Shown: positions 1 to 64,000 of the stretch, one piece after another | How the letters are laid out: each line of letters begins with the position of its first letter | How positions within the stretch are numbered: the stretch's first letter is position 1 | Source of the DNA: Mobula hypostoma | Taxonomy: Eukaryota | Length of the DNA: 64,000 nucleotides | Direction of reading: 5' to 3' | NCBI RefSeq assembly: GCF_963921235.1 | Contig: NC_086097.1 | Location: 160,892,001 to 160,956,000, forward strand | Position numbers and translations under genes: made by a program | Notes under the pieces: generated by a model | Databases searched by the model: none | What the model saw: only the letters and a program-made list of their open reading frames with translations | Told to the model about the DNA's origin: nothing

Positions 1-1250
1 TCTGGACTATTCCTCTTCTCACCCTGCCTCTTGCAAAAACGCCATCCCCTTATCGCAATTCCTCCATCTCCACCGCATCTGCTCTCAGGATGAGGCTTTT
101 CATTCCAGGATGAGGGAAATGTCCTCCTTTTTTAAAGAAAGGGGCTTCCCTTCCTCCACTATCAGCTCTGCTCTTAAACGCATCTCCCCCATTTCACGTA
201 CATCTGCTCTCACTCCATCCTCCCGCCACCCCACTAGGAATAGGGTTCCCCTGGTCCTCACCTACCACCCCACCAGCCTCCGGGTCCAACATATTATTCT
301 CCGTAACTTCTGCCACCTCCAACGGGATCCCACCACTAAGCACATCTTTCTCTCCCCCACTTCTCTGCTTTCCGCAGGGATCACTCCCTACGCGACTCCC
401 TTGTCCATTTGTCCCCCCCCATCCCTCCCCATTGATCTCCCTCCTGGCACTTATCCGTGTAAGCGGAACAAGTGCTACACATGCCCTTACACTTCCTCCC
501 TTACCACCATTCAGGGCCCCAAACACTCCTTCCAGGTGAGACGACACTTCACCTGTGAGTCGGCTGGGGTGATATACTGCGCCCGGTGCTCCCGATGTGA
601 CCTTTTATATACTGGCGAGACCCGACGCAGACTGGGAGACCGCTTTGCTGAACACCTACGCTCTGTCCGCCAGAGAAAGCAGGATCTCCCTGTGACCACA
701 CATTTTAATTCCACATCCCATTCCCATTCTGACATGTCTATCCACGGCCTCCTCTACTGTAAAGATGAAGCCACACTCAGGTTGGAGGAACAACACCTTA
801 TATTCCGTCTGGGTAGCCTCCAACCTGATGGCATGAACATCGACTTCTCTAACTTCCGCTAATGCCCCACCTCCCCCTCGTACCCCATCTGTTACTTATT
901 TTTATACACACATTCTTTCTCTCACTCTCCTTTTTCTCCCTCTGTCCCTCTGACTATACCTCTTGCCCATCCTCTGGGTTCCCCCCCCCCCGTCTTTCTT
1001 CCCGGACCTCCTGTCCCATGATCCTCTCATATCCCTTTTGCCAATCACCTGTCCAGCTCTTGGCTCCATCCCTCCCTCTCCTGTCTTCTCCTATCATTTT
1101 GGATCTCCCCCTCCTCCTCCCACTTTCAAATCTCTTCCTAACTCTTCCTTCAGTTAGTCCTGACAAAGGGTCCCTGAAACGTTGACTGTACCTCTTCCTA
1201 GAGATGCTGCCTGGCCTGCTGTGTTCACCAGCAACTTTGATGTGTGTTGC
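1..1250 (+). mobile_element. Penelope-like retroelement, 3' part (RT C-terminus, GIY-YIG endonuclease, 3' tail)
   Basis: ORF 110-862 has VIYCARCSRCDLLYTGETRRRLGDRFAEH...EEQHLIFRLGSLQPDGMN, a Penelope-type GIY-YIG domain. It is followed by a pyrimidine-rich 3' region that recurs many times in the window. Confidence 0.9.
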
Positions 1251-1764
1251 CTCACTACTATTTATTTTGATTTTGCACTCTTTGTTTAACTACTTAATAT
1301 ATGTACAGGTATACTTACTGTAATACATGTTTTTCTTCTCTATTATTATGTACTGCATCGTGTGTTTGCAGCAAAGGCAGCAAATTTCAACTGTTGGTGA
1401 TATTAAACCTGATTCTGAGTAAACAGTGATTTCATATGCAGTTGATCGTACCTGGACAAGGGATTACAAGAGATCGTACTGTGACTTCATATGTTGCAGC
1501 TGACTATAGTGTAACTTTCTATGTTGGAAATGGAATTGGAATTGATCCATTATTGTTCACATGCGTCAAGATATACTGAACAGCTTGTCTTGCATACCAT
1601 TTTATAGACATCAAATCATTATACAATTCATTTAGGTAAAACAAGTTAAAGTGATAACAATGCAGAATAAAGTGTAACAACTACAGAGAAATTGTGGGCA
1701 CATAAACAATAAGATGCAAGATTGTAACAAGGTCAGGAGTCCATTATATGACACTGTATTGCAG

Positions 1765-1851
1765 TTCATACCTCATATTATGGTGAAGAATATGGAACTA
1801 GTCATTGAGCAAGAAGTGAAATCATTTGGGAAGAATATTAACCATGCTAAT
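1765..1851 (+). CDS. Candidate internal exon of an unidentified plus-strand gene (FIPHIMVKNMELVIEQEVKSFGKNINHAN)
   Basis: ttgcag acceptor, gtgagt donor, 87 nt, only frame 0 open, does not look like repeat sequence. No homology recognised. Confidence 0.35.
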
Positions 1852-2239
1852 GTGAGTGTACATGAAGGGAGACACTAACTTCCCAAAGGCTACCACAGGC
1901 AATTAAAATAGCAATATTATTCTGCGTTAAATGATTTATGTGCTACATGATCCATTTTTCAGACATGTTTGCCCTGTTGCCGGTCACCTAGTTACCTAAT
2001 AACTCTAAAAGTTTATGAATCAGATTAAATTGTTGCCGACTGTTTGCTTTTGCTCCTTTCTTTGCTGAACTTGCCAGCAAACTCGGAAATTACTTTCTGT
2101 TTTAGTCAATGGTCAAAGAAGCAGTTGAGAAGGTTAAATTGCTAGAATGCATCATTGCTTGTACTGATTGCCTGGACTTTGGAAACATGTAGAAGGTACT
2201 GTGAACTCAGGGTTTGTTTTAGAAATTAATCTGTGATAA

Positions 2240-2710
2240 AGGGGAACTTCCCAGTGGCCAAACTTCTTAATTCTGATTCCTATTCCCATTCCTCTGTCTC
2301 AAGCTGAGGCCACCCTCAGGGTGAAGGAACAACACCTTATATTCTGCCTGAGTACCCTTGAACCTGATGACATGAATATTGACTTCTCCTTCTGGTAAAC
2401 AAGTTATCCCCCTTCTCTGTTCCTCACTCTGACCTTTTACTTCTCGCCTACCTATTACTTCCCCCTGGGTCCCCCCCCCTTCCCTTTCTCCTATGGTCCC
2501 CTCTCCTCTCCTCTCAGATTCTTTCTTCTCCTGCCCTGACCTTTCCCACCCACCTGGCTTCACTTACTACCTTGTAGATAGACACTTTCCCCTCCCCCAC
2601 CTTTCTATTCTGGCATCTTCCCCCTTCCTTTCCAACCATGATGAAGGGTCTCAGCTTTTTTTGTGTGTTGCTTTGGACTTCTACCGTCTGCAGACTTTCT
2701 CATGTCTATG
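2240..2710 (+). mobile_element. Penelope-like 3' fragment
   Basis: Degenerate copy of the 700-1250 region (aggccaccctcagggtgaaggaacaacacctt...). Confidence 0.8.
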
Positions 2711-3080
2711 GTAACTAGTTTCGTTAGCCATAACCCAAAGTTACCAAAACTCTACCTTCTTAAAATAATAAAATGAAGATAAACTCCTTTAGGTGAAAAT
2801 GTTTTATTTTTTATTACATAAAGTGAAAAATGCATAATTTATTTACATTTCACAAGTACAGTATTCTATGAGATTATAAACAAACCGGAAACCTGATTTT
2901 TTTTTGTTAATTTGTCCAACAAAGCTTTTAAGAAGTATTCTGGGCTTTGCAGTTCTATTGCATTCTACTTTGTCCTTTGCCTTTTTAACTGTGCTAAAAA
3001 GCAGCTGCCACCTTCCAAGGTTGCCTGTAAATCTTGTGTAATTTTAATGTTACATTTTAATTTACGATGGTTTGATTCAG

Positions 3081-3156
3081 ATTGGCATAAGATGTGTCCG
3101 AATCACTCAAGGAGAGCTTCTATCTAATAGTTACAAGACTATTGAATTGTCCCCAA
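3081..3156 (+). CDS. Candidate internal exon (IGIRCVRITQGELLSNSYKTIELSP), phase-compatible with 1765-1851
   Basis: gattcag acceptor and caa|gtatga donor; open in frame 0; ends in phase 1. Confidence 0.25.
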
Positions 3157-3339
3157 GTATGATAAAATGGATGGCTGACAGTTTAATAAAACAGACCCCT
3201 GATCATACAGTCAATTTCATAATGGCCTTACTGTCTGTAGTGCATATTTTCTGTAACTATAATACTTAATTTGGCAATCTGTTATTGTTTTCCCTTGTAC
3301 TACTTCAATGCACTGTTGTGAGCAATGATCTGTATCCGT

Positions 3340-3640
3340 TAGTCTTGCGAGACCATGGATCTGCGCCTGGAAAGTCTTCACTCTCCAGGGCGCAGGCCTG
3401 GGCAAGGTTGTACGGAAGACTGGCAGTTGCCCATGCTGCAAGTCTCCTCTCTCCACGACACCGATGTTGTCCAAGGGAAGGGCATTAGGACCCATACAGC
3501 TTGGCACCAGTGTCGTCACAGAGCGATGTGTGGTTAAGTGCCTTGCTCAAGGACACATCACGCTGCTTCGGCTGGGGCTCGAACTCACGACCTTCAGATC
3601 GCTAGTCGAATGCCTTAACCACTTGGCCACGTGCCCACAC
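3340..3640 (-). mobile_element. tRNA-derived SINE
   Basis: Minus-strand head GGCACGTGGCCAAGTGGTTAAGGC...GAGTTCGAGCCCC with Pol III A and B boxes; related copy at about 10080-10280. Confidence 0.75.
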
Positions 3641-6600
3641 TGGGCATACAAAACAAATTTGTCACTGTACTTCAGTCCATGTGACAATAATAAACCAAGT
3701 TACAATTTACCACTTAGAGACCAAGAAATGTCCAGTCCCATCAGAGCCAATGGAATGACCAGACACCTACTTGACCAAACACCTTGAGATCAGCACTTCA
3801 ATCCCAAGATCACAGAGCTGCTTGTAATGTACCAGTGTATATTTAAACATGCAAAGTTTAAGATGTTTTCTCTTTTCAACTGGATTCTACAACCAAACGT
3901 ATCTCTACACTACCCCCCCCCACCCCCTCACTCTCCGCTTTCCACAGGGATCGCTCCCTCCGTGATTCCCTTGTCCATCTGTCTCTCTCCATTAATCTCC
4001 CTCTGGTACTTATCTCTGCAAACTGAACATCTCTGCATCTGATGAAGGATCTTGGCCCGAAATGTCGACTGTATTCTTTTCCATAGATGCTGCCTGGCCT
4101 GCTGGATGTCTCTCAAAATTTCGAGGAGCAACACCTCATGTTCCATCTGGGTAGCCTCCAACCTGATGGTATGAATAATGAGTTCTCCTACTTCTGGTGA
4201 TTTTTCCCCCTTCCCCTTCTCTTTTCTTCAATTCCCTACTCTGGTCTCCCTCTTGCTTTGTCTCTTCTCCTCACCTTCCTATCACCTCCCCCGGTAACCC
4301 TTCTGGCCTTTCTCTCATGGTTGACTCTCCTCTCCTTTAAGATGGTGACACATGCAAACACAGCAGCCTCTCAGGCCAAACAAAAGTGCTTTTTACTTTG
4401 TTAAGTTTGTTTTTTACAATCCAAGGACAATTTACTCCAAGAACATTGAACACTGAAGTGCTGTTTGTTGATCAGAATAGCTGGACTGGTGTTGAAAGGG
4501 CCGGCCGAGATGTTGGAGGAGCCGGTTTTAGTTCGGAGGAGCTGTCCTGACTGCAGACCGCGTTGCTGCCCGCTACTCAGAGGCATCAAAGTTGGTGCAG
4601 TATAACCGTGAGAGATTGTCTTGGACATTTGACGTGCAATCGTAAGACTATTGGACAGTGCTAATGTAAGTTGCTGCAGGCCTGCTACCCCTTGTCTGAT
4701 GGAGGGCCAGATGACATTGAAGCTGTGTAGCCTTGGCTGAAGCAAGGACTAGGTCTCAAGCCTGCTGCAGACCAGGTGAGAGACACGGAAGCGCTACAAC
4801 ATTGTGTCCACGGCCAGCTGGGGCCTGGCCTCCCCCATCAGTGCTGCCCTTCCATATTCACGCAGTGGAATGACAGGCTGGATTGTGTGTGTCTGTACAC
4901 TGCCAGGAGACTATACCATCAATCGCCCAACATTGTCGCTCAGCGTCTTGGACTATATATATGTTTTTTTTAATGAATATACTTCTTTGCTCACTATTTT
5001 GAATTATGTTACTCACTATTTTGAAGTTTGCTTCCTATTTTTAATGTTTTGCCTCTTGGCCTCAGAAGAAAGTTGTCTCGTTCAGCTGTATCTATGCATG
5101 TTTTAAATGATAATTAAACTTGATTTGATTTGATATTATTTGATTCCTTTTTTTCCAGCCCTTTATCTATCCCACCTATCATCTCTCAGCTTCTTATTTC
5201 ATCCCACATCTCCACTCACCTGGCTTCAGGCATCACCTGCTAGCTTGTAGTCTTTCCACTTACCCCCCACCCCACCTTCGTATTCTGGTTTCTTTCCCCA
5301 ATCTGATGAAGGATCTCAACCAGAAATGTCCAATAGCTGCTGCCTGACCTGCTGAGTTCCTCCAGCATTTTGTGTTTGTTGCTCTGGATTTCCAGCATCT
5401 GTGGAATCTCTTGTGTTAATGTTTTCCCTTTGTTTGTTTTGTAGCTTGCTCCTTTCTTTTATTTAGATGTTTTGCTGTTGATTTTCTTCATTTTTCATTC
5501 TATCTGCGGTTCTCCAGATGTCCACTGATCGCCAGTCCATCATTCAAGCGGTCGTTTTTCATTGCTGACATTGATAGTGAGTTTCAGCAGGCACGAGAGG
5601 AATCATATCTTATATATAAACAAATGGATCTTTGAATACATTTCGCTGCAAGATAAATTCCAATCTAGGAGTATGAAAGTCAATGGTTTCATTTAAACTT
5701 CCGGAGGTCAGCTCATGGAATCAAATTAGTTAATCTAAATGTCAATTCACTGTTTGAGCAAGACAAAGGATAGAAAGAAAAAAAGGATCGAAATTCTCTA
5801 ACGTGAACAGCTTGTAATGTAAGGAGAGGTTGAAGTTTGAAGGTAAAAGGATGGTTACATTGTATGACAGATATTTGTTTTAATTCAGAATTGGAGTGTG
5901 AGTTGAGGTAGAAGAAGATGCTCTTGGTTCATGAAATACCTTCAGAAATGGTGCTTATAAAGGTGATTTATTGTGGCATGTAACATGAACACAAGTCCAT
6001 AAAGGTTCTTTGTTTTCAAATAGTTAATTGGACTCTGTCTGTCCTTTCCCATCTGAGCAGCAACAACAGTTCAGCAGTGCTTGGAGTGAATTGGAGACCT
6101 CACACATTATCAATCTTGGCACAAGATTGCCTGCATTTAGATCTGTAATTCTGAATATCATTGTTCTCTTCTGAAACAATTAGAGATTTGGATAATAGTA
6201 AGCTGATTCCCAGAGCTGACCAGCAAGGTGATTTTCCTAATGTAGAAAATCAATTTCCATGAACAAAAGGATCTGCTCACTGCTTGTTAGTTCAATGAAG
6301 CTAACAAGTCATTCTGCTAATAAAAGAGTCAATTTTATCTGAGTATCAAACAGTTATTTCCAAGAAGTTGTTTCCATTTTATGAAGTTTCTGAGCCCTGG
6401 AGTGTAGTGCTGAATGTTTCCTTGTGAAGGTTGCCATAGAAATGGAATGTCCTGTGGATGACATAAACAATCCAGACATCTCTGTGCATGTTGGACATCC
6501 TATTAACTTTCATCAAGACCAGGAGGATAAATTGAGATTCAGTTGCTGAGGCTTCTTTGATGTAAGTTATGTATAATTCTACATAAAATAATATATAATT

Positions 6601-8675
6601 ATGTATGGTTAAAACAAAAACAAAACAAAAAGGCTGATGATTTAATGCCGATAATTTATTTTTAGTTTCTTGTTATTCCTAGCAGCCTGCTAAACTTTTC
6701 AGTCAGAGGACTGTAGTTGGTTTTTAAGGACATTATGATGAACTTTCACGTGAGAATAAAACCACGAGGCACTCATTATGGCCTGGAACTGTGCCAGCCA
6801 TCCTGAAGTTAGTTAAGCAAAGGTGCTTTGGATGCCCAGATACTTTGGACAAACACACCTCAGGAAGTATGCAAGGGCCCTATTCCAACTACACTTGTTT
6901 TTAACTGGGATATATTAAAATCAATATAGTCCCATTCATCCAGCAAGCTCAGGATGTTGAACTAATAGATTTTGCAGCAACAAACAAAATGCTAGAGAAA
7001 CTGACCTGGGCCAGGCAGCATCTATGGAGGGAACCAGACAATCAACCCTTCATGTCATGGCCCTTCATCTTTCTAGCATCTGTTGTCTCCAGAGTCTCTA
7101 ATAGTTTTCCAGACTATCAGATGGGGTTATTTTTATTAACACTCCAACAAATCAGAATCAGAATCAGGTTTATTATCACCAACATATCTCCTGAAATCTG
7201 TTGTTTTGCAGCAGCAGTACAGTGCAATACTTGAAAGGTACTTAAATGACAATGAATATATTAAAAAATGTGAAAAGAGAACAGAATAGTTGGTGTTCAA
7301 GGGCTTACAGGACACTTAGGAAATCTGATGGCGGAGAGAAAGAAGCTGTTACAAAAAACATTGAGTGTGTGTCTTCAGGCTCCAGTCCCTTCTCCCTGAT
7401 GGTAGCAACGGGAAGAAGACACGTCATGGATGATGAGGGTACTTCCATATTGGATCTGTCTTCTTGAAACATCACATTTGAAGATGTTGTTGTTGATGGG
7501 GAGGTTAATATCCGTGCTGGAGCTGATTCTGTGCAATGCTGCCTCTACCAGACGCTGATGCAACTTCTTAGAATGCTGTCCACCCTACACCTGTAAAACA
7601 TTGCTAGCATCTTTAGTGGCATACCAAATCTCTTCAAATTCCTACTGAAATATAGCCTTTGGCATGTCTTCTTCATGATCGCATCAATGTGTTGATACAT
7701 TTCTTTTGATTAAAAAAAACTTTTCGTTCTCCTTTCTTACACAGTACCATTTCAGTGAACCCAGTAAGTTTCAAGGCAACAGAGCTGTATGAGTTTAAAG
7801 AGAGCATGGGAACTGGGATGGGACCCCAATGATTGGAGTGGGAGTGTGAAAATCAGAGACAACCAACTCAACCACACAGACCATGGGCATGTACACTGAA
7901 GTCTCTGCATGTAATGTTGCTTCCCAAGACAATGTTCCTTATTCGAATCACAGCTCCAGTGATCCAGATTCAATCCTGACCTCCTGTGCTGTGTGAGCTT
8001 TACACAGTCTCCCTGTGATTGTATGTATTTATTTTCTGGGTGCTCTACTTTCTTCCCAAACCCCAAAGACATGGACACTATGAGCTTCATTAATCTAATA
8101 GGGTTTATTTAAGATTACCGGGATACAGGGATAGGGGAATGGGATTGCTCTGTATAGCATGGGCCCCTGGTGTAAAGAAATTTGGAAATTGCAGGTTCAA
8201 ATCTAGTTAGGATACATCCTGACCACATAAACTGCTCTAACTAAAGTCAGTAATCTTCTGTGACTATGAACATGCTGCATAATCACAGAAAGTTCATGAC
8301 CCTTTTGCTCAACTGCACCAATCACAACTGCCTGCATGAAGGTGATAGCCATCCATGCCTTGCGTACATGCCTACCTATTTAGTGTATCGATGGAACCAC
8401 TGACAGAAGACTGCTATCAACTTGAAACGTTAACCCTATTTCCCTCCACATTGATTCTGACAAAGGTGCACTTAACGTTGCACAATATTTCCATTCTTAA
8501 GGAAAATTGTGTCAATATATCACAGTAAACTTATTTCAATGAAGATTTATAATGTGTTGGAAATCATTTATCATTACTCCCCTAATCTATGTACACAGAA
8601 TGATAAACACACATTTAACACACCTTGTTCTCAAGTCTCCAGTATTAATTGTTTAATTCATAGAAAAGTTATGGT

Positions 8676-8681
8676 TTTATT
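8676..8681 (-). terminator. Candidate poly(A) signal of the 55-aa basic protein gene
   Basis: AATAAA on the minus strand about 140 nt after the TGA at 8823. Confidence 0.5.
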
Positions 8682-8822
8682 CATAAGGTAAACATAATCC
8701 CATAGCCGTCAGATACAGCTCTTCAATGGTAGCAAGATGTTATTTATGTAGAGTAGTTCATTTTTTCTGCTATCCTTCATCCAATTGAAGTTTTCTTCTG
8801 GAGCTTAGTAGATGGCAGCAAG

Positions 8823-8990
8823 TCATTTCCCTCCTTTCTTCTTGCACTTTTTGTTGGGTTTCAGTTTGGGTAGAGACCTGTGTTGAACATATTTCGGGGA
8901 CACATATCTGATAGATTTTGCTTTCTTGCCTCGTTTATTGTGCCATTGACGGCAGATGCTATGGGTTGTATAGGCTTTTGACTTAGTCAT
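8823..8990 (-). CDS. Unrecognised 55-aa Lys-rich basic protein, putative spermatid/sperm nuclear basic protein (MTKSKAYTTHSICRQWHNKRGKKAKSIRYVSPKYVQHRSLPKLKPNKKCKKKGGK)
   Basis: Translated by hand. Start context ACAACCATG; 15 K, 4 R, no D/E; MTKS start as in S1; same strand as the other SNBP genes. Upstream tgccttttaagatatt (9091-9106) matches the Z2 promoter at 15 of 16 nt; downstream AATAAA. Confidence 0.7.
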   Translation of the reverse strand: MTKSKAYTTHSICRQWHNKRGKKAKSIRYVSPKYVQHRSLPKLKPNKKCKKKGGK

Positions 8991-11027
8991 GGTTGTGTTT
9001 GTCTTTGACGCAGCTCACCCTGATTTCAGCTGTGTATTACATAGGCTGTGATGCACACAATGATCATCATCATCATTTCTGGTAATTTATTGCCTTTTAA
9101 GATATTAGGATATATTCAGATTATGATGTATTTCCTATGGTGCAAGATCACTGTTTTACAAAGTTATAATTTGTTACATACTTTCCTTTGAGTATTGTGC
9201 ATTACTAAGAACATCAAAAAGTGAATATCAAAAAAATAGAGTAAGAGAAAGATAGAACATGGAAAATTACTGTTGGGCCCAGTGAGTCCACCATGACCAT
9301 CAATTACCCATTTATTTACGCAAGTCCCATTTAAAAAAAACACCCCACAGTTTCATTAATCCCCTTTGGATTTAACCGCTCACTACGTACAAGTAGCAAT
9401 TTAGAGTGTCCATTTAAAATATCATCCCTCACCATCAGGACGAAACTGAGGGAAAGCCACTGAGTCACAGTAAGAACATGCAAGCTCTATGCGGCTCGTG
9501 CCCGAGGTCCGGATTGAACTAGGCCTCTGATATTGAGAAGCAGTGGCTTTTCAAGCCGCACCATTGTGCTGCCCAACTATGTGGCTTGGGGGTAAGGATA
9601 ACTAGACTGTAACAGAATGGGACAGTGCAAAAACAGAAATTCATTGCTTAATAAGGATCAAGTAAGAAAAAGTGAAGTGATAAACATGGTCACTAGCACA
9701 AAAATATTTAAAAGTGCAAATCCAGAAGTGCTTGATCCGAATGCTCAAAGCATTTGTAATATGTTAGATGAATGAGCAGAGCAAATAGATGTAAATGAAT
9801 ACAATATCACTGATATTACGGAGAGCAAGAAACAGTCTGCTGGAGGATTGAGCAGCATCTGATATTGTCCGTTACTATTACGGAGATATGGCTGCAATAG
9901 GATAAAGACTGGGAGCTTAACATCAACCAATATCAACCTTTTAGCAATGATAGGCACAAGAAGAAAAGGAGGTAGAATGGAATATGAATTAGTTCAGTTT
10001 GAAAGTAGGGTTTTAAATTTAAACAAATGAAAATATACAAACGGGTAAAAGGATGCAGAATGAGTTGATAATGATGCATTCGGGACGGGGGGGAACATCG
10101 ACTCAGACCATGAGAGGCCTGCGTCAGGCATTTTCATGCCTTACAAGGCGCAGATTGGAAGTCTGTGTGGGGCACTACTAGAGCAATGTGTGATTAAGTG
10201 CCTTGCCACAGCTGAGGCTCGAACTAGCGACCTTGAGGTAACTAGACAAATGCCTTAACCACTTGGCCACATGCCCAACGCATTGGTGAACTTCATTGAA
10301 ACTCATGACTGCTAACAATTAAGGAACAAATAAAGGAACAGCGGTAGTTATACTGATGCAAAAACACAAAAGGAAAAGCAACATAGGTATGATTTACAAA
10401 AGAAGTTCAGGGTAGCATCAGAATCAAAGAAGCTTATAAAATTGCCAGGAACAGCAAGCTTGAGGATTGGGAGCCATTTAGAATCAGCAAAAATGTTGGT
10501 GATACTAAATTTGATTCTGATTATTGCATATAAAATACATATACAGATTTCAAATTAATTAATTGCTACAACTGCAGCTTGTATTGATCTAAAACGTAAT
10601 GAAAAATATTATTCTCAGCATACTAGTATGTAAATGGTGTTAAGTAAGGAGAGATAGCTAGCTAATAACATAGTCAAATAATAACATGTTCAAACAAGAG
10701 GAGTTAACAGGGAATCTGAATTTATCAATATTTAACAGGAAGAAATGATGATTCTTCCAAGATGAGTATAATTAATTCATTGAATATTATACCTATTCAT
10801 TGCTAATATAAAAACCTGTTTCCACACTTTTCCTTTGAACTTAAATGAGGCCTTGAGCAGGTGAATTCCTTTAGACAGAGAATTAACTGCTTTCCCACAG
10901 GACGTAGACTTACATGGTGAGTGGTAGGGCACTGAGGAGAGTGAGGGATCTGGGAATACGATGCATAGTTACTTGAAAGTGCCATCAGAGGTAGATAGGG
11001 TGCTAAAAGAAAAGCAGGACAAAGGCA

Positions 11028-11880
11028 AGAGAAAATCTGCAGATGCTGGAAATCTGAGCAACACACACAAAATGCTGGAGGAACCTAGCAGGCCAGGCAG
11101 CATCTATGGAAAAACGTACAGTCGACGTTTTGGGCAGAAACCCTTCGGCAGGACTGGAGGAAAAAAAGCTGAGGAGTAAATATAAAAGGTGGAGGGAGGG
11201 AAGAAAGAACCAGTAGGTGATAGGTGAAACCTGGTGAAGTGTCACCCATGTTGGGGTCACTTACTGTGTTTGGTGCTCCTGGTGTGAGCTCCTGGACAGC
11301 AGTGACACCTGTCATAGATTGGGAGACCGCTTCGCCGAGCACCTACGCTTCGTTCGCCGGAACAAGCAGGATCTCCCATGGGCCACCCATTTTAATTCCA
11401 CTTTCCATTTCCATTCTAATGTGTCCATCCATTGCCTCCTCCACTGTCGTGATGAGGCCACACTCAGATTGGAGGAACAACAACCTTATATTCCATTTGG
11501 GTAGCCTCCAACCTGGTGGCATGAACTGTGATTTCTCAAACTTCTGGTAATGCCTCCCAAACCTCTTTCTCCATTCCCCATCCCCTTTTCCCTCTCTCAC
11601 CTTATCTGCTTGCCTGCCCATCGCCTTCTCCCACCTTTTCTTTCTTCCATGGTCTTCTGTCTCTTTCACCAATCAACTTCCCAGCTCTTTACTTCATCCC
11701 TCCCTCTTCAGGTTTCACCTATCACCTGGCTTTCTCTCTCCCCTCCCCCCACCTTTTAAATCTACTCCTCAGCTTTTTTTCTCCAGTCCAGCCGAAGGGT
11801 TTTGGCTCAAAATATCGACTGTACTTTTTTCCATAGATGCTACCTGCTCTGCTGAATTCCTCCAGCATTTTTTGTGTTTT
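11028..11880 (+). mobile_element. Penelope-like element remnant with inverted terminal arms
   Basis: GIY-YIG remnant (GDRFAEHLRFVRRNKQDLP) at 11319-11504; 11062-11233 is an inverted copy of 11709-11876. Confidence 0.8.
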
Positions 11881-11884
11881 ATTG

Positions 11885-12880
11885 AATACAGGAGTTGGGA
11901 TATTATGTTGAAGTTGTAGAAGACCATAAGACATATGAGCAGAATTAGGCCAATTAATCCATGGAGTCTACTCTGCCAATTCATCATGCCTGACTTATTA
12001 TCCCTTTTAAACCCATTCTCCTGCCTTCACTCTGTAGCACTTGACGCCCTGTCTAATCAAAAACCTGTCTTCTTTAAATATACCCATTAACTTGGCCTCC
12101 ACAGCCATCCTTGGCAATGAATACCACAGATTCACCACCCTCTGGCTAAAGAAATTCCTTATCTCTGTTCTGAGCGGATATCCCACGATGTTGAGGCTGT
12201 GCCCCCCGTTCCTAGACTCTCCCACTATAGGAAACATCCTCTCCACATACACTCTACCTAGGCCTTTCAGTATTTGATAGCTTTCAATGAGATTCCCCTC
12301 TCATTCTTCTGAATTCCAGCAAGTACAGGCCCAGAGCCATCAAACGCTCACCAATAAGATGTTGGTGAGGCCTAATTTGAAGTATTGTGTGCAGTTTTGG
12401 TCCTATCTGCAGGAAAGATGTCTATAAGATAGAAAGAGTGCAGAGAAATTTTAGGATGATGTCAGGAACTGAGGACCTGAGTTATGTAGAAAGGCTGAAT
12501 ATGTTAGAACTTTTATTCCCTAGACCATAGGAGAATGAGGGAGATTTGATAAAGGTATACAAAATTATGAGGGTAAATGCAAGCTGGTTTCTTCCACTGA
12601 GATTGCGTGAGACCAGAGCTAGATTCTTGAACATGGGTTAAGGATAAAAGGTAAAATGTTTAAAGGGAACATAAGGGGGAATTTTTTTACTCAGTGGGTC
12701 GGTTAGGGTGTGGAACAAGCTTCCAGAGGAAGTGGTGGATGAAGGTTTGTTTTCAACATTTAAGAGAAATTTGGATAGGTACATGGATAAGATGGGTATG
12801 GAGGGCTATGGGCAGGTACATGTCAATGGGACTAGATAGATTTATATTTCAGATGGGCTAAAGGTTCTGTTCCTGTACTA
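11885..12880. mobile_element. Nested CR1 LINE 3' fragments (minus-strand copy about 11925-12350 inside a plus-strand copy)
   Basis: CR1 ORF2 C-terminal motifs (RMFPIVGESR..GHSL, NFFSQRVVNLW; decayed VRP.L.YCVQFW). Confidence 0.75.
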
Positions 12881-14198
12881 TGACTATATAAACCAGCTAT
12901 GTATTTTAAATCACTTCAAAATCTATATTAGTGTCATATGATTCAGGTCATGTCTTACCAATTATTATTAACAATTATATTAGCTTGCTTGATTTTTTAA
13001 ATGAGTAAAGTGCTAAATAATGGTTAAAATATGTCAACCTCTTGGGCAATTCATCTGCAAATTTCACAGAAGTTATCAAAGCATTCCATCTCCAGTTTTA
13101 TTTTTTCCATTCCCTTTGATGAAGATTAATGCAAAATTGGAAGTTCTTGTTCTTAATTATTAAAATAAATCCATGGGAAGATTACTGCAATGAGCAACCA
13201 TTCCGAGTTTTCACAGATGGTAAAACTGAGAAAGTAAGGAGGCATGGGATCCAAGGGACATTGTTTTGTGGATCCAGAACTGGCTTGCCCACAGAAGGCA
13301 AAGAGTGGTTATAGATGGGTCATATTCTGCATGGAGGTTGGTGACCAGTTGTGTGCCTCAGGTATCTATTCTGGGACCCCTATTCTTCGTGATCTTTATA
13401 AGTGGAGGGATGGGTTAGTAATTTTGCTGATGACACAAAGGTTGGGGGTGTTGTGGATAGTGTGGAGGGCCGTCAGAGGTTACAATGGGACAGTGACCAA
13501 TTGGGTTTCCTCCAGGAGGATGAGAGGTGACCTGATAGAGGTGTATAAGATAATGAGAGGCATTCATCATGTGGATAGTCAGAGTCTTTTTCCCAGGGCT
13601 GAAATGGCTAGCCGAGAGGGCATAGGTTTAAGGTGCTTTGAAGTAGGTACAGAGGAGACCTCTGTTTTTTATGCAGAGAGTGGTGAGTGTGTGGAATGGG
13701 CTGCTGGCAGCAGTGGTGGAGGCGGAATCGATAGGGTCTTTTAAGAGACTCCTGGATAGGTACATGGAGCTTAGAAAAATAGAGGGCTATGGGTAAGCCT
13801 AGGTAGTTCTAAGGTAAGGACATGTTCGGCACAGCTTTGTGGGCTGAAGGGCCTGTATTGTGCTGTAGGTTTTCTATGTTTCTATGTAAAAAGGCCATTG
13901 ATATTGCTCACTTCTACTCATAAGTCTGCTTCGTCATTCTAGTTAAATTCTTTCAACATTTCAGTAGCCAACTTACATTTAATGATTTACATGCAAAAAG
14001 TATTTACAAATAACATTTTTCTAATTTATCATGCAAAGATATTTTCAAGAACAACAACTATTTAGGTAGAAATCTCTTTAAACAGATACTTCTTGACTAG
14101 CTAAGTTCATCTATATTCAGATCTGCAGTTTTATTTGTTTAGCTTTGAAGTAGAATTTGTTAACGTGCGGAATCATCTCATTTCTTTCATGGGAGTTA

Positions 14199-14500
14199 GG
14201 GCGCCACAGTAGTGTAGCAGTTAGCGTGATGCTGTTATAGCTCTGGATGTTCTGGAGTTTGGAGTTCAATTTCAAAGCTGTCTGTCTGTAAGGAGTTGGG
14301 ATATTCGCCCTATGACCACGTGGGTTTCCTCCGGGTGCTCCATTTTCATCCCACAGTCCAAAGAACATACCAGTTTGTAGGTTAATTGGTCATTGTGAGT
14401 TGTCTTGTGATTTGGGCTAGAATATGTCCACTGCTGGGCATTGCAGCTCATTGGGATGAAAGGACCTGGTTCTGCGACCTATCTCTAAATAACTAGATAA
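14199..14500 (+). mobile_element. tRNA-derived SINE
   Basis: A-box-like agtagtgtagcagttagc, B-box-like gagttcaatttc, body gtaaggagtt...gggtttcctccgggtgctcc; further copies at about 54025-54305 and 58533-58790. Confidence 0.75.
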
Positions 14501-14703
14501 CACAATTCACAGCAGCAGCCATATTTGAGTGTATACAATCCTCTTTTCCAAGTTCATATGCACCTAAATATCACAATAAGCAATAAATAGCCCATACTTC
14601 TGTCACAGGTAATTTGCATACAAAATACATTTTCCCCATATTTGAGTATAATTTAAGAATGAAGGTACAAATTGGACAAGTTCTGATACTTGCTTTTTAA
14701 AAT

Positions 14704-14709
14704 TTTATT
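14704..14709 (-). terminator. Poly(A) signal of the S2-like gene
   Basis: AATAAA about 40 nt after the stop codon. Confidence 0.7.
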
Positions 14710-14747
14710 TGTATTCAATTGATAATATCTCTGACGCTTGCTGCCGA

Positions 14748-14984
14748 TCACACATTCTTCTTCAAAGATACTTTTTGATTGAGTGTTTCATTAAGGCTCT
14801 TGTTTTTAACTTTTAAAGTATTATCGAGTTCGTTATCTAACTTCTGAATCTTTGGCGGCCTTCGTTTGGGCTGTACATAACGAGGCCTCCGTTGGATTCT
14901 TGTTCTTCTGCCGCTGACTTTTCTTGCTCGTCGTACTTTTGCTAGCCGTTTGCGGGCACGGTTCTGTCTCCTTGACTTGACCAT
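14748..14984 (-). CDS. Spermatid-specific basic protein S2 homologue (78 aa)
   Basis: MVKSRRQNRARKRLAKVRR...KLDNELDNTLKVKNKSLNETLNQKVSLKKNV aligns with the recalled dogfish S2 (VKSRY...KLDNEVDNTLKAKNKSLNEALKNRLSLRKHV). TATATAA at 15058-15064; AATAAA downstream. Confidence 0.9.
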   Translation of the reverse strand: MVKSRRQNRARKRLAKVRRARKVSGRRTRIQRRPRYVQPKRRPPKIQKLDNELDNTLKVKNKSLNETLNQKVSLKKNV

Positions 14985-15057
14985 AGTTTTCTCTTCACTT
15001 CTGCTTTATCAGCAGGTTATTTTTTATCTCTTTACTAAATGGTTATCAGTCTATTAC

Positions 15058-15179
15058 TTATATAGCGTACACTGTGTTGCAACACAATGTAACTTGAAAT
15101 TTGTATTTTATTCTGCATTACCTTATTTGGTATTGATGTGGATATCATGATACACCACAGGTGGTATATCCTTATTAGG
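15058..15179 (-). promoter_or_regulatory. S2 promoter: TATA box and two CArG boxes
   Basis: TATATAA 15058-15064 (minus strand); CCTTATTTGG 15121-15130; CCTTATTAGG 15170-15179. Confidence 0.7.
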
Positions 15180-16329
15180 TATTGTTGTGATTGGCCCTGC
15201 TTGGTCTTGCTGGTTTGCAGTAGGGACCATTGAAGTTTATTATCTTTTATTCCTGTTGCTATACTGTTTGGATTTCAGGGATTTTGTCCTACGTTTGTTC
15301 TTGTGGGTTATGTTCTAACAATTGCAAAGGATAAACGGTTATTGTGCAATCTCACTACATTAAAAAAAATTCATTTCACTGAGATATACATTGATCATAA
15401 AATAAATTCTATATTATCTTGTAAGGAAAGCTTGTCATATTGAGAAATTGAGCAAAAAAATAACATTTTTGTATGACAGTAATAATATAGATCTTCCAGA
15501 TTACAGGGGACTGGCAATAAATATCTAATTTATAGAGGTACATGATTGGTCCTTATCCAAATACCGAGATTGAAAATCATATGCCTTAGTTATACATTTA
15601 TTTTTATAGTGCGAGTTTTCAGTTGGCAACTAATAAAATTAGAGGAATAATGATCATTTGCAGCTGACAGACCAACTATACCAAATATTAATCTCATATG
15701 ATGTGTATTTAATGCTTAAATAATGTTGTAAATATTTTGTTTGATCATATAATTAATTACAGATTATAAGTAATAGTGTGTGAATGGCTTACGTCGTCAT
15801 GCCGCCACATAATACGTCTGTGTGCACCTCACTTAAAGTAAAAATGAAGTTAGATGTGTTATTCCCAGCTCCACTGGTTTTATGCTTTGGAGTTACAAAA
15901 CATAACAGATGAGGCCTCACAAGCAATTTTGTTTGCAGAAATGAGGAAAGATTCTTAACTTATGCTTTTAACACAATGAGAATTTCACAAACATGAGAAA
16001 GTCTACAGTTGCAAGAAATCCAAAGCTACACACACACACAATGTTGAAGGAACTCAGCAGGTCAGGCAGCATCTATGGAAATGAATAAACAGTCAAAGTT
16101 TCACACTGAGATATTCCTTCAGAACTGGAAAGGAAGGGGGAAGATGCCAGAATAAAAAGGTGGGAGGAGGGGAAGGAGGATAGTGAGAAGATGATAGGTG
16201 AAGCCAGTTGGATAGGAAAGGTAAAGGGCTGGAGAGGAAGGACCATAGGAGAAAGGGAAGGAGGAGGTGACTCGGGAGATAAATCAGAATTCGAATCAAA
16301 ATCACGTCTAATATCACCAGCATATGTCT

Positions 16330-17230
16330 TGAAATTATTTGTTATACAGCTGCAGCACATTGCAATGCATAATAATAGAAACTAACTTACGGTAAGTTTT
16401 ACATATAAAATAGTTAAATTAAGTAAGTGGTGCACAAAAAGGTAGTGAGGTAGTGTCATTCAGAAATCCAATGGCAAAGGAGAAGCAATTCCTAAATCAG
16501 TGAGTGTGTGCCTTCAGGCCCCTGTACCTCCTTCCTGCTGGTAGCAATGAGCAGAGGGCATGTCATGGTCCTTAATGACGGATGCCGTCTTTTTGAGGCA
16601 TCGCCCCTTGAAAATGCCCTGGATGCTGGGGAGGCTAGTGCTCATGATAGAGCTGACTGACTTCACAACCTTCTCCAGCTTATTTTGATCCTGTATTCTA
16701 CGCGCCCCCCCCACCCCAACCCCCATACCAGACTACGATGCTCTCCACGGTAGAAATTTGCGCATGTCTTTGGTGACATACCAGGTCTCCTGAAACTCCT
16801 AATGAAATGTAGCTGCTGTCATACCCTCTTTGTAACTGATATGTGGGGCCCAGGTTAGATCCTCAGGAATGTTGACACCCAGGAATTTGAAATTGCTTAC
16901 TCTTTCAATTTCTGATCCCTTTATGAGGACTGGTGTCTGTTCCCTTATTTTACCCTTTCTGAAGTCCACAATCAGTTCTTTGGTCTTACTGACCTTGAGT
17001 GCAAGGTTGTTACTGTGACACCACTCAACCAGCTGATATTTCTTGCTCCTGGTGTAGAGAGAGTAGAGCACTGGGCTAAGCACATATTCTTAAGGTGCAC
17101 CAGTGTTGACTGTCAAAGAGGTAGAGATGCTATTTCCAATTGACACAGGCTGTGGTCCTCCAGGAGGAAGTCGAGGATCCATTTGCAGAGGGAGGAATAA
17201 TTATGTTAAGTTCTGAGCTGTAGTTAATAA
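16330..17230 (-). mobile_element. Rex1/Babar-like LINE 3' fragment
   Basis: WCHSNNLALKVSKTKELIVDFRK...ERVSNFKFLGV motifs in ORF 16799-17083. Confidence 0.75.
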
Positions 17231-18079
17231 ACAGCAGCCTGACAGAAGTATTAGTATTAATGATAGGCAGGTGAGAGGCCAGAGTGGGGAATAGAAGGAG
17301 GGGGAGCGAAAAGTGTTTTTGCCCAAAGGAGAAATCGATGTTCATGCCATCAGGTTGGAGGCTACCCAGACAGGATATAAGGTGTTGTTCCTCCACCCTG
17401 AGGGTGACCTCACTGTGGCACAAGGAGGCCATGGACTGACATGTCCGAATGGAACGGGAATTGGAATTAAAGTGTTTGGCCTACGGGAAGTTCCGCTTTT
17501 GGCAGATGGAGTGGAGGTGCACAAGAAAGCGGTCCCCTAATTTACAACAGGTCTCACCAATGTAGAGGAGGCTGCATCGGGAGCACCGGACACCATAGGT
17601 GACCCCAGCAGATTTATAGATGAAGTGTTGCCTCACCTAGAAGGCCTTTTCAGGGCCCTGAACAGAGGTAAGAAAGGAGATGAATGGACAGACGTAACAC
17701 CTAGGCAGGTTTTAGGATTTCCTGTTTCTGCTCAGCATCCATTCTTCTAGTTGTTGATACACAGCAACATTCTTAGGAACGTTATCTTCTGGCTGCATGA
17801 ATTTATCTCGCTGCATAAGAGTTTTCCAGGTGTGACCTCACCCAGAGCCTGTATCAGTGCAACATGTATATATTTTTATTTACAGACATGGCCATTCTGG
17901 CCCAAAAGCCCACCCTGCCTAATTATGGCTATGTGACCAATTAACCCCTTTGTCTCTGGAATGTGGAGGGAAACCAGGTCACCTAGGTTCAGTATAGAAC
18001 CAAAAACTCTCTTTGCATAGTTTGTATGGGCAATATTTGCACATCCCCACAGCACTTTATCTCCCACTACCACGGTGAT

Positions 18080-19860
18080 GGCTTCAGAACAGCACAGACC
18101 CTTCAGCGCATGACCTATTAACTTATGTTGACCTTTTAACCTATTCTAACCTTCTTAATCCCACCCCAGCTCTCCACTTTTCTTTTATCCAGGTACAGTA
18201 CCTGTCTAAGTCTCCTAAATGTCCCTAATTTATTTATCTATGCCACCACCTCTGGCTGCGCTTTCCAAGCACCTACCATTGTGTAGAAATCTCTACCTCC
18301 GACTTCCCCCCATACTTTCCTCCATATGATATCTCCTTGTATTAGATACTTTTGACCAGGGAAATTGTCTCTGACTGTCCATTCTAGCTCTGCCTCTTAG
18401 CATCTTATACACTCTATCACGTCACGTCTCGTCCTCTATAGCTTGCTCTATTTATCTATACCCATGAAGCATGCTCTCTAATCTAGGCAGCATCCTGGTA
18501 AATCTCCTCTGCACCCTCTCTAAAGCTTCCACATCATTCCTATAATGGGGTGATCAGAACTGAACAGAATACTCCAAGTGTGGCCTAACCAGAGTTTTAT
18601 AGAACTGCAACGTTATGTCATGGCTCTTAAACTTATCCATCCTATCAACTTGTGCAGGAACTTTGAGGGATCTATGGACATGGACCCCAAGATCCTTCCG
18701 TGCCTCCACATTGCAAAGAATTCTAACATTAACCTTGTATATAGCCTTCAAATTCTAAAATGAATCACTTTACACCTCCACTTTGAACCTCAGCTGCCAC
18801 TTCTCAGGCTACCTCTGCATTCTATCAATGTTCTGTTATAGCCTACAACAAACTTCTATGCTATCCACAACACCACCAACCTTCATGTCATCTACAAACT
18901 TACTAACCCACCTTCCACTTTCTCATCTAAGTCATTTATAAACAAAAACAAAGAACAGGGGTCTCTGAAAAGATCCCTGACGAACGCCACTACTCACTGG
19001 CCTCCAGGCAAAACATGTTCCATCTATTATCACTTTCTGCCTTCTGTGGGCAAGTCCATGCAGTCAACTTTCTTTAGATCCCATATTTATTGGCTTTCTG
19101 AATGAGCCTGCTATGGGGAATTTACTAAGGTCCACATTCACTACACACCACTTCCTCATGGAACTCATTCATACTCGTCAGGCATGGCCTGCACCTTACA
19201 AAGCTATGCGAACTATCAATAATCAGACTAAGCTTCTCCAAATGCTCATAAATCCTCTCTAAGAATCTATGAATCCTCCAATAGTTTGCCTACCACTGAT
19301 GTAATTGACTACTGACCATTTACTACTCTGTACTTCACAAGATTATCTCCATTATCTTTCCTGAGCAAAAGAATAACATTTGCTGCCCTCCAATCGAATG
19401 ATTCTACTCCTGTGGTAGTGAGGATGCAAAGATCATTGCTAAATATACTGCAATTTCTTCTCTTGTTTCCAGTCTAGTCTCGGAGACTTACAGTATCTAT
19501 CTTAATGTTTTTTCAGAAATTCAAACACATTCTTTTGCTCAATGTTGACACGTTCCAGCATGTTAGCCTGTCTACGCTGTCCTAACTTTCATTAAGTTCC
19601 CTCTCACTGGGGAAAACTTAAGCAAGTTAAGAACCTCCCCAGCTCCTCCAACTCCAGGCATGTTTTTTCTTTCATCCCTGATCAATTCTACCCTCACATT
19701 AGTCATCTTCTGGTTCTTCTCGCACATATAGAAAGCTTTGTGGTTTTCCTTAATCCTACTTGCCAAGACCTTCTCATATTCCCTTCTGGTTCTCCAAAAT
19801 CCATTCTTCAGCTTTATGGCTCTTTGCTGCTTTTTAAAGTTTCCCTAATCTTCAAGTTTC
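18080..19860 (-). mobile_element. Decayed CR1 LINE
   Basis: DLGVHVHRSLKV and KTLVRPHLEYSVQF motifs; many stops. Confidence 0.75.
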
Positions 19861-20954
19861 CCACTACTCTGTGTTGCTTTGTAGACATGAATTTTAATAA
19901 TAATATCTTACTTATAGAACACCTTTCATACAGATGATGTAGTTCAAAGTGTTTTACAATGGAATAAAGTACGAACATAGAATAAAAGATAAAAGTCTTG
20001 GACTATATTTTTTGTGTGACTGACTGTTGGTATTGTGTTTTGCACCTTGGCCACAGAGTAAAACTGGAATTCATGTACGGTTGAATGACAAGTAAATTTG
20101 AACTTGAAAAAAGATGTTAATTAAAAGCCAGGTTAAATAAATAGTTTTAAAATGGCATTTAAAAGTGTCAGTGTATAGTTTTAGGTGTGAAATTCCACAG
20201 TTCAAAAGAGCTGACTTGCCAATTATCTTTAGAGGGAGCTTGTTTGAATTTAAGAGACTGATGGAAGAAGAGCTGTGAGATTGAGCAGGATTATAAAACA
20301 AAAGCAATGCAAGAATGTACACAGGCCTCAGACTATTGAGAACTTTAAATCCAAGTAAGAGAACTTTAAAATCAATTCTAAAAGATGCAGGAAACCAATG
20401 GAGTAACTACGATGGGAGTGATATGCCCTCTCATCCTGGTTTTAGTTGAAATTCTAGCAGCAGTATTCTGAATGAGTTTGTCAATAGATTGCTTTGGAAG
20501 GCCAGTAAAAAGCGCATTGCAAGTTATCTCGTCTATTCCATATGAAGGTGTGAATTAATTTTTCAGCATCATTATGTGACAGAAATAGACACAACTTTGC
20601 AATATTTTAGTTTGATTTTAGCTTGACGTCTTCTTTTATTTCTTTGGCTTTCCCCACCCTTACAGCTCCTGCTTTAGACTGGAATATACTTTTGTTGGGA
20701 ACCATGAAAAATCACTTTAAAAGTCTTCCACTATTCTTTAACTGTCCCAAAATATTGCCTGTGTCCTCAGTGTACACTAGCAGCTCCTCCCTCATCCCAA
20801 TGTAGTCTATCATAAACATGAGAAAGTCTGCAAATGCTGGAAATCCCAACGTAACACACAGAAAATGCTGGAGGAACTCAGCAGGTCAGGCATCATCTAT
20901 GGAAATGAATAAACAGTCAACGTTTCAGGCTGAGACCCTTCTTCCTAACTGAAA

Positions 20955-22015
20955 GACCACAATCTGTGCAGATTGGTGATAATGTCTCCTCCTCACTGAT
21001 GATCAACACTGGTGCACCTCAGCGGTGTGTGTTTAGCCCACTGCTCTACTCTCTATATATCCATGACTGTATGGCTAGGCATAGCTCAAATACCATCTAT
21101 AAATTTGCTGATGATACAACTATTGTTGGTAAAATCTCAGGTGGTGACAAGAGGGCATACAGAAGTGAGATATGACAACTCGTGGAGTGGTATCACAGCA
21201 ACAACCTGGCACTCACTGTCAGTAAGACGAAAGAGCTGATTGTGGACTTCAGGAAGGGTAAGACGAAGGAGCACATACCAATCCTCATAGAGGGATCAGA
21301 AGTGGAGAGAGTGAGCAGCTTCAAGTTCCTGGGTGTCAGGATTTCTGAGGAGCTAACCTGTTCCCAACATATCAATGCAGTTATAGCGAAGGCAAGACAG
21401 TGGCTATACTTCATTAGGAGTTTGAAGAGATTTGGTATGTCAACAAATACACTCAAAATCTTCTATAGATGTTTTTTTCTGTGGAGAGCATTCTGACAGG
21501 CTCCATCACAGTCTGGTATGGGGGGGGTGGGGTTGAAGGCTACTGCATGGGACTGAAAAAAGCTGCAGAGGATTGTAAGTTTAGTTGGCTCCATCTTGAG
21601 TACTAGTCTACAAGGTACCCAGGACATCTTCAAGGAGCAGTATCTCAGAAAGGCAGGGTCTTTTATTGAGGACCTCCAGCACCCAAGGCATGCCCTTTTT
21701 TCATTATTGCCATCAGGTAGGAGGTACAGAAACCTGAAGGCACACACTCAGCGATTCAGGAACATCGTCTTCCTCTCTACCATCGGATTCCTAAATGGAC
21801 ATTGAACCCTTGGACACTACCTCACTTTATTTAATATATATTATTTCTGTTTTTGCATGGTTTTTAATCTATTCAATAAACATATATTGTTATTTATTTA
21901 TTTATTTATTTATTATTATTTTGTTTTTTTTCTCTTCTAGATTATGTATTGCATTGAACTGCTGCTGCTAAGTTAACAAATTTCACATCACATGCCGCTG
22001 ATAATAAACCTGATT
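20955..22015 (+). mobile_element. Rex1/Babar-like LINE 3' part (RT)
   Basis: GAPQRCVFSPLLYSLYIHDC...YKFADDTT; NNLALTVSKTKELIVDFRK; tail aataaacctgattc. Confidence 0.85.
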
Positions 22016-25000
22016 CAGCATTTCGGCAGTCTCCCTTAGTTAAGCATAATACATTGCTTTTAAGTCGAACCATTGTATCTTCCATTTGTATGATAAATTC
22101 AATCATCCTATGATCACTCTTTCCAAGAAGATCCTAGTGACAAGATCGCTAATTTAACTGTCTCATTGCACAGAACCAGATCTAAGATAGCATTTCCCTC
22201 TTAGGTTCACTAGCATGAGTCCTGAAGAAGGGTCTTGGCCCAAAACATAGACTGTTTACTCTTTTCTATAAGCACTGATGACTTGCTGAGTTCCTCCAGC
22301 ATTTTCTGTGTTTCACTAACAAGCTGTTTAAGGGAGCATTCTATTAAGCCCTCCTCAAGGCTGTCTCGAACAATTTGATTCAAAGCCGAAGTCAAATAGG
22401 TCCAAATGAAGGGTGTCAACCTGAACTTGACTCAACTGAACTTCTGGTGTTGCTCTAGATTCCAGCATCTGCAGTCTCTTCTGTCTCTATTGAAGGCTGA
22501 GGTAAATTTTGGCACAAGATCAGAGAATTTGGGGATGTGTATATCCTATACTTGCTGCTAGATTTCTGCCAGTGATTATGTCAGTATGTTTGTCTCAATG
22601 GGACTTGATGCACAGGCCACACATTTGCTGACGCTCTGCTCCATTTACACTTAGTGATCTTCCCATTGGATCCAGGGCCAGGTTACACCCAACACACTTG
22701 GAGATTTTACAGCTGCGAGGAAGAAAAATGATTACACACATTTGCAGTGATGTTTGTAGCAACTTTAAAATGCCTTAACTTGTTTGCATTAATATTGATT
22801 TTATGTAGAATTTTAAATGCTGTTTTAGTCTTTTGATTCATTTTTAATAGTGAATGATACTTCTGAATCCAGTGATGATTTCTAAGTAGGACAGCTTTGA
22901 CAGACAGTTAGGCCATGGGAATGGTTTTCTTATTTGTTAAATATTTCCACATCAGTGGAGGTTGTTTTGGCCTCTGAACAGATTCCACTTGCATCATTAC
23001 GTAGTGCCAACACTTGGCAATTACATCCAGGACAATTTCACCTACCATTAAGTGCAGTATGGCAATTGGAGACAGAGAATTTCAGTAACCAATCCAAATA
23101 CAATTAAGAGAGTAACAGGCATTTGGAAAAGAGTCAACATGGGTTAGTTGAAGGAAAATTGAATTTAGTTAACCTGATAGTGAGATAAACGAGAGGCTGA
23201 TGAAGGGAGTGTGGTTGATGCCATCTGTATAGAGTTTCAGAAGATGATTGATAAAGTTCTACACAAAGATTAGTTAACAAAACCGAAGTTTATAGAATAA
23301 AAATGGAACAATATGGGTAAGAATTGGCTTAAAGGCAGGAAGTTGACATCTGTGGTAAATAGTTGTATTTCAAATTGGAGAATATTCCACAGTGGACAGT
23401 TGATATATATTTATTTATTTTTATTTTTTGAGATACAGTGCGGAATAGGCCCTTCAAGCTGTGCTGCTCAGCAATCCCCTGATTTAATCCTGACCTAATT
23501 ATGGGACAATTTACAATGACCAGTTAACCTACCACTGGTACATCTTTAGAATATGTGAGGAAACGGGAGTACCCAGAGGAACCCATGCAGTTACAAGGAG
23601 AATGTACAAATTCCTTACAGGCAGCAGTGGGATAGATATATAATTTACTAGTAACTTAGATATGGCTATGCTGAATAAGATTTGTATGTGACACAAAGCT
23701 TCAGAATATGGTAAGCAACAAGGAGGAGGGTAAGAATGCAAGAAACCATAAGTATGCTGGATGAATGTGCAGAAAAATGGCAGATAAAACACAAGTATGA
23801 AGTTACTCACTATGTTAGAGAAGGTAAGGAAACAATTTAAACTATAATGGCACAGCTCTGAAGAATTGTGCACGTACATAATGACCTACAGTATGTGTTC
23901 ATAAGCATGGATCCTTGAAAGAAACAAGGCATGTTGGGAGTGGTTGGAAAAGTAGCTGGGATTCTAGGATTCACAGAGGTATACAGTACCACTGGAAGTT
24001 ACACTGAATATATCACTCAGCGACCAGGCAACAACGTGAGCAATGTGTCCGGTCTTGGTAGGTTCAAACAAGAATGCAGAAATGATTTAGTGGATGAGTT
24101 CCAAGAAACAGGGAGTCTCAGCTAAAGGGTTAGACTATAAAAGTAAGTGTTTTGCCCTTTGAAGATCAGAGGATATTTGATGAAGCTGTATAATAACATC
24201 ATGGCTGGTTTCCAAAGAGATAATTGAGACAAGTTCTCTGTTTAGCGGGTACTTCAAGGAGCACAGATTTAAAACCTTGCCAAAAGATACCAGAGATATT
24301 TCATCAGCAGCTGACTCAGCTTCACGAGGCTTAAATAACCCACTGTGCATAATAATTCTATGCTCCCGTAAAATGTGGCCTATATCTGTATTTTTCAAAT
24401 AGTCCTTCAGATGGACATTGTAGATTCCACAATACTATTTTTGAGTGAGTGGGAGTTGACCTTGATTAATGGCTACTATTTATCCCACATTCAGAATAAC
24501 TGAAATAGGTTATCAGACAAATTACAATATTGCCTCTTGTGGGAGTTTGATGTGCACAAGTTGACCGACCTATATTTCAGAAATACATCAATCACTGTAG
24601 GGTGCTTTGGGATATCTTAAAAGGGATGCCAAGAGCCACATAAATAGGAGTCCATCTTTTATAAAACCACCCAAGTGAAAAGGACAAACATAAGGACAGG
24701 TAATAAATACCATTGTTACCTACACGGTGTCTGGTATTGGGGGAGGGGTCGATTGCACAGGATCAAAAGAAGCTACAGAAAGTTGTAAAATTAGTCAGCT
24801 CCATCATGGGTTTAGCCTCCAAAATATCCAAGACATTTTCAAGGATCGGTGCCTCAGAAAGGCAGTGTCCATTATTAAGGATCCTGATCACCCAGGACAT
24901 GCCCTCTCCTCATTGCTACCATCAGGAAGGAGGGAAAGAAGCCTGAAGGCACACACTGTGATTCAGGAACAGCTTCTTCCCCTCTGCCATACGATTCCTA

Positions 25001-25636
25001 AGTGGTCATTGAACCCAAGAACACTACTTCACTTCTTTTCTTTTTATGTTATTATTTATATTATTTCTGTTTTTCGCTCTGGTTCTGATGATTCCATGAT
25101 GCACTCAATCTGTTATGGCATAAAGAATGGTAAATAATTGATCGCAAGAAATCATGACAACCCATCAAAGACCTTCTCCCTTCATCCTCCATCTCCAGTC
25201 CAATTTGCTGCCTGTGTCTGCTCCTGCCCTATCTGTCATTCACAGTTAACTTGTGACCTCTTGGCACTCACTCATCCAAAATCTTATTTATAAGTCAAAA
25301 TGTCACAATCACCCATTGCACCCTGCTTTTGACTTTGATACCCTCCACAGGTCATAGTTGCAAAGTGCCTAAAATTTCAGACTTGGGCACAACTACAGCC
25401 TGATGTTCTTGCAAAGTACATTTATCAGAACCAAGGATCATTCATAGCCTTAAGACACCACTACTGAATACTGCCAGAGGTCTGCAGGGTAGCTTTCCTT
25501 TGCAGATGGAACCTTTTTAATATAAGATTTAATTATGTCTTTGAGATTAATTTTTTGGTTCACTATTTCTAATAGGTTGAGAAAAATGTAAATCGAAACA
25601 GGAAGATTTTGTTTTCCAAGTCTCAAGTACTTGTTT

Positions 25637-25642
25637 TTTATT
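25637..25642 (-). terminator. Poly(A) signal of the S1-like gene
   Basis: AATAAA about 35 nt after the stop codon. Confidence 0.7.
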
Positions 25643-25675
25643 CAATATCAAGTGATACTCTTTTCATCATGGCAT

Positions 25676-25942
25676 TCAGACAGGCACCCTCATGGGCATT
25701 CTATGCTGCTTAAGCGATTCATTAAGACGTCTGTTGTTCTTTACTTTCAAATTTTCAATTTCATCTCGGAGTCTGCTGCGGCGTTTTTGATGCACACTCT
25801 TCCGTACCTTTCTCCTGTAGGAGGCATGACGAGGTCTGCGGCTGACTCGCCGCCCTCTCCTTCGACCCTTTGATTTACGCAGCCGCCTACCATATCGGTT
25901 ACGTGGTCGGCTGCGTCTGGTACGATATCGTGACTTGGTCAT
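25676..25942 (-). CDS. Spermatid-specific basic protein S1 homologue (88 aa)
   Basis: MTKSRYRTRRSRPRNRYGRR...RDEIENLKVKNNRRLNESLKQHRMPMRVPV is nearly colinear with the recalled dogfish S1 (TKSRYRNRRSRPRRRYGRR...NLKVKNNRRLNESLKQHRLPMRVPV). Confidence 0.93.
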   Translation of the reverse strand: MTKSRYRTRRSRPRNRYGRRLRKSKGRRRGRRVSRRPRHASYRRKVRKSVHQKRRSRLRDEIENLKVKNNRRLNESLKQHRMPMRVPV

Positions 25943-26023
25943 GTCCTCTTGATTAGCAAATTGTCTTGTACACTATCTCACTGATTAGAGATTTTCAATT
26001 GAATGTTAGCTCCCGTAGGCAGC

Positions 26024-26310
26024 TTTTAATGCCTGCAAGCACCATTGTTGAGTGACATAATCATACCATGTTTGGTCTGAAGCCATATTTTGTATTCATA
26101 GAGATGTAAATGGCACCTTATAAGGTGAATACACTGATACATTGATCATATCATTTTATTGGTGAGTTTGATCAATACACAATGGATTTCAGTGTCTTTA
26201 TACCAATGTCATGCCATATATGGACAAAATTTGTAATGCCTTTGGTGAGTGATGTAATCGTACCATGTAGGGTCTGAAGAACCATATTTTGTATTCATCA
26301 AGATGTAAAT
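26024..26310 (-). promoter_or_regulatory. S1 promoter: TATA-like ATTAAAA, CArG boxes, duplicated CRE-like block
   Basis: ATTAAAA 26024-26030 (minus); CCTTATAAGG 26116-26125; CCATATATGG 26214-26223; direct repeat of about 63 bp at 26049-26111 and 26246-26310. Confidence 0.65.
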
Positions 26311-27792
26311 ATCTTAGTACCATAAGATAAATAAAATAAAACATAGAAACATAGAAAACCTACAGCACAATACAGGCCTTTTGGCCCACAAAGCTGTGCC
26401 AAACATGTCCTTACCTGAGACATTAACTAGGGTTACCCAAAGCCCTCTATTTTTTTGAGCTCCATAAACCTGTCCAGGAGTCTCTTAAAAGACCCTATCA
26501 GATTCGTCTCCACCACCGTCGCTGGCAGCCCATTCCACACACTCACCAATCTCTGCGTAAAAAACTTTCCCCTGATATCTCCTCTGTACCTACTTCCAAG
26601 CACCTTAAAACTGTGCCCTCTCATGCTAGCCATTTCAGCCCTGGGAAAAAATTGTTTAAAACAAGTTAACACTGTTTTTGAAGAAACTGGCAATGTATTA
26701 ATTTTGCTCTGGAAAAACTCAATATTCCTTGACACCTGTCAGCCTTTTGTGAGTCCATTATTTCACAGTTAAATGACTCCCACTTGTCTGATGTAGGCCT
26801 GTCTCTTCCAGCTTACTTTTACCAGGAGATAAAAAGAGACTGTAGATGGTAGAATCTGGGGTAAAAAGCCAACTTCTAGATGAACTCAGTGGGTCAGGTG
26901 GAGGGAAAAGAACAATCGAGACCCTTCACCTGGACTGAAAGAGCAAAGGGGGATAGTCATTATAAAGTGGCGATGGGAAGGAGTAGGGAAAAAGAGCTGG
27001 CGACTGACAGCGGGATTCAAGTGAAGAAGGATGATAAGCAGGGAAATGTAAAGGGTACCCATGCGTCGGACAAGGATTTGTTTTGCCCTTCTGTCCTCAG
27101 AATGCTTATTACACTGTTTCACCTGGATCCACCTGTCACCTGCCAGCTCTTGTTTCACCCCTTCCCCTCACCTCACTGGCTATGTCCCCTTACACTTTCA
27201 ATCCAGGTGACAGATTTCCACCTGAAATATCAACTGTCTGTTTCCCTCCTCGGATGCTGCCTGACACACTGATTTCCTCTAGCAATTTTTTTATTATACT
27301 TATACCAGATCTTACTTTATTTCAAAATCAGCATTCCCTCAATCCAGGAACTGGGCCATGCATATCCCTTTCCATAACTACCTTTAAATGTATGCTCACT
27401 ATTCAACTAGCTAGTCATCCACTTTCATGTCTACATTCCCTAAAATTAGGTCTATTATCTACTATCTTAAGTCTACTATCTACACACCAGCTCAGAAATC
27501 TCTCCTGCTTGCAGCTGTCAAACTACAGTAATCCTTGTTAATACTGGGGAAGTTGAAATTCCCTGCTGCTATATTTCTATTGTTGGCACACCTCTGTGAC
27601 TTGTCCGCATATCTGCTGTCACTTTGCCCGACTGCTAGAAGGCACGTAATCATCCCCTTTTTGCTGCTAAGTTCTACCCACACGGCCTCATTTCAGTTGT
27701 AAATGACAGTGCCACATTCTCTTTTATGTGCCCCCATTATCAGGCCTGGAGATTCTATAACATGGAATGCTGAGCTATTATGATTATGAATA

Positions 27793-29660
27793 CACGTAGT
27801 CCTCCTTTATTGTCATTTAGTAATGCATGCATTAAGAAATGATACATTATTTCCTCCGGTGTGATATCACAAAACGCAGGACAAACCAAGACTGAAAAAA
27901 CTGACAAAACCACATAATTCTAACATATAGTTACAAACAGTGTAACAATACCATAACTTGATGAAGAAGTCCGTGAGCACAGTAAAGTTCAAAGTTTCTC
28001 AAATGTCCCACATCTCACGCAGACGGGAGAAGGAAGAAAAACTCTCCCTGCCATGCCGACCACAATCTGACCCTGATTCATCCAAAAACTTCGAGCTCTG
28101 ATCAGCTCTCCAACACCGAGTACTGAGCGCCATCTCTGTCCGAACGATTTGACGTCCTTCTCGGTCACCAAAAGCAGGCAAGGCCGGGGATTTTGAGGCC
28201 TACCCTCCGAAAGATTCACGACCACACAGTAACAACAGCAGCGAAAGGGCGTTTCAGAAATTTCTCCAGATGTTCCTCTGTGCTTTCACGTCCATTCTCC
28301 ATCAGTCCTGCTCTCCGTCAACTATGTCCCTGTAAATAACAACATCTCTTCCTTATCCCCTTCTAGAGAGTCCATATTTCTTTGTAGGTGAAGCAACAAA
28401 TCTCCCAACCTAGTGTTCAAAATGTGATCCACAAAGTGGTTTCCTCTACACTGAAGAAACTAAACACAGGCAAAAACTTTGCAAAAATCTGCATGTAGTC
28501 TACAGGTGGGTCAGATCAGAGGCATTCAAGTCTGGTGACCAGGAAAGTTACAAGAGGTCCAGGTACGATCTCTGGAAAGCCATCTCATGGGCAAAGTGGC
28601 AATTCTGGGCTAAACTCGAATCAACAAAGCATGTTCAACAGTTGTGGCAGGGGATGAATGCTATTACTGCTTATAAAGTTTAATCAAGTAATACAGACAA
28701 CAACAGGGCTTCGCTTCCAGATGAGCTCAATGCCTTCAATGCTCACTTTGAGCGTCAAAACATGGAGGAAGTATCACAAACACTCACACTTCCCGATGAT
28801 CCTGTGATTTCAGTCTTTCAGACGTTTGTGCAGCAGCCTTCAGATGGGTGAGCCCACAGAATGCGTCCGACCCAGACGAGGTACCTGGCCGAGTACTGAT
28901 CAACTGGCTGGAGTGTTCATTGAGATCTATAAATGTCTTACTGCGGCAGTCAGAGGTGACTACTTGCTTCAAGCAGGCTTCAGTTACACTGGTGCCGAAG
29001 AAGAACATGGTGAGCTGCCTCAATGAAAATCGTCCAGTCGCACTTACATCCACTGTGAAGTAGCACTTTGAGAGGCTGCTGACGAAACATGTTCAACTCC
29101 TGACTGAAAAGCAACTTGTCTACCAGAGCAACAGATCCACAACAAATGCCATCTCATCTGCTGCTGTGTGGTCCAGAATCCCTGGAGGGGAAGGCCCTGA
29201 GTCCTCGGCTTTGCTTGCTGCTCGACGGCCAGGGCGGGCTCAAAGCACTCAGCAGAAGATGGAGCTCGGAAAGGCTGTGTCGGAGGGGCTGGTCAGAGGC
29301 TCAAAGTTTTCAGACAGACTCAGAGTCCGCTGCGGTTGGGTGCTTCCAATGGTGCTGCATCGGCAAGTTGGCAGTGCTTGGAGGGTCATGGCAGAAGAGT
29401 TCCTCCCTTCTACCGTCTGCGTGAGATGATGAGCCTATTGGGACTTCGAGACTTTTTTTTTACCATGCCCATGGTCTGCTCTTTATCAAATTATTGTATT
29501 GCTTTGCACTGTTGTAACTATATGTTGTAATTATGTGGGTTTGTCAGTTTTAGTCTTGGTTTATCCTGTGTTTCCTTGTGATATCATTCTGGAGGAACAT
29601 TGTATCATTTTTTAATGCATGCATTTCTAAATGACAACAAACAAAGACTGAGTGTCCTCA
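27793..29660. repeat. Two oppositely oriented copies of one ~450-500 bp repeat (about 27793-28305 minus, 29165-29660 plus) around and inside a Rex1-like LINE
   Basis: For example tttattgtcatttagtaatgcatgcattaagaaatgatac versus gtatcattttttaatgcatgcatttctaaatgacaac. Confidence 0.65.
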
Positions 29661-30870
29661 TAATCTAATTTACTCTTCACTCTTCACTCAATCCTGGAAC
29701 ATCAGGATTACTCTTTATTGACTACAGTTCAGCATTCAATACCATCATCCCCTCAAAACTAATCAATACACTTCAAGACCTTGGCCTCAATACTTCCTTG
29801 TACAATTGGATCCTCGATTTAACAACACACACAAAATTCTGGAGGAACTCAGTAGGCCAGGCAGCATCTAGGAAAAGAGTACAGTCGATGTTTCCAAAAG
29901 GTTTTGGCCCAAAACGTCAGCTGTACTCTTTTCCTAGATGCTGCCTGGCCTGTTGAGTTCTCTAGCATCTGCAGATTTTCTCTTGTTTATGATTTCCTCA
30001 CTTGCAGACCCCAGTCATTTTGGACTGGCAAGAACATCTCCACAATCTCCATCAGCATAGGTGCATCACAAGGCTGTGTCTTAGCCCTTTGCTCTACACA
30101 TTTACACTCCAATGCCATATTAAAGTTTGCTGACAACACCACTCTCTTAGGCCAAATCAATGGTGATGATGACTCAGTATAGGAGAGAGATTGAAAATCT
30201 GGAGTGGTGCCATAACAAAAATTCCTTACTTAATGTTAGAAAGACCAAGGAGCTGATTATTGACTTCAGGAGGAGGAAACCAGTCCTCATTGGAGGATCA
30301 GAGGTAGAGAGGGTCAGCAACTTTAAATTTCTCAGTGCAACTATTTTGGATGAACAGTTCTGGGCCGGGCACATAAGTGCAATTACGAAGAAAGCACAGC
30401 AGTGCCTTTATTTCTTTAGAATTTTGTGAAGATTTGGCATGACATCTAAAACGTTGACAAACTTCTATAATGGAGAGTATATGACTGGCTGCATCACAGC
30501 CTAGTTTTGAAACACCATTTCCCTTGAATGGAAAACCCTACAAAAAATAGTAGATATGGCCCGTTGGATTACACGGGTAAAACCCTCCCCACCACTGAGC
30601 ACATGCCATATAAAGCATTGTCTCAGGAAGCCCACCTGCTCCCTTCTTGCTGCTGCCGTCAGGAGGAAGGTACCAGAGCCTCAGGACTCACAGTACCAGG
30701 TTCAGGAACAGTTACTACCCCTCAACCATCAGGCTTTTGAACCAGAGGGGATAACTTCACTCAATTTCGCTTGCCCCATCATTGAAACGTTTCCACAATC
30801 TATGGATTCACTTTCAATGAGTCTTCATCTCATGTTTTCAATATTTATTGCTCAGTTATTTATCGCAACC
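28510..30870 (+). mobile_element. Interrupted Rex1/Babar-like LINE
   Basis: CFKQASVTLVPKK..CLNENRPVALTS; GASQGCVL; KFADNTT; KTKELIIDFRR. Confidence 0.8.
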
Positions 30871-32034
30871 TTGCTGCTAGCAACATTTAATAGGTAGACA
30901 TAGAAACACAGTCTAATTTTAAATGCTACATTTGGTCTCAAATATCAGAGATACTCCCCTTGTTTTATCTATTGTCGGCCCCATGGGAGCGGGGAGAAGA
31001 GAAAATGTCCGGGGTGGGTGAGATCTTTGATTATGCTGGCTGCTTTACCAAGCCAGATAGAAGTATATCGAGAGTCCACGGAGGAGAGGCTGTTTTTTTG
31101 TGAAGCGCCGAGCTGAGTTGAGTATATTTCTCACTCATATGGTTTTGCTTACTATCTGATACAGACTGACTGACATAAACACAAAAGATTCGGCAGATGC
31201 AGGAAATCCAGAACAACACGTGCAAGATGCTGAGGAACTCAGCAGGTTGGATAGCCTCTATGGAAATGAATAAACAGTTGACATTTGGGCCAAGGTCCTT
31301 CATCAGGATTCTAGACTGGCAGCCAGTGCATTAGGGCAGGGACTAAGTCCCTTGACCAGGTTATATTCTGTGCCTTTCCTACTCAAAGCACTCAATTTTG
31401 TTGAACATGAAGGATTATCTATATAGTGACGTGGAGAAAAATGTAGATGGGTTGGTCAGTAAGTTTTCAGACAACATAAATATTGGTGGCATTATAGAAA
31501 GTGAAGAAGATCATCAAAGGATACATTAGGAGATAGATCAATTACAGATGTCGCAGAGAGATGAAGATTAATCTGGGAAAGTGTAAGGTGTTACACTTTC
31601 TGAGGTCAGGTTTAAGGGGAAGTATACAGCTCCTGGCGGGATCCTTAACAACATTGATGTACAGAAGGATCTTGGGTTCCATTTCCATAGCTCTCTGATA
31701 ACGGCTGCACAAGTTAATAGATTGGTAAGGGTGGTATGCACAGTGAGTATGGGAATCAGGAAGCCATACTACAGTTGTATCAAACGTTCGTTAAGCCACT
31801 CTTGGTGTATTTCTGGACACCCATTACAGGAAGGGTATAGAGATTTTGGAGGGAATGCACAAGAGCTTTACCAGGATGCTGCCTGGATTAGAATGTATGA
31901 GCTATGAGGAGAGGTTGAACAAACTTGGATTATTTTCTCTGGTGCATTGGAGGTTCATGGGAGACCTAAGAGAAGTTTATAAACATTATGAGGGGCACAG
32001 AAAGGGTAGATGGCCAGTGTTAGCTATTACAGAA

Positions 32035-35030
32035 CATAGGTTTACATAGAAAATAGGTGCAGGAGTAGGCAATTCAGCCTGCACCGCCATTCAGTATGAT
32101 CATGGCTGATCATCCAACTCAGAACCCTGTACCTGCCTTCTCTCCATACACCCTGATCCCTTTAGCCACAAGGGCCATATCTAACTCCCTCTTAAATATA
32201 GCCAATCAACAGGCCTCAACTGTTTCCTGTGGCAGAGAATTCCACAGATTCACCACTCTCTGTGTGAAGAAATTTTTCCTCATCTCGGTCCTACAAGACT
32301 TCCCCTTTATCCTCAAACCCCCGTTCTGGACTTCCCCAACATCGGGAAAAATCTTCCTGCATCTAGCCTGTCCAATCCCTTTAGAATTTTATATGTTTCA
32401 ATAAGATCCCCCCTCAATCTTCTAAATTCCAGTGAGTATGAGCCTAGTCGATCCAGTCTTTCTTCATATGAAAGTCCTGCCATCCCAGGAATCAATCTGG
32501 TGAACCTTCTTTGTACTCCCTCTATGGCAAGAATGTCTTTCCTCAGATTAGGGGACCAAAACTGCACACAATACTCTAGGTGTGGTCTCACCAAGGCCTT
32601 GTACAACTGCAGTAGAACCTCCCTGCTCCTGTACTCGAATCCTCTTGCTATGAATACCAGCATACCATTCACCTTTTTCACCGCCTGCTGTACCTGCATG
32701 CCCACTTTCAATGACAGGTGTACAATGGCACCCAGGTCTCGTTGCACCTCCCCTTTTCCTAATCAGCCACCATTCAGATAATAATCTGTTTTCCTGTTCT
32801 TACCACCAAAATGGATAACCTCACATTTATCCACATTAAATTGCATCTGCCATGAATTTTCCCACTCACTTAACCTATCCAAGTCACCCTGCATCCTTTT
32901 TCATCCTCCTCACAGCTAACACTGCCACCCAGCTTCGTGTCATCCACAAACTTGGAGATGCTGCATTTAATTCCCTCGTCTAAGTCATTAATATATATTG
33001 TAAACAACTGGGGTCCCAGCACTGAGCCTTGCGGTACCCTACTAGTCACTGCCTGCCATTCTGAAAAGGTCCCGTTTATTCCCACTCTTTGCTTCCTGTC
33101 TGCCAACCAATTCTCTATCCACATCAATACCATACCCCCAATACCGTGTGCTTTAAGTTTGCACACTAATCTCCTGTGTGGGACCTTGTCAAAAGCCTTT
33201 TGAAAATCCAAATATACCACATCCACTGGTTCTCCCCTATCCACTCTACTAGTTACATCCTCAAAAAATTCTATGAGATTCATCAGACATGATTTTCCTT
33301 TCACAAATCCATGCTGACTTTGTCCGATGATTTCACTGCTTTCCAAATGTGCTGTTATCACATCTTTGATAACTGACTCTAGCATATTCCCCACCACTGA
33401 TGTCAGGCTAATCGGTCTATAATTCCCCAGTTACTCTCTCCCTCCTTTTTTAAAAAGCGGGATTACATAAGCCACCCTCCAATCCTCAGGAACTAGTCCA
33501 GAATCTAAAGAGTTTTGAAAAATTATCACTAATGCATCCACTATTTCTTGGGCCACTTCCTTAAGCACTCTGGGATGCAGACCATCTGGCCCTGGGGATT
33601 TATCTGCCTTTAACCCTTTCAATTTACCTAACACCACTTCCCTACTAACATGTATTTCCCTCAGTTCCTCCATCTCACTAGACCCTCGGTCCCCTACTAT
33701 TTCCGGAAGATTATTTATGTCCTCCTTAGTGAAGACAGAACCAAAGTAGTTATTCAATTGGTCTGCCATGTCCTTGTTCCCCATGATCAATTCACCTGTT
33801 TCTGACTGTAAGGGACCTACATTTGTCAAAGCAATCTTTTTCTTTTCACATATCTATAAAAGTTTTTACAGTCAGTTTTTATGTTCCCTGCCAGCTTTCT
33901 CTCATAATCTTTTTTCCCTTTCCTAATTAAGCCCTTTGTCCTCTTCTGCTGGACTCTGAATTTCTCCCAGTCCTCAGGTGTGCCACTTTTTCTGGCTAAT
34001 TTGTATGTTTCTTCTTTGAAATTGATACTATCTCTAATTTCCCTTGTCAGCCACGGGTGCACTACCTTCCCTGATTTATTCTTTTGCCAAACTGGGATGA
34101 ACAATTGTTGTAGTTCATCCATGCGATCTTTAAATGCTTGCCATTGCATATCCACCGTCAACCCTTTAAGTATCATTTGCCAGTCTATCTTAGCTAATTC
34201 ATATCTCATACCTTCAAAGTTACCCTTCTTTAAGTTCAGAACCTTTGTTTCTGAATTAACTATGTCACTCTCCATCTTAATGAAGAATTCCACCATATTA
34301 TGGTCACTCTTACCAAGGGGCCTCTCATGACAAGATTGCTAACTAACCCTTGCTCATTGCTCAATACCCAGTTTAGAATGGCCTGCTGTCTAGTTGGTTC
34401 CTCGACATGTTGGTTCAGAAAACCATCCCGCATACATTCCAAGAAATCCTCTTCCTCAGCACCCTTACTAATTTGGTTCACCCAATCTATATGTAGATTG
34501 AAGATACCCATTATAACTGCTGTTCCTTTATTTCACACATTTCTAATTTCCTGTTTAATGCCATCCCCAACCTCACTACTACAGTTAGGTGGCCTGTACA
34601 CAACTCCCACCAGCGTTTTCTGCCCCTTAGTGTTATGCAGCTCTACCCATATTGATTCCACATCCTTCAGGCTAACGTCCTTCCTTTCTAATGTGTTAAT
34701 CTCCTCTCTAACCAGCAACGCTACCCCACTTCCTTTTCTTTCATGTCTATCCCTCCTGAATATTGAATATCCTTGAATGTTGAGCTCCCATCCTTGGTCA
34801 CCCTGGAGCCACGTCTCTGTGATGCTAACTGTATCATATTCATTAATAACTATCTGCACATTCAATTCATCCACCTTGTTACGAATGCTCCTTGCATTGC
34901 CACACAAAGCTTTCAGGCTTGCTTTTACAACACTCTTAGCCCTTATACAATTATGTTGAAAAGTGGCCCTTTCTGATTTTTGCCCTGGATTTGCCTGCCT
35001 GCCACTTTTACTTTTCACCTTACTACTTTA
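32035..35030 (-). mobile_element. Long CR1 LINE ORF2 (APE endonuclease and RT), broken by frameshifts
   Basis: Consecutive minus-strand ORFs 34533-35018 (NARSIRNK, ITETWL, VGVVYRPP), 33826-34296, 33431-33829 (KSPGPDGLHPRVLKE), 32870-33397 (YLDFQKAFDKV, VPQGSVLGP, KFVDD) and 32313-32747. Confidence 0.93.
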
Positions 35031-38000
35031 AGATTGTAAAGAACACACATATATTAAAAACGAACCCTAACAATTAAATATTTAAAAAATCCCTATTTAC
35101 AGCTCCCGGTAGCTGACTTCTTCCATTTATTTGAACAGACTGATTGTACTTACAGCTATTTCCTACCCGGGAGCTGTGAAACCCATTGCAGTTTGTCTGG
35201 CTCTTCTGGATACCACTCAGAGTCACTAGTATAGGATGGAAGGTACCCTGCAAGCCCAGGCCAACTCTAGCACTGGAAATTAGGACTTCCTCTGAGAAAG
35301 ACCAGTAGTTAATTCACAGTATGCCTGCTGGCCTGAGAACAGAACATCTCCCCCATTACTTTGAAGAACTAGCTGCATTGCTTAAAGCTTGAAAACAAAA
35401 TAAGATAAAACAGAAAGGCTTGCACATATAAAGTACTTTCATATCATCCTAAGGCGCTTTACACTCAAGGCACATTCTTAAAGTGTAGTTATTGTTTCTT
35501 ACTCTATATTTTATGCACAACAAACTCACTCAAACAGGAATGTAGTACAGAATTGGGAATATGTTTTAGTAATGCTGAATGAGGACGATTTTGGCCAGAG
35601 CCTAGGGGATAACACACCTGCTCAGTTTTCTTCAGAGAAATGCCTAAAATTATTCAAGGTCACTTAGCGGGGTTGGTAGAGTATCAATTTAATGCTTAAT
35701 GTGAAAGAATATTCCAGCAATACAATACTCTCTCAGTACTGCCCTCACCAATTTCAAAACAGGTCATTATTACATTGTAACACACACAAAATATTGGAAG
35801 AACTCGGTAGGAGTTGGGAACCGGATAGGATAGGATGGATGGTAAAAAGGTAAAGGTAGCGTGCAGTCAGATTGTCAGGAAAGGCAGGCAGGTGATGGGA
35901 CTTAATTGCAGCCAACAGGGATGCAGAACCAGAAAGGATAGCAAATATGGTCCTCAAGGTGTGTATCTAAATGTGTGTAGTATAAGAAATAAGGTGGATG
36001 ATCTTGTTGCAATATTACAGATTGCCAGGTATGATGCTGTGGCCGTAATCTCTAATCAAAAGACAGCAAACTTTGTCACATAGGCTCGATCAGAAATGAA
36101 TAGTAGATTTTGTTCTCTAAGGGACCGTGAGTGAACTGGTGCAGGTTCTGTAACATTTAGGCTGTAAAGTTGTAACTAGGAAGTGCTCTAATACCGTAAT
36201 CAGTTCTTGCCCTTCAATGATTTACTGTTTATACAGTTTTAAGCAGGAAGCAGTGCTTAAAGTAAAATAGGAGGGAGGGTATGTTGTGATGTCATTTTGG
36301 ATTCTAGAATAAGATATACAGTAGATTGAGTAGGAAAAGATTAGCAAGTGGAATTTAAAGAGGAAAAATGTAAAGCCATGCATTTTGCAAAGAGAAAACA
36401 AAAGACAGATCAGTATCTAAGAGAAGAGAATTTGCAGATGAATGAAGTTTATAGGGATCTTGGTGTATATGCACACTACACAGGAAGTTAACAGACGCGT
36501 ACAGCAAGTAGTTAGGAAGGCATTTGGCATATTGGCTCTTCTTGCAAAGTGGTTAAGAGTTTAAAATAGGGAAGTCCTGTTACAGAGACAGCTGAAGTAC
36601 TGCACACAATTTTCATCTCTTATTTATGAAAGAAGATATTAGTGTTGGAGGTAGTCTTAAAAAAAGATTCACCTGACTAATTCCTGGAACACAAGAAATA
36701 TCATACATGAGTGGTTAAGAATAGTTGAATCTGTCCTTGGAGTTTAGAATAAGGAGGGTCATTGAAGTACACAAGATCCTAAGGGAGCAGCACAGGATAG
36801 ACCCTGAGATGGTGAAAGGGCTTGATAGAGTGGATGTAAAGAGGATGTTTCCTGTGATGGGAGAGTCTAAGACCAGAGGGGACAGCCTCAAAAGAGAGGG
36901 GCATCCTTTTAGAACAGAGATGATAAGGAATTTCTGAGTGATGAATCTGTGGAATTCTTTACAACAGACACCTGTGGAGGCCTAGCCTTTATGTGTATTT
37001 AATATAAAGATTGATAGATTCTTGATCGGTCAGGGCATGAAGAGGTACTGGAAGAAGGCAGAAGATTGGGGCTGAGAGGAAAATTGGGTCAGCCATGATG
37101 AAATGGCAGAGTAGATTAGATAGGCCAAATGGCCTAATTTTGCTCCTATATCTTGTATAAAATGATGAGAGGCATTGATCGTATAGATAATCAGAGGCTT
37201 TTTCCCAGGCTGAATTGGCTAACACGAGAGGGCACAGTTTTAAGGTGCTTGGAAGTAAGTACAGAGGAGATGTCAGAAGTAAGTTTTTTATGCAGAGAGT
37301 GGTGAGTGCGTGGAATAGGCTGCCGTCGACGGTGGTGAAGGCGAATACGATGGGGTCTTTTAAGAGACTCCTGGATAGGTACATGGAGCTTAGAAAAATA
37401 GAGGTAACCCTAGATAATTTCCAAAGTCAGCACAGCATTGTGGGCCAAAGGGCCTGTATTGTGCTGTAGGTTTTCTATGTTTCTATCACTGAATCGTGGC
37501 GGAAGGATGGTTGTAGTTGGGAGCTGAATGTCCAAGGTTACACGCTATATCGGAGGGATAGGAAGGTAGGCAGAGGGGATGGTGTGACATAGGATCGGAA
37601 GATGTTTGAATCCTTGTGGGGTGAGTTAAGAAACTGCATGGGTAAAAAGACATTGATGGCAGTTATATACAGACCTCCCAACAGTGGCTGGGAGGTGGAT
37701 CAAAGGTTACAACAGGAAATAAGGCGGATCAAAAGAGCAATGCAATGATAGTCATGGGAGGTTTTAACATGCAGTTCAATTAGGAAAATCAGGTTGGTAA
37801 TGGATCTCAAGAAAGTGAGTTTGTTGAATGCCTAAGAGATAGCTTTTTAGAGCAGTTTGTCATTGAACATACTAGAGGATCAGCTATACTGGATTGTATG
37901 TTATGTTACGAACCGGAGGCGATTAGGGAGCTTATGGTAAAAGAACCCTTAGGAACCAGTGATCACAATATGATTGTGTTCAACTTGAAATTTGATAGGG

Positions 38001-39277
38001 AGAAAGTAAAGTCTGATATAGCAGTATTTCAGTGGAGTAAGGGAAATTACAATGGTATGAGAGAGGAGTTTGCCAAAGTAAATTGGATGGAGCCGCTGGC
38101 AGGGACGTCAGCAGAACAGCAATGGCGTGCGTTTCTGAGAAAAGTGAGGAAGGTGCAGGACATGTATATTCCAAAAATGAAGAAATACTCAAATGGTAAA
38201 ATAGTACAACCGTGGCTTACAAGAGAAGTCAATGCTATTGTAAAAGCAAGAGGAAGGGCATACAGCAAAGCAAAAATTAGTGGGAAGGTAGAGGATTGGG
38301 AAGTTTTCAAAAAACTACAGAGATCAACTAAAAACATTATTAGAAGGGGGAAGTTGAAATATGAAAGCAAACTAGCAAATAATATCAAAGTAGATAGTAA
38401 AAGTTTTTTCAAGTATGTTAAAAATAAAAGAGAAATGAGAGTAGATAAAGGACTGCTAGAAAATGAGGGAGGATAAATAATAACGGGGGACAAGGAGATG
38501 CTGATGAACTAAATGTGTATTGTGCATCAGCCTTCACTGTGGAAGTCACGAGCAGTATGCCTGATTTTGTAGTGTGTGAAGGAAGAGAGGTAGGTGCCAT
38601 TACTATTACAAGAGAGAAGATGCTGAAAAAGCTGAAAGACCTAGAAGTAGATAAGTCACCCGGACCAGATGAACTGCACCCTAGGGTTCGGAAGGAGGTA
38701 GGGTTAGAGATTGTGGTGGCATTAGAAATGATTTTTCAAAAATTATTGGACTCTGGCATAGTGCCAGAGGACTGGAAAATTGCAAATATCACTCCACTCT
38801 TTAAGAAAGGAGGAAGGCAGCAGAAAGGAAATTAATAGACCAGTTAGCCTGACCTCAGTAGTTGGGAAGAAGCTAGAGTCAATTGTTAAGGATGAGGTGA
38901 TGGAGTACTTGGTTACACAGGACAAGATAGGACAAAGTCAGCATGGTTTCCTTCAGGGAAAATCCTGCCTAATGAACCTGGTGGAATTCTTTCAGGAGAT
39001 TACAAGTAGCATAGATAAAGGGGATACAGTGGATATTATATATTTGGATTTTCAGAAGGCCTAAGTCAAGGTGCCACACATGAGGCTGCTTACTAAGTTA
39101 AGACCCCATAGTATTACAGGAAAGTTACTAACATGGTTAGAGCATTGGCTGTTCGATAGGAGGCGGTGAGTGGGAATAAAAGGATCCTTTTCTGGTTCGC
39201 TACCAGTGACTAGTTTTGTCCCACGGGGGCTGGTGTTGGGACCACTTATTTTTATGCTGTATATAAATGATTTAGAT

Positions 39278-39579
39278 CAGTGGTCCCCAACCTTCGGGCC
39301 GCGAAGAATGCAGCGGTACAGCGGTAGCTGGAGCGCACCCAGCACATCTTTAAGAAAAAAGCCAAAATAAATAAGCTAATTGATTAGGTGCCACCCTAAT
39401 TGATTAGGAGGCGCCTCTGATCTGGGCCGACATTTACTTGCTGGGCAGCACCTAATCAATTAGCTTGTTTATTTCAGCTTTTTTCTTAAAGGTGTGCTGG
39501 GTACATTCCAGCTACCGCTGCACCGCTGCATTCTTCACAGCCCGGTATCGGTCCACAGCCCGGAGGTTGAGGACCACTG
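39278..39579. mobile_element. hAT-type MITE (302 bp)
   Basis: TIRs cagtggtccccaacc / ggttgaggaccactg; 8-bp TSD atttagat at 39270-39277 and 39580-39587; internally palindromic. Confidence 0.92.
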
Positions 39580-40385
39580 ATTTAGATGATCGAATAGAAG
39601 GCTTTTTTGCCAAGCTTGCAGATGATACGAAGATTAGTGGAGGGGCAGGTGGTGTTGAGGAAACAGGTAGGATGTAGAAAGACTTGGACAGATTAGGAGC
39701 ATGAGCAAGAAAATGGGAAACAAAATACAATGTTGGAAAATGCATGGTCATGCACTTTAGTAGTAGAAATAAATGTGTGGACTATTTTCTAAATGGGGAG
39801 AAAATCCAGGAATCTAAGATGCAGGGAGACTTGAGAGTCCTTGGGCAGAACACCCTGAAGGTTAACTTGCAGGTTCAGTCAGTGGTGAGGAAGGTAAATG
39901 CAATGTTAGCATTCATTTCAACAGGTCTAGAATTCAAGAGCAAGGATGTGATGCTGAGCCTTTGTAAGGGACTGGAGAGGCCTCACCTTGAGTATTGTGA
40001 ACAGTTTTGGGCCCCTCATCTTAGAAGAGATATGCTGGCATTAGAGACGGTCCAGAGGACGTTCACGAGGATGATTCCAGGAATGAAACGGTTATCATAC
40101 AAGGAACGTTTGATGGCTCCGGGTCTGTACTCGCTGGAATCCAGAAGGATGAGGATCTCATTGAAACCTTTCGAATGATGAAAGGTCTAGACAGGGTAGA
40201 TGTGGAAAGGATGTTTCCCATGGTGGTAGAGCCTAGGACAAGAGGGCACACCCTCAGGATAGAGGGGCACCCTTTCAAAACAGAGATGCAGAGAAATTTC
40301 TTTAGCCAAAGTGTGGTGAATTTGTGGAACTTGTTGCCACATGCAGCTGTGGAGGCCAGATGGTTGGGTGTATTTAAGGCAGAGA

Positions 40386-41427
40386 TGTCATAAGGTGGTG
40401 GCTGGGAACAGACCCAAGTGCAAGACACAGACACTGAAGTACTAGGGACAGGACTAGGACACAGGGTGAGGGTAAGGACATGGACATGAAAACCAGAAAC
40501 CCGGAACAGGACTGGACAAGAGAGTTAGGAACCAGGGCTTGGACTCCAAGCCAGAGACTGAATAAGGACGCAGAATCTGGGTCTTGCCTCTGGCTCGGAC
40601 CCCAGAACCGGGCAAGGACGTGACTTGGCTGGCAGGCAAGACAAGGCTGGAGTCTTCAGGCTTGAGACTCGAGGTAAGGCTTGAGATTTGAGATGAGGCT
40701 GGAGACCAGAGACTTGAGACTAGAGGCTTGAGGCTTGGGGTCTTGAAGCTTGGCATGAGGCGAGGCTCAGCTAGAGGCTTGGGGTCTTGAAGCTCCTCCT
40801 GGGCAGGGCGCGGATCTCCACCTGACGGAGGCAAGGGACAGGAAGGGACAGAAACCACCACAGGGTAAGGGCAATATGGCCTGGCTTACCCGACGGAGGC
40901 AAGGGACAGGAAGGGACAGAACCAACCGCAGGTAATGGCAAGACGGCCTGGCTTACCCGACGGAGGCAAGGGACAGGAAGGGACAGAACCAACTGTAGGT
41001 AACAGCAACACAGCCTGGCTTACCCAACGGAGGCAAGGGACAGAAAGGGACAGAACCCACTGCAGGGTAATGGCAATATGGCCTGGCCTACCCGACGGAG
41101 GCAAGGGACAGGAAGGGAGCTAGGTACAGGGTGGCTCCAAGACAAGACTACAGGCGAGGCGAGGCGAGAGTTACCAGCAAGACAAGGCAGGGCTTCAAGC
41201 AAGGAAACAGAAGGGAGGGGAAGGGATACAAGGAGTAAGGACAAGAACAATCCAGCAGCCATGCCCCTGGTTTCTTGAGGTATTTATGCAGCCAGCCCCA
41301 ACAAGAATCAGCTGCCTCAATTAGTGCTCAACAGAAACAGAAACAGGGTAGACAGGAAAACCTGGAGCAAGGGTCGATGGACCAGACCGTGAACCGGAAT
41401 GCGGACTTCACGGACCGAACCATGACA
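40386..41427. mobile_element. Solo LTR (1042 bp)
   Basis: TGTCAT...ATGACA termini; 5-bp TSD agaga at 40381-40385 and 41428-41432. Confidence 0.85.
40818..41118 (+). repeat. Tandem repeat inside the solo LTR, 67-68 bp unit, about 4.5 copies
   Basis: ggaggcaagggacag recurs at 40827, 40895, 40962, 41029 and 41097. Confidence 0.9.
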
Positions 41428-42234
41428 AGAGATTGACGGGTTCTTGATTTGACATGGCATCAAAGGTTTTGGGGAGAGGGCCAGGAATAGTAGTTGAAGA
41501 GGAGATAAAGAAAAGGATCAGCCTTGACTGAATGGCAGAGCAAACTCAATGGGCCAGATGGCCTAATTCTGCTCCTATGCCTTGTGGTCCAACTCAGCAG
41601 GCCAGGCTGTATCTATGGAAGAGAGTACAGTCAACATTTCAGGCCAAGACCCTTCATCAGGAGTGGTGATGGATCTCGTCCCAAAACATTGACTGTGTTC
41701 TTTTCCATACATGCTGCCTGGCCCGTTGAGTTCCTCCAGCATTTGGTGTGTGTTGCTTGGATTTCTAGCTTCTGCAGATTTTCTCTTGTTCATTATTACA
41801 TTGTGGTTTGACTGCAAAGTAAATCTTACATTTCCTTTAATATGGCAATGACCACACCAGCAACATGGTTAATGATGGGCCTGCTTTGGGATGTCTTTCA
41901 CATCTTCTCCCTGTCTTTCACTCATCAAATCCTCCTGCACTTACACCAGTCTCAACCAACAGAATGGTGAATCCTACTGATCATACATTATCTCTACCAT
42001 CTAGTCATAGACTAGCAGATGCATAGAAACAGTACCTACAAAGTCCTGGAATGCCCTCCCAACAGAATGAGTGTTTCAATGTTCTCTTGATTGACATCTA
42101 TAGGAGGTTCATTTGCACCACTTTCGCTTTCAATTCAAGCACCCTTGACCATGTAATGAAATAATTCTGCAATTATATTTGAAAAAACTTGAGTCAAACA
42201 AAATGTTTTTTCCAAGTCTCAGTACTTGTAGGCT

Positions 42235-42240
42235 TTTATT
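42235..42240 (-). terminator. Poly(A) signal of the Z2-like gene
   Basis: AATAAA about 140 nt after the stop codon. Confidence 0.7.
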
Positions 42241-42381
42241 TTCAATTTGAATCAGTGAACATGGTGTGAAGAACGAAGTTTCAATTCAAGCAGTTTCCTC
42301 ATCCAGTCTGCCTTGTGCACATCTTCTTTAGTACTCGAATAGCTCAAAACATGGTTCTTTTCTTTGATCTGTCATAGCTTC

Positions 42382-42513
42382 TTACCGATGACAACGTCTT
42401 GAAGCTCTTCGCCGATGAACAAGATGTGCTCTGACAATAGTACTTGATTTTCGTTTGCAAGGTTTCTTGCCATTTCTACGCCTGCGCCTGCGTTTGCGCA
42501 CACACCTCTTCAT
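42382..42513 (-). CDS. Cysteine-containing protamine Z2 (scylliorhinine Z2) homologue, 43 aa (MKRCVRKRRRRRRNGKKPCKRKSSTIVRAHLVHRRRASRRCHR)
   Basis: Translated by hand. SSTIVRAHLVHRR core and the Arg run match the recalled dogfish Z2; TATAAAA at 42561-42567. Confidence 0.92.
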   Translation of the reverse strand: MKRCVRKRRRRRRNGKKPCKRKSSTIVRAHLVHRRRASRRCHR

Positions 42514-42560
42514 GCTTCAGCCTTCAGCCACTGACCGCTTTGGAAGTGTTCAGTCTCTAG

Positions 42561-42800
42561 TTTTATAGACTTTTCAGCATCCTGCCCTATTGTCATGTCA
42601 TCATGATTTTACAGGTTTCAGCTACTTTCCATATTTGGCACTTTGTCGCAAATTTTTTTGGACTGTGTATGTTCAACATATAATTGCCTATTAAGGTATT
42701 TTTTTCCCAAACTGCCTTTTAAGGTATTTGTCTATATTTGGCACTTGGGCCGTTGTTTTGGGATTGTATATGTTTAGCAGATAACTGATTTTAAGGTATT
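42561..42800 (-). promoter_or_regulatory. Z2 promoter: TATA box, TGAC half-sites, three CArG boxes
   Basis: TATAAAA 42561-42567; TGATGACATGACA 42591-42603 (minus); CCATATTTGG 42629-42638; CCTATTAAGG 42687-42696; CCTTTTAAGG 42715-42724. Confidence 0.72.
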
Positions 42801-43817
42801 TCATGCAAAGCTACTTCTATTCAGATCACGATTATCCTGGAACACAACAATGGGTTAAAACTTACAAAGGGTTCCCATGTATATATTCTCACCAGTGAAA
42901 TGTTGAACACAATCAAATTTGTGTCCTATCTGCCAGGGCTGATTGGATTTAATTTAACTTGATAATTCTAAATTTTCCGAGAGACAATTGAGCTTTCCCA
43001 CAACATACCTTTCACTCAAAGTAAAGAACCTCTGTCCCTCTTAAGTTTAAATCAAAGTCTTTGGAAGCTTCTCTTTGCTCTGTTGGTACCTGTCTGGTCT
43101 CTCCAAACAATTGCTTGTACAATTTGATCATGAATTTCTCTGGATTATCATATAGTATAACACTATATATGGTTCAGCAAAATCCTGTTGGCCAGCTTTA
43201 GTGTTTTCTACATTTAAGCTAAACTATTTGAAGTCAATGCATGAAACATTTGTTTCCATCCAATGGAGAGTATTTTTTAGGTATTAAAATTTCAACTCTG
43301 CTATTCTCAGTCAATATTATTGAAGTAGGTGTCAAAGTACAAAGCAAGTCACTAAGGTGTTACTTCAATATGGCCTGGCAACATTTATCCAGTTGTTCTA
43401 TTCAGCCAAGTTCAGGAATGGCACCAAGTCTCCTTGAGTGAAGAACCAAGAGTTAGATTATTCTCCACAACTTTCAGCGTGAATATCCATTGCTAATGTG
43501 TGTGATGCTAGCAGCATAGTGAGTGCAGTTGGAAATCTAGGACCAAATGGTGAATGATTGTATCAGTTAAAGAAATAGGGTCAATTGTTTTTTTGCCATT
43601 TATCCCATGACTGGCCTGCATTTATTGCCCTTGAACTGAATGGCTAGCTGGGCTTTTTTATGGGGGCATGCACTGTAAATATGAGTTATTAAAGATTTCA
43701 CATAAAGGCTTGTCCAGAGAAAGATGGCAAATTTCCTTTGCTAAAGCACATTAGCACTAATAAGAACAGCAATTCAAAAAAATGACATCAAACTAGTTAA
43801 TTTTACCTGAATTTCAA

Positions 43818-43934
43818 TCACTCAGCTCTTCGCCGATGAACAAGATGTGCTCTGACAATAGTACTTGATTTTCGTTTGCAAGGTTTCTTGCCATTTCTAC
43901 GCCTGCGCCTGCGTTTGCGCACACACCTCTTCAT
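43818..43934 (-). pseudogene. 3'-truncated Z2 duplicate, 38 aa (...VHRRRAE*)
   Basis: 43824-44028 equals 42403-42607 with one mismatch in 205 bp; the stop codon comes from flanking DNA; CArG boxes and the 3' UTR are missing. Confidence 0.8.
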
Positions 43935-45949
43935 GCTTCAGCCTTCAGCCACTGACCGCTTTGGAAGTGTTCAGTCTCTAGTTTTATAGACTTTCCAGCA
44001 TCCTGCCCTATTGTCATGTCATCATGATGGTCATGTAGGAGTTCAAAGTAAACTTATTATCAAAGTACATACATGTTACCATATACTACTACCTTAAGAT
44101 TCATTTTCTTGCTGGCATTTATAGGAATAAAATGAATACTGTTGAATTTACTGAAAATTATACATAAACAGTTAAAAACTGACAAATAACCAACGTGCAA
44201 AAGAAATCAAACGGTGCAAAACAACCTAATGCTGAGAGCAAGAGTTCCAGAATCCTTGAAAGCGAGTCAGCAAGAAGGTTCTAGAATCCGTTCAAAGTAG
44301 TGGTTGCTGAAGTTATCCATGTCGGTTCAAGAGCCTGATTGTTGTAGGATATTAACTGTATCTGAACCTCAATGTCAAAGTAAAATTTATTATCAAAGTA
44401 CGTATATATATTACCAAATACTATCTTAAGATCCATTTTTTTGCAGGCATTTACAGGAAAATAAAGAAATACAACAGAATTTATGAAAAAATATTCATAA
44501 ATGTACACTGACAAACAAACAATGTGCTAAAGATAATGATTTGTGTAAATAAGAAATAATACTGAGAACATGAGCTGTAAAGAGTTCTTGAAGAGTTTGT
44601 GTGTAGAATCAGTTCATAGTTATGGTGCACAGATGAAGTTATTCACGCTGATTCAGGAGCCTGGTAGTTGTAGGGTAATTGTTCCTGAACCTGGTGGTGT
44701 GTGCTCTGTCACTGCATCGCTGCTGGGTTGCTAATGAGTCCATATGCACAATCCCTGTACCATTGATTGGAGAAGTTAAGTTTCACCAAGAGAAAAAAAA
44801 GTTGTAATAAAGGAGAGAGCAAAGAAGACAAAAGAAGAGTAAGAATAATATAAAGCTTTTAAATATGATTTATTAACTGCTGGACCAAGATACCATAGTT
44901 TCATTTGTTCTGTTTCTGAACTGGAACTAATGGCTAGCACTGAAGGAACATGCAATCAAGGGGATACTGGCCCTGTTAAATACCAACCCTATCTTTCTGC
45001 AAATTCAGCAATTTCTTGTGCAAAAGTCACAAGGCAGGTTAATTTATGGAGATATGAACATCATAAAAGTATTTCTTTCTAATCATAAGTGGCTAGGTCA
45101 TTCCAGACATATCTTTACAGCTTAAATCTGTTATTTTCTCAGCAAATTCTATGTATTTGTGTCATTATTTCAGAGCTGCTGTCCTGAAATCAATCAATAA
45201 CATAAAGTAAAAACAATAAGGATCACAGCAACATTCCCAGAAAACAGCACAATTATTCTACTCCATTATTATAATTCCTTTTTTTTTTTCACCAATGACT
45301 GCATTGGTGCTGCTTCCTGCACCCATGCTGAACTCGTTGACTTCATCCACTTTGCCTCCAATTTCCATCCTGCCCTCAAATTTACCTGGGAAAGAGGGAG
45401 AAGAGGGGAGCAGTAGTGATAGGGGACTCGACAGTCAGAGAAACAGACAGAAGATTCTGTGGATGTGAATGGGACACCCAGATGGTATGTTGCTTCCCAT
45501 GTACCACGGTCAGGGACATCTTGATCATGTCCACAGCATTTTGGAGAGGGAGAGAGAGCAGCCAGATGTCTTGGTACAGATTGGTACCAATGACATAGGA
45601 AGGAAAAGCAAAGAGGGCCTGAAAAGAGAATTCAGAGAACTTGGCAAAAAACCAAGAAGCAGGACCTCAAGGGTACTAATTTCTGGATTGCTGCCTATTC
45701 CATACGCCAGTAAGGGTAGAAACAGGATGAATTGGCAGATAAATGTGTGGCAGTGAAACTGGTGCAGGGGGCAGGGCTTCAAGTTCTTGGGTGATTGGGA
45801 TCTCTTCTAGGGGGGAATGACCTGTACAAAAGTGACACCTGGGAGCAATATTCTCATGGACAGCTTAGTTAGGACTCTTGGGAAGGGTTTAAACTAATTT
45901 GGCCAGGGGCTAGGAACTGGAGTGAAGGGACTCAGGATAGGACACTGAA

Positions 45950-48420
45950 GGGAATGCTGGCCCTTGAAGCCTAATCCTGGGGATGCAAGAACCCTCTGTA
46001 AGATCCTCACTGCTGTTGCTTGTGGACTCTGAAGCCCGTTGAATCACCCCTGTCACCAAAAAGGTCTTAGGAGTCATCCTCAAAGTAAAGTCCGGAGGAG
46101 GTAACACCATCCAAACCGGCCAAAATCCCCAATATTTAGAAGGACTTAGAGGAGGTTCTCAGCAAGGGAAAGGCCTCGACTCTTCCACTACACTGACCCT
46201 ACAATTGTACCATGGAACTGCTGCCTGGTCCTTGTCCTCTACAGGGTCGTTTGTACGTGCTCTCAGGCCTGGAGAGAAATGCCATGGAGGAGTATATAAA
46301 GGAAGGTCTTGCCATGGACTTTATTAGTCCCTCCACCTCACCAGCTGGCACAAGCTTCTTCTTTGTACAAAAGAATGATGGGAGCCTGCTGTCGTGCATT
46401 GATTACAGGGGGTTAAACTGCATAATGACCAGGAATGGCTACCCCCTTTCTCTTATGAATATGGCTTTCAAGATGCTCCAAGGAGTGAGGGCATTCACAA
46501 AATTAGATCTCCGGAGTGCCTACAATCTGGTCTGTATCAGGGAGAGCAATGAGTGGAAGATGGCATTTAATAGACCAATAGAACACTACAAGTACCAGGT
46601 TATGTCCTTCAGCCCAGTGAACACCCCAACTGTTTTCAAGGCCTTTATAAACACTGTGCTCCGGGATACTCTCCATAAGTGTGCCCTCGTCTACTTGGAT
46701 GGTACCCTAATCTTCTCAAAGTCCATGGAGGAGCACATCACTCACATCAGAGACATTTTAAAGAGGCTACTAGACCATGGACTTTACGTCAAGTTGGAGA
46801 AGTCTGAGTTTCATGTGAGGACTGTTTTATATTTGGGTTTCATCATCCTTAATGGTAATCTCAAGTTGGACCCTACCAAGACCCAGGCAGTCAGAGACTG
46901 GCCACCACCATCCAATATCAAACAGGTCCAACGACTCTTGGGATTTGCTAACTTCTACCAGAAGTTCATTAGGAATGCTGATGGCTCTAACTAAGAAATC
47001 TACAGGCCCTTTTGTCTGTACTACTGAAGCAGAAGCTGCTTTCACAGAGCTTAAACAGCCATTTACAACAGCTCCCATCTTTGTTTCTCCTAACCTGGAC
47101 CTTCCCTTCATTGGGGAGGTGGACACCTCAGACATCAGAGTAGGTGCTGTCTTGTCTCAACAGTTACCTTCAGACAGCAAACTGCACCCGTGTGCATTCT
47201 TCTCCAGGCAGCTATCCCTGGCAAAGAGAAACTATGACATCGGGAATCAGGAGTTTCTTGTGCTTAAGTTAGCTTTGGAGGAATGGCTTCACTGGCCCAA
47301 GGGGGCCAAGAACCCTTTTATCATTTGAACTGACCATTAAAACCCGGCCTATATTCAGGAAGCCAAGAGGCTGAATTCCAGGCTGGCCAGGTGGCCTTTG
47401 TTTTTTAACCAGTTTAATTTCATCCTGACCTATCAACTGCGGTTGAAGAACCAGAATCCAGATGCCCCGTCCCATAAATTTGATGAACTGGAACGAGAGG
47501 TTGTCCTGTACCAGGTCTTCAGGATCCACGGATCCCCAGTGGACATTGTCTCAGATCATGGTAAACAATTCACATCACATTTCTGGAAGGCTCTCCGTAA
47601 ACTGATAGGAATAACAGCAAGCCTTTCCTCTGGGTTTCATCCACAGTCCAACGGTCAGATGGAGCAGACCATTCAAGATTTAGAATGTACCTTGAGATGC
47701 CTGGCCTTGGAAAGACCTGAGCAGTGGTGTGACCATTTAATGTGGGCAGAGATCACCCACAACACTGTACAGCAATCGGTGCATGGGATGTCTCTATTCA
47801 AGTGCCAGTTTTGTTATCCTCCACCTCTTTCTAGAGCAAGAAACCAAAGTTGGGGTCCCTGAGGAAGAAGAACTTGTCCAATGCTGCAGGCAGTAATGGA
47901 TGGCGGCAAGAGAGATTTTGCTGGCCTCCATGCGGAGACCAAGGCAAGCCAAAGGAGAAGTCTGCGATCCGCGTTACAGCCTGGGCAACAGGTCTAACTG
48001 TCCACTTAATATTTGCCTCTCTGAGTGGAATCTAGAAAGTTGGCACCCAAATTCTTTGGTCTCTTTGAGATCCTGAGGGAAGTAAACCCAGTGGCTTACA
48101 CCCTGCAGCTCCCCAAGACCCTAAAGATCAACCCCACCTTCTACATCTCTGAACTAAAACCTGTCTGCACCAGCCCCTTGGCCCCACAACTATCGCCTCC
48201 CCACCACCCAGGATTATTGAGGGGGAACAGGCTTCATGGGGAAAAGACTTTTGGACTCGTGTAGTGCTGGAGGTGTTCAGCAATACCTGGTGGACTGGAG
48301 GAAAGGTGCTGGGTGCCAGAAAGAGACATCGTGGATCCGAATCTCTTTCACGATTACCATTACCAACTCTCTGAGCAACCAAGGCCATCAGGGGTCAGTT
48401 TGCAACTACGCCAGCTTCCG
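45950..48420 (+). mobile_element. Degenerate Gypsy/Ty3 chromovirus pol (RT, RNase H, integrase, chromodomain)
   Basis: CIDYRGLN, FTKLDLRSAYNLV, VYLDG (mutated YLDD), EVDTSDIRVGAVLSQ, IVSDHGKQFTS, SSGFHPQSNGQME, RLLDS...QQYLVDW. Confidence 0.9.
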
Positions 48421-49209
48421 AGATTTAAACACTCTAATTCTCCAGAATACAGATAGCTGGCATGGCCTCTTTAAGGGCTTAGGACATTCCCATTAATCGA
48501 TAATCATGTGTTAGGCGCCAAGAATTGGGTACTTAAGGAAAACATGAGCATAAGTTCTGTGCTCAATAGTAAGCCTACTAGTGATATCGTCCAGCATTTC
48601 TTTTGTGCTCTGATCCAGTTTGATAACATGTCTCAAATCTAGCTTCGGATACCCCAGCATTTGGTTTCAAACCATCTTCATCAAGGACTCTCGTCAATGG
48701 ACTGTAATGTATGGATCTATTTCTTTTAGACCAATGACTTTCCCCCTTAGCACTACATACTAATATGTTGTCTGCGCATGCGCTGATGTCTATGCATGCA
48801 CATTGTTCTCTCCCTCTCTCACTCTCTCCTGGCAACTTTTGTGCATTTAAAAGCACCAAAGCTCCAACAATTCCTGTCTCACCATATTAATGTCATACAG
48901 TGATTTACATTCCTATGATTCTGAATCGTCCCCCTGTTTTGTAGGCATTTACAAAATTTCATCCTATGCTGCATCTCTATTCATAGATTGATCTGAAACC
49001 CAGATTCTTGTTTATTTTTTCAGCACAATCTCTTCTGAAAGCCACCTATTTCCAAATTTAAATGTGATTGTGGCCCTTTCCACATCAACTGGTGCTGCTG
49101 CAGAAATTCAACCAGATGCCAAGTTGGTGGCTTTCAGTGGTGACTCTTTGCATTCAACTCCGAAGAAAATCATCAGATATTCCCATTTAGGACTACAGCT
49201 GAATGCAGA

Positions 49210-52200
49210 GTCGCAGTCAGGGGTACTTCAAAGTTCATATAGGAGCTGGTTGTGGATTGTGGGAGGAATGGAGACAGGCTAACCTCTATTGATACCAATG
49301 GATCTGGGGTTGAGAGGGCGAACAGCTTTAAGTTCCTCAACATCCACATCACCAAGGATCTCACGTGGTCTGTGCACACCAGCTGTGTGGTGAAAAAGGC
49401 ACAACAGCGCCTCTTTCACTTCAGACGGTGGTGGAAGTTTGGTATGGGCCCCCGAATGCTAAGAACTTTCTACAGGGGCAAAATTGAGAGCATCCTGGCT
49501 GGCTGCATCACTGCCTGGTATGAGAACTGAACCTCCCTGAATCGCAGGATTCTGCAGAGAGTGGTGCGGACAGCCCAGCGCATCTGTAGTTGTAAACTTC
49601 CCATGATTCAGGACATTTACAAAGACAGGTGTGTAAAAAGGGCCGGAAGGATCATTGGGGACTGGAGTCACCCCAATCACAATCTATTCCAGCGGCTACC
49701 ATCTGGGAAACGGTACTGCAGTATAAAAGCCAGGACCAACAGGCTCCAGGCCAGCTTCTTCCACCAGGCCATCAGACTGATAAACTCCTGCTAATTTGAG
49801 TGTACTCTATATTACATTGACTGTTCTATTTATTATAAATTACTATGATTGCACGTTGCACATTTAGATGAAGATTTTTACTCCTCATATCTGTGAAGGA
49901 TGTAAGAAATAAGGTCAGTTCAATATGTCACCATATACAACCATGAGATTCATTTTCTTGTGCACATACTCAATAGATCCAATAACCATAATAGAATCAA
50001 TGAAAGATCACACCCAACTGGGCAAACAACCAGTGTGCAAAGGACAACACACTGTATAAATACAAAAAAAGAAATAATAATAATAAACAAATAAGCAATA
50101 AATACCGAGAGCATGAGATGAAGAGTCCTCGAAGGTGAGTACATAAGTTGTGGGAACATTTCTGTGATGGGCCATTAAGTTGAGTGAAGTTATCCCCTTC
50201 GATTCAAGAGCCTGATAGTTGAGGGGTAGTTGTTCTTGAACCTGGTGGTGCGAGTCCTGAGGTTTCTGTACCTTCTTCCTGATGGCAGCAGTGAGAAGAG
50301 AGCCTGAATTGGGTGGTAGAGGTTGCTGATGATGAATGGTGCTTTCCTGCAATAATGGCCTGTATAGATGTGTTCACTGGTTGGGAGGGATTTAACTGTG
50401 ATGGACTGGACCGTATCCACTACATTTTGGTAGGATTTTCTGTTCAAGGACATTGGTGTTTCCATACCAACCTGTGACGCAGTCAGTCAATATATTCTTC
50501 ACCACACATCTATAAACGTTTGTCAAAGTTTTGGATGTCACGCTGAATCTTTGCAAATGCCTCGGGAAGTAGAGGTGCTGCTGTGTTGTCTTTGCTGTAC
50601 TTCTGTGCTGGGCCTAGGACAGGTCCTCTGAAATGATAACACCGAGGAATTTAAAGGTGCTGATCATCTCCACCTCATTGGCTCATGGACCTCTAGTTTC
50701 CTCCTCTTGAAGTCAATAATCAGCTCTTTGATCTTGCTGACATTGAGGAAGAGGTTTTTGTTATGGCACCACTCAGCCAGATTTTCAGTCTTCCTCATAT
50801 GCTGATTCATCACCACCTTTGATTCAGCCTACGACACCAATGTCATCAACAAACTTGATAGTGGTGTATTTCCATCTCAGGCCAATGTCAGACAGGCACT
50901 GGAGGCGTTGAACACCATGATCAGCAGTCTTGAAACGAATTCTGATATCTTCCTTGTCTTTGCAGGTTTTCAACTAGGCCAGCGTGAAGAAGTCTCTGTC
51001 GACTACCATCGACATATCCCCTGTGGAACCAGAGGAGCCAACAAACTTGTCTACTGTTATGCCACCATCAACAATGCTCACCATACCATCCCATACCTGC
51101 ACTTTGTAAAGTCTGATCACCTGGCTATGCTTCTACTGTCTCCATATAGGCAGAGACTAACACCATAGAACCAGTGGTGAAGACCAAGAACGTATGGTCA
51201 AGGGAGGCAAAGGAGCATTTATAGGATTGCTTTGAATTGGTGGGCTGTACTATATACAGGGATTCATCTTTTGATCTGATTGAAAACACCCCACTTTTCA
51301 CCAACTTCATCAACACCTGTATGGATGAGTGTGTGCCTTCGATAACATACCGGGCATACCCAAATCTAAAGCCATGGATGAACTAGGAGATTCGTAGTCT
51401 GCTGCGGGCTGTATCTGTGACATTAAGACTGCTGATAGAGAACTATACAAGAAATCCAGGTACACCCTACGGAAGGCTATCTTAAGAGCAAAAAAACAAT
51501 TCTGATTGCAGTTAGAGGTGGAATTGGATGCATGTTGGCTCTGGCAGGGTTTGCAGGTTATTACTTCCTACAAGGCAAAACCTTGATGCTTCACTTCCAT
51601 ATGAGCTAAATGACTTTTATGCATGCTTTGAAAGGGAGTAAACCTGTGTTTACACCTGTGTAAATCCCTGTCACATCTGATGACCCTGTAATCTCTGTCT
51701 CGACATTATAATTTCTTTCATGAGAAATAACCCTTCTAAGTCATCAGGCCCTGATGGTGGAGCTGGTAGGGCATTGAAAACCTGTGACAACCAACTGGTG
51801 GGAGATTTTCAAGGACATCTCTCACTGCTGTAGTTGGAGGTTTCCACCTACTTCAAAAAGGTGACGATCATGGCATCGCCCAAGACGAGCAGGATGATCT
51901 GCCTCAACACTTATCACCCACATCTACTGTGCTGAAGTGCTTTGAGGGGTTGGTCATGGCTAGGATCAACTCCTGCCTTAAATAAGGACATGGAGCCTCT
52001 GCAATTTGCCTATTGCCACTATAGGTCCACTGCAGATGCAACCTCATTGGTTCTCCACTTGGCATTGGATCACCTGCTGTTTATTGATTACAGCTCAGAG
52101 TTCAACACCAGCATACCCTCAGTACAAATTAAAAAGTTCCAAAACCTGGGCCTCTGTACCTCCCTTTGCAACTGGATCCTTGATCATTTCATCAGAAGAC

Positions 52201-53135
52201 CACAGAAATGCAAATTGGAAATAACATCTCCTCCTCACTGACAGTCAACGTGGGCATAGCTCAAGGATGCGTGCTTTCCCCATCTGCTCTACTCTCTACA
52301 CCCGCAACTGGGCACAGATCAAATGCAGATGACACAAATATTGTTGGCAGAATTCCAAATGGTGATCAGGAGGTATCTAGGAGAAGGATTGATCAACTGG
52401 TTGAGTAGTGTCGAAACAACAACCTTGCACTCAACATTGGTAAGATTGTGGACCTGATTGATTGTAGATTTCCGGAAGTAGAAGTCACGGGAACACACTG
52501 CAGTCCTCATCGAGGTTTCAGCAGTGTAAAGGGTGAGCAGTTTCAAGTTCCTGCGTGTCAGTATCTCTGAAGATCTGTCCTGGGCCCAAAATATTGATTC
52601 AATTACAAAGAAGGCACGACAGTGCCGATACTTCATTAGGGGTTTGAAGAGACTTGGTATGTCACAAAAGACTCTCACATGGACTCTCAGATGTACCATG
52701 GAGAGCATCTAACTGGTTGCATCATTATCTGTTCCAAAGGGGCCACTGCACAGGATCGGAAAAAGCTGCAAACAGCTGTAAACTCAGCCATTTCCAACAT
52801 GGGCAGCAGACTCCCCAGTATTGAGGACATCTTCAAAAGGTGATGCCTCAAAAAGGTGGCATCCATCATTAAGGACCCCCATCACCCAGGACATGCCCTC
52901 TTCTCATTGCTCCCATCAAGAAGGAGACACAGGAACCTGCAGACATACACTCAATGTCTTAGAAACAGTTTCTTCTCCACCGCCATCAGATTTCTGAATG
53001 GAAAATCAATCCATGTACACTACCTCACTATTTATTTTTTGCTCTTTTTGCACTACTTGCTTAATTTATTTTATATATTTTTATTGTATTTTATAGATTT
53101 TTATTATGTATTGTAATTTATCTGATTCTGATTCT
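49210..53135. mobile_element. Cluster of Rex1/Babar-like LINE fragments in both orientations
   Basis: VERANSFKFL, KKAQQRLFHFRR, IDYSSEFNT and HPGHALFSLLPS motifs. Confidence 0.8.
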
Positions 53136-53173
53136 GAAACCTTAAAGTAAATTTATTATCAAAGTCTATATAT

Positions 53174-53906
53174 CAGGGGTCCCCAACCTTCTTTGCAGCG
53201 CGGACTGGTTTAATAATGACAATATTCTTGCAGACCGGCCGACCGGTGGGGGGAGGTATATTCAAGTAGGGTTAAACTCACCTCAACATGTCTTTTACAG
53301 TAAGGGTTGCCAATTTTCTCATCCCCAAATAAGCGACAAAACTAGCAGTCCTGGGACACTTTACCCCAGGAAAGACTACCATGACCATGCAAGCCTTGCG
53401 CGGGCACGTGTGCGCATGCGTGCTGATTTTTTTCCACAAATCGGTTTTGCCTTTATCTTCCCGACTACACTGCACATACATTATTTCTACTTTATATAGG
53501 CTGTGTATTTATCATATCATTCCTGCTTTCACTATATGTTAGTGCTATTTTCAGTTTTATGTGTTAGTTGGTATGATTTGGTAGGTTACTTTTTGGGTCT
53601 GGGAACGCTCAAAAATTTTTCCCATATAAATTAATGGTAATTGCTTCTTCACTTCACACCATCTTGGCACAAAAGGTTTCATAGGAACGCTCTACCCTAG
53701 CGGGGGAAATACGGGACAAGGGCAGTCCCATATGGGACAAACCAATTTAACCCAATATATGGGATGTCCCAACAAATACAGGACTGTTGGCAACCCTATG
53801 TTCAAGTTCAATAGTGCGTGACAGGGAATGAGGAAAGGTGCAGCTGACTCATATCATTCCCCCGTGGCCTGGTACCGGTCCGCAGCCCGGTGGTTGGGAA
53901 CCGCTG
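53174..53906. mobile_element. hAT-type non-autonomous element with an internal second TIR pair
   Basis: TIRs caggggtccccaacc / ggttgggaaccgctg; 8-bp TSD ctatatat at 53166-53173 and 53907-53914; internal agggttgccaa (53303) and ttggcaaccct (53787). Confidence 0.88.
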
Positions 53907-54967
53907 CTATATATGATACCATATACTACCCAGGATTCATTTCCTTATGGGCATTCACAGTAGATACAAGGAAATACAATAGAATCAAGAAAAACAAAGA
54001 CAGATAAACAACCAATGTGCAACGGGGTGGTGTGGTAGCTTAGTGGTTAGCACTATGCTTTTCAGTACAGATTACCTGGGTTTAATTCCCACCACAGCCT
54101 GTAAGGAGTTTGTATGTTCTCCCTGTGACTGCATGGGTTTCTGCTGGGTCCTCTAGTTTCCTCCCACAGTCCAAAGGCGTACCGATTGGTAAGTTCTTTG
54201 GCCATTGTAAACTGTCCTGTGATTAGGCGAGGATTAAATCGGGGAATTGCTGGATGGCGTGGTTCGTAGGGCCATGAGGGCATATTCCATGCTATTTCTC
54301 AATTTAAAACAACAGAAAACAAACTGTGCAAACACATAAATAAAGAACAGATAATATTAAGACATGAGTTGTGGAGTCCTTGATAGTGAGTCCATAAGTG
54401 TGGAATCAGTTCAGTGTTGAGGTGAGTGTGGTTATCCACATTGCTTCAGGAGCCTGCTGGTTGAGGGGCAATAACTGTTCCTGAACCTGGTAGCATTGGA
54501 TGTAAGGCTCCTGTACCTTTTTCTTAATGGCAGCAGAGAGAAAAGACCGTGGATGGTGGGGGCCCTTGCTGGTGGATGCTACTTTCTTGTGGCAGTGCTA
54601 CTTGTAGTTGTATTAAATGGTGGGAGGGCTTTTCCTGTGATGGAATGGACTGTATCCACTACTTTTTATAGGTTTTTCCATTCATGGGCATTGGCCTTCC
54701 CATAGCAAGCTGTGACAGAACCTGTCATGATAGTCCACACTGTGCCTCAGCAGAAGTTTTTTAAAGTTTTAGATGTAAATTTGAATTTGTGCTAACTTCT
54801 AAAAAAAATAGAGGCACTGCCGTGCCTTCTTTGTAGTGACTCTTACGTGCTAGTCCTAGGACAAATACCCTGAAATGATAACACTAAGGAATTTTAAAGT
54901 TACTGATCCTCTCCAACTCAGTTCAGTACATTAGAGTCAAGGTACACAATAGTTATTTGATTTGAAT

Positions 54968-54973
54968 TTTATT
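54968..54973 (-). terminator. Poly(A) signal of the Z1-like gene
   Basis: AATAAA about 130 nt after the stop codon. Confidence 0.65.
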
Positions 54974-55102
54974 CAAAATGACTTCAGTGTAAGAAGCAGC
55001 AGGAGTATTGAATTCAGGGAGTACTTCATCACAAACAGTGAATGTTTCTTAAGAAAACTCATTAGGAATGGTTCTTGTTGGATGAAGACTGACAAGCAAT
55101 TC

Positions 55103-55267
55103 TTAACATCTTCTTCTCCCTCTTCTTCTTCTTTTTGGCAATCTTCTAATGTGGCATCTTCTTCGATATATTTTAGACCTGTCCCTCTTAGTTAGACATA
55201 ATCGTCGTAAGTGCCGCCTCCGTAAATAACAAGTTTCTGTCTTCTTAACTGGCTTAGAGCGCTTCAT
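55103..55267 (-). CDS. Cysteine-containing protamine Z1 (scylliorhinine Z1) homologue, 54 aa ([54 protein letters not shown])
   Basis: Translated by hand. [11 protein letters not shown]...KRD-x-SK-x-YRRR-x-H-x-RRLPK...C matches the recalled dogfish Z1. Confidence 0.92.
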
Positions 55268-55322
55268 TACTGTGTCTCATCCACCTTACTTTTGACTCTT
55301 AAATCCCAGCGTCTTGTCTTTG

Positions 55323-55477
55323 TTTAAATATATTTAATAACTTTCACAGCTTAAATATATGAGGTATCCATTATGATGTAATAGATTTTTGTGACCATTC
55401 GTGCCTTGTAAGGCCTTGACAACATGATGTATTCAGCTTCAATTGCAATGTAGAGGTGATATCGCTACCTTATAAGG
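55323..55477 (-). promoter_or_regulatory. Z1 promoter: TATA-like, CRE-like and CArG elements
   Basis: TATTTAAA 55323-55330 (minus); TGATGTAAT 55374-55382; CCTTGTAAGG 55404-55413 (one mismatch); CCTTATAAGG 55468-55477. Confidence 0.65.
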
Positions 55478-55569
55478 AATCGTGTACAGCTGGGATCTGC
55501 TATCTCCTTTTCGTCCTTCATTTTGTTAAAACTTTGTGTAGAGCAAGTTCATCAGTAGCCCCTGAACAG

Positions 55570-55755
55570 GTTGAGAGTAAATGAACGGTTTATTGTAAAC
55601 ATCTTTCATTTGTAAGTGAACAGAGAGCCAACACATAATTTTATTGTAAATACCTTTATTGAATAAGGACTCAGAGTCAACGAATGTTTTTTTCTTGTAT
55701 GTAAATAACTTTGTTTTGTAATACTTCTGAATAAAGTATTTTTGGAGAAAAAAAA
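55570..55755 (+). mobile_element. Short 5'-truncated poly(A) retroposon insertion (L1/Tx1-like 3' end)
   Basis: Ends in aataaa and an A tail; flanked by a 19-bp TSD atcagta(g/t)cccctgaacag at 55551-55569 and 55756-55774. Confidence 0.75.
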
Positions 55756-58700
55756 ATCAGTATCCCCTGAACAGCAAGTGATATCTATATTTCTTAGGTC
55801 AGGTAGAGCACAAGTAACTGCAGAGTAAACCTCTCACTACTTAATACTGACCTCACACTGCTCCCCTATTTCTATATAATGCACAAGCCACCATTATTGC
55901 CTTATAAGTACATCATTAATTAAATGCCAAATTAGAGGGGGTTGTTCAGCACAAAGACATGAGTGAAGCTGTGTATTGGCTTTTTCAGTTAATCACTCTC
56001 CATGAACATAATAAGTACAGAACAATTAAACCAATAGCAGCAAGCTTTACCAGCTGCTCTTGGGCTGATTGTTCCAGATTTAATATTAAATGGCAGCTCA
56101 ATGGGAAGATTTATGGAGACTGGATTCCAGCATTCCCAATTTTGAGAACTGGATTTAAATCCAGCATGTCTGATGAAAAGATATAAAATATGCATTGCAG
56201 TCCATGTGTATTCCTCATGAAAAGGGTAAAGTTGCTATTACTTAAGCAGATAGTCTAATTGCTTTAGAATGCAGTACAGAAGGGCATTCAGTTTGTTATG
56301 TCTTGTGACTTCTATGAAAGAACTGTCTTAAGTACTTCCACTTGCTTGTTCTTTGCAATTGTCTCCCCTTTACCACTAACCTTATTTCCTTTTGAAAGTC
56401 ATTATCAGCTCATACTTCCACAACAGCTAAAGAAACACATCCAATTTAGGTGGCATCTTTATGCAGTGGTTACCTCAAGGGATTTTATGAAAGTTTAGTC
56501 AAACTTTAGAGAGAGCTGCATAAGGAGCTATTTTTCCCAAAAATATACTTTATTCAGAAATATGACAAAATAAAGTTATTTACATAAAAAACCATTTGTT
56601 GACCCTAAGTCCTTATATGAGCATGTGACAACAGACTTTCATGTAAAGCATTCTGGGTGTAGTGGGTAAAAGAACTTTCACCTCCTCTCTGGCTCTTAAC
56701 CAATTACTTCAAATCTGTATCTTCCAACTGTGTGTGAGTTTATGTGGCTTTTTTTGCAATATTACTTTCAAGTCCTTGAGCCTTGACTTCCTATATTAAT
56801 CTCAAAAAGTTGTCTCACCTCCTTGTCTCAAAAGAACCTGGTGGGATTTATATACAGAGAATAGAAGCCAGAATGTGAGGTGCACATAACAACAAGAGAT
56901 TAAAAAAGGAAGTAAGAAAGACAATGTTAAAATGGTAATGTTGGACTTCAATATGCAGATAGACTGAAAAAAATCAAGTTGTCACAGGAGTTGATTTTTC
57001 CGGTCGATCTACACATTGTTATGTGGAATGTATGTACAGTATCCCTACTAGATGGCTCTCACTAGGGAAATGGCAATTCTGGATTTCATGCTGTGCAATA
57101 AACCAAATTTGAGTAAAGAGCTTAAGGTAAAGGAACCCTTAGGAAAGGGTGATTATAATATGATAGAATTTACCCTGCAAGTTTGCTGGAGGATTGGAGG
57201 ATAGCAAATGTTGTTTCATTGTTTAAGAAAGGCTCCAGGCTGCGAAATTATAGGCCAGTGAGCCTGACATCAATAGTGGATACATTATTGGAAGGCGTTT
57301 TAAGGGATTGTATATAAAAGTATTTGGATAAACACAGACTGAGTAGGGTTAAATTGCCCCTTATGTGTGGGTGTGAGGAGAGAGTGTGGCAAGAGTAAAA
57401 GTAGATTAGAGCAAATGGATGTTTGGCAGGGCCTTGGTAGGCTGAAGGGCCTCTTTTCAAGCTCTAAGACCTTATGATTCTGATAGCCTGAAAAATACCC
57501 TCATAAGCCACACTGGAGCTGTTGCCTCTTCTGTAATGTCTGGCAGTAGTGCATTGCAAACTAATTACTGGGCCCAAAAGTTTCCCAATTCAAATCAACT
57601 AGGAAAGACTCCATTGAGAAGCACCAAGCCAGTTTGTTTGAACAATGTAGAAAACCATGCTAATCCAACTGCCATAGATTGCCCCTTGTTTTGTGAATAT
57701 GCCATGGACTGCTGAATGCATCAGCAGTAGCAAGAAGTGCAATAAAAAGAAAGGCTTGCATTCTATAGCATGTTTTCCATCATCCCAAAGAACTTCAGAG
57801 GCAATGAAATATTTTTGAAATGTAATATTTTTATTATATGGAAAGCAGATGCTAATTTGCATATAGTAATGCTTAACAAACTCAGTTGGATAACAAAGGA
57901 TTTTGATTAACGTTGACCTGTAATATTAACTCTTTATCTCTCTCTATAGATGCTGCTTAACCTGCTCAGCATTTCCAATAAGTTCTATTTTTATTTCAGA
58001 TTATTGGCTTCTTCAGTACTTTACCTTTGTAATATTGGTAGTCATGTCAAATTTATCACCACATGTACAGGTACTGTGAAGTACAGTTCCAATGAAAAGC
58101 TTGCACCACTGACTCATAGATATAGACAACATACAAAACATAAATTATACATGAATAGTTCATAAATTATATAAGGCAGTGAAGAGGAAAAAGACTACGC
58201 AAAGCAAAACGTGTGCAAGTCAAAACACATTTAGAGAGAAGTCCATAACAGGTGGTCCTTAATTTTTGGTTGCTGTAGCAAGGGTAGGTTGTTTCAAGAA
58301 CCTCATAGTTGAAGGAAAAGAGCTCTTCCTGAACCTTCTGATGTGAGATTTCAGGCTTCTGTACCTTCTGTCTGACAATAGTGGAACAAAGTCATGACCC
58401 AGGCAGCAGGGATCCTAGATGATAAGGCCCACTGAAGATGCAGCATCTCCTATTGATGTTGTCGCTGGTGGGGTGGGTTGTGCCCATGATTGACTGGGCT
58501 ATGTCCACTGTTCTCTATAGCCTCTTACATTAGGGTGGCATGGTAGTGTAGTGGTTAGCACAATGCTTTACAGTACAGGCGGCCCAGGTTCAATTCCCGT
58601 AAGGAGTTTGTATGTTCTCCCCATGACCACGTGAGTTTCCTCCCTCAGTCCAAAAATCTACTAGTAGGTAGGTTGATTGGTCATTGTAATTTGTCCAGTG

Positions 58701-59060
58701 GTTAGGCAAGGATTAAATCTGAGGATTTCAGGGTGGCGTAGCTCAAAGGGCCAGAAGTGTCAATGCCACATGGTATCTTAATAAATAAATAACATCCTGT
58801 ATATTGGTATAATTTGTATATATGGTATTGTCTGAGGAATAGGTAATGATCTGGTTAGCAAAGATTACTCATCTTCTCTTAGAAGGATGCCAGAGAATTT
58901 TTTTAATAGACATTTGAGATTTGACATTTGATGCCAGATATCTATGCTGAACTCTGCAGCCTTCTGCTTAGAGGCACAGACAGCAACAGGGAATTGGTGG
59001 GAAAATTGCGCCCTCTTTAACATGTTCTGTATAATGCCTATTTCATTGTCTTTATTTCAG

Positions 59061-59174
59061 CATAAGGATCAGTTGCCTCTACATTTTGCTGCCAGTCGAC
59101 CCAGTGGTGCTCTCAACATAGTACAGATGCTACTGAGGTCCTCAAACAAAGATGCTCGATTGATGCAAGATAAG
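59061..59174 (+). CDS. trpn1: TRPN1/NompC mechanosensitive channel, ankyrin-repeat exon (HKDQLPLHFAASRPSGALNIVQMLLRSSNKDARLMQDK)
   Basis: tttatttcag acceptor, gtagga donor, 114 nt, phase 0/0; aligns with the recalled Drosophila NompC QTAVHLVSSRQTGTATNILRALLAAAGKDIRLKAD. Confidence 0.85.
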
Positions 59175-61430
59175 GTAGGAGATAGGGACTCTTTACCTTT
59201 AAAAACCGTAGCTAAGTATGTTTGGGTTCTATTCATGTATAGTGAATGTGTAATAAATTCTGGCCCTGTCCTTGGTTTTATAAAATATTACTGATATACT
59301 GTTAACTTGCTATACTTCTTTCTCAAAAAAGAGCTTACACTTTTAATCAATGAATGAAAACTTGAATCTTTTATTTCAAATAGTAATGGAATGACAATTT
59401 TTCATTCTTATCTATTGTCCAGAAAAAGCAATGATTTACCTCATTAATGTTCATCAGTATAACATTGCAACGAAGAACAGCTAATAAACTAGCTTCTGCT
59501 GATCAATAATTGACTACCCTACTGCTGAAGTATCTTCTCTCTGGGAGAGGATTACTTACATAAAAAATAGATTACAAAGAAATCTAGGATTTTCAAGACA
59601 AAGAAAAGCTCTGTGTAGAGAACTTACTTGATCATCATGACTTTCAAATCTCTTGCATGTGATAATCTTTTCACTTATCAATACCTACAGAGTTGTTATT
59701 CCTCTCTGTGCCTTGTGGTGCATTGGGCAACAACCTTGCCATTTCTTTTGCATTTTGTTTGTTTTTTTATGAGGCTGAGTCAGCATCGATGGAAGGCGTG
59801 TGAGGAGCCGGCTGAATTCGAACCCAGGACCACTCGCATTAAAGGCTGGGTGCTGACGCCACTACACCACCAGCTGGCTATCAATACCTACAATACCTGT
59901 TAATTGTGATGCATTTCATTTATCTTTCACATTTGCCAAATTACTGAATATACTCAAGTCATCTGTACTTAAATGAAACAGAGATCATGGAACTACTCAG
60001 CTAGTCAGACAGAATCTGCAAAAGAAAAACAGCTAAGATTTCAAGCACATGGTCTTGCCTGAGAACTAACCTACTGGTCCTGCCAGTTTTGCTTATTTTG
60101 TTTTTCTTTCTTTAAGATTTTGCATAAATGTGTCATTCTCTAGTATTAATTGCTGTTGTAATAATTCACAAGAAAGCAGTGTTTTCAACTCAAATGACAT
60201 TGCTTGAGCTGAGTTTCTGGAGGTGCCTATAATCGTCAGTTGACACACTTGCCCATATTTAACAATAGCAACCAAAAACAATTTTCTCCATGATTATCCA
60301 GTCCAAAACCAGACGGTGGTAAATCTGATTCAGATATTACAGCAATTACAGAGTTAGAATTCTCCTGAAAAGCCACCTTCAATATTCAGGTGCTTTTTAG
60401 GACTGCAATATTTTACGAAAATTCATATTTAGGATAGAATGTCAAAACTGCCATTAAACTATTTTTAATAATCATCATAGATTTAACTGAATTGTTGGTA
60501 CTAAACAATGCCTAATTATTATTTAGTAGCAACAATTTATTTTTAATTTATAATGATTATTAGGAATATTTTAATGGTGGTGTTTTTAATAGATCAAATT
60601 AATAGTCTTAAAAATTTGATTTTCATTCTTTTATTTTTTCAGGATAAGATATTCAACCAAGGGTCTATCTACTCTCTTGAATATGTGTAATAAATCCTTT
60701 AGTGTGGACGAGGAGTGAGAGAATCATCTTAAATGCAAAAAAAAGCTGCTGGAGAATTCAGCAGGCCAGGCAGCATCTGCAGAGGAAAACGGACAGTCGA
60801 TCTTTTGGGTTAAGAGTTTCATTTAGACCCTTCATCGAGACAATTCATCAATCCAGAGCAAGGGCTTCAACCCAAAATATCAACAATCTAGTTGATCCAC
60901 AGATGCTACCTGACTCCAACATCTGTAGTTTCTTGAGTTAGTCTCAGTATTCTGGGTCAAATTTAATAAACAAGGATAAATAAAGACTTTCCAGTAATAA
61001 TCACATACTTTGTCCAAGTGTCTCAATCCCATCAAGCAGATGGAAATGGTGTAACTTACAAGCTCCCCCCTAAGTTGTATGGTATACTGGCTTTGAAAAA
61101 TATTATTATCCCTTAACCATCATCCAATTCAGGTCACGGCACTTATACAATAGTGAATCTAGATCCTGGAACTCCCTGCACAATAGTGCTATGGAAGTAC
61201 CTTCGCTAAAAGAGTCACAGATATTTAAGAGAGCAGCTTCTCGGGGCATCTGGGGAAGGACAGCAATATAGTTACAGGATCTTGCTGTGTGTTAGCTAAC
61301 TGCTGTACTTCTTGCACTACCATGGTAACCACATCACAAAAGTATTATGAAGGGATGAAAGGCAATACCTAAATGTCGGTCTTTTCTTCTTCTGTGACCA
61401 CACTTTGTTCCACTTTGTTTTTTTTCATAG

Positions 61431-61535
61431 GATGGCTGCATTCCCTTGTTTCTAAGTGCTGAAGTTGGTAATGTCGTAGTGTGCAAGGAACTACTCAGTG
61501 TTAATGCTGATCTACAACTCAGGACACAACGGAAG
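61431..61535 (+). CDS. trpn1: TRPN1/NompC next ankyrin-repeat exon (DGCIPLFLSAEVGNVVVCKELLSVNADLQLRTQRK)
   Basis: Strong polypyrimidine acceptor, gtacag donor, 105 nt, phase 0/0; continues the NompC alignment (GKIPLLLAVESGNQSMCRELLAAQTAEQLK). Confidence 0.85.
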
Positions 61536-62111
61536 GTACAGGTTATCTGGGCCCAGGGTCAAGCGCTGTCAGAACATTGTACTATAGGGCTTGCCAACAA
61601 ATGAAGCAACCTCATTGGTCCACCATACTAACGTTTGTTCTCACTGCAAAAATTTCAATGCTGGCTCTGCTGAGAGTACCTACTTAATCTCCAATGAGGC
61701 ACTTGAAATAATTTGATATTATTCTTCCCTGTAAATACAAACCTGCTTTGTTTTCATGCTGGGGGTAGAATCCTTTATCCCCATTGGTGTATTCTGTTTT
61801 GGATCCATAGTAAGTTTCTTCTCAATGTTGGGATAGTATGAGGTCATTCAGAAGATCACAGTCATTTTGGATTGGTCTATTAATTCTCCTTTGATGCTCT
61901 CAAAATGCTGAAAGTAAGTGAAAGAGCAATGCAGTACGGATATAACCCACCCAGTCCATGCTGAACACAGTGCCAACCCAGCTAGTCCTAACTTCCTGCT
62001 TTTGGCCCATATCCTGCTAAGCCCCAGTCCTCCATACATCTATTCAAGTGCTTCTTAAACGATACTATTGCACCTGCCTCAACCACTTCTTCTGGCAGCT
62101 CATTCCATATA

Positions 62112-62667
62112 CACTCAGTGGCCATATTATTAAGTATCTCCTGTACCTAATAAAGTGGCTAATGAGTGTATGTTTGTGACCCCCTGCTGCTGTAACTTAT
62201 TCACTTCAAGGTTCAATGTGATGTGCATTCAGATTTGCTCTTCTGCACATCACTGTTGTAACACACGGTTATTTGAGTTACTGTCACATTCTTGTCAGCT
62301 TGAATCAGTCTGGCCACTCACCTCTGAACTCTCTCATTAACAATGCATTTTTGCCCATAGAACTGCTGCTCACGGGATTTTTCTTTTTGTTTTTCACAAA
62401 ATTCTCTGTAAACTCTAGAGACTGTTGTACATGAAGATCCCAGGAGATTAGTGGTTTCTGGGATACTCAAACCACAACATTGGGCATCAACAATCATTCC
62501 ATGGTCAAAGTCACTTTAATCACATTTCTTCCCCGTTCTGATGTTTTTTTTCTGAACAACAACCGAACCTCTTGACCACATTTGCATGCTTTTATGCATT
62601 GAGTTGATCTGCTGATTAGATATTTGCATCAAAGAGTAGGTGTATCTAATAAAGTGGCCATTGAGTG
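62112..62667. mobile_element. Tc1/mariner-type non-autonomous element
   Basis: TA-flanked TIRs cactcagtggcca... / ...aaagtggccattgagtg; an extra TIR copy near 62140-62168. Confidence 0.8.
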
Positions 62668-62699
62668 TACATAACAATAGTCAAAACCAATTATCTATG

Positions 62700-64000
62700 A
62701 TATAAATGATGAATAATAAGGGCCCAAACACTGATCCCTGTGGTATATCACCAGTCACCGGCCTCTATTCTGGGAAGTAACTTTCAACCACCACACTCTG
62801 CTTCCTATCTATGAGTCAATTTTGAACCCACCTAACTAGTTCTCCCTAAATTCCATGGGGCCTAACATTCCAGATCAGTCTACCATGCAGGACTTGTCGA
62901 AGGCCTTGCTAAAGTCCAAGTAAGCAACATCCACTGCCCTACCCTCATCCAATTTTTGGTTACTTCTCTGAAATACTCTAAAAGATCTATTAAGCACAAC
63001 TTCCCACGCAGAAAGCCAAATTGACTCTTCCTCATGAAGAGCCAAGATTCAATTACAGTTATTATCAAACAATGTATAAATTATACAACCTTGAGACTTG
63101 CTTGCTCACAGATACAACAAAACAAGAAACCCCAAAGAACCGATTAAAGAAAAAAAGAATAATAATTAAATAATAAATAAATAATTAAAATTAAAAGATG
63201 CACAAGAGAAAGAAAAATATCATACAAACAACTGAAGCGAACATCAGCATTTTGAACCAAAATTGAGTCCTCAGATCCAAACCCCAGAGCAGCCCCCAGT
63301 AGGCTCAAAGCTTCGCTTATCAGTTCAACATCTTAGTGGCCATGGAGCCTGTACTCACTAATTTGGGCCGGTATCACTGGAATCTAGAAGAATGCAGTGT
63401 GATCTCATTGAAACCTACCGAGTGTTGAAAGGACTAGATACGGTGAGAAGAGAATGTTTCCTATGGTGGGGGTATCTAGAATTAGAGGACACAGCCTCAA
63501 AACTGAGGAGCGACCTTTTAGAACAGAGGTAAGGAGGAATTTTTTTATCCAGAGTTTAGTGAATCTGTGGAATGCTGGAAGAAGCCTGAAGGCACACACA
63601 CGCAGCAATTTAGGAACAGCTTCTTCCCCTCTGCTATCCAATTCCTAAGTGGACATTGAACCCTTGGACACTACCCCACTACTTTTTTTAATATAGAGTA
63701 TTTCTGTTTTTTGCACAATTTTTAATCTATTCAATATACGTATACTGTATAAAGATTTACTTATTTGTTTATTATTTTATTTCTTTTTTTCTTCTATATT
63801 ATGTATTTCATTGAACTGATGCTGCTAAGTTAACAAATTTCACATCACATGCCGGTGATAATAAACCTGATTCCCATTCTGATTCTGAATGCTCTGCCAC
63901 AGATTAGGGTGAAGGCCTAGTCCATGAGTATATTTCAGGCGGAAGTTGACGGTTTCCTGATCAGTCACAGCATCAAAAGATATGGCAAGAAGGCAGGTGT
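62700..64000. mobile_element. Mixed CR1 and Rex1-like fragments
   Basis: RMFPMVGVSRIRGHSLK and SQFGFLRGKLCL motifs; Rex1-like 3' tail. Confidence 0.7.

What the first reader, a model, noticed from the sequence alone, without database searches (positions are those of the whole stretch)
8823..55267. Co-oriented cluster of chondrichthyan sperm chromatin genes: Z1, Z2', Z2, S1, S2 and a new gene
Seen: six intronless, highly basic ORFs, all on the minus strand, each between transposon remnants. The five complete genes have a TATA-like box and AATAAA. Established: dogfish spermiogenesis replaces histones with the spermatid proteins S1/S2 and then with protamines including the Cys-containing Z1/Z2. 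Inference: both stages are encoded in one co-regulated locus, analogous to the mammalian PRM1-PRM2-TNP2 domain. I know of no description of this linkage, and four of the ORFs are under 60 aa, so automated annotation would miss them.
Basis: partly seen in the sequence, partly recalled or inferred. Interest (0 to 1): 0.9.

Follow-up and report, generated by a model that had tools for sequence, protein, structure and literature searches.

The report
Sperm-packaging gene cluster inside TRPN1
In this cartilaginous fish, five small genes that appear to repack DNA in maturing sperm sit together, with shared control elements, inside one intron of the touch-sensing channel gene TRPN1, and one of them is a recycled copy of a ribosomal protein gene, which hints at an unexpected origin for these sperm proteins.

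Summary
In detail: five complete, intronless, basic ORFs plus one truncated duplicate, all on the minus strand. g3 is dogfish spermatid protein S1 (82% identical). g2 is its paralogue, the likely S2. g4 and g6 fit protamines Z2 and Z1 by composition and recall only, because no tool returned those sequences.

Three things are new. (1) The whole cluster lies antisense in a single 61.8-kb intron of TRPN1/NompC. (2) Four of the five promoters hold 8 of the 19 perfect CArG boxes in 264 kb, and four genes share a 3'-end motif. (3) The 'new gene' g1 is an old, intronless retrocopy of ribosomal protein eL29 (RPL29): 23 of 55 residues identical to the intron-bearing parent, ungapped, with synonymous sites saturated.

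S1 also resembles eL29 from the start codon in DNA (p 0.0002-0.005), but profile tests do not confirm it. A ribosomal origin of S1/S2 is therefore a lead at about 40%. Two retrocopies show that g4 makes germ-line poly(A) mRNA. Testis expression, linkage in other species and SRF binding are not shown. Nine literature searches found no description of the cluster.

The parts
1..59060 (+). Window part of a single 61,800-nt phase-0 intron of TRPN1/NompC that holds the whole cluster on the opposite strand; the intron starts 2,740 nt left of the window
   Evidence: Upstream exon (L017:7162-7260) aligns best to NompC 5vkq 163-192; the next exon aligns to 194-233; GT/AG ends; channel exon hits NompC at E 2.5e-93, next best TRPC 5e-12
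59061..59174 (+). TRPN1 ankyrin-repeat exon (38 codons)
8823..8990 (-). g1: 55-aa lysine-rich ORF, an old intronless retrocopy of ribosomal protein eL29 (RPL29) that has gained two Cys
   Evidence: 32 of 32 PDB hits are eL29, best E 5.8e-6, ungapped 1-55; parent gene on C58 has two introns in this span; 23 of 55 aa identical, 0 of 100,000 shuffles reach it
8625..8681 (-). g1 3' end: AATAAA, then ATTAAA followed by the cluster's shared 3' motif
   Evidence: (0 of 877 background sites score as high)
9093..9102 (-). g1 promoter: CArG-like box with one mismatch, in a context 22 of 26 identical to a g4 box
14748..14984 (-). g2: 78-aa S1 paralogue, likely spermatid protein S2 (name recalled)
   Evidence: 16.4 bits against an S1-family HMM, 0 of 1000 shuffles; pairwise with g3 107 against 49.6 +/- 7
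15059..15179 (-). g2 promoter: TATA (15064) and two perfect CArG boxes (15121-15130, 15170-15179)
25676..25942 (-). g3: 88-aa orthologue of dogfish spermatid-specific protein S1 (P13275)
   Evidence: E 1.1e-29, name, 82% identity
26116..26223 (-). g3 promoter: two perfect CArG boxes (26116-26125, 26214-26223)
42206..42513 (-). g4: 43-aa Arg/Cys protamine-like ORF (CDS 42382-42513; likely Z2, name recalled) with a 3' UTR ending near 42206
   Evidence: 37% Arg, 3 Cys; two 5'-truncated copies elsewhere end at the same place after AATAAA in an A-run
42562..42724 (-). g4 promoter: TATAAAA (42567) and three perfect CArG boxes (42629, 42687, 42715)
43818..44028 (-). g5: recent partial duplicate of g4 (core promoter plus 37 codons), no CArG boxes, no 3' end; probably a pseudogene
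   Evidence: 204 of 205 nt identical to 42403-42607
55103..55267 (-). g6: 54-aa Arg/Cys protamine-like ORF (likely Z1, name recalled)
   Evidence: 37% Arg, 4 Cys; AATAAA at 54973; no database relative scored
55404..55477 (-). g6 promoter: perfect CArG box (55468-55477) and a one-mismatch box

Best explanation
A tandem cluster of spermatid and sperm nuclear basic protein genes, nested antisense in one intron of TRPN1. In transcription order it runs: Z1-like (g6), truncated Z2' (g5), Z2-like (g4), S1 (g3), S2-like (g2), eL29-derived gene (g1). SHOWN: the ORFs, the nesting, S1 homology, g2-g3 paralogy, CArG enrichment, a shared 3' motif in g1-g4, the eL29 retrocopy origin of g1, and germ-line poly(A) mRNA for g4. 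INFERRED: the genes are switched on together in haploid spermatids by a CArG-binding factor, most likely SRF, of which the genome has one detected gene. Their mRNAs are stored and released stage by stage, possibly through the shared 3' element. S1/S2 displace histones, and the Arg/Cys protamines then replace them and lock the nucleus with disulfides. g1 no longer serves the ribosome and acts as a further lysine-rich, Cys-bearing chromatin protein of the same programme.
For: S1 homology and g2 paralogy. Nesting: consecutive NompC-matching exons at 163-192 and 194-233, channel domain. CArG: 8 of 19 perfect boxes in 264 kb lie within 300 nt upstream of 4 of the 5 complete genes (P about 1e-7 for 4 of 5 promoters). 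The CArG core is also the top of 34,177 candidate 9-mers in an unguided scan (p 1.9e-6 uncorrected). The 3' motif ranks above 877 of 877 background sites for g1 and g3, and above 871 of 877 for g2; an exact pattern for it finds only g3, g4 and a g4 copy in 3.5 Gb. Two g4 retrocopies end at one poly(A) site. g1 against its parent: no indel or stop in 55 codons, codon-position matches 35/34/23, pS 0.82 against pN 0.36. Relatives: one contig of run X11 spans g1 (116 other letters over 8450-10075). Contigs of run X1, which holds S1 words and is only guessed to be RNA, cover g1 and g2. Both runs swap the g1 stop TGA for TAA, and X1 shows an in-frame 6-nt insertion in g2. One SRF and four MEF2 matches. 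Stepwise protein transitions in catshark spermiogenesis are established (PMC11607694, passages).
Against: Z1 and Z2 identity is untested. No run with a named tissue was available. The CArG motif was first seen by eye, and the unguided scan is only borderline after correction (about 0.06). g1 has only a one-mismatch box, and such boxes occur 0.38 times per 300 nt. g6 lacks the 3' motif (255 of 877). g1, g4 and g6 show no significant protein similarity to the S1 family or to one another. No conserved linkage was tested in another species. A chromatin role for g1 has no direct support: its Lys/Arg make-up equals the parent's.
Confidence: 0.8

Rival explanations
1. The cluster grew by tandem duplication of an eL29 retrogene. 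S1 and S2, and perhaps Z2, are eL29 descendants that drifted to arginine, and g1 is the least changed member. This extends the best explanation rather than replacing it.
For: Start-anchored, ungapped comparison of g3 with the parent rpl29: 50 of 120 first- and second-position matches against 34.6 expected (p 0.0007); p 0.002 without codons 1-4; p 0.005 with local shuffles; p 0.0002 for codons 5-30, a range chosen after looking. Met-anchored protein prefix p 0.002-0.025 in all five S1-family sequences. g4 and g6, used as controls, are null. g1 shares the 3' motif and a promoter box context with g2-g4.
Against: The S1-family HMM does not recognise the parent (1137 of 2000 shuffles score as high) and finds no PDB chain at E up to 10. 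g2 shows no signal. The zero register only ties for first among 41 shifts, and codons 31-61 are null. The family profile gives p 0.03-0.10. The five S1 sequences are kin, not independent. The parent's 3' end does not carry the motif significantly (164 of 877).
Confidence: 0.4
2. g1 is a testis-type ribosomal protein paralogue (an 'eL29L', like mammalian RPL39L) that landed in an existing sperm-gene domain, borrowed its control elements and still works in ribosomes.
For: Full-length ungapped homology and purifying selection; composition unchanged from the parent; testis-specific ribosomal paralogues are known in mammals (PMC10093926, passages).
Against: Only 42% identity to the parent, and the conserved central eL29 motif after residue 35 is largely lost. 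It does not score against Pfam L29e and was not returned by the genome search with that family. It has gained two Cys. Mammalian testis paralogues stay far closer to their parents (recalled).
Confidence: 0.2
3. The genes are real but unrelated passengers in a large intron, not co-regulated; the CArG boxes and 3' motif are relics of duplication or gene conversion without function.
For: No protein similarity among g1, g4, g6 and the S1 family. No binding or expression data. Ten-base AT-rich motifs can persist after duplication.
Against: Boxes recur two or three times per promoter in otherwise unalignable DNA. In a relative's contig over the g2 promoter, 2 of the 17 listed differences fall in 15020-15202 (none in a box) and 15 in 15203-15310; 8 of the 25 differences are not shown.
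Confidence: 0.1
4. Apart from S1, the ORFs are chance basic frames or dead pseudogenes.
For: None is in the 15-billion-protein collection exactly; g4 and g6 have no scored relative; chance K/R-rich ORFs exist in the region. This is true of g5.
Against: Paralogy of g2, selection on g1, retrocopies of g4, and promoter boxes on g2, g3, g4 and g6.
Confidence: 0.03

Closest known systems
Scyliorhinus canicula spermatid-specific protein S1 (P13275, SSS1_SCYCA) and two Callorhinchus milii uncharacterised proteins (A0A4W3KFX7, A0A4W3HC88)
   Same: g3 is 82% identical to S1 and 59-65% to the chimaera proteins; the family therefore spans chondrichthyans.
   Different: Known as proteins only in what I could reach; no genomic context was returned. 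Here the gene, its neighbours and its control elements are defined.
Dogfish spermatid protein S2 and protamines (scylliorhinines) Z1, Z2 (recalled; sequences not returned by any tool)
   Same: Length, Arg/Cys make-up and recalled motifs fit g2, g6 and g4. g4 has the alternating CGC/AGG arginine codons that I recall from the Z2 cDNA paper (codons shown).
   Different: Identity not tested. The other dogfish sperm proteins, Z3 and S4 (recalled), have no evident counterpart in 264 kb.
Mammalian PRM1-PRM2-(PRM3)-TNP2 domain (organisation recalled)
   Same: Transition-type and protamine-type genes linked, co-oriented and probably co-regulated.
   Different: No homology found (no Pfam protamine or TNP hit; best Atlas score 0.80). 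The genes here are intronless, nested in TRPN1, and carry CArG boxes rather than the CRE/CREM elements recalled for mammals. Likely convergent.
Ribosomal protein eL29 (RPL29, PF01779) and testis ribosomal paralogues such as RPL39L and RPL10L
   Same: g1 is a full-length retrocopy of rpl29; testis-specific ribosomal paralogues are known in mammals (PMC10093926, passages).
   Different: g1 is far more diverged (42%), falls below the Pfam model, and sits in a sperm chromatin gene cluster whose control elements it shares.
Histone H1/H5-derived protamine-like pathway (PMC13251019, passages)
   Same: Small, disordered, highly basic sperm proteins.
   Different: That review says protamines quite often arise from H5-related precursors; the only ancestor traceable in this cluster is a ribosomal protein.

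Membership tests
Chondrichthyan spermatid protein S1 | Full-length sequence homology to P13275 (g3) | tested here: met
Chondrichthyan spermatid protein S1 | Present in spermatid nuclei only | not testable with these tools
   no run with a named tissue
Spermatid protein S2 | Paralogue of S1 with the shared C-terminal segment (g2) | tested here: met
Spermatid protein S2 | Direct identity to dogfish S2 | tested here: inconclusive
   the profile search returned 3 proteins of 34 candidates, none named S2; label recalled
Dogfish protamines Z1/Z2 | Short, Arg-rich, Cys-containing (g4, g6) | tested here: met
   37% Arg, 3 and 4 Cys, 43 and 54 aa
Dogfish protamines Z1/Z2 | Direct sequence identity to Z1 and Z2 | tested here: inconclusive
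   g4: 1 candidate, none scored at E up to 10; g6: no candidate
Dogfish protamines Z1/Z2 | Germ-line polyadenylated mRNA | tested here: met
   g4 only: two retrocopies end at one poly(A) site; none found for g6
Ribosomal protein eL29 | Sequence homology over the eL29 core (g1) | tested here: met
Ribosomal protein eL29 | Reaches the Pfam PF01779 model | tested here: not met
   no Pfam family at E up to 1; not returned by the genome search with PF01779
Ribosomal protein eL29 | Built into 60S subunits | not testable with these tools
   needs ribosome proteomics
Retrogene | Lacks the parent's introns and keeps an open frame under selection (g1) | tested here: met
PRM1-PRM2-TNP2-type domain | Transition and protamine genes linked and co-oriented | tested here: met
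PRM1-PRM2-TNP2-type domain | Homology to PRM1, PRM2 or TNP2 | tested here: not met
   one search was blank, but its control rang nowhere
PRM1-PRM2-TNP2-type domain | Co-expression in round spermatids as one chromatin domain | not testable with these tools
   only motif evidence
TRPN1/NompC host gene | Colinear ankyrin exons followed by a NompC-type channel domain | tested here: met
   NompC 163-192, 194-233, 334-363, 423-464, 1147-1464 in genomic order

The most novel reading that the evidence does not exclude
Cartilaginous fishes built their histone-replacement system from a ribosomal protein. An rpl29 retrocopy landed antisense in a TRPN1 intron, came under CArG/SRF control in spermatids, and duplicated in tandem. 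The copies drifted from lysine to arginine to become S1 and S2, perhaps also Z2, while g1 survives as a recognisable intermediate. This would be a non-histone origin of vertebrate sperm nuclear proteins, with the evolutionary series preserved in one locus.
Probability: 0.4. Interest if true: 0.92.

Novelty: new variant of a known kind. Interest (0 to 1): 0.78.

Why it matters
The dogfish proteins have been known biochemically for decades, but I found no description of their genes. A single locus holding both waves, with shared CArG boxes, makes spermatid gene control directly testable in an animal whose testis is laid out by stage. It would be a convergent counterpart of the mammalian PRM-TNP2 domain. 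The eL29 retrogene gives a concrete alternative to the histone H1/H5 origin usually assumed for sperm basic proteins. Nesting in TRPN1, which amniotes lost (recalled), gives a synteny anchor for finding these short, fast-evolving genes in other sharks, rays, chimaeras and perhaps fishes and amphibians, where automatic annotation misses them.

Tried and rejected
Exact look-up: 0 of 6 proteins in the collection. Word-seeded searches for g4 and g6 found nothing scored. The representative-library search with g1 gave one hit, an 827-aa repetitive protein that matched through 8 summed weak stretches; rejected as spurious. Pfam on the six ORFs gave only sub-threshold hits for g2 and g4. Protamine_P1 against the genome was blank, but so was its control. 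The Atlas hit for g6 (protamine P1, 0.80) is too low to use.

Sequencing runs: no RNA holder was listed on record. In one search, X1 had next to no cover over the unique intron bins beside g1 and g2 (0-0.65), where DNA-like X11 had even cover. X3, which holds S1 words, and X17 had next to no cover on g1 or g2. Both are absences of cover and are not counted as evidence.

g1 as an S1/S2 paralogue at protein level: not significant (194 of 1000). S1 profile and g2 against the PDB: no eL29 hit. Parent rpl29 3' UTR against g1: 144 of 2000 shuffles score as high. No CArG box in the 1.4 kb upstream of the parent's first coding exon. A second CRE-like promoter motif was seen but did not rank in the unguided scan. 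No DNA copies of g1, g3 or g6 elsewhere.

Papers: two protamine look-ups were not held. Supplements of PMC11979771 and PMC13052469 could not be read and may hold catshark gene lists that bear on novelty. The PMC11083954 supplement had 0 occurrences of five terms. Earlier scan findings: nothing on this cluster.


Full report
OBSERVATION. I call them g1 (8823-8990), g2 (14748-14984), g3 (25676-25942), g4 (42382-42513), g5 (43818-43934) and g6 (55103-55267). The window lies on a 256-Mb contig of a 3.48-Gb genome, and 45% of it has a repeat copy within 264 kb. The five complete genes have AATAAA 34-142 nt after the stop; TATA is clear for g2, g4 and g6 and weak for g1 and g3. g5 is a 205-bp copy of the g4 core promoter and first 37 codons, 204 of 205 identical, which runs into unrelated DNA. 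It lacks the upstream boxes and the 3' end, so the cluster has five genes and one probable pseudogene.

IDENTITY OF THE PROTEINS. A profile of g3 and g2 found 3 proteins among 34 candidates: Scyliorhinus spermatid-specific protein S1 (E 1.1e-29) and two uncharacterised Callorhinchus proteins. g3 is 82% identical to S1. g2 is a paralogue: 16.4 bits against an S1-family HMM, reached by 0 of 1000 shuffles. That fits S2, a name I recall. g4 and g6 are 37% Arg with 3 and 4 Cys and resemble protamines Z2 and Z1 as I recall them, but the searches returned no scored relative, so those names are untested. g4 is transcribed in the germ line: two 5'-truncated copies of its 3' end lie on other contigs (124 nt at 100%, 213 nt at 85%), and both stop about 22 nt after AATAAA in an A-run. 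No such copies were found for g1, g3 or g6.

THE CLUSTER IS NESTED IN TRPN1. An ankyrin exon at 59061-59174 (+) aligns to Drosophila NompC 194-233. The exon 2.7 kb left of the window aligns best to NompC 163-192. The two are consecutive, phase 0, with GT and AG ends, so one 61,800-nt intron holds the whole cluster on the opposite strand. Single ankyrin exons also match many other ankyrin proteins. The assignment rests on colinearity, with later exons at NompC 334-363 and 423-464, and on the channel exon, which hits NompC 1147-1464 at E 2.5e-93 against 5e-12 for the next family. Catshark has a Trpn gene (PMC11979771, passages; 0 occurrences of 'protamine' in its main text).

SHARED CONTROL ELEMENTS. 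In 264 kb there are 19 perfect CArG boxes, CC(A/T)6GG. Eight lie within 300 nt upstream of g2 (2), g3 (2), g4 (3) and g6 (1). At the background rate, four of five promoters would hold one with P about 1e-7. I noticed the motif by eye, so I also ran an unguided scan: the CArG core is the top of 34,177 candidate 9-mers (p 1.9e-6, about 0.06 after correction). g1 has only a one-mismatch box, which is common (0.38 per 300 nt), but its context is 22 of 26 identical to a g4 box. CArG is the SRF site (established knowledge), and the genome search found one SRF and four MEF2 matches. After the poly(A) signal, g1, g2, g3 and g4 share a motif. Against 877 background sites, 0 score as high as g1 or g3 and 6 as high as g2; g6 does not have it (255). 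An exact pattern for it finds three sites in the genome: g3, g4 and a g4 retrocopy.

THE NEW GENE IS A RIBOSOMAL PROTEIN RETROCOPY. The ESM Atlas placed g1 next to 60S protein L29 (score 0.90), a lead that I then tested. All 32 PDB hits are eL29, the best at E 5.8e-6, ungapped over residues 1-55. The parent rpl29 lies on contig C58, with introns after codon 12 and codon 34; g1 reads across both. Against the parent it keeps 23 of 55 residues (0 of 100,000 shuffles). Matches by codon position are 35, 34 and 23 of 55; synonymous sites are saturated (pS 0.82) while pN is 0.36, with no indel or stop. It is therefore an old retrogene held under selection. It has lost most of the conserved central eL29 motif, gained two cysteines and falls below the Pfam model.

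RELATIVES. Sixteen public runs hold part of the S1 stretch, none at half of its words, and names are coded. I laid four runs on 8450-15350. One contig of X11 spans g1 in another organism. Contigs of X1, which is only guessed to be RNA and has no tissue label, cover g1 and g2. Both runs read the g1 stop as TAA instead of TGA, and X1 shows an in-frame 6-nt insertion in g2. Over the g2 promoter, 2 of 17 listed differences fall in the 183 nt that hold both boxes and 15 in the next 108 nt; 8 of the 25 differences are not shown. These data support real, conserved genes. They do not show testis expression or conserved linkage.

DOES S1 COME FROM eL29 TOO? g1, g2, g3 and eL29 begin alike, so I compared them from the start codon without gaps. 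g3 matches the parent at 50 of 120 first and second positions against 34.6 expected (p 0.0007). The signal survives dropping codons 1-4 (p 0.002) and local shuffling (p 0.005), and sits in codons 5-30 (p 0.0002, range chosen afterwards). Several changes are His or Gln to Arg with the first base kept. All five S1-family proteins give prefix p values of 0.002-0.025, and g4 and g6 give none. Against this: g2 gives none, codons 31-61 give none, the zero register only ties for first of 41 shifts, the family profile gives p 0.03-0.10, and the S1 HMM recognises neither the parent (1137 of 2000) nor any PDB chain. I put descent of S1/S2 from eL29 at about 40%. The shared 3' motif and promoter context link g1 to the other genes by duplication or conversion, which keeps the idea alive.

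MECHANISM. Shown: structure, nesting, homologies, motifs, selection on g1, and germ-line mRNA of g4. Inferred: joint activation in spermatids through SRF or another CArG-binding factor; storage and timed translation through the 3' element; S1/S2 as intermediates; Z1/Z2-like proteins as final disulfide-linked protamines; and g1 as an added chromatin protein (about 65%, against 20% for a ribosomal role). Stepwise protein transitions in catshark spermiogenesis are cited in PMC11607694 (passages). Mammalian transition proteins are reviewed in PMC9258737 (passages).

COMPARISON AND NOVELTY. The locus works like the mammalian PRM1-PRM2-TNP2 domain (organisation recalled) but is not homologous by any test here. 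A 2026 review states that protamines quite often arise from H5-related precursors, with 0 occurrences of 'ribosomal protein' (PMC13251019, passages). Nine searches on these genes and one on TRPN1 found no description of the linkage, the nesting, the CArG boxes or an eL29-derived sperm gene. I saw search listings for most papers, passages of PMC11607694, PMC2110730, PMC11979771, PMC10093926, PMC9258737 and PMC13251019, and one supplement of PMC11083954. The 1980s dogfish protein and cDNA papers are not in the library and are recalled only. Two catshark supplements could not be read, and public genome annotations were not searchable, so prior annotation of single genes is likely even if the synthesis is new.

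VERDICT. A real and apparently undescribed sperm chromatin gene cluster: a new variant of a known kind, with a live chance of a categorically new origin. Interest 0.78.

Noticed in passing
L027:9012-10000 to L043:1-436 (G000:C1, about 161.055-161.056 Mb): The TRPN1 channel domain appears to be encoded by one large open exon of about 1.4 kb, while the ankyrin repeats are spread over small exons across 200 kb.
   Followed up: partly
L005 (G000:C59:6504860-6504946): A weak match to g6 (63% over 27 residues, E 0.36) without start codon or CArG box; possibly a decayed copy of the Z1-like gene.
   Followed up: partly
L038 (C71:55103930-55104142) and L039 (C9:111106256-111106379): Two 5'-truncated retrocopies of the g4 mRNA, of different ages (85% and 100%).
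   Followed up: yes
window 10076-10279: This repeat-bearing stretch is skipped by the X11 contig that covers both sides, so it is probably a lineage-specific insertion.
   Followed up: no
window 110-862 (+): 250-aa ORF with a weak GIY-YIG hit (E 0.0008), Penelope-like retroelement remnant; copies recur in the window.
   Followed up: no
window 46212-47328 (+): Reverse transcriptase ORF (PF00078, E 1.7e-21) of an LTR-retrotransposon-like remnant, broken into several frames.
   Followed up: no
window 32300-34800 (-) and 37500-40200 (+): Two broken LINE copies in opposite orientation between g3 and g4.
   Followed up: no
window 40820-41118: Tandem array of 4.4 copies of a 67-nt unit, preceded by a degenerate 7-nt array at 40644-40752.
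   Followed up: no
P0002, P0003: Callorhinchus has two S1-like proteins with more cysteines than the elasmobranch S1; their genomic place was not available.
   Followed up: partly
window 18539 and 56441: Two lone perfect CArG boxes in the same intron, not upstream of any basic ORF.
   Followed up: no
264 kb around the window: No candidate for the other recalled dogfish sperm proteins Z3 and S4 was seen; they may lie elsewhere or be absent in this lineage.
   Followed up: partly

What the first reader, a model, noticed from the sequence alone, without database searches (positions are those of the whole stretch)
8823..9135. Unrecognised 55-aa Lys-rich member of the cluster
Seen: an ORF with 15 K, 4 R, 2 C and no acidic residue, an MTKS start like S1 (MTKSRY) and S2 (MVKSR), an SPK motif, good start context and AATAAA at 8676-8681. 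Its upstream region shares three motifs with its neighbours: tgccttttaagatatt (Z2 has tgccttttaaggtatt), gcacacaatg (S2 has gcaacacaatg) and ttatgatgta (same 10 nt upstream of Z1). It does not resemble the dogfish S1, S2, Z1, Z2, Z3 or S4 as I recall them. Inference: a new transition-type spermatid protein.
Basis: partly seen in the sequence, partly recalled or inferred. Interest (0 to 1): 0.85.

Follow-up and report, generated by a model that had tools for sequence, protein, structure and literature searches.

The report
Ribosomal gene copy among sperm genes
A ray carries an old, intron-free copy of a ribosomal protein gene (RPL29) that has changed heavily, stayed intact in related species, and sits among the genes that pack sperm DNA, so a ribosome part may have been recruited for sperm chromatin.

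Summary
The 55-aa ORF (8990-8823, minus strand) is real, but it is not unrecognisable. It is an intronless derivative of ribosomal protein eL29/RPL29: 32 of 32 PDB hits are eL29, and it aligns ungapped with this genome's own three-coding-exon RPL29 (23/55 identical, z 11.8) across both coding introns.

It is single-copy and frame-intact in 4 of 4 other organisms laid. Listed changes are 7 synonymous and 6 non-synonymous (pN/pS 0.24-0.34). Two probable RNA assemblies cover it, one at depth 882; tissue is unknown.

It has lost 17 of 29 residues shared by ray and distant eL29s, lost both acidic residues and gained two cysteines. It lies co-oriented with S2-, S1-, Z2- and Z1-like genes, antisense within one ~62-kb TRPN1 intron, and shares their 3' end element and an upstream box.

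Best reading (55%): an RPL29 retrocopy recruited as a spermatid basic nuclear protein. Main rival (20%): a testis ribosome paralogue. The basic composition is mostly inherited from RPL29, so it proves nothing alone. Boldest reading (25%): S1/S2 also descend from RPL29; in-register tests support this, profile searches do not.

The parts
8823..8990 (-). Single-exon ORF, 55 aa, 6.5 kDa, pI 10.8; intronless RPL29/eL29 derivative (codons 1-55 colinear with RPL29, spanning both RPL29 coding introns)
   Evidence: frame intact in runs X1, X3, X4, X5
8676..8822 (-). 3' UTR up to AATAAA (8681-8676); aligns weakly but colinearly with the end of the RPL29 last exon and its AATAAA, so probably inherited from the RPL29 mRNA
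   Evidence: z 2.9; score reached by 1.9% of 376 flank stretches ending in AATAAA
8632..8657 (-). Cluster-type 3' end: ATTAAA (8657-8652) then TACTGGAGACTTG (8644-8632), matching the elements behind S1 and Z2; marks the mRNA end in Z2
   Evidence: Z2 retro-fragment L033 turns to A-run right after GAGACTTGG
9037..9043 (-). TATA-like TATGTAA, 53 nt before the ATG (Z2 TATAAAA at -54, Z1 at -63, S2 at -80); function inferred
9046..9062 (-). 17-nt element just upstream of the TATA-like box, two edits from the S2 18-mer in the same position
9091..9106 (-). Box shared with Z2 (15/16 nt); a one-mismatch form of the CC(A/T)6GG (CArG-type, name recalled) box found perfect upstream of S1, S2, Z1 and Z2
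9121..9130 (-). TACATCATAA, shared with the Z1 upstream region; CRE/ATF-like by recall
14748..14984 (-). Neighbour: S2-like gene, 78 aa (name recalled; related to S1, z 8.3)
25676..25942 (-). Neighbour: S1 orthologue, 88 aa, 82% identical to dogfish spermatid-specific protein S1 (P13275)
42382..42513 (-). Neighbour: Z2-like protamine, 43 aa (name recalled)
43818..43934 (-). 3'-truncated recent duplicate of the Z2-like gene (204/205 nt identical over promoter and 5' CDS)
55103..55267 (-). Neighbour: Z1-like protamine, 54 aa (name recalled)
59061..59180 (+). TRPN1 (nompC) exon closing the ~61.8-kb intron that holds the whole cluster; the previous exon ends about 2,740 nt before the window

Best explanation
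ORIGIN (shown, about 97%): a spliced RPL29 mRNA was retroposed long ago into an intron of TRPN1. It sits antisense, in line with the S2/S1/Z2/Z1 sperm-protein genes, with a cluster-type promoter in front and a cluster-type 3' end behind its inherited AATAAA.

SELECTION (shown with few sites): after heavy change it is now conserved among related organisms.

FUNCTION (inferred): it is transcribed with its neighbours in spermatids by the shared promoter elements. It no longer carries most conserved eL29 residues. The small, acid-free, lysine-rich product binds nucleic acid and acts as an accessory intermediate (transition-type) protein during histone replacement. The two new cysteines may allow cross-linking or zinc binding, and SPK may be a phosphorylation site.
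For: Origin: 32 of 32 PDB sequences at E<=10 are eL29, best 5.8e-6, ungapped 1-55. Top three atlas hits are L29. 23/55 identity to the genome's own RPL29 on C58, z 11.8, spread over all three exons (6/12, 9/22, 8/21), no intron at either position.
Age: third positions 23/55 identical; the ORF keeps T9, Y29 and S31 seen in the four PDB chains printed where the ray's RPL29 has N, F and P.
Selection: no indel in the ORF in 4 of 4 laid runs; all indels fall in UTR or flank; stop TGA reads TAA in all four. 7 synonymous and 6 non-synonymous distinct changes, pN/pS 0.24-0.34, P 0.008-0.036; codons 15-45 have 5 synonymous and 0 non-synonymous listed changes.
Transcription: X1 contig 8651-8982 and X3 contig 8709-9001 (depth 882 in a 138-Mb assembly) lie inside the predicted transcript, while X4 and X5 run on into the promoter.
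Cluster regulation: the 3' pattern has 15 matches in 3.48 Gb (reversed control 36), three of them behind this ORF, S1 and Z2; upstream boxes shared.
Departure from eL29: 17 of 29 positions identical in ray RPL29 and two metagenome eL29s are changed, 13 of 21 outside the scan pattern; Pfam L29e 16 bits against a cut-off of 27; D+E 2 to 0, C 0 to 2, S+T 4 to 8.
Against: No tissue, localisation or protein evidence; 'RNA' for X1 and X3 is the tool's guess. Composition barely differs from the parent (net +19 against +16). K/R is 3.75, the opposite of its arginine-rich neighbours (0.31-0.81). It keeps eL29's length and register with no indel, which could mean a retained ribosome-related role. ORF-against-UTR divergence is not significant alone (Fisher p 0.06 and 0.09). 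The selection test rests on 13 sites with no tree or multiple-hit correction. Up to 4 X4 differences and 1 X1 difference were not listed, and X1 does not cover the first 8 nt. Its upstream box is only a one-mismatch form, which alone occurs 0.3 times per 250 nt. By recall, dogfish biochemistry reported S1, S2, Z1, Z2, Z3 and S4 and no such protein; those papers were not available.
Confidence: 0.55

Rival explanations
1. A testis- or spermatid-specific eL29 paralogue that still enters the 60S subunit (or pre-60S), like the mammalian retrogenes RPL10L and RPL39L, and borrows the cluster's promoter for late expression.
For: Ungapped register and near-equal length with eL29; 23/55 identity including W16 and H17. 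eL29 is a non-essential ribosomal protein (PMC7291024, passages), so it may tolerate change. Testis RP retrogenes are known (PMC8605100, PMC7671327, passages).
Against: RPL39L is 94% identical to RPL39 (PMC8605100), against 42% here. Much of the N-terminal and central eL29 motifs is lost (N6, H7, N11, Q12, K15, R18, N19, G20, I21, P24, G34, D36, K38, F39, R41, N42). Below the Pfam cut-off.
Confidence: 0.2
2. A spermatid-expressed eL29 derivative with a non-chromatin, non-ribosomal job, such as binding stored mRNA (for example protamine mRNA) or polyanions at the sperm surface.
For: eL29 has known extra-ribosomal heparin/heparan-sulphate binding (PMC7291024). The ancestor is an RNA binder, and the lysine bias fits RNA or polyanion binding as well as DNA.
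Against: No signal peptide is evident from the sequence. All identified neighbours sharing its regulatory elements are nuclear sperm proteins. No direct evidence.
Confidence: 0.12
3. The ray counterpart of an already described elasmobranch sperm protein, such as the lysine- and cysteine-rich protamine S4 of dogfish (recalled), perhaps as a precursor.
For: No S4- or Z3-like ORF is evident in the window or 100 kb either side; the ORF is lysine-rich with two cysteines.
Against: phmmer over 1.84 billion representatives found only one repetitive 827-aa false hit, but the same search also missed RPL29, so it is insensitive here. No S4 sequence came from any call, so the comparison was not made.
Confidence: 0.06
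4. A non-functional or only incidentally transcribed processed pseudogene that kept its frame by chance.
For: Intronless RP copies are typically pseudogenes (general knowledge). The relatives laid are close (93-98% in the ORF by listed differences). The TATA box is degenerate.
Against: About 44% nucleotide divergence from RPL29 with no stop or frameshift over 55 codons. Excess of synonymous change, conserved stop position and indels confined to non-coding parts. Depth 882 contig in X3.
Confidence: 0.07

Closest known systems
Ribosomal protein eL29 / RPL29 (Pfam PF01779)
   Same: Colinear ungapped homology over residues 1-55; similar length and lysine-rich make-up; remnant of the 3' UTR and AATAAA.
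   Different: No introns; 42% identity; 17 of 29 conserved positions changed; two cysteines, no acidic residue; different locus (C1 against C58); cluster-type promoter and 3' end.
Testis ribosomal-protein retrogenes RPL10L and RPL39L (mammals)
   Same: Intronless, retained copy of a ribosomal protein gene, presumably germ-line expressed.
   Different: Those stay close to the parent (RPL39L 94%, PMC8605100) and work in ribosomes. This one is far more diverged and embedded in a sperm-chromatin cluster.
Dogfish spermatid intermediate proteins S1 (P13275) and S2
   Same: Same cluster and strand, single exon, shared 3' element and upstream boxes, M-x-K-S start. In-register similarity to S1 residues 2-28 (10/27 identical, p 1e-4 in a post hoc test).
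   Different: Lysine- not arginine-rich; lacks the S1/S2 C-terminal acidic LK.KN..LNE block; no significant free-alignment or profile match.
Mammalian transition proteins TNP1 / TNP2
   Same: Small and basic; TNP1 is also about 55 aa (recalled); proposed stage of action.
   Different: No Pfam TP1/TP2 hit. The cluster is on C1 inside TRPN1, while RMI2 and the adjacent SOCS-box gene, which flank the mammalian PRM/TNP2 cluster (recalled), are on C36.
Histone H1/H5-derived protamine-like proteins (standard origin of protamines)
   Same: Proposed recruitment of an existing basic nucleic-acid-binding protein for sperm chromatin.
   Different: The donor here is a ribosomal protein; no winged-helix domain. 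PMC13251019 (passage) states the PL-to-H5 relationship.

Membership tests
eL29/RPL29 homologues | Significant colinear sequence homology to eL29 | tested here: met
   32/32 hits, E 5.8e-6; z 11.8; E 2e-5 to a metagenome eL29
eL29/RPL29 homologues | Pfam PF01779 gathering score (27 bits) | tested here: not met
   16 bits for residues 1-42, no hit for the whole protein
Functional ribosomal eL29 | Conserved N-terminal and central motif residues retained | tested here: not met
   12 of 29 kept (8 of the 29 positions were selected by the scan pattern, 8 of 21 kept outside it)
Functional ribosomal eL29 | Incorporation into 60S subunits | not testable with these tools
   needs fractionation or cryo-EM
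Processed retrocopy | Loss of the parent's introns | tested here: met
   RPL29 coding introns at codon 13 (phase 1) and 34/35 (phase 0), GT-AG; the ORF is continuous across both
Processed retrocopy | Parent 3' UTR to the poly(A) signal; poly(A) tail and target-site duplication | tested here: inconclusive
   UTR alignment weak (about 2% of nulls); no A-tail seen; target-site duplication not searched for
Functional retrogene | Intact ORF under purifying selection in other species | tested here: met
   (4 of 4 runs; pN/pS 0.24-0.34; 13 sites)
Functional retrogene | Transcribed | tested here: inconclusive
   two contigs from runs guessed to be RNA cover only the predicted transcript; no run on record as RNA
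Spermatid intermediate / transition proteins | Small, highly basic | tested here: met
   55 aa, 35% K+R, pI 10.8, but inherited from RPL29
Spermatid intermediate / transition proteins | Transient presence in elongating-spermatid nuclei | not testable with these tools
   no tissue or protein data
S1/S2 family | Arginine-rich N-terminal half plus acidic C-terminal block | tested here: not met
   K/R 3.75, no acidic residue, no C-terminal block
S/Z cluster transcription unit | Shared 3' end element and upstream boxes, same strand, single exon | tested here: met
Mammalian TNP1/TNP2 | Pfam TP1/TP2 match or RMI2-SOCS1 synteny | tested here: not met
   TNP1 synteny not tested

The most novel reading that the evidence does not exclude
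The chondrichthyan spermatid intermediate proteins themselves descend from an RPL29 retrocopy. One insertion in the TRPN1 intron duplicated in tandem; one copy became arginine-rich (S1, then S2) and this ORF is the least changed survivor. A vertebrate sperm-chromatin protein family would then derive from a ribosomal protein rather than from histone H1.

For: the best ungapped offset of S1 against RPL29 is exactly Met-to-Met for 3 of 3 elasmobranch-type S1s; S1 codons 2-28 share 30/54 first-and-second positions with RPL29 against 15.8 expected (p 2e-4); ATG-to-AATAAA global alignment z 2.7.

Against: no signal in codons 29-55; free-offset p only 0.017-0.31; none for the two chimaera S1-like proteins, S2, Z1 or Z2; hhalign probability 0.5%; the S1/S2 profile hits an H2B tail weakly (E 0.13) and not eL29.
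Probability: 0.25. Interest if true: 0.9.

Novelty: new variant of a known kind. Interest (0 to 1): 0.72.

Why it matters
Sperm basic proteins are usually traced to histone H1/H5-type precursors, and retained ribosomal-protein retrogenes are known as near-identical spare parts for testis ribosomes. This gene fits neither pattern. It is a clearly alignable but heavily remodelled RPL29 copy inside a sperm-chromatin gene cluster, using that cluster's regulatory elements. If it is nuclear, it is a traceable case of a ribosomal protein recruited to chromatin packaging, and it makes the origin of shark and ray S1/S2 directly testable. If it is ribosomal, it is an unusually divergent specialised-ribosome component. 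Either way it was not found in the protein collections searched, and the TRPN1 intron gives a fixed address for finding the cluster in any cartilaginous-fish genome.

Tried and rejected
Word-index protein search: no candidate. phmmer over 1.84 billion representatives: 1 hit, an 827-aa repetitive artefact. Both missed RPL29, so these blanks are not evidence of novelty. Whole-protein Pfam: nothing. Exact look-up: none of the five window proteins is in the collection. Metagenome scan with the ORF: 0 of 520 candidates confirmed.

Paralogy to S2 through the 'PKYVQ / PRYVQ' look-alike: not significant (p 0.09-0.11; offset test p 0.09), and the ORF's V35 is in register with RPL29. Upstream and downstream 200-nt local alignments to neighbours: not significant. 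Remnants of the S1/S2 C-terminal block in the 3' UTR: none apparent; the UTR aligns better to RPL29.

Synteny with the mammalian PRM/TNP2 locus: rejected; no protamine-like ORF seen by eye in 120 kb around RMI2 to the SOCS-box gene. Other copies in the genome: none for the ORF, S1 or the RPL29 last exon. Atlas search with S1: no usable hit. Profile-profile eL29 against S1 family: no match, with shallow alignments of 4 and 5 rows. The invariance table is circular at positions 19-26 and the script ended in an error, so one search is used instead. H2B was not present in the histone loci, so the H2B rival for S1 was not shuffle-tested (one search used H3 and H4).

Structure and complex prediction were not run (short, probably disordered protein). 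Earlier findings of this scan: 4 look-ups, nothing returned.

Full report
OBSERVATION. The ORF is as described: 8990-8823 on the minus strand, 55 aa, 15 K, 4 R, 2 C, no acidic residue, AATAAA at 8681-8676. It is one of only five ATG ORFs of 40 aa or more with net charge of 0.30 or more per residue in the window, all on the minus strand; 200 kb of flank hold one. The other four are the neighbours. The 88-aa ORF is 82% identical to dogfish spermatid-specific protein S1, P13275. The 78-aa ORF is related to it (z 8.3) and is called S2-like. The Z2 and Z1 names are recalled and come from no call. Of the three upstream motifs, the Z2 and Z1 matches exceed chance and the S2 10-mer alone does not; its extended 17/18-nt form, directly before the TATA-like box in both genes, is rare.

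SETTING. The genome is 3.48 Gb and the ORF is single-copy. Ankyrin exons nearby are TRPN1/nompC. One exon is 99% identical to the Hemitrygon akajei cluster and 93% to Chiloscyllium and Narcine, so the host is inferred to be a stingray-type ray. tblastn places one exon ending about 2,740 nt before the window and the next at 59061, so the whole cluster lies antisense in one intron of about 61.8 kb. RMI2 and the adjacent SOCS-box gene are on C36, not C1, and I saw no protamine-like ORF between them. The cluster is therefore not at the mammalian PRM/TNP2 address (mammalian gene order recalled).

IT IS A LIVE GENE. Four runs from four other organisms were laid at 80% likeness. All gap letters can be placed from tables 3, 4 and 8, and none is in the ORF; they fall in the 3' UTR, in 9010-9046 or further out. 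The stop reads TAA instead of TGA in all four. The listed ORF differences are 7 synonymous and 6 non-synonymous: pN/pS 0.24-0.34, binomial P 0.008-0.036 depending on transition weighting, with codons 15-45 showing 5 synonymous and no non-synonymous change. Limits: 13 sites, no tree, 25 difference rows not shown (up to four X4 and one X1 differences unplaced), X1 lacks the first 8 nt, and ORF-against-UTR divergence alone is not significant (p 0.06, 0.09). X1 (8651-8982) and X3 (8709-9001, depth 882 in a 138-Mb assembly, with an adapter-like loose end, recalled) cover only the predicted transcript, while X4 and X5 continue into the promoter. This suggests transcription, but RNA is the tool's guess and tissue is unknown.

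IT USES CLUSTER-TYPE SIGNALS. S1 and Z2 share a 23-nt element after their AATAAA (22/23). The ORF has the same element (8644-8632) after an ATTAAA (8657-8652). The pattern has 15 matches genome-wide (reversed control 36), three behind the ORF, S1 and Z2. The pattern was written after seeing these sites, but the S1-Z2 match defines its core independently. A fourth match, L033 on C9, is a 124-nt identical fragment of the Z2 3' end that turns into an A-run right after the element, so the element marks the mRNA end and Z2 has been retroposed. Seven of the window's ten perfect CC(A/T)6GG boxes lie within 250 nt upstream of S2, S1, Z2 and Z1, against 9 in 200 kb of flank.

WHAT IT IS. Large protein searches found nothing useful, but the language-model atlas gave ribosomal protein L29 as the top three hits. 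PDB phmmer confirmed it: 32 of 32 sequences at E<=10 are eL29, best 5.8e-6, ungapped over 1-55. The genome's own RPL29 lies on C58 with three coding exons and GT-AG introns at codon 13 and 34/35. The ORF matches it at 23/55 residues without gaps (z 11.8, above all 5,000 shuffles), in all three exons, and runs across both intron positions, so it is a processed copy. Its 3' UTR aligns weakly with the end of RPL29's last exon, AATAAA to AATAAA; the cluster-type 3' end follows 19 nt later. Third positions are near saturation (23/55), and the ORF keeps T9, Y29 and S31 of other vertebrate eL29s where the ray's RPL29 differs, so the copy is old.

HOW IT MOST LIKELY WORKS. Of 29 positions identical in ray RPL29 and two intronless metagenome eL29s (2 of 71 loci read through that far), the ORF keeps 12; outside the scan pattern it keeps 8 of 21. 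Pfam L29e scores 16 bits against 27. It lost both acidic residues and gained two cysteines, four Ser/Thr and an SPK. Heavy early change followed by conservation is the pattern expected of a new role. Its position and regulatory elements point to spermatids, and every identified neighbour is a nuclear basic protein, so I favour an accessory transition-type chromatin protein (55%). This step is inference. A testis ribosome paralogue (20%) stays open because register and length are kept and eL29 is non-essential (PMC7291024), although RPL39L differs from its parent by only three residues (PMC8605100). A non-chromatin RNA- or polyanion-binding role (12%), identity with a known dogfish protein such as S4 (6%, not compared) and a pseudogene (7%) are less likely.

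THE BOLDER READING. Anchored at Met, S1 resembles the ORF (10/27 identical in residues 2-28, p 1e-4; p 0.002 without MTKS; window chosen after seeing the alignment) and RPL29 (p 0.0015). Across all ungapped offsets the best is Met-to-Met for the ray S1, P0002 and P0005. S1 codons 2-28 share 30/54 first-and-second positions with RPL29 against 15.8 expected; codons 29-55 show nothing (15/54 against 14.4). With free offsets p is only 0.017-0.31. The two Callorhinchus proteins, S2, Z1 and Z2 give no signal in free-offset or global tests (the Callorhinchus pair reach only p 0.02-0.05 anchored). hhalign gives 0.5%, and S1-family profiles find no eL29 in the PDB (weak H2B-tail hit, E 0.13). The S1 rows are not independent. 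I give an RPL29 origin of S1/S2 25%.

LITERATURE. Ten searches listed no paper on an RPL29-derived sperm protein, on this cluster's place in TRPN1, or on a ray gene like this; most subscription papers are outside the library. I saw passages only of PMC11083954, PMC11607694, PMC8605100, PMC13251019, PMC7291024, PMC7671327, PMC8812575 and PMC2110730. Gusse and Chevaillier 1981, Saperas 1997 and Lewis 2004 were seen only as reference-list entries; the last was not held. Supplements were not read; the catshark sperm proteome tables of PMC11083954 might bear on whether an orthologue was detected.

VERDICT. A real, conserved, probably expressed gene. It is an old RPL29 retrogene within the ray sperm-protein cluster, most likely co-opted for spermatid chromatin; function is not shown. 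New variant of a known kind; interest 0.72.

Noticed in passing
window 1-59060 (intron from about -2740 to 59060): The S2/S1/Z2/Z1 cluster is nested antisense in a single ~61.8-kb intron of TRPN1 (nompC); this gives a synteny anchor for other cartilaginous fishes.
   Followed up: yes
window 15121, 15170, 26116, 26214, 42629, 42687, 42715, 55468: Perfect CC(A/T)6GG (CArG-type, recalled) boxes cluster upstream of S2, S1, Z2 and Z1: 7 of the window's 10 within 250 nt of an ATG, an eighth at 272 nt, against 9 in 200 kb of flank. This suggests a shared MADS-box-type regulator of the cluster.
   Followed up: partly
L033 (G000:C9 near 111106263): A 124-nt, 100% identical, 5'-truncated processed fragment of the Z2 mRNA 3' end inserted in a repeat; it shows germ-line transcription of Z2 and the poly(A) site just after GAGACTTGG.
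   Followed up: yes
window 43818-44028 (-): A recent partial duplicate of Z2 (204/205 nt identical) that keeps the TATA box and first 37 codons but lacks the 3' end and the upstream boxes.
   Followed up: partly
window 9010-9046: X4 and X5 carry 21 more bases here than this genome, between the TATA-like box and the ATG, so the 5' UTR was probably shortened in this lineage.
   Followed up: no
window 15068-15091: The S2 element before the TATA box is a near-perfect 24-nt inverted repeat (22/24); S1's upstream region has a 70-nt tandem duplication (26042-26111 / 26239-26310).
   Followed up: no
P0003, P0004: Callorhinchus milii has two uncharacterised S1-like proteins (59-65% identical to the ray S1), so the S1 family predates the holocephalan-elasmobranch split.
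   Followed up: partly
window 25676-25942: The middle of S1 (Y..KV.K.VH) resembles histone H2B residues near 40-49 (profile E 0.13); a rival or additional source for S1.
   Followed up: partly
window and 100 kb on each side: No Z3- or S4-like ORF was seen among ATG ORFs of 20 aa or more with net charge of 0.30 or more; those genes lie elsewhere, are spliced, or are absent in this ray.
   Followed up: partly
L056 (G000:C58:62390271-62394304): This ray's RPL29 is short (61 aa) and differs from the four vertebrate PDB chains printed at otherwise shared positions 9, 29 and 31; no other copy of its last exon was found in the genome.
   Followed up: partly
cluster genes and RPL29: ATG-to-poly(A)-signal lengths are all alike: RPL29 292, this ORF 315 or 339, S2 281, S1 306, Z2 279, Z1 300 nt; consistent with, but weak evidence for, a common template.
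   Followed up: no

Follow-up and report, generated by a model that had tools for sequence, protein, structure and literature searches.

The third coding intron of the TRPN1 gene of the ray Mobula hypostoma carries six open reading frames (ORFs) for small basic proteins, five intact and one cut short, all on the strand opposite to the host gene (8823-55267). We give a probability of about 0.8 to the reading that they are single-exon genes for sperm nuclear basic proteins (SNBPs), the spermatid intermediate proteins and protamines that repackage sperm DNA, nested antisense in the 61.8-kb intron of an intact TRPN1, likely as an independent testis-specific unit switched on through CArG boxes by SRF. 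Positions (Table 1) refer to the window, the whole stretch of 64,000 nucleotides that was analysed, unless given on contig C1; window and 40 flanking tiles contain no N and form a gapless 464 kb.

Table 1. Positions of TRPN1 exons and intron, antisense ORFs and CArG boxes (window coordinates, or contig coordinates where prefixed G000:C1).
Feature	Position	Strand	Details
TRPN1 coding exons 1-3	G000:C1:160849073-160849222, 160853405-160853506, 160889162-160889260		left of window
TRPN1 intron, coding exon 3 to 4	G000:C1:160889261-160951060	+	61,800 bp, phase 0, GT-AG
Part of this intron in window	1..59060	+	intron starts 2,740 bp left of window
55-aa Lys-rich ORF, weakest member	8823..8990	-	S1-like start; AATAAA 142 nt past stop
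One-mismatch CArG box, 55-aa gene	9093-9102		upstream
S2-like, 78-aa S-type protein, S1 paralogue	14748..14984	-	TATATAA at -80; 43% identity to S1
Two CArG boxes, S2-like gene	15121..15179 (starts 15121, 15170)	.	before ATG
S1 orthologue, 88-aa spermatid-specific protein	25676..25942	-	E 1.6e-31 to P13275; one genome match
Two CArG boxes, S1 gene	26116..26223 (starts 26116, 26214)	.	before ATG
Z2-like, 43-aa Arg/Cys-rich ORF	42382..42513	-	TATAAAA at -54; AATAAA 142 nt past stop
Three CArG boxes, intact Z2-like gene	42629..42724 (starts 42629, 42687, 42715)	.	before ATG
Truncated Z2-like copy, 38 aa	43818..43934	-	205-nt exact duplicate of start of Z2-like gene
Z1-like, 54-aa Arg/Cys-rich ORF	55103..55267	-	TATA-like box at -63; AATAAA 130 nt past stop; one genome match
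CArG box, Z1-like gene	55468..55477	.	210 bp before ATG
TRPN1 coding exon 4 (ankyrin repeat)	59061..59174	+	114 nt, 38 codons; AG before, GT after; phase 0
TRPN1 coding exon 5 (ankyrin repeat)	61431..61535	+	105 nt, 35 codons; AG before, GT after; phase 0

The TRPN1 host gene and its third coding intron

The first-pass annotation had recognized two internal, phase-0 ankyrin exons of TRPN1 on the plus strand, and this observation is confirmed. The peptides of exons 4 and 5 are identical to P0038 (source name: Mobula hypostoma TRPN1) at 73 of 73 residues and match the Drosophila structure 5VKQ at residues 195-230 and 233-262, respectively. Exon 4 has a single match in the whole genome, hence a single copy, and all eight of its matches in the protein collection are of TRPN1 type (best E 9.3e-22), five of them named TRPN1 and the other three being unnamed or misnamed proteins of a shark, a skate and an annelid. 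Inspection by eye shows three ankyrin motifs before exon 4, two of them clear and one degenerate; the annotated rank of third and fourth repeats thus holds when clear motifs are counted and becomes fourth and fifth if the degenerate motif is included.

Spliced alignment of full-length TRPN1, which had been proposed as the check, returned an ordered map, with neither exons between 55.5 and 59 kb nor a 5' truncation. P0038 (1662 aa) maps residue for residue across 221 kb, with GT-AG borders at all introns, an intact frame and a terminal stop (the single skipped residue falls on a tile boundary); its model has one additional upstream 63-nt exon, so that exon 4 here is its exon 5. TRPN1/NompC channels are characterized by a long N-terminal array of some 28 ankyrin repeats with a TRP ion-transport domain after it; the protein carries 27 Pfam Ank (PF00023) stretches and Ion_trans (PF00520) at its cut-off. 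As judged from the ankyrin array, the ion-transport domain, the TRPN1 best matches and the single copy, the locus is an intact TRPN1/NompC gene, with a predicted role as a mechanically gated channel. Coding exons 1-3 lie 42.8, 38.5 and 2.7 kb left of the window, in agreement with the earlier expectation that the upstream exon would be found there, and the intron, predicted to exceed 59 kb, is the longest among the gene's 28, followed by one of 35,655 bp. When positions 1-59060 were compared with eleven full-length TRPN1 proteins, the best match had an E of only 0.62, and no exon for the preceding repeats lies there, as had been claimed. Among the gene's neighbors, 141 of 191 repeat-poor flank ORFs of at least 70 aa were compared with Pfam and three matched, all to retroelement domains, in a search that short exons would escape.

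An artifactual nesting, with exons 1-3 coming from another unit or a misassembly and the cluster merely adjacent to a 5'-truncated TRPN1, is very improbable. No exon 3-4 join was seen in the RNA of four runs (X2, X3, X5 and X6). Exon 4 is covered by a single contig, from X6, which stops at 59065 with no loose end on its 5' side and runs from exon 4 into exon 5, whose start its loose end matches at 29 of 30 letters. Models of several species also break at this point: all nine Narcine isoforms listed, the Scyliorhinus canicula model and a single Hypanus isoform (of 11) start without the first three exons, and Amblyraja TRPN1 is split into two separate models. A metagenome scan with a fragment of skate TRPN1 produced 48 pattern matches, of which none was confirmed. 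Against an artifact, the coding sequence of exons 1-3 runs on into the rest of the protein with matching order, strand and phase, the splice sites are canonical, the sequence is gapless and the genome has one exon 4. The automatic TRPN1 models of Heterodontus, Chiloscyllium, Hemitrygon, Mobula, Hypanus, Carcharodon and Mustelus join exons 3 and 4. Furthermore, six additional residues are present at the junction in eight of the 11 Hypanus isoforms and correspond to an alternative GT donor situated 18 nt inside the M. hypostoma intron, which suggests transcript support for the join in Hypanus. The six minus-strand ORFs lie wholly between consecutive exons of the plus-strand gene, and the earlier interpretation of a cluster inside a TRPN1 intron is therefore supported.

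Antisense ORFs for basic proteins

Within the cluster, S1 is homologous over its whole length to P13275 (SSS1_SCYCA; 81.6% identity over 87 aa) and shares with this Scyliorhinus canicula protein the basic N-terminal part and the C-terminal tail. The P13275 record has no genomic place, whereas the M. hypostoma gene is a single exon in the TRPN1 intron with CArG boxes. The search found three proteins, none with a contig, and the 50% library gave one; the two Callorhinchus milii relatives are known as UniRef entries with neither name nor location. The S2-like gene is a paralog of S1: the coding DNA of the two aligns with a z of 7.4 (0/300 shuffles), the only clear coding similarity among the ten gene pairs.

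The dogfish complement includes the scylliorhinines Z1, Z2, Z3 and S4 and the intermediate protein S2. We presume, by likeness to these proteins, that the 54-aa, 43-aa and 78-aa ORFs can be called Z1, Z2 and S2. Like dogfish Z1 and Z2, to which they are likened by composition, the two Z-type ORFs are of 43-54 aa, about half Arg and Lys, and contain 3-4 Cys. The Z1-like ORF has 20 R, 7 K and 4 C and the Z2-like ORF 16 R, 6 K and 3 C (Arg plus Lys 50-51%), which fits the make-up of short, half-basic, Cys-containing protamines. No S4-like ORF was recognized in the intron, and the 55-aa ORF (15 K, 4 R, 2 C and no acidic residues, without a TATA match) has no known counterpart. In all five intact genes the span from ATG to AATAAA is 274-310 nt. 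The truncated Z2-like copy has neither the CArG boxes nor the 3' UTR of the Z2-like gene, is missing its final codons and is likely a pseudogene; a 200-nt contig of run X2 spans its 3' breakpoint with zero differences. The intact genes had no readable expression in runs X1, X2, X5 and X6, whose tables are repeat-dominated and none of which is known as testis. Eight SNBP queries over 464 kb found the known ORFs only. A basic ORF of 51 aa, located to the left of the window at 290 bp from the start of the intron, was dropped, having neither TATA nor poly(A) signal. Basic ORFs also arise by chance from repeats in the M. hypostoma genome.

The alternative that the cluster has just two true sperm genes, S1 and the S2-like gene, and that the shorter ORFs are basic by chance, are pseudogenes or encode proteins with another function, is highly unlikely; for the 55-aa ORF alone, the view that it is not a sperm gene is a minority one that deserves weight. 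The short ORFs have no database relative, and the genome's repeats can produce such ORFs. None of the five intact ORFs passed a Pfam cut-off, Protamine_P1 included (this model matched nowhere in the genome, and its positive control was likewise silent), and none of the five exact sequences occurs in a collection of 15 billion proteins. Relatives of Z1, Z2 and S2 were sought jointly among 139 candidates, with no hit at E 10; the profile scored its own Z2 member at just 39 bits, which makes this a weak negative. In the Atlas, the Z1-like ORF alone leads to Protamine_P1, weakly (0.80), and the 55-aa ORF to ribosomal L29 clusters (0.90). Such an origin does not, however, account for the TATA-like boxes, perfect CArG boxes, evenly spaced AATAAA and protamine-like composition of the Z1- and Z2-like genes, nor for the fact that the only strong genome match of each short ORF is its position in the cluster. 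Sequence after the poly(A) signal is also common to S1 and the Z2-like gene (z 7.9, 0/300 shuffles) and, to a lesser degree, to S1 and the 55-aa gene (z 3.4, 3/300). Anchoring the alignment at the poly(A) signal gave, among ten pairs, z 3.1 for Z1-S1 (1/500 shuffles) and 2.7 for the 55-aa gene and S1 (4/500), and nothing for Z2-like; local alignment of the three short-gene 3' UTRs with the S1 and S2 tails stayed at z -1.3 to 1.9 in all six pairs. The anchored alignments are suggestive of protamine genes that may be S-type genes cut short. On their sequence features, the ORFs of the cluster are likely to encode SNBPs, as predicted.

CArG boxes and the relation of the cluster to its host

Eight perfect CArG boxes lie within 300 bp before four of the five intact genes, against 0.08 expected from a background of 33 boxes in 600 kb (Poisson P 5e-14). 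The motif, CC(A/T)6GG, was fixed beforehand and not mined from these promoters. In a held-out test, both protamine-like ORFs found elsewhere on the contig were preceded by a CArG box (position -135 or -137), which brings the count to six of seven intact SNBP-like genes vs 31 of 2040 background tiles. ATA precedes the box on its 5' side in 7/11 perfect promoter boxes vs 0/66 background orientations. The two other boxes in the intron (18539 and 56441) adjoin no basic ORF, and a genome-wide CArG-TATA-ATG pattern was too loose for use (197 matches). No CRE-like site occurs within 300 bp before four of the five intact genes. The shared boxes would let one factor, likely SRF, co-activate most of the cluster.

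A founder gene may have entered the TRPN1 intron and been duplicated in tandem, the exact 205-nt Z2-like copy representing a recent, failed round. Each gene would be transcribed in spermatids from its own promoter after activation through the CArG boxes, likely by SRF. S1 and S2 would replace the histones first and the Cys-containing Z proteins would follow, which is the order known from dogfish. TRPN1 would be transcribed from the opposite strand, probably mostly in other cells, and the cluster spliced out.

Functional coupling, in which promoter or enhancers on the Z1 side also drive a short testis isoform of TRPN1 without the first ankyrin repeats, for which the cluster would be a co-regulated head-to-head neighbor, is unlikely. 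The Z1-like ATG (55267) and exon 4 stand head to head 3,794 bp apart (3.8 kb in the first-pass annotation), with the additional CArG box at 56441 between them, and all nine listed Narcine models and one of 11 Hypanus models start at or after exon 4. Seven of the Narcine starts, however, have just four residues ahead of exon 4, the last of them Q, which the in-frame acceptor CAG also encodes here; these starts therefore look like an extension of the model into the intron. Nor is there a CpG island in the window (1-64000) or a TRPN1 5' end visible in the RNA. The link between TRPN1 and the antisense cluster is likely positional rather than functional.

Genomic address and origin of protamine clusters

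The mammalian PRM1-PRM2-PRM3-TNP2 cluster sits between SOCS1 and RMI2, its PRM genes have one intron and its programme is CRE-based. The ray cluster resembles it in combining intermediate proteins and protamines as tiny genes in one co-oriented row, but lies elsewhere, has ORFs without introns and carries CArG boxes, with CRE-like sites lacking in four of its five proximal promoters. In M. hypostoma, about 101 kb separate RMI2 from a SOCS1-like gene on contig C36, an interval in which no SNBP ORF was found, and the SNBP cluster is on contig C1 (which holds 0 of 21 NSUN-family matches), a different address as had been proposed. Because C1 also holds two CArG-bearing protamine-like ORFs, of 34 aa (6.1 Mb away) and 47 aa (10.3 Mb away), the intron cluster is part of the protamine complement and not the whole set. 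The 34-aa ORF is Cys-free and rich in Arg and Gly, and resembles dogfish Z3.

Nested clusters are a known kind of arrangement. As described in PMC3240667, insects have the TipE cluster in CG18675 and GMC oxidoreductases in flotillin-2, likewise several related genes in one large intron of an unrelated host, and functional ties between host and nested genes are usually unclear, with inverse or no correlation of expression. The ray cluster differs from these in being vertebrate, composed of germ-line genes and entirely opposite to the host strand. Compared with TRPN1/NompC in 5VKQ and PMC4494053, which places the loss of TRP-N at the amniote root, as the first-pass annotation had held, the protein itself is ordinary and what is unusual are the contents of its third intron. 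The literature searched, which left out most subscription papers, gave no match for an SNBP cluster in a TRPN1 intron or for trpn1 and protamine together.

A wider reading is possible, if doubtful: sharks and rays may have their own intronic SNBP addresses, with a cluster conserved in intron 3 of TRPN1 and other genes standing singly on the same chromosome; they may use an SRF/CArG rather than CRE programme; and at least some of their protamines may be S-type genes cut short. If so, vertebrates would have evolved clusters of intermediate proteins and protamines on two occasions, this one independent of the mammalian SOCS1-linked locus. Sperm nuclear proteins change fast and are short and repetitive, and sequence alone cannot settle a single origin of vertebrate protamines. 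The address, however, lies in a conserved single-copy gene, and the origin can therefore be tested by synteny at the third intron of the TRPN1 genes of chimaeras, bony fish, lungfish and amphibians. Where introns are large, nesting is commonplace, and by itself it shows no tie between hearing or touch and sperm. For proteins known chiefly from protein work on dogfish, the cluster supplies genes with their promoters, and its CArG signature offers both a practical tag for finding similar microgenes and a specific hypothesis on the switching-on of spermiogenesis in sharks and rays.

The TRPN1 host gene and its longest intron

We aligned full-length TRPN1 proteins to the window and 200 kb on either side, one tile at a time. 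The first-pass annotation had proposed two phase-0 ankyrin exons of TRPN1 on the plus strand, with the preceding exon to the left of the window and an intron longer than 59 kb between. Both exons are present with AG/GT ends, exons 1-3 lie to the left, and the phase-0 intron between exons 3 and 4 measures 61,800 bp, the largest of 28. No earlier exon was detected in 1-59060 with 11 TRPN1 proteins (best E 0.62). With exons 1-3 mapped to the left and nothing in 1-59060, the first TRPN1 exons do not lie between 55.5 and 59 kb, nor is trpn1 5'-truncated: P0038, the 1662-aa Mobula hypostoma TRPN1 model, maps to the locus residue for residue, with a single residue skipped at a tile boundary. Downstream of exon 4 the gene has 25 more exons, with a stop near G000:C1:161070011; all introns are GT-AG once phase is allowed for, and the mapped tiles contain no N. 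These results confirm the exons and the intron as observed. A Pfam scan of P0038 gives 27 Ank stretches plus the Ion_trans domain. An extra 63-nt exon, found only in this model and without counterpart in the other listed TRPN1 proteins, inserts 21 residues between two ankyrin repeats.

Exon 4 has a single match in the genome and eight in the protein database, all TRPN1-type proteins (5/8 bearing that name). The peptides of exons 4 and 5 are identical to P0038 at 73/73 positions, to other myliobatiform rays at 71-72/73, and to Narcine and sharks at 65-66/73. This pattern identifies the animal as a devil ray. Excerpts from one study describe TRP-N as single copy in bilaterians and the amniote root as the most likely point of its loss (PMC4494053).

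Coordinates of TRPN1 exons and basic open reading frames (ORFs). Bare numbers are window positions; G000:C1 is the contig carrying the window (G000:C1:160892001-160956000), and L025, L071 and L072 are stretches fetched from it outside the window.
Feature	Position	Strand	Basis or signals
TRPN1 coding exon 1	G000:C1:160849073-160849222	+	protein mapping
TRPN1 coding exon 2	G000:C1:160853405-160853506	+	protein mapping
Extra 63-nt exon of P0038	G000:C1:160857014-160857076 (L025:5014-5076)		in-frame, AG/GT ends
TRPN1 coding exon 3	G000:C1:160889162-160889260	+	protein mapping
55-aa ORF	8990-8823	-	basic ORF scan
78-aa ORF (S2-like)	14984-14748	-	basic ORF scan, S1 paralogy
88-aa ORF (S1)	25942-25676	-	basic ORF scan, P13275 match
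43-aa ORF (Z2-like)	42513-42382	-	basic ORF scan
38-aa ORF (truncated Z2-like copy)	43934-43818	-	basic ORF scan
54-aa ORF (Z1-like)	55267-55103	-	basic ORF scan
TRPN1 coding exon 4	59061-59174	+	phase 0, AG before, GT after
TRPN1 coding exon 5	61431-61535	+	phase 0, AG before, GT after
34-aa Cys-free Arg/Gly-rich ORF	G000:C1:154793869 (L071:2869-2973)	+	two CArG boxes, TATA, AATAAA
47-aa Lys/Arg/Cys-rich ORF	G000:C1:150629913 (L072:2913-2770)	-	CArG at -137, TATA, AATAAA

A 169-nt contig from sequencing run X6, which we guess to be RNA, covers 59065-59175 and continues for 58 letters, the first 30 of which match exon 5 at 29 places. The contig thus runs from exon 4 into exon 5, indicating that the two are spliced together. 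Contigs from four sequencing runs did not show the join of exons 3 and 4; it is present in annotated TRPN1 proteins of seven genera, all automatic models. Eight of 11 Hypanus isoforms have six additional residues at this junction, which fit use of an alternative in-frame GT donor just after the intron's first 18 nt (L022:7261-7278, in a stretch fetched left of the window). Counting against this join, exons 1-3 are missing among the automatic models from all nine Narcine isoforms, one Hypanus isoform and S. canicula, and the Amblyraja gene is split between models. The listed Narcine isoforms (P0005, P0020-P0027) begin, without exception (9/9), at or after exon 4, which reflects either true 5' loss or rearrangement at this intron in the electric ray or model error. 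The long intron is a plausible cause of model breaks at exons 3-4.

A row of minus-strand basic genes with shared signals

Scanning 464 kb for short basic ORFs returned many repeat-derived frames and six standouts. All six lie on the minus strand between plus-strand exons 3 and 4, as expected from the proposal of a sperm nuclear basic protein (SNBP) cluster antisense within a TRPN1 intron. The 88-aa ORF matches dogfish spermatid-specific protein S1 (P13275) with 81.6% identity over 87 aa (E 1.6e-31), which identifies it, by sequence, as the S1 orthologue; it also has two unnamed chimaera relatives. At 43% identity to S1 and a DNA alignment z of 7.4, the 78-aa ORF is an S1 paralogue. We presume that the 78-aa, 54-aa and 43-aa ORFs correspond to S2, Z1 and Z2; the dogfish records of these names were not returned by the pooled protein search. 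The 38-aa ORF exactly repeats 205 nt from the start of the 43-aa gene and lacks that gene's CArG boxes and 3' end. A 200-nt contig from sequencing run X2 spans the breakpoint with zero differences, so the copy is not an assembly artefact. Each of the five intact ORFs has its sole strong genome match at its own place in this intron; none is an exact entry in the protein collection (0/5) or has a Pfam match above cut-off (0/5).

The intact genes also share flanking signals. Eight of the 10 perfect CC(A/T)6GG (CArG) boxes in the window fall within 300 bp upstream of an ATG (Z1-like, 1; Z2-like, 3; S1, 2; S2-like, 2), against an expected 0.08 from a background of 33 in 600 kb (Poisson P 5e-14; 31/2040 background tiles hold a box). 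The 55-aa gene has a box with one mismatch at -112. A 5' ATA flank accompanies 7/11 perfect promoter boxes versus 0/66 background orientations. These boxes are sequence matches to the SRF site; a search joining SRF, CArG, spermatid, protamine and promoter turned up a single paper, on sperm methylation. AATAAA follows 274-310 nt past the ATG in all five genes, and a TATA-like box stands at -54 to -80 in three. As a held-out test we examined two C1 loci outside the cluster, the 34-aa ORF (presumably Z3-like) and the 47-aa ORF; both carry a perfect CArG at -135 or -137, a TATA near -60 and AATAAA. Collagen Gly-X-Y exons (L071:3567-3478 and 3291-3247) lie on the strand opposite the 34-aa ORF.

Beyond the poly(A) signal, Z2 and S1 have a stretch in common (z 7.9), and the 55-aa gene shares such a stretch with S1 more weakly (z 3.4); these likenesses support growth of the cluster by tandem duplication. 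The sequences weakly suggest that the protamine genes may be shortened S genes.

The intron also contains a frameshifted minus-strand LINE remnant (32313-35027; CR1-like by eye, with frames resembling endonuclease and reverse transcriptase), a second on the plus strand (~37784-40393) and a GC-rich tandem repeat (40820-41118; unit ~67 nt, at least 4 copies). Broken plus-strand Ty3/gypsy-like pol frames (46197-47862; reverse transcriptase, RNase H and integrase-like by eye) lie between the Z2 copies and Z1.

The mammalian protamine address

The cluster's location had been claimed to differ from the SOCS1-linked mammalian protamine locus, and our searches agree. On contig C36, RMI2 (131.84-131.88 Mb, minus) and a SOCS-box frame of 223 codons that includes an SH2-like region (131.979 Mb, plus; SOCS1-like by eye) form what we take to be the mammalian head-to-head arrangement. 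In the 101-kb interval between them, eight SNBP queries gave zero tblastn matches at E 0.1, no convincing basic ORF stood behind a CArG box, and a basic-window scan, by our own reading, returned no protamine-like ORF, most matches being repeat-derived and recurring elsewhere. A similar scan recovers 5/6 cluster ORFs in the window; genes that are very short or split by an intron could escape it. RMI2, PRM and TNP2 do not appear in the portion of PMC6368001 available.

None of 21 NSUN-family matches is on C1. One group on C5 has a calcium-channel beta-subunit match 0.1 Mb away, presumably the NSUN6-CACNB2 pairing of human. At G000:C18:53436175-53570609, NSUN-family (PF01189) exon matches are paired in opposite orientation and score equally, which suggests that the region underwent an inverted duplication.

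A probable positional link between host and guests

Together, the results support the interpretation of an antisense cluster nested in a TRPN1 intron. A spermatid promoter of its own likely drives each guest gene, which would be transcribed from the minus strand; TRPN1, whose expression is probably in sensory cells, would be transcribed from the plus strand and the 61.8 kb spliced out. Paralogue clusters nested in a single host intron are described in insects, where, in the excerpts available, host-guest ties are usually unclear (PMC3240667). We read the link between TRPN1 and its guests as positional. We found no publication on the genomic placement of these genes (main texts only, with subscription papers thinly covered) and none that pairs 'trpn1' with 'protamine'. 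The exon 3-4 intron makes up 28% of the TRPN1 span in a 3.5-Gb genome, so the intronic address alone is unsurprising. The finding proper is the co-oriented row of sperm genes with one promoter motif.

Follow-up and report, generated by a model that had tools for sequence, protein, structure and literature searches.

Do the sperm basic protein genes clustered in this part of the Mobula hypostoma genome share a promoter element, and which protein is likely to read it? The window, i.e., the whole 64,000-nucleotide stretch that was analysed, carries four minus-strand open reading frames, S2, S1, Z2 and Z1, all intronless, arginine-rich and of the sperm basic protein type, together with a shorter "new gene" and a partial duplicate of Z2. 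The minus-strand ATG codons lie at 8990 (new gene), 14984 (S2), 25942 (S1), 42513 (Z2) and 55267 (Z1). The genes and their TATA-like elements are as follows.

8823..8990, minus strand, new gene ORF: 55 aa, Lys-rich, a shortened S-family paralogue
14748..14984, minus strand, S2-like ORF: 78 aa, 37% Arg+Lys, intronless, AATAAA 39 nt past the stop
15057..15064, minus strand, S2 TATA-like element TATATAAG, -80 from the ATG, sequence-based
25676..25942, minus strand, S1 ORF: 88 aa, orthologue-level match to dogfish spermatid-specific protein S1
26024..26031, minus strand, putative S1 TATA-like element CATTAAAA, non-canonical, -89
42382..42513, minus strand, Z2-labelled protamine-like ORF: 43 aa, 51% Arg+Lys, Cys present, AATAAA 142 nt past the stop
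42560..42567, minus strand, Z2 TATA box TATAAAAC, -54
43824..44028, minus strand, Z2 partial duplicate: most of the ORF, the 5' UTR and the TATA
55103..55267, minus strand, Z1-labelled protamine-like ORF: 54 aa, 50% Arg+Lys, Cys present, AATAAA 130 nt past the stop

The database match of S1 is SSS1_SCYCA of Scyliorhinus canicula (E 1.6e-31; 82% identity in the alignment), and S1 aligns to two Callorhinchus proteins at 65% and 59% identity. S2 is 43% identical to S1 in alignment, with a C-terminal block common to both, and S2 and S1 are, judged from their sequences, homologues of the chondrichthyan spermatid-specific S proteins. An alignment of the new gene's DNA with that of S1 extends through the 3' UTR (score 50 vs. 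a maximum of 47 in 300 shuffles), and no alignment of it to S2 DNA exceeded shuffles. Database searches with the short, low-complexity Z1 and Z2 queries returned no homologue, Z1 giving only a weak Protamine_P1 lead (score 0.80); the labels Z2 for 42382..42513 and Z1 for 55103..55267, after the scylliorhinine protamines of dogfish, are the putative ones of the first-pass annotation. The Z2 duplicate comprises 205 nt that are 99.5% identical to 42403-42607; it lacks the 3' end of Z2, and its breakpoint falls short of the boxes described below.

A first-pass annotation had placed eight perfect CC(A/T)6GG sequences (CArG boxes) 116-272 nt upstream of the ATG codons of S2, S1, Z2 and Z1. All eight were confirmed (15121, 15170, 26116, 26214, 42629, 42687, 42715 and 55468), as were their distances from the minus-strand ATG positions, and the one-mismatch sites at 9093, 26066 and 55404 were found at the positions claimed. 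Two further perfect boxes, at 18539 and 56441, lie outside these promoters and had been omitted. The promoter sites, given without strand, are as follows.

9093..9102, single CArG-like site of the new gene, mismatch at an end base
15121..15130, S2 proximal perfect CArG, sense CCAAATAAGG
15170..15179, S2 distal perfect CArG, sense CCTAATAAGG
26066..26075, S1 proximal one-mismatch CArG, central G on the plus strand
26116..26125, S1 perfect palindromic CArG, CCTTATAAGG
26214..26223, S1 distal perfect CArG, CCATATATGG
42629..42638, Z2 proximal perfect CArG, sense CCAAATATGG
42687..42696, Z2 middle perfect CArG, sense CCTTAATAGG
42715..42724, Z2 distal CArG, perfect in this genome, sense CCTTAAAAGG
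42732..42741, Z2 end-mismatch CArG-like site, within a 16-nt unit repeating that at 42628
55404..55413, Z1 proximal one-mismatch CArG, CCTTGTAAGG, central G
55468..55477, Z1 distal perfect palindromic CArG, CCTTATAAGG

S1 has an additional end-mismatch site at 26083. The 300 nt upstream of the Z2 partial copy hold no perfect box and one end-mismatch site (44116), the lack of a perfect box there reflecting the duplication breakpoint and not decay, and the new gene likewise has no perfect box but the mismatched site only. A lone one-mismatch site such as 9093 is weak by itself; the region around it matches Z2 42713-42738 at 85% over 26 nt (E 0.048). One-mismatch sites number 85 in the window, with six in the six 300-nt upstream regions vs. 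2.4 expected (P=0.03).

The window as a whole is not rich in CArG boxes. It holds ten perfect ones against a shuffle mean of 7.25, and 18 of 100 shuffles reach ten; one box per 9 kb or so is closer to this background than the earlier estimate of about one per 13 kb. The total is ordinary. The concentration at the promoters is far above chance: 2.8% of the window accounts for eight of the ten boxes (binomial P=1.7e-11), which bears out the strong promoter enrichment proposed, with the limit that the 300-nt upstream span was set after the earlier finding had been read. Shuffled promoters contained a mean of 0.15 boxes and a maximum of four, none of 10,000 reaching at least five. With the boxes collapsed to six, none of 200,000 draws of six random 300-nt windows had at least four holding a box. 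Among the 7,616 spaced patterns scanned, CArG comes out on top (P 4e-12, the next being 9e-8), and the spacer controls W4, W5, W7 and W8 as well as five swapped-end patterns gave 0 promoter matches each. Among control ORFs a box lay upstream of 4/253, one of these inside S1. An unbiased one-site-per-promoter motif search recovered CArG in all five promoters, choosing 9093 as the site of the new gene, and beat 40/40 shuffles at widths 10 and 12. Shuffles, motif search and spacer controls together support a shared, non-random CArG-type element in four promoters, as had been proposed.

The boxes are also arranged alike. Each intact gene (S2, S1, Z2, Z1) has a pair of boxes, perfect or one-mismatch, with spacings of 49, 50, 58 and 64 nt, and the proximal member, which is mismatched in S1 and Z1, stands 44-74 nt before the TATA-like element on its upstream side. 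Judged from the TATA-like elements and the ATG distances, the boxes occupy the proximal promoter in multiple copies, and they have exactly six A/T bases between CC and GG ends, as in the 10-bp definition of CArG as CC(A/T)6GG (PMC7925694). All eight promoter boxes, vs. neither of the two others, read CCWTAWWWGG on one strand, a post hoc split with a chance of 0.007 for six independent sites. This form resembles the preferred site of serum response factor (SRF). A T is found two bases outside CC in 12/16 half-sites (9/12 when collapsed, P=0.003, post hoc among several positions). When the boxes are masked, no second shared motif beats shuffles (5/30 and 8/30 reach the score), and CArG is the sole element for which sharing by all promoters was demonstrated.

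Part of the sharing may reflect descent. In S2 a 20-nt unit around 15121 is repeated 49 nt away at 90% identity, and in Z2 the 20-nt unit around 42715 is 90% identical to that around 42687; owing to these local duplications the eight sites count as about six independent ones. The first-pass annotation described the protamine and S-type coding sequences as not alignable, and the genes are less unrelated than this suggests: a 23-nt 3' element is common to S1 and Z2 (96% identity; 0/1,000 shuffles), so that common descent may explain part of the box sharing. With the boxes masked, S2-S1 alone of the ten promoter pairs gives an alignment better than shuffles (P=0.034), and the boxes therefore persist in otherwise largely unalignable DNA.

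Footprinting of orthologous promoters, suggested earlier as a check, covered the Z2 promoter only (three covering runs of four aligned, about 5% diverged) and gave a mixed answer, one box being intact in all three covering relatives while the boxes as a class were conserved no better than their flanks. The intact box, 42687, lies within the longest invariant run (35 nt, 42663-42697, of 381 nt compared). Box 42629 carries T42634C in relatives X9 and X10 and is intact in X13 (1/3). Box 42715 carries T42719G in 3/3 covering relatives and hence has one mismatch there, so that its perfect state in this genome may be recent. The end-mismatch site at 42732 is unchanged in 3/3, and the Z2 TATA box has zero substitutions across the four aligned runs. 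Overall, 2/30 box positions vs. 23/333 others were substituted (Fisher P=1.0; no excess conservation), and the absence of changes in the 12 box end bases has a chance probability of 0.42. In the three relatives all boxes retain CC/GG ends with at most one mismatch, each relative having at least one perfect box, and both box changes are of the central G5/C6 class, like sites 26066 and 55404 and the SRF-bound Acta2 box cited below.

Which protein reads the boxes? Six A/T bases, CC/GG ends and several copies per promoter give the element a form that fits SRF, which appears the likeliest reader. About 70% of SRF peaks contain a perfect or singly mismatched box, and many contain several (PMC4018493); the Acta2 promoter has an SRF-bound box, CCAAACAAGG, that is a central C/G variant (PMC4524680). 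A single central mismatch lowered promoter activity at MYH4, in a report that describes CArG as "probably not exclusively" bound by SRF (PMC4255089). In the proposed scheme putative SRF dimers would occupy the CArG boxes, the boxes would be functional and their effect would be activation in spermatids. The partner of SRF would be an MRTF-type or germ-cell co-factor and not Ets/TCF, since no good Ets site stands beside the boxes: 1/8 has a weak Ets-like word within 30 nt, and Ets-type words are not enriched in promoters (6 of the 271 in the window). The module was probably inherited as gene units duplicated, and short local duplications may have kept or renewed the boxes while the remaining promoter diverged beyond alignment. 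That a common SRF-type switch drives the cluster, as proposed in the first pass, is something we still infer. We give a probability of roughly 0.55 to the reading that four genes share a CC(A/T)6GG promoter element, likely bound by SRF and likely co-activating them in developing sperm.

Other readings are conceivable. SRF is widely expressed (PMC7925694) and therefore cannot alone explain spermatid specificity; it might bind merely to tune the promoters or keep them open, or to repress them in soma, while a bZIP (CREM-like) or other factor acting between proximal box and TATA sets the stage. S2, S1, Z2 and Z1 all have CRE-like words in the stretch from the proximal box to the TATA-like element, the Z2 segment 42595-42607 is without substitution in the aligned runs, and TTACAT is mildly enriched (5/48, P=0.011, one of 23 patterns tried). 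Against this stand the absence of the canonical CRE (TGACGTCA) from the window, a half-site TGACG count of 1/38 in promoters, the failure of any second motif once the boxes are masked and the fact that CArG alone is common to all promoters, and we regard this reading, in which SRF binds but is not the switch, as unlikely. The boxes might instead be functional and read by a protein other than SRF, which we hold to be quite unlikely. CBF-A is named for CArG binding, occurs in mouse germ-cell nuclei until they are round spermatids and controls translation of Prm2 mRNA, but it was shown acting on RNA, and the word "promoter" is absent from that paper (PMC3798277). The flanking T preference may also point to another reader, although the A at 42698 is altered in 2/3 relatives, and the strictly palindromic layout, CC-W6-GG, is one that suits a MADS dimer. 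Matches to the type II MADS protein MEF2, with the consensus CTA(A/T)4TAR, are absent from the promoters (0 of the 6 in the window), and the YY1-type core is not enriched there (4/62, P=0.10).

It is also conceivable that the boxes are relics with little present function, first carried by a single ancestral gene unit, spread by gene duplication and multiplied by short tandem duplications. In S2 and Z2 the local repeats include boxes; S1, S2 and the new gene form a set of paralogues; S1 and Z2 share the 3' element, and Z2 box positions vary as often as flanks. Yet the promoters are otherwise unalignable and S1 is conserved out to chimaera. The duplications are therefore probably old, and one would not expect four promoters to have kept neutral 10-mers; two damaged copies moreover lack a perfect box, which for the Z2 copy is a matter of the breakpoint. 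We consider such relics improbable. Chance alone, i.e., A/T-rich promoters (34-37% GC) that happen to hold the word, could draw on the ordinary window total and the span set after the fact, but it was refuted within the window by the composition-preserving shuffles, the 7,616-pattern scan, the spacer controls and the unbiased motif search, and is very improbable.

Accounts of spermatid gene expression usually invoke CRE/CREM and related factors, and the best-known targets of SRF are muscle, cytoskeletal and immediate-early genes. The literature search found no paper linking SRF to spermatid genes. The promoter element shared within the cluster is real; its kind is known, the setting was not found described in the literature searched, and its interest lies in that setting and in the strength of the signal. 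With near-textbook paired boxes in four promoters of one cluster, the question of SRF in spermatids becomes directly testable: if SRF binds, spermiogenesis gains a regulator, and if another protein binds, a germ-cell CArG reader would be at hand. The testis of cartilaginous fish is cystic and zonate, and its stages can be dissected apart.

The closest known systems share parts of this arrangement. Mammalian Prm and Tnp spermatid promoters are CRE/CREM-driven, with a canonical CRE upstream of TATA. Their genes are, like those described here, small, clustered, TATA-containing spermatid basic protein genes, whereas the window has degenerate CRE-like words only, not significant as a shared motif. 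The ternary SRE of the c-fos type, in which SRF and TCF bind, the latter on an adjacent Ets site, has the CArG core in common with the cluster but differs in its Ets site. The SRF promoters of Acta2 and MYH4 are alike in CC(A/T)6GG, in multiple copies and in having perfect and singly mismatched members; the proximal MYH4 box lies at -74 from TATA (PMC4255089), and the proximal boxes of the cluster are likewise tens of bases upstream. Their targets are muscle or cytoskeletal genes, unlike the sperm basic protein genes here, whose boxes are candidate SRF sites. The original papers on rat and mammalian P1 are reportedly those of Queralt and Oliva. It is tempting to speculate, as possible though doubtful, that the histone-to-protamine programme of cartilaginous fish is coordinated chiefly by SRF through paired CArG boxes, and that the mammalian PRM1 element would then be a remnant of an ancestral jawed-vertebrate circuit joining actin/MRTF-type signalling to the packaging of sperm chromatin. 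A serum response element near -190 of the human PRM1 promoter gave an in vitro DNase I footprint, its binder not being named in the passage describing it, and this too is a CArG-type element at a protamine gene (PMC4607923). PRM1, as described there, has one element at one gene, whereas in the cartilaginous fish cluster the boxes are paired and stand at four genes, which encode two protein classes.

The cluster in the window consists of short, intronless and very basic ORFs, every one on the minus strand, and a TATA-like element and AATAAA are present at every intact gene. The ORFs are:

Window 8823-8990, ATG at 8990, minus strand: new gene ORF, 55 aa, Lys-rich
ATG at 14984, minus strand: S2-like ORF, 78 aa
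ATG at 25942, minus strand: S1 ORF, 88 aa
ATG at 42513, minus strand: Z2-labelled ORF, 43 aa
ATG at 43934, minus strand: ORF of the partial Z2 copy, 38 aa
ATG at 55267, minus strand: Z1-labelled ORF, 54 aa

The S1 ORF matched dogfish spermatid-specific protein S1 (E 1.6e-31, 82% identity) as well as two Callorhinchus proteins (65% and 59% identity), and S2 of the window is 43% identical to S1 in the alignment. On these matches the organism is probably a cartilaginous fish. A PDB search with S1 gave no match, a metagenome scan with S1 gave 599 pattern matches and 0 confirmed ones, and no Pfam family came above the cut-off for any of five proteins. Z1 and Z2 are labels that we have assumed for the 54-aa and the 43-aa ORF; the names found no support in database searches, homology searches with Z2 and with Z1 were empty, and a weak Protamine_P1 lead was obtained for Z1 only. 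By composition (about 50% Arg+Lys, with Cys), both ORFs appear protamine-like. Beside the cluster, at 58944-59294 (plus strand), lies an ankyrin-repeat-like reading frame. It resembles both Drosophila NompC (5VKQ, E 2e-4) and a DARPin, which suggests an exon of a TRPN1-like gene.

According to the first-pass annotation these genes share an upstream concentration of CArG boxes, i.e., CC(A/T)6GG, the textbook SRF word. All eight perfect boxes (15121 and 15170 at S2; 26116 and 26214 at S1; 42629, 42687, and 42715 at Z2; 55468 at Z1) and three one-mismatch sites (9093 at the new gene, 26066 at S1, 55404 at Z1) were found where it had placed them, and the perfect boxes do lie 116-272 nt upstream of the ATGs. 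Elsewhere in the window there are two more perfect boxes, at 18539 and 56441. The motif count separates two things: the total is ordinary (10 perfect boxes, compared with a shuffle mean of 7.25 and at least 10 in 18 of 100 shuffles), but the enrichment at promoters is strong. Eight of the ten fall within six 300-nt upstream regions making up 2.8% of the window (binomial P=1.7e-11), a span picked post hoc once the finding was known. Dinucleotide shuffles of five promoters held 0.15 boxes on average and 4 at most, and none of 10,000 gave at least five boxes or put a box at four genes. When 7,616 spaced-dinucleotide patterns were ranked, with P set to 1 for those with fewer than four promoter hits, CC-W6-GG came out on top (P 4e-12; runner-up 9e-8); patterns with a spacer of 4, 5, 7, or 8, and five with swapped ends, had no promoter hits. 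An unbiased one-site-per-sequence motif search recovered CArG in every one of the five promoters, at the new gene as the site 9093, and this motif outscored each of 40 shuffles at the two widths used; a box was found upstream of 4 of 253 control ORFs. One-mismatch sites are frequent: the window has 85, and the promoters have 6 where 2.4 would be expected (P=0.03). Each therefore counts little singly. The concentration of boxes at the promoters is confirmed as an observation and is statistically strong.

Not all boxes are independent. In S2 both lie inside a 20-nt unit that is repeated at 49 nt, in Z2 the boxes 42687 and 42715 belong to a 20-nt unit whose two copies are 28 nt apart, and the Z2 box 42629 is matched by a degenerate partner at a distance of 103 nt, so that about six independent sites are left among the eight promoter boxes. 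When the six collapsed boxes were taken together with the two outside ones, not one of 200,000 random six-window sets had at least four windows with a box. A transposon as the source of the perfect boxes was rejected, as none of them falls in intervals repeated within the window and the Z2 promoter drew 1-3 contigs per run in the relatives compared. Other local duplications were seen. In the S1 promoter a block of 70 nt (26042-26111) is duplicated about 198 nt upstream (26239-26310, 85% identity), where the copy adjoins a repeat starting at 26341, and upstream of Z1 two inverted copies of about 90 nt (55663-55752 and 56531-56616, 84% identity), which may be a small transposon remnant, flank the non-promoter box 56441.

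The geometry of the intact promoters is directly visible on the sense strand. The proximal box starts at -125 to -146 from the ATG and 44-74 nt upstream of the TATA-like element; it is perfect in S2 and Z2 and carries one central mismatch in S1 and Z1. A partner box lies further upstream by 49 (S2), 50 (S1), 58 (Z2), and 64 (Z1) nt. The form CCWTAWWWGG, which presumably resembles the preferred site of SRF, is found on one strand in 8/8 promoter boxes and in 0/2 outside boxes; its chance is 0.007 for six sites, with 44% of possible cores fitting and the form chosen post hoc. By consensus sequences, a TCF/Ets reading was rejected for want of a good adjacent Ets site (1 weak match for eight boxes), as were a MEF2 reading (0 MEF2-type sites in the promoters), a YY1-core reading (by motif counts), and a canonical CRE reading (none in the window). 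CRE-like words are present between box and TATA. After masking of the boxes, no second shared promoter motif reached significance.

A search with the S1 region gave 20 sequencing runs with partial matches, none of them on record as RNA and those that might be RNA having small shares; four of the 20, DNA-type runs from four other organisms, were compared. Of the Z2, S1, S2, Z1, and new-gene promoters it was the Z2 promoter (42520-42900) that was compared. One run (X12) spans 42522-42609, outside the boxes, and three cover the boxes, with 19-20 listed differences from the window each; as two of these (X9 and X10) share nearly all differences, the three amount to about two lineages. Box 42687 is unchanged in all three and lies within the longest invariant run (35 nt), whereas box 42629 has a central C in two of them and box 42715 a central G in all three. 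The Z2 TATA has no substitutions in the runs compared. Each of the three runs that reach the boxes has an insertion of 7 nt separating the proximal box further from the TATA (42622-42629), and the spacing of box to TATA is therefore not fixed; since the extra bases occur in all three, they were probably lost by the genome of the window. Every box in the relatives keeps its CC/GG ends (P=0.42 by chance) with at most one mismatch, and each relative has at least one perfect box. Both changes belong to the symmetric class of G at position 5 or C at position 6, like 26066 and 55404; the chance of this match is 0.004 taken narrowly and 0.07 if A/T exchanges are tolerated too, the class being defined post hoc. 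On the other hand, variable positions make up 2/30 in the boxes and 23/333 in the flanks (P=1.0; one promoter at about 5% divergence, an underpowered comparison). This is the main result against the strong form of the original proposal, and as conservation is no higher than in the flanks, the perfect state of at least one Z2 box may be recent.

At the two damaged copies, the partial Z2 duplicate and the new gene, perfect boxes are absent. The duplicate (43824-44028; 205 nt, 99.5% identity) retains the TATA, lacks the 3' end and ends before the boxes, so that their absence reflects the duplication breakpoint and not decay; it may have arisen by duplication very recently, or be an artefact of assembly. 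The new gene has a single end-mismatched CArG site, a poor TATA, and ATTAAA where S1 has AATAAA. Its DNA aligns to S1 through the 3' UTR (score 50, maximum 47 in 300 shuffles) and it is therefore a shortened S-family paralogue; a protein-level remnant of the S C-terminus past its stop was significant in none of six comparisons. The 3' ends of S1 and Z2 have 23 nt in common (96% identity; 0 of 1,000 shuffles), and just after AATAAA in S2, S1, and Z2 there is a 5-bp inverted repeat, CAAGT...ACTTG, with a 6-7 nt loop. Its plus-strand starts, the genes being on the minus strand, are:

14677: stem at S2
25617: stem at S1
42213: stem at Z2

These are three of the four such stems in the window, the remaining copy being at 20089. 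The stem may be an element for 3' processing that the genes share, or else a trace of common descent, and from the 23-nt match together with the stem, the S-type and Z2-type gene units may have a common ancestry despite their unlike proteins.

Once the boxes were masked, the only promoter pair out of ten to align above shuffles was S2-S1 (P=0.034). Since the boxes persist while the rest of the promoters no longer aligns, selection would explain them better than drift; that they are an inherited relic is improbable, the lack of extra conservation at Z2 being in its favour. A chance origin, with which the ordinary window total would agree, is scarcely credible beside the concentration at promoters. 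Judged by sequence, the promoter boxes work like an SRF-type CArG module. The shared SRF-type switch originally proposed is partly supported: the boxes are enriched at the promoters and come in pairs, while conservation above the flanks was not seen in the underpowered comparison at Z2. We infer, with a probability of roughly 0.55, that the boxes function in activation: SRF dimers would bind the paired boxes, a non-Ets co-factor would act with SRF, and transcription from the TATA would be raised in developing sperm cells. It is unlikely that SRF binds the boxes and another factor gives the switch, and about as unlikely that they are read by another CArG-binding protein such as CBF-A/hnRNP A/B, which is reported to be nuclear in mouse round spermatids and to regulate Prm2 mRNA (PMC3798277).

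A literature search returned no report of CArG boxes at the sperm protein genes of cartilaginous fish and none of SRF in spermatids, both weak negatives as most subscription journals were outside the search. Older dogfish and protamine-promoter work was published in subscription journals. The arrangement at the cluster can be set beside known SRF targets. The CArG box has been defined and its TCF and MRTF co-factors described (PMC7925694); nearly 70% of SRF peaks contain a box that is perfect or has a single mismatch, many contain several, and MRTF-linked peaks are closer matches than TCF-linked ones (PMC4018493). Acta2 SRF sites include CCAAACAAGG (PMC4524680), and one mismatch cuts the activity of the MYH4 promoter, which is still partly functional (PMC4255089). 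It is tempting, if doubtful, to speculate that SRF is a coordinator of sperm chromatin genes, and that the serum response element in the human protamine 1 promoter (PMC4607923) is its remnant.
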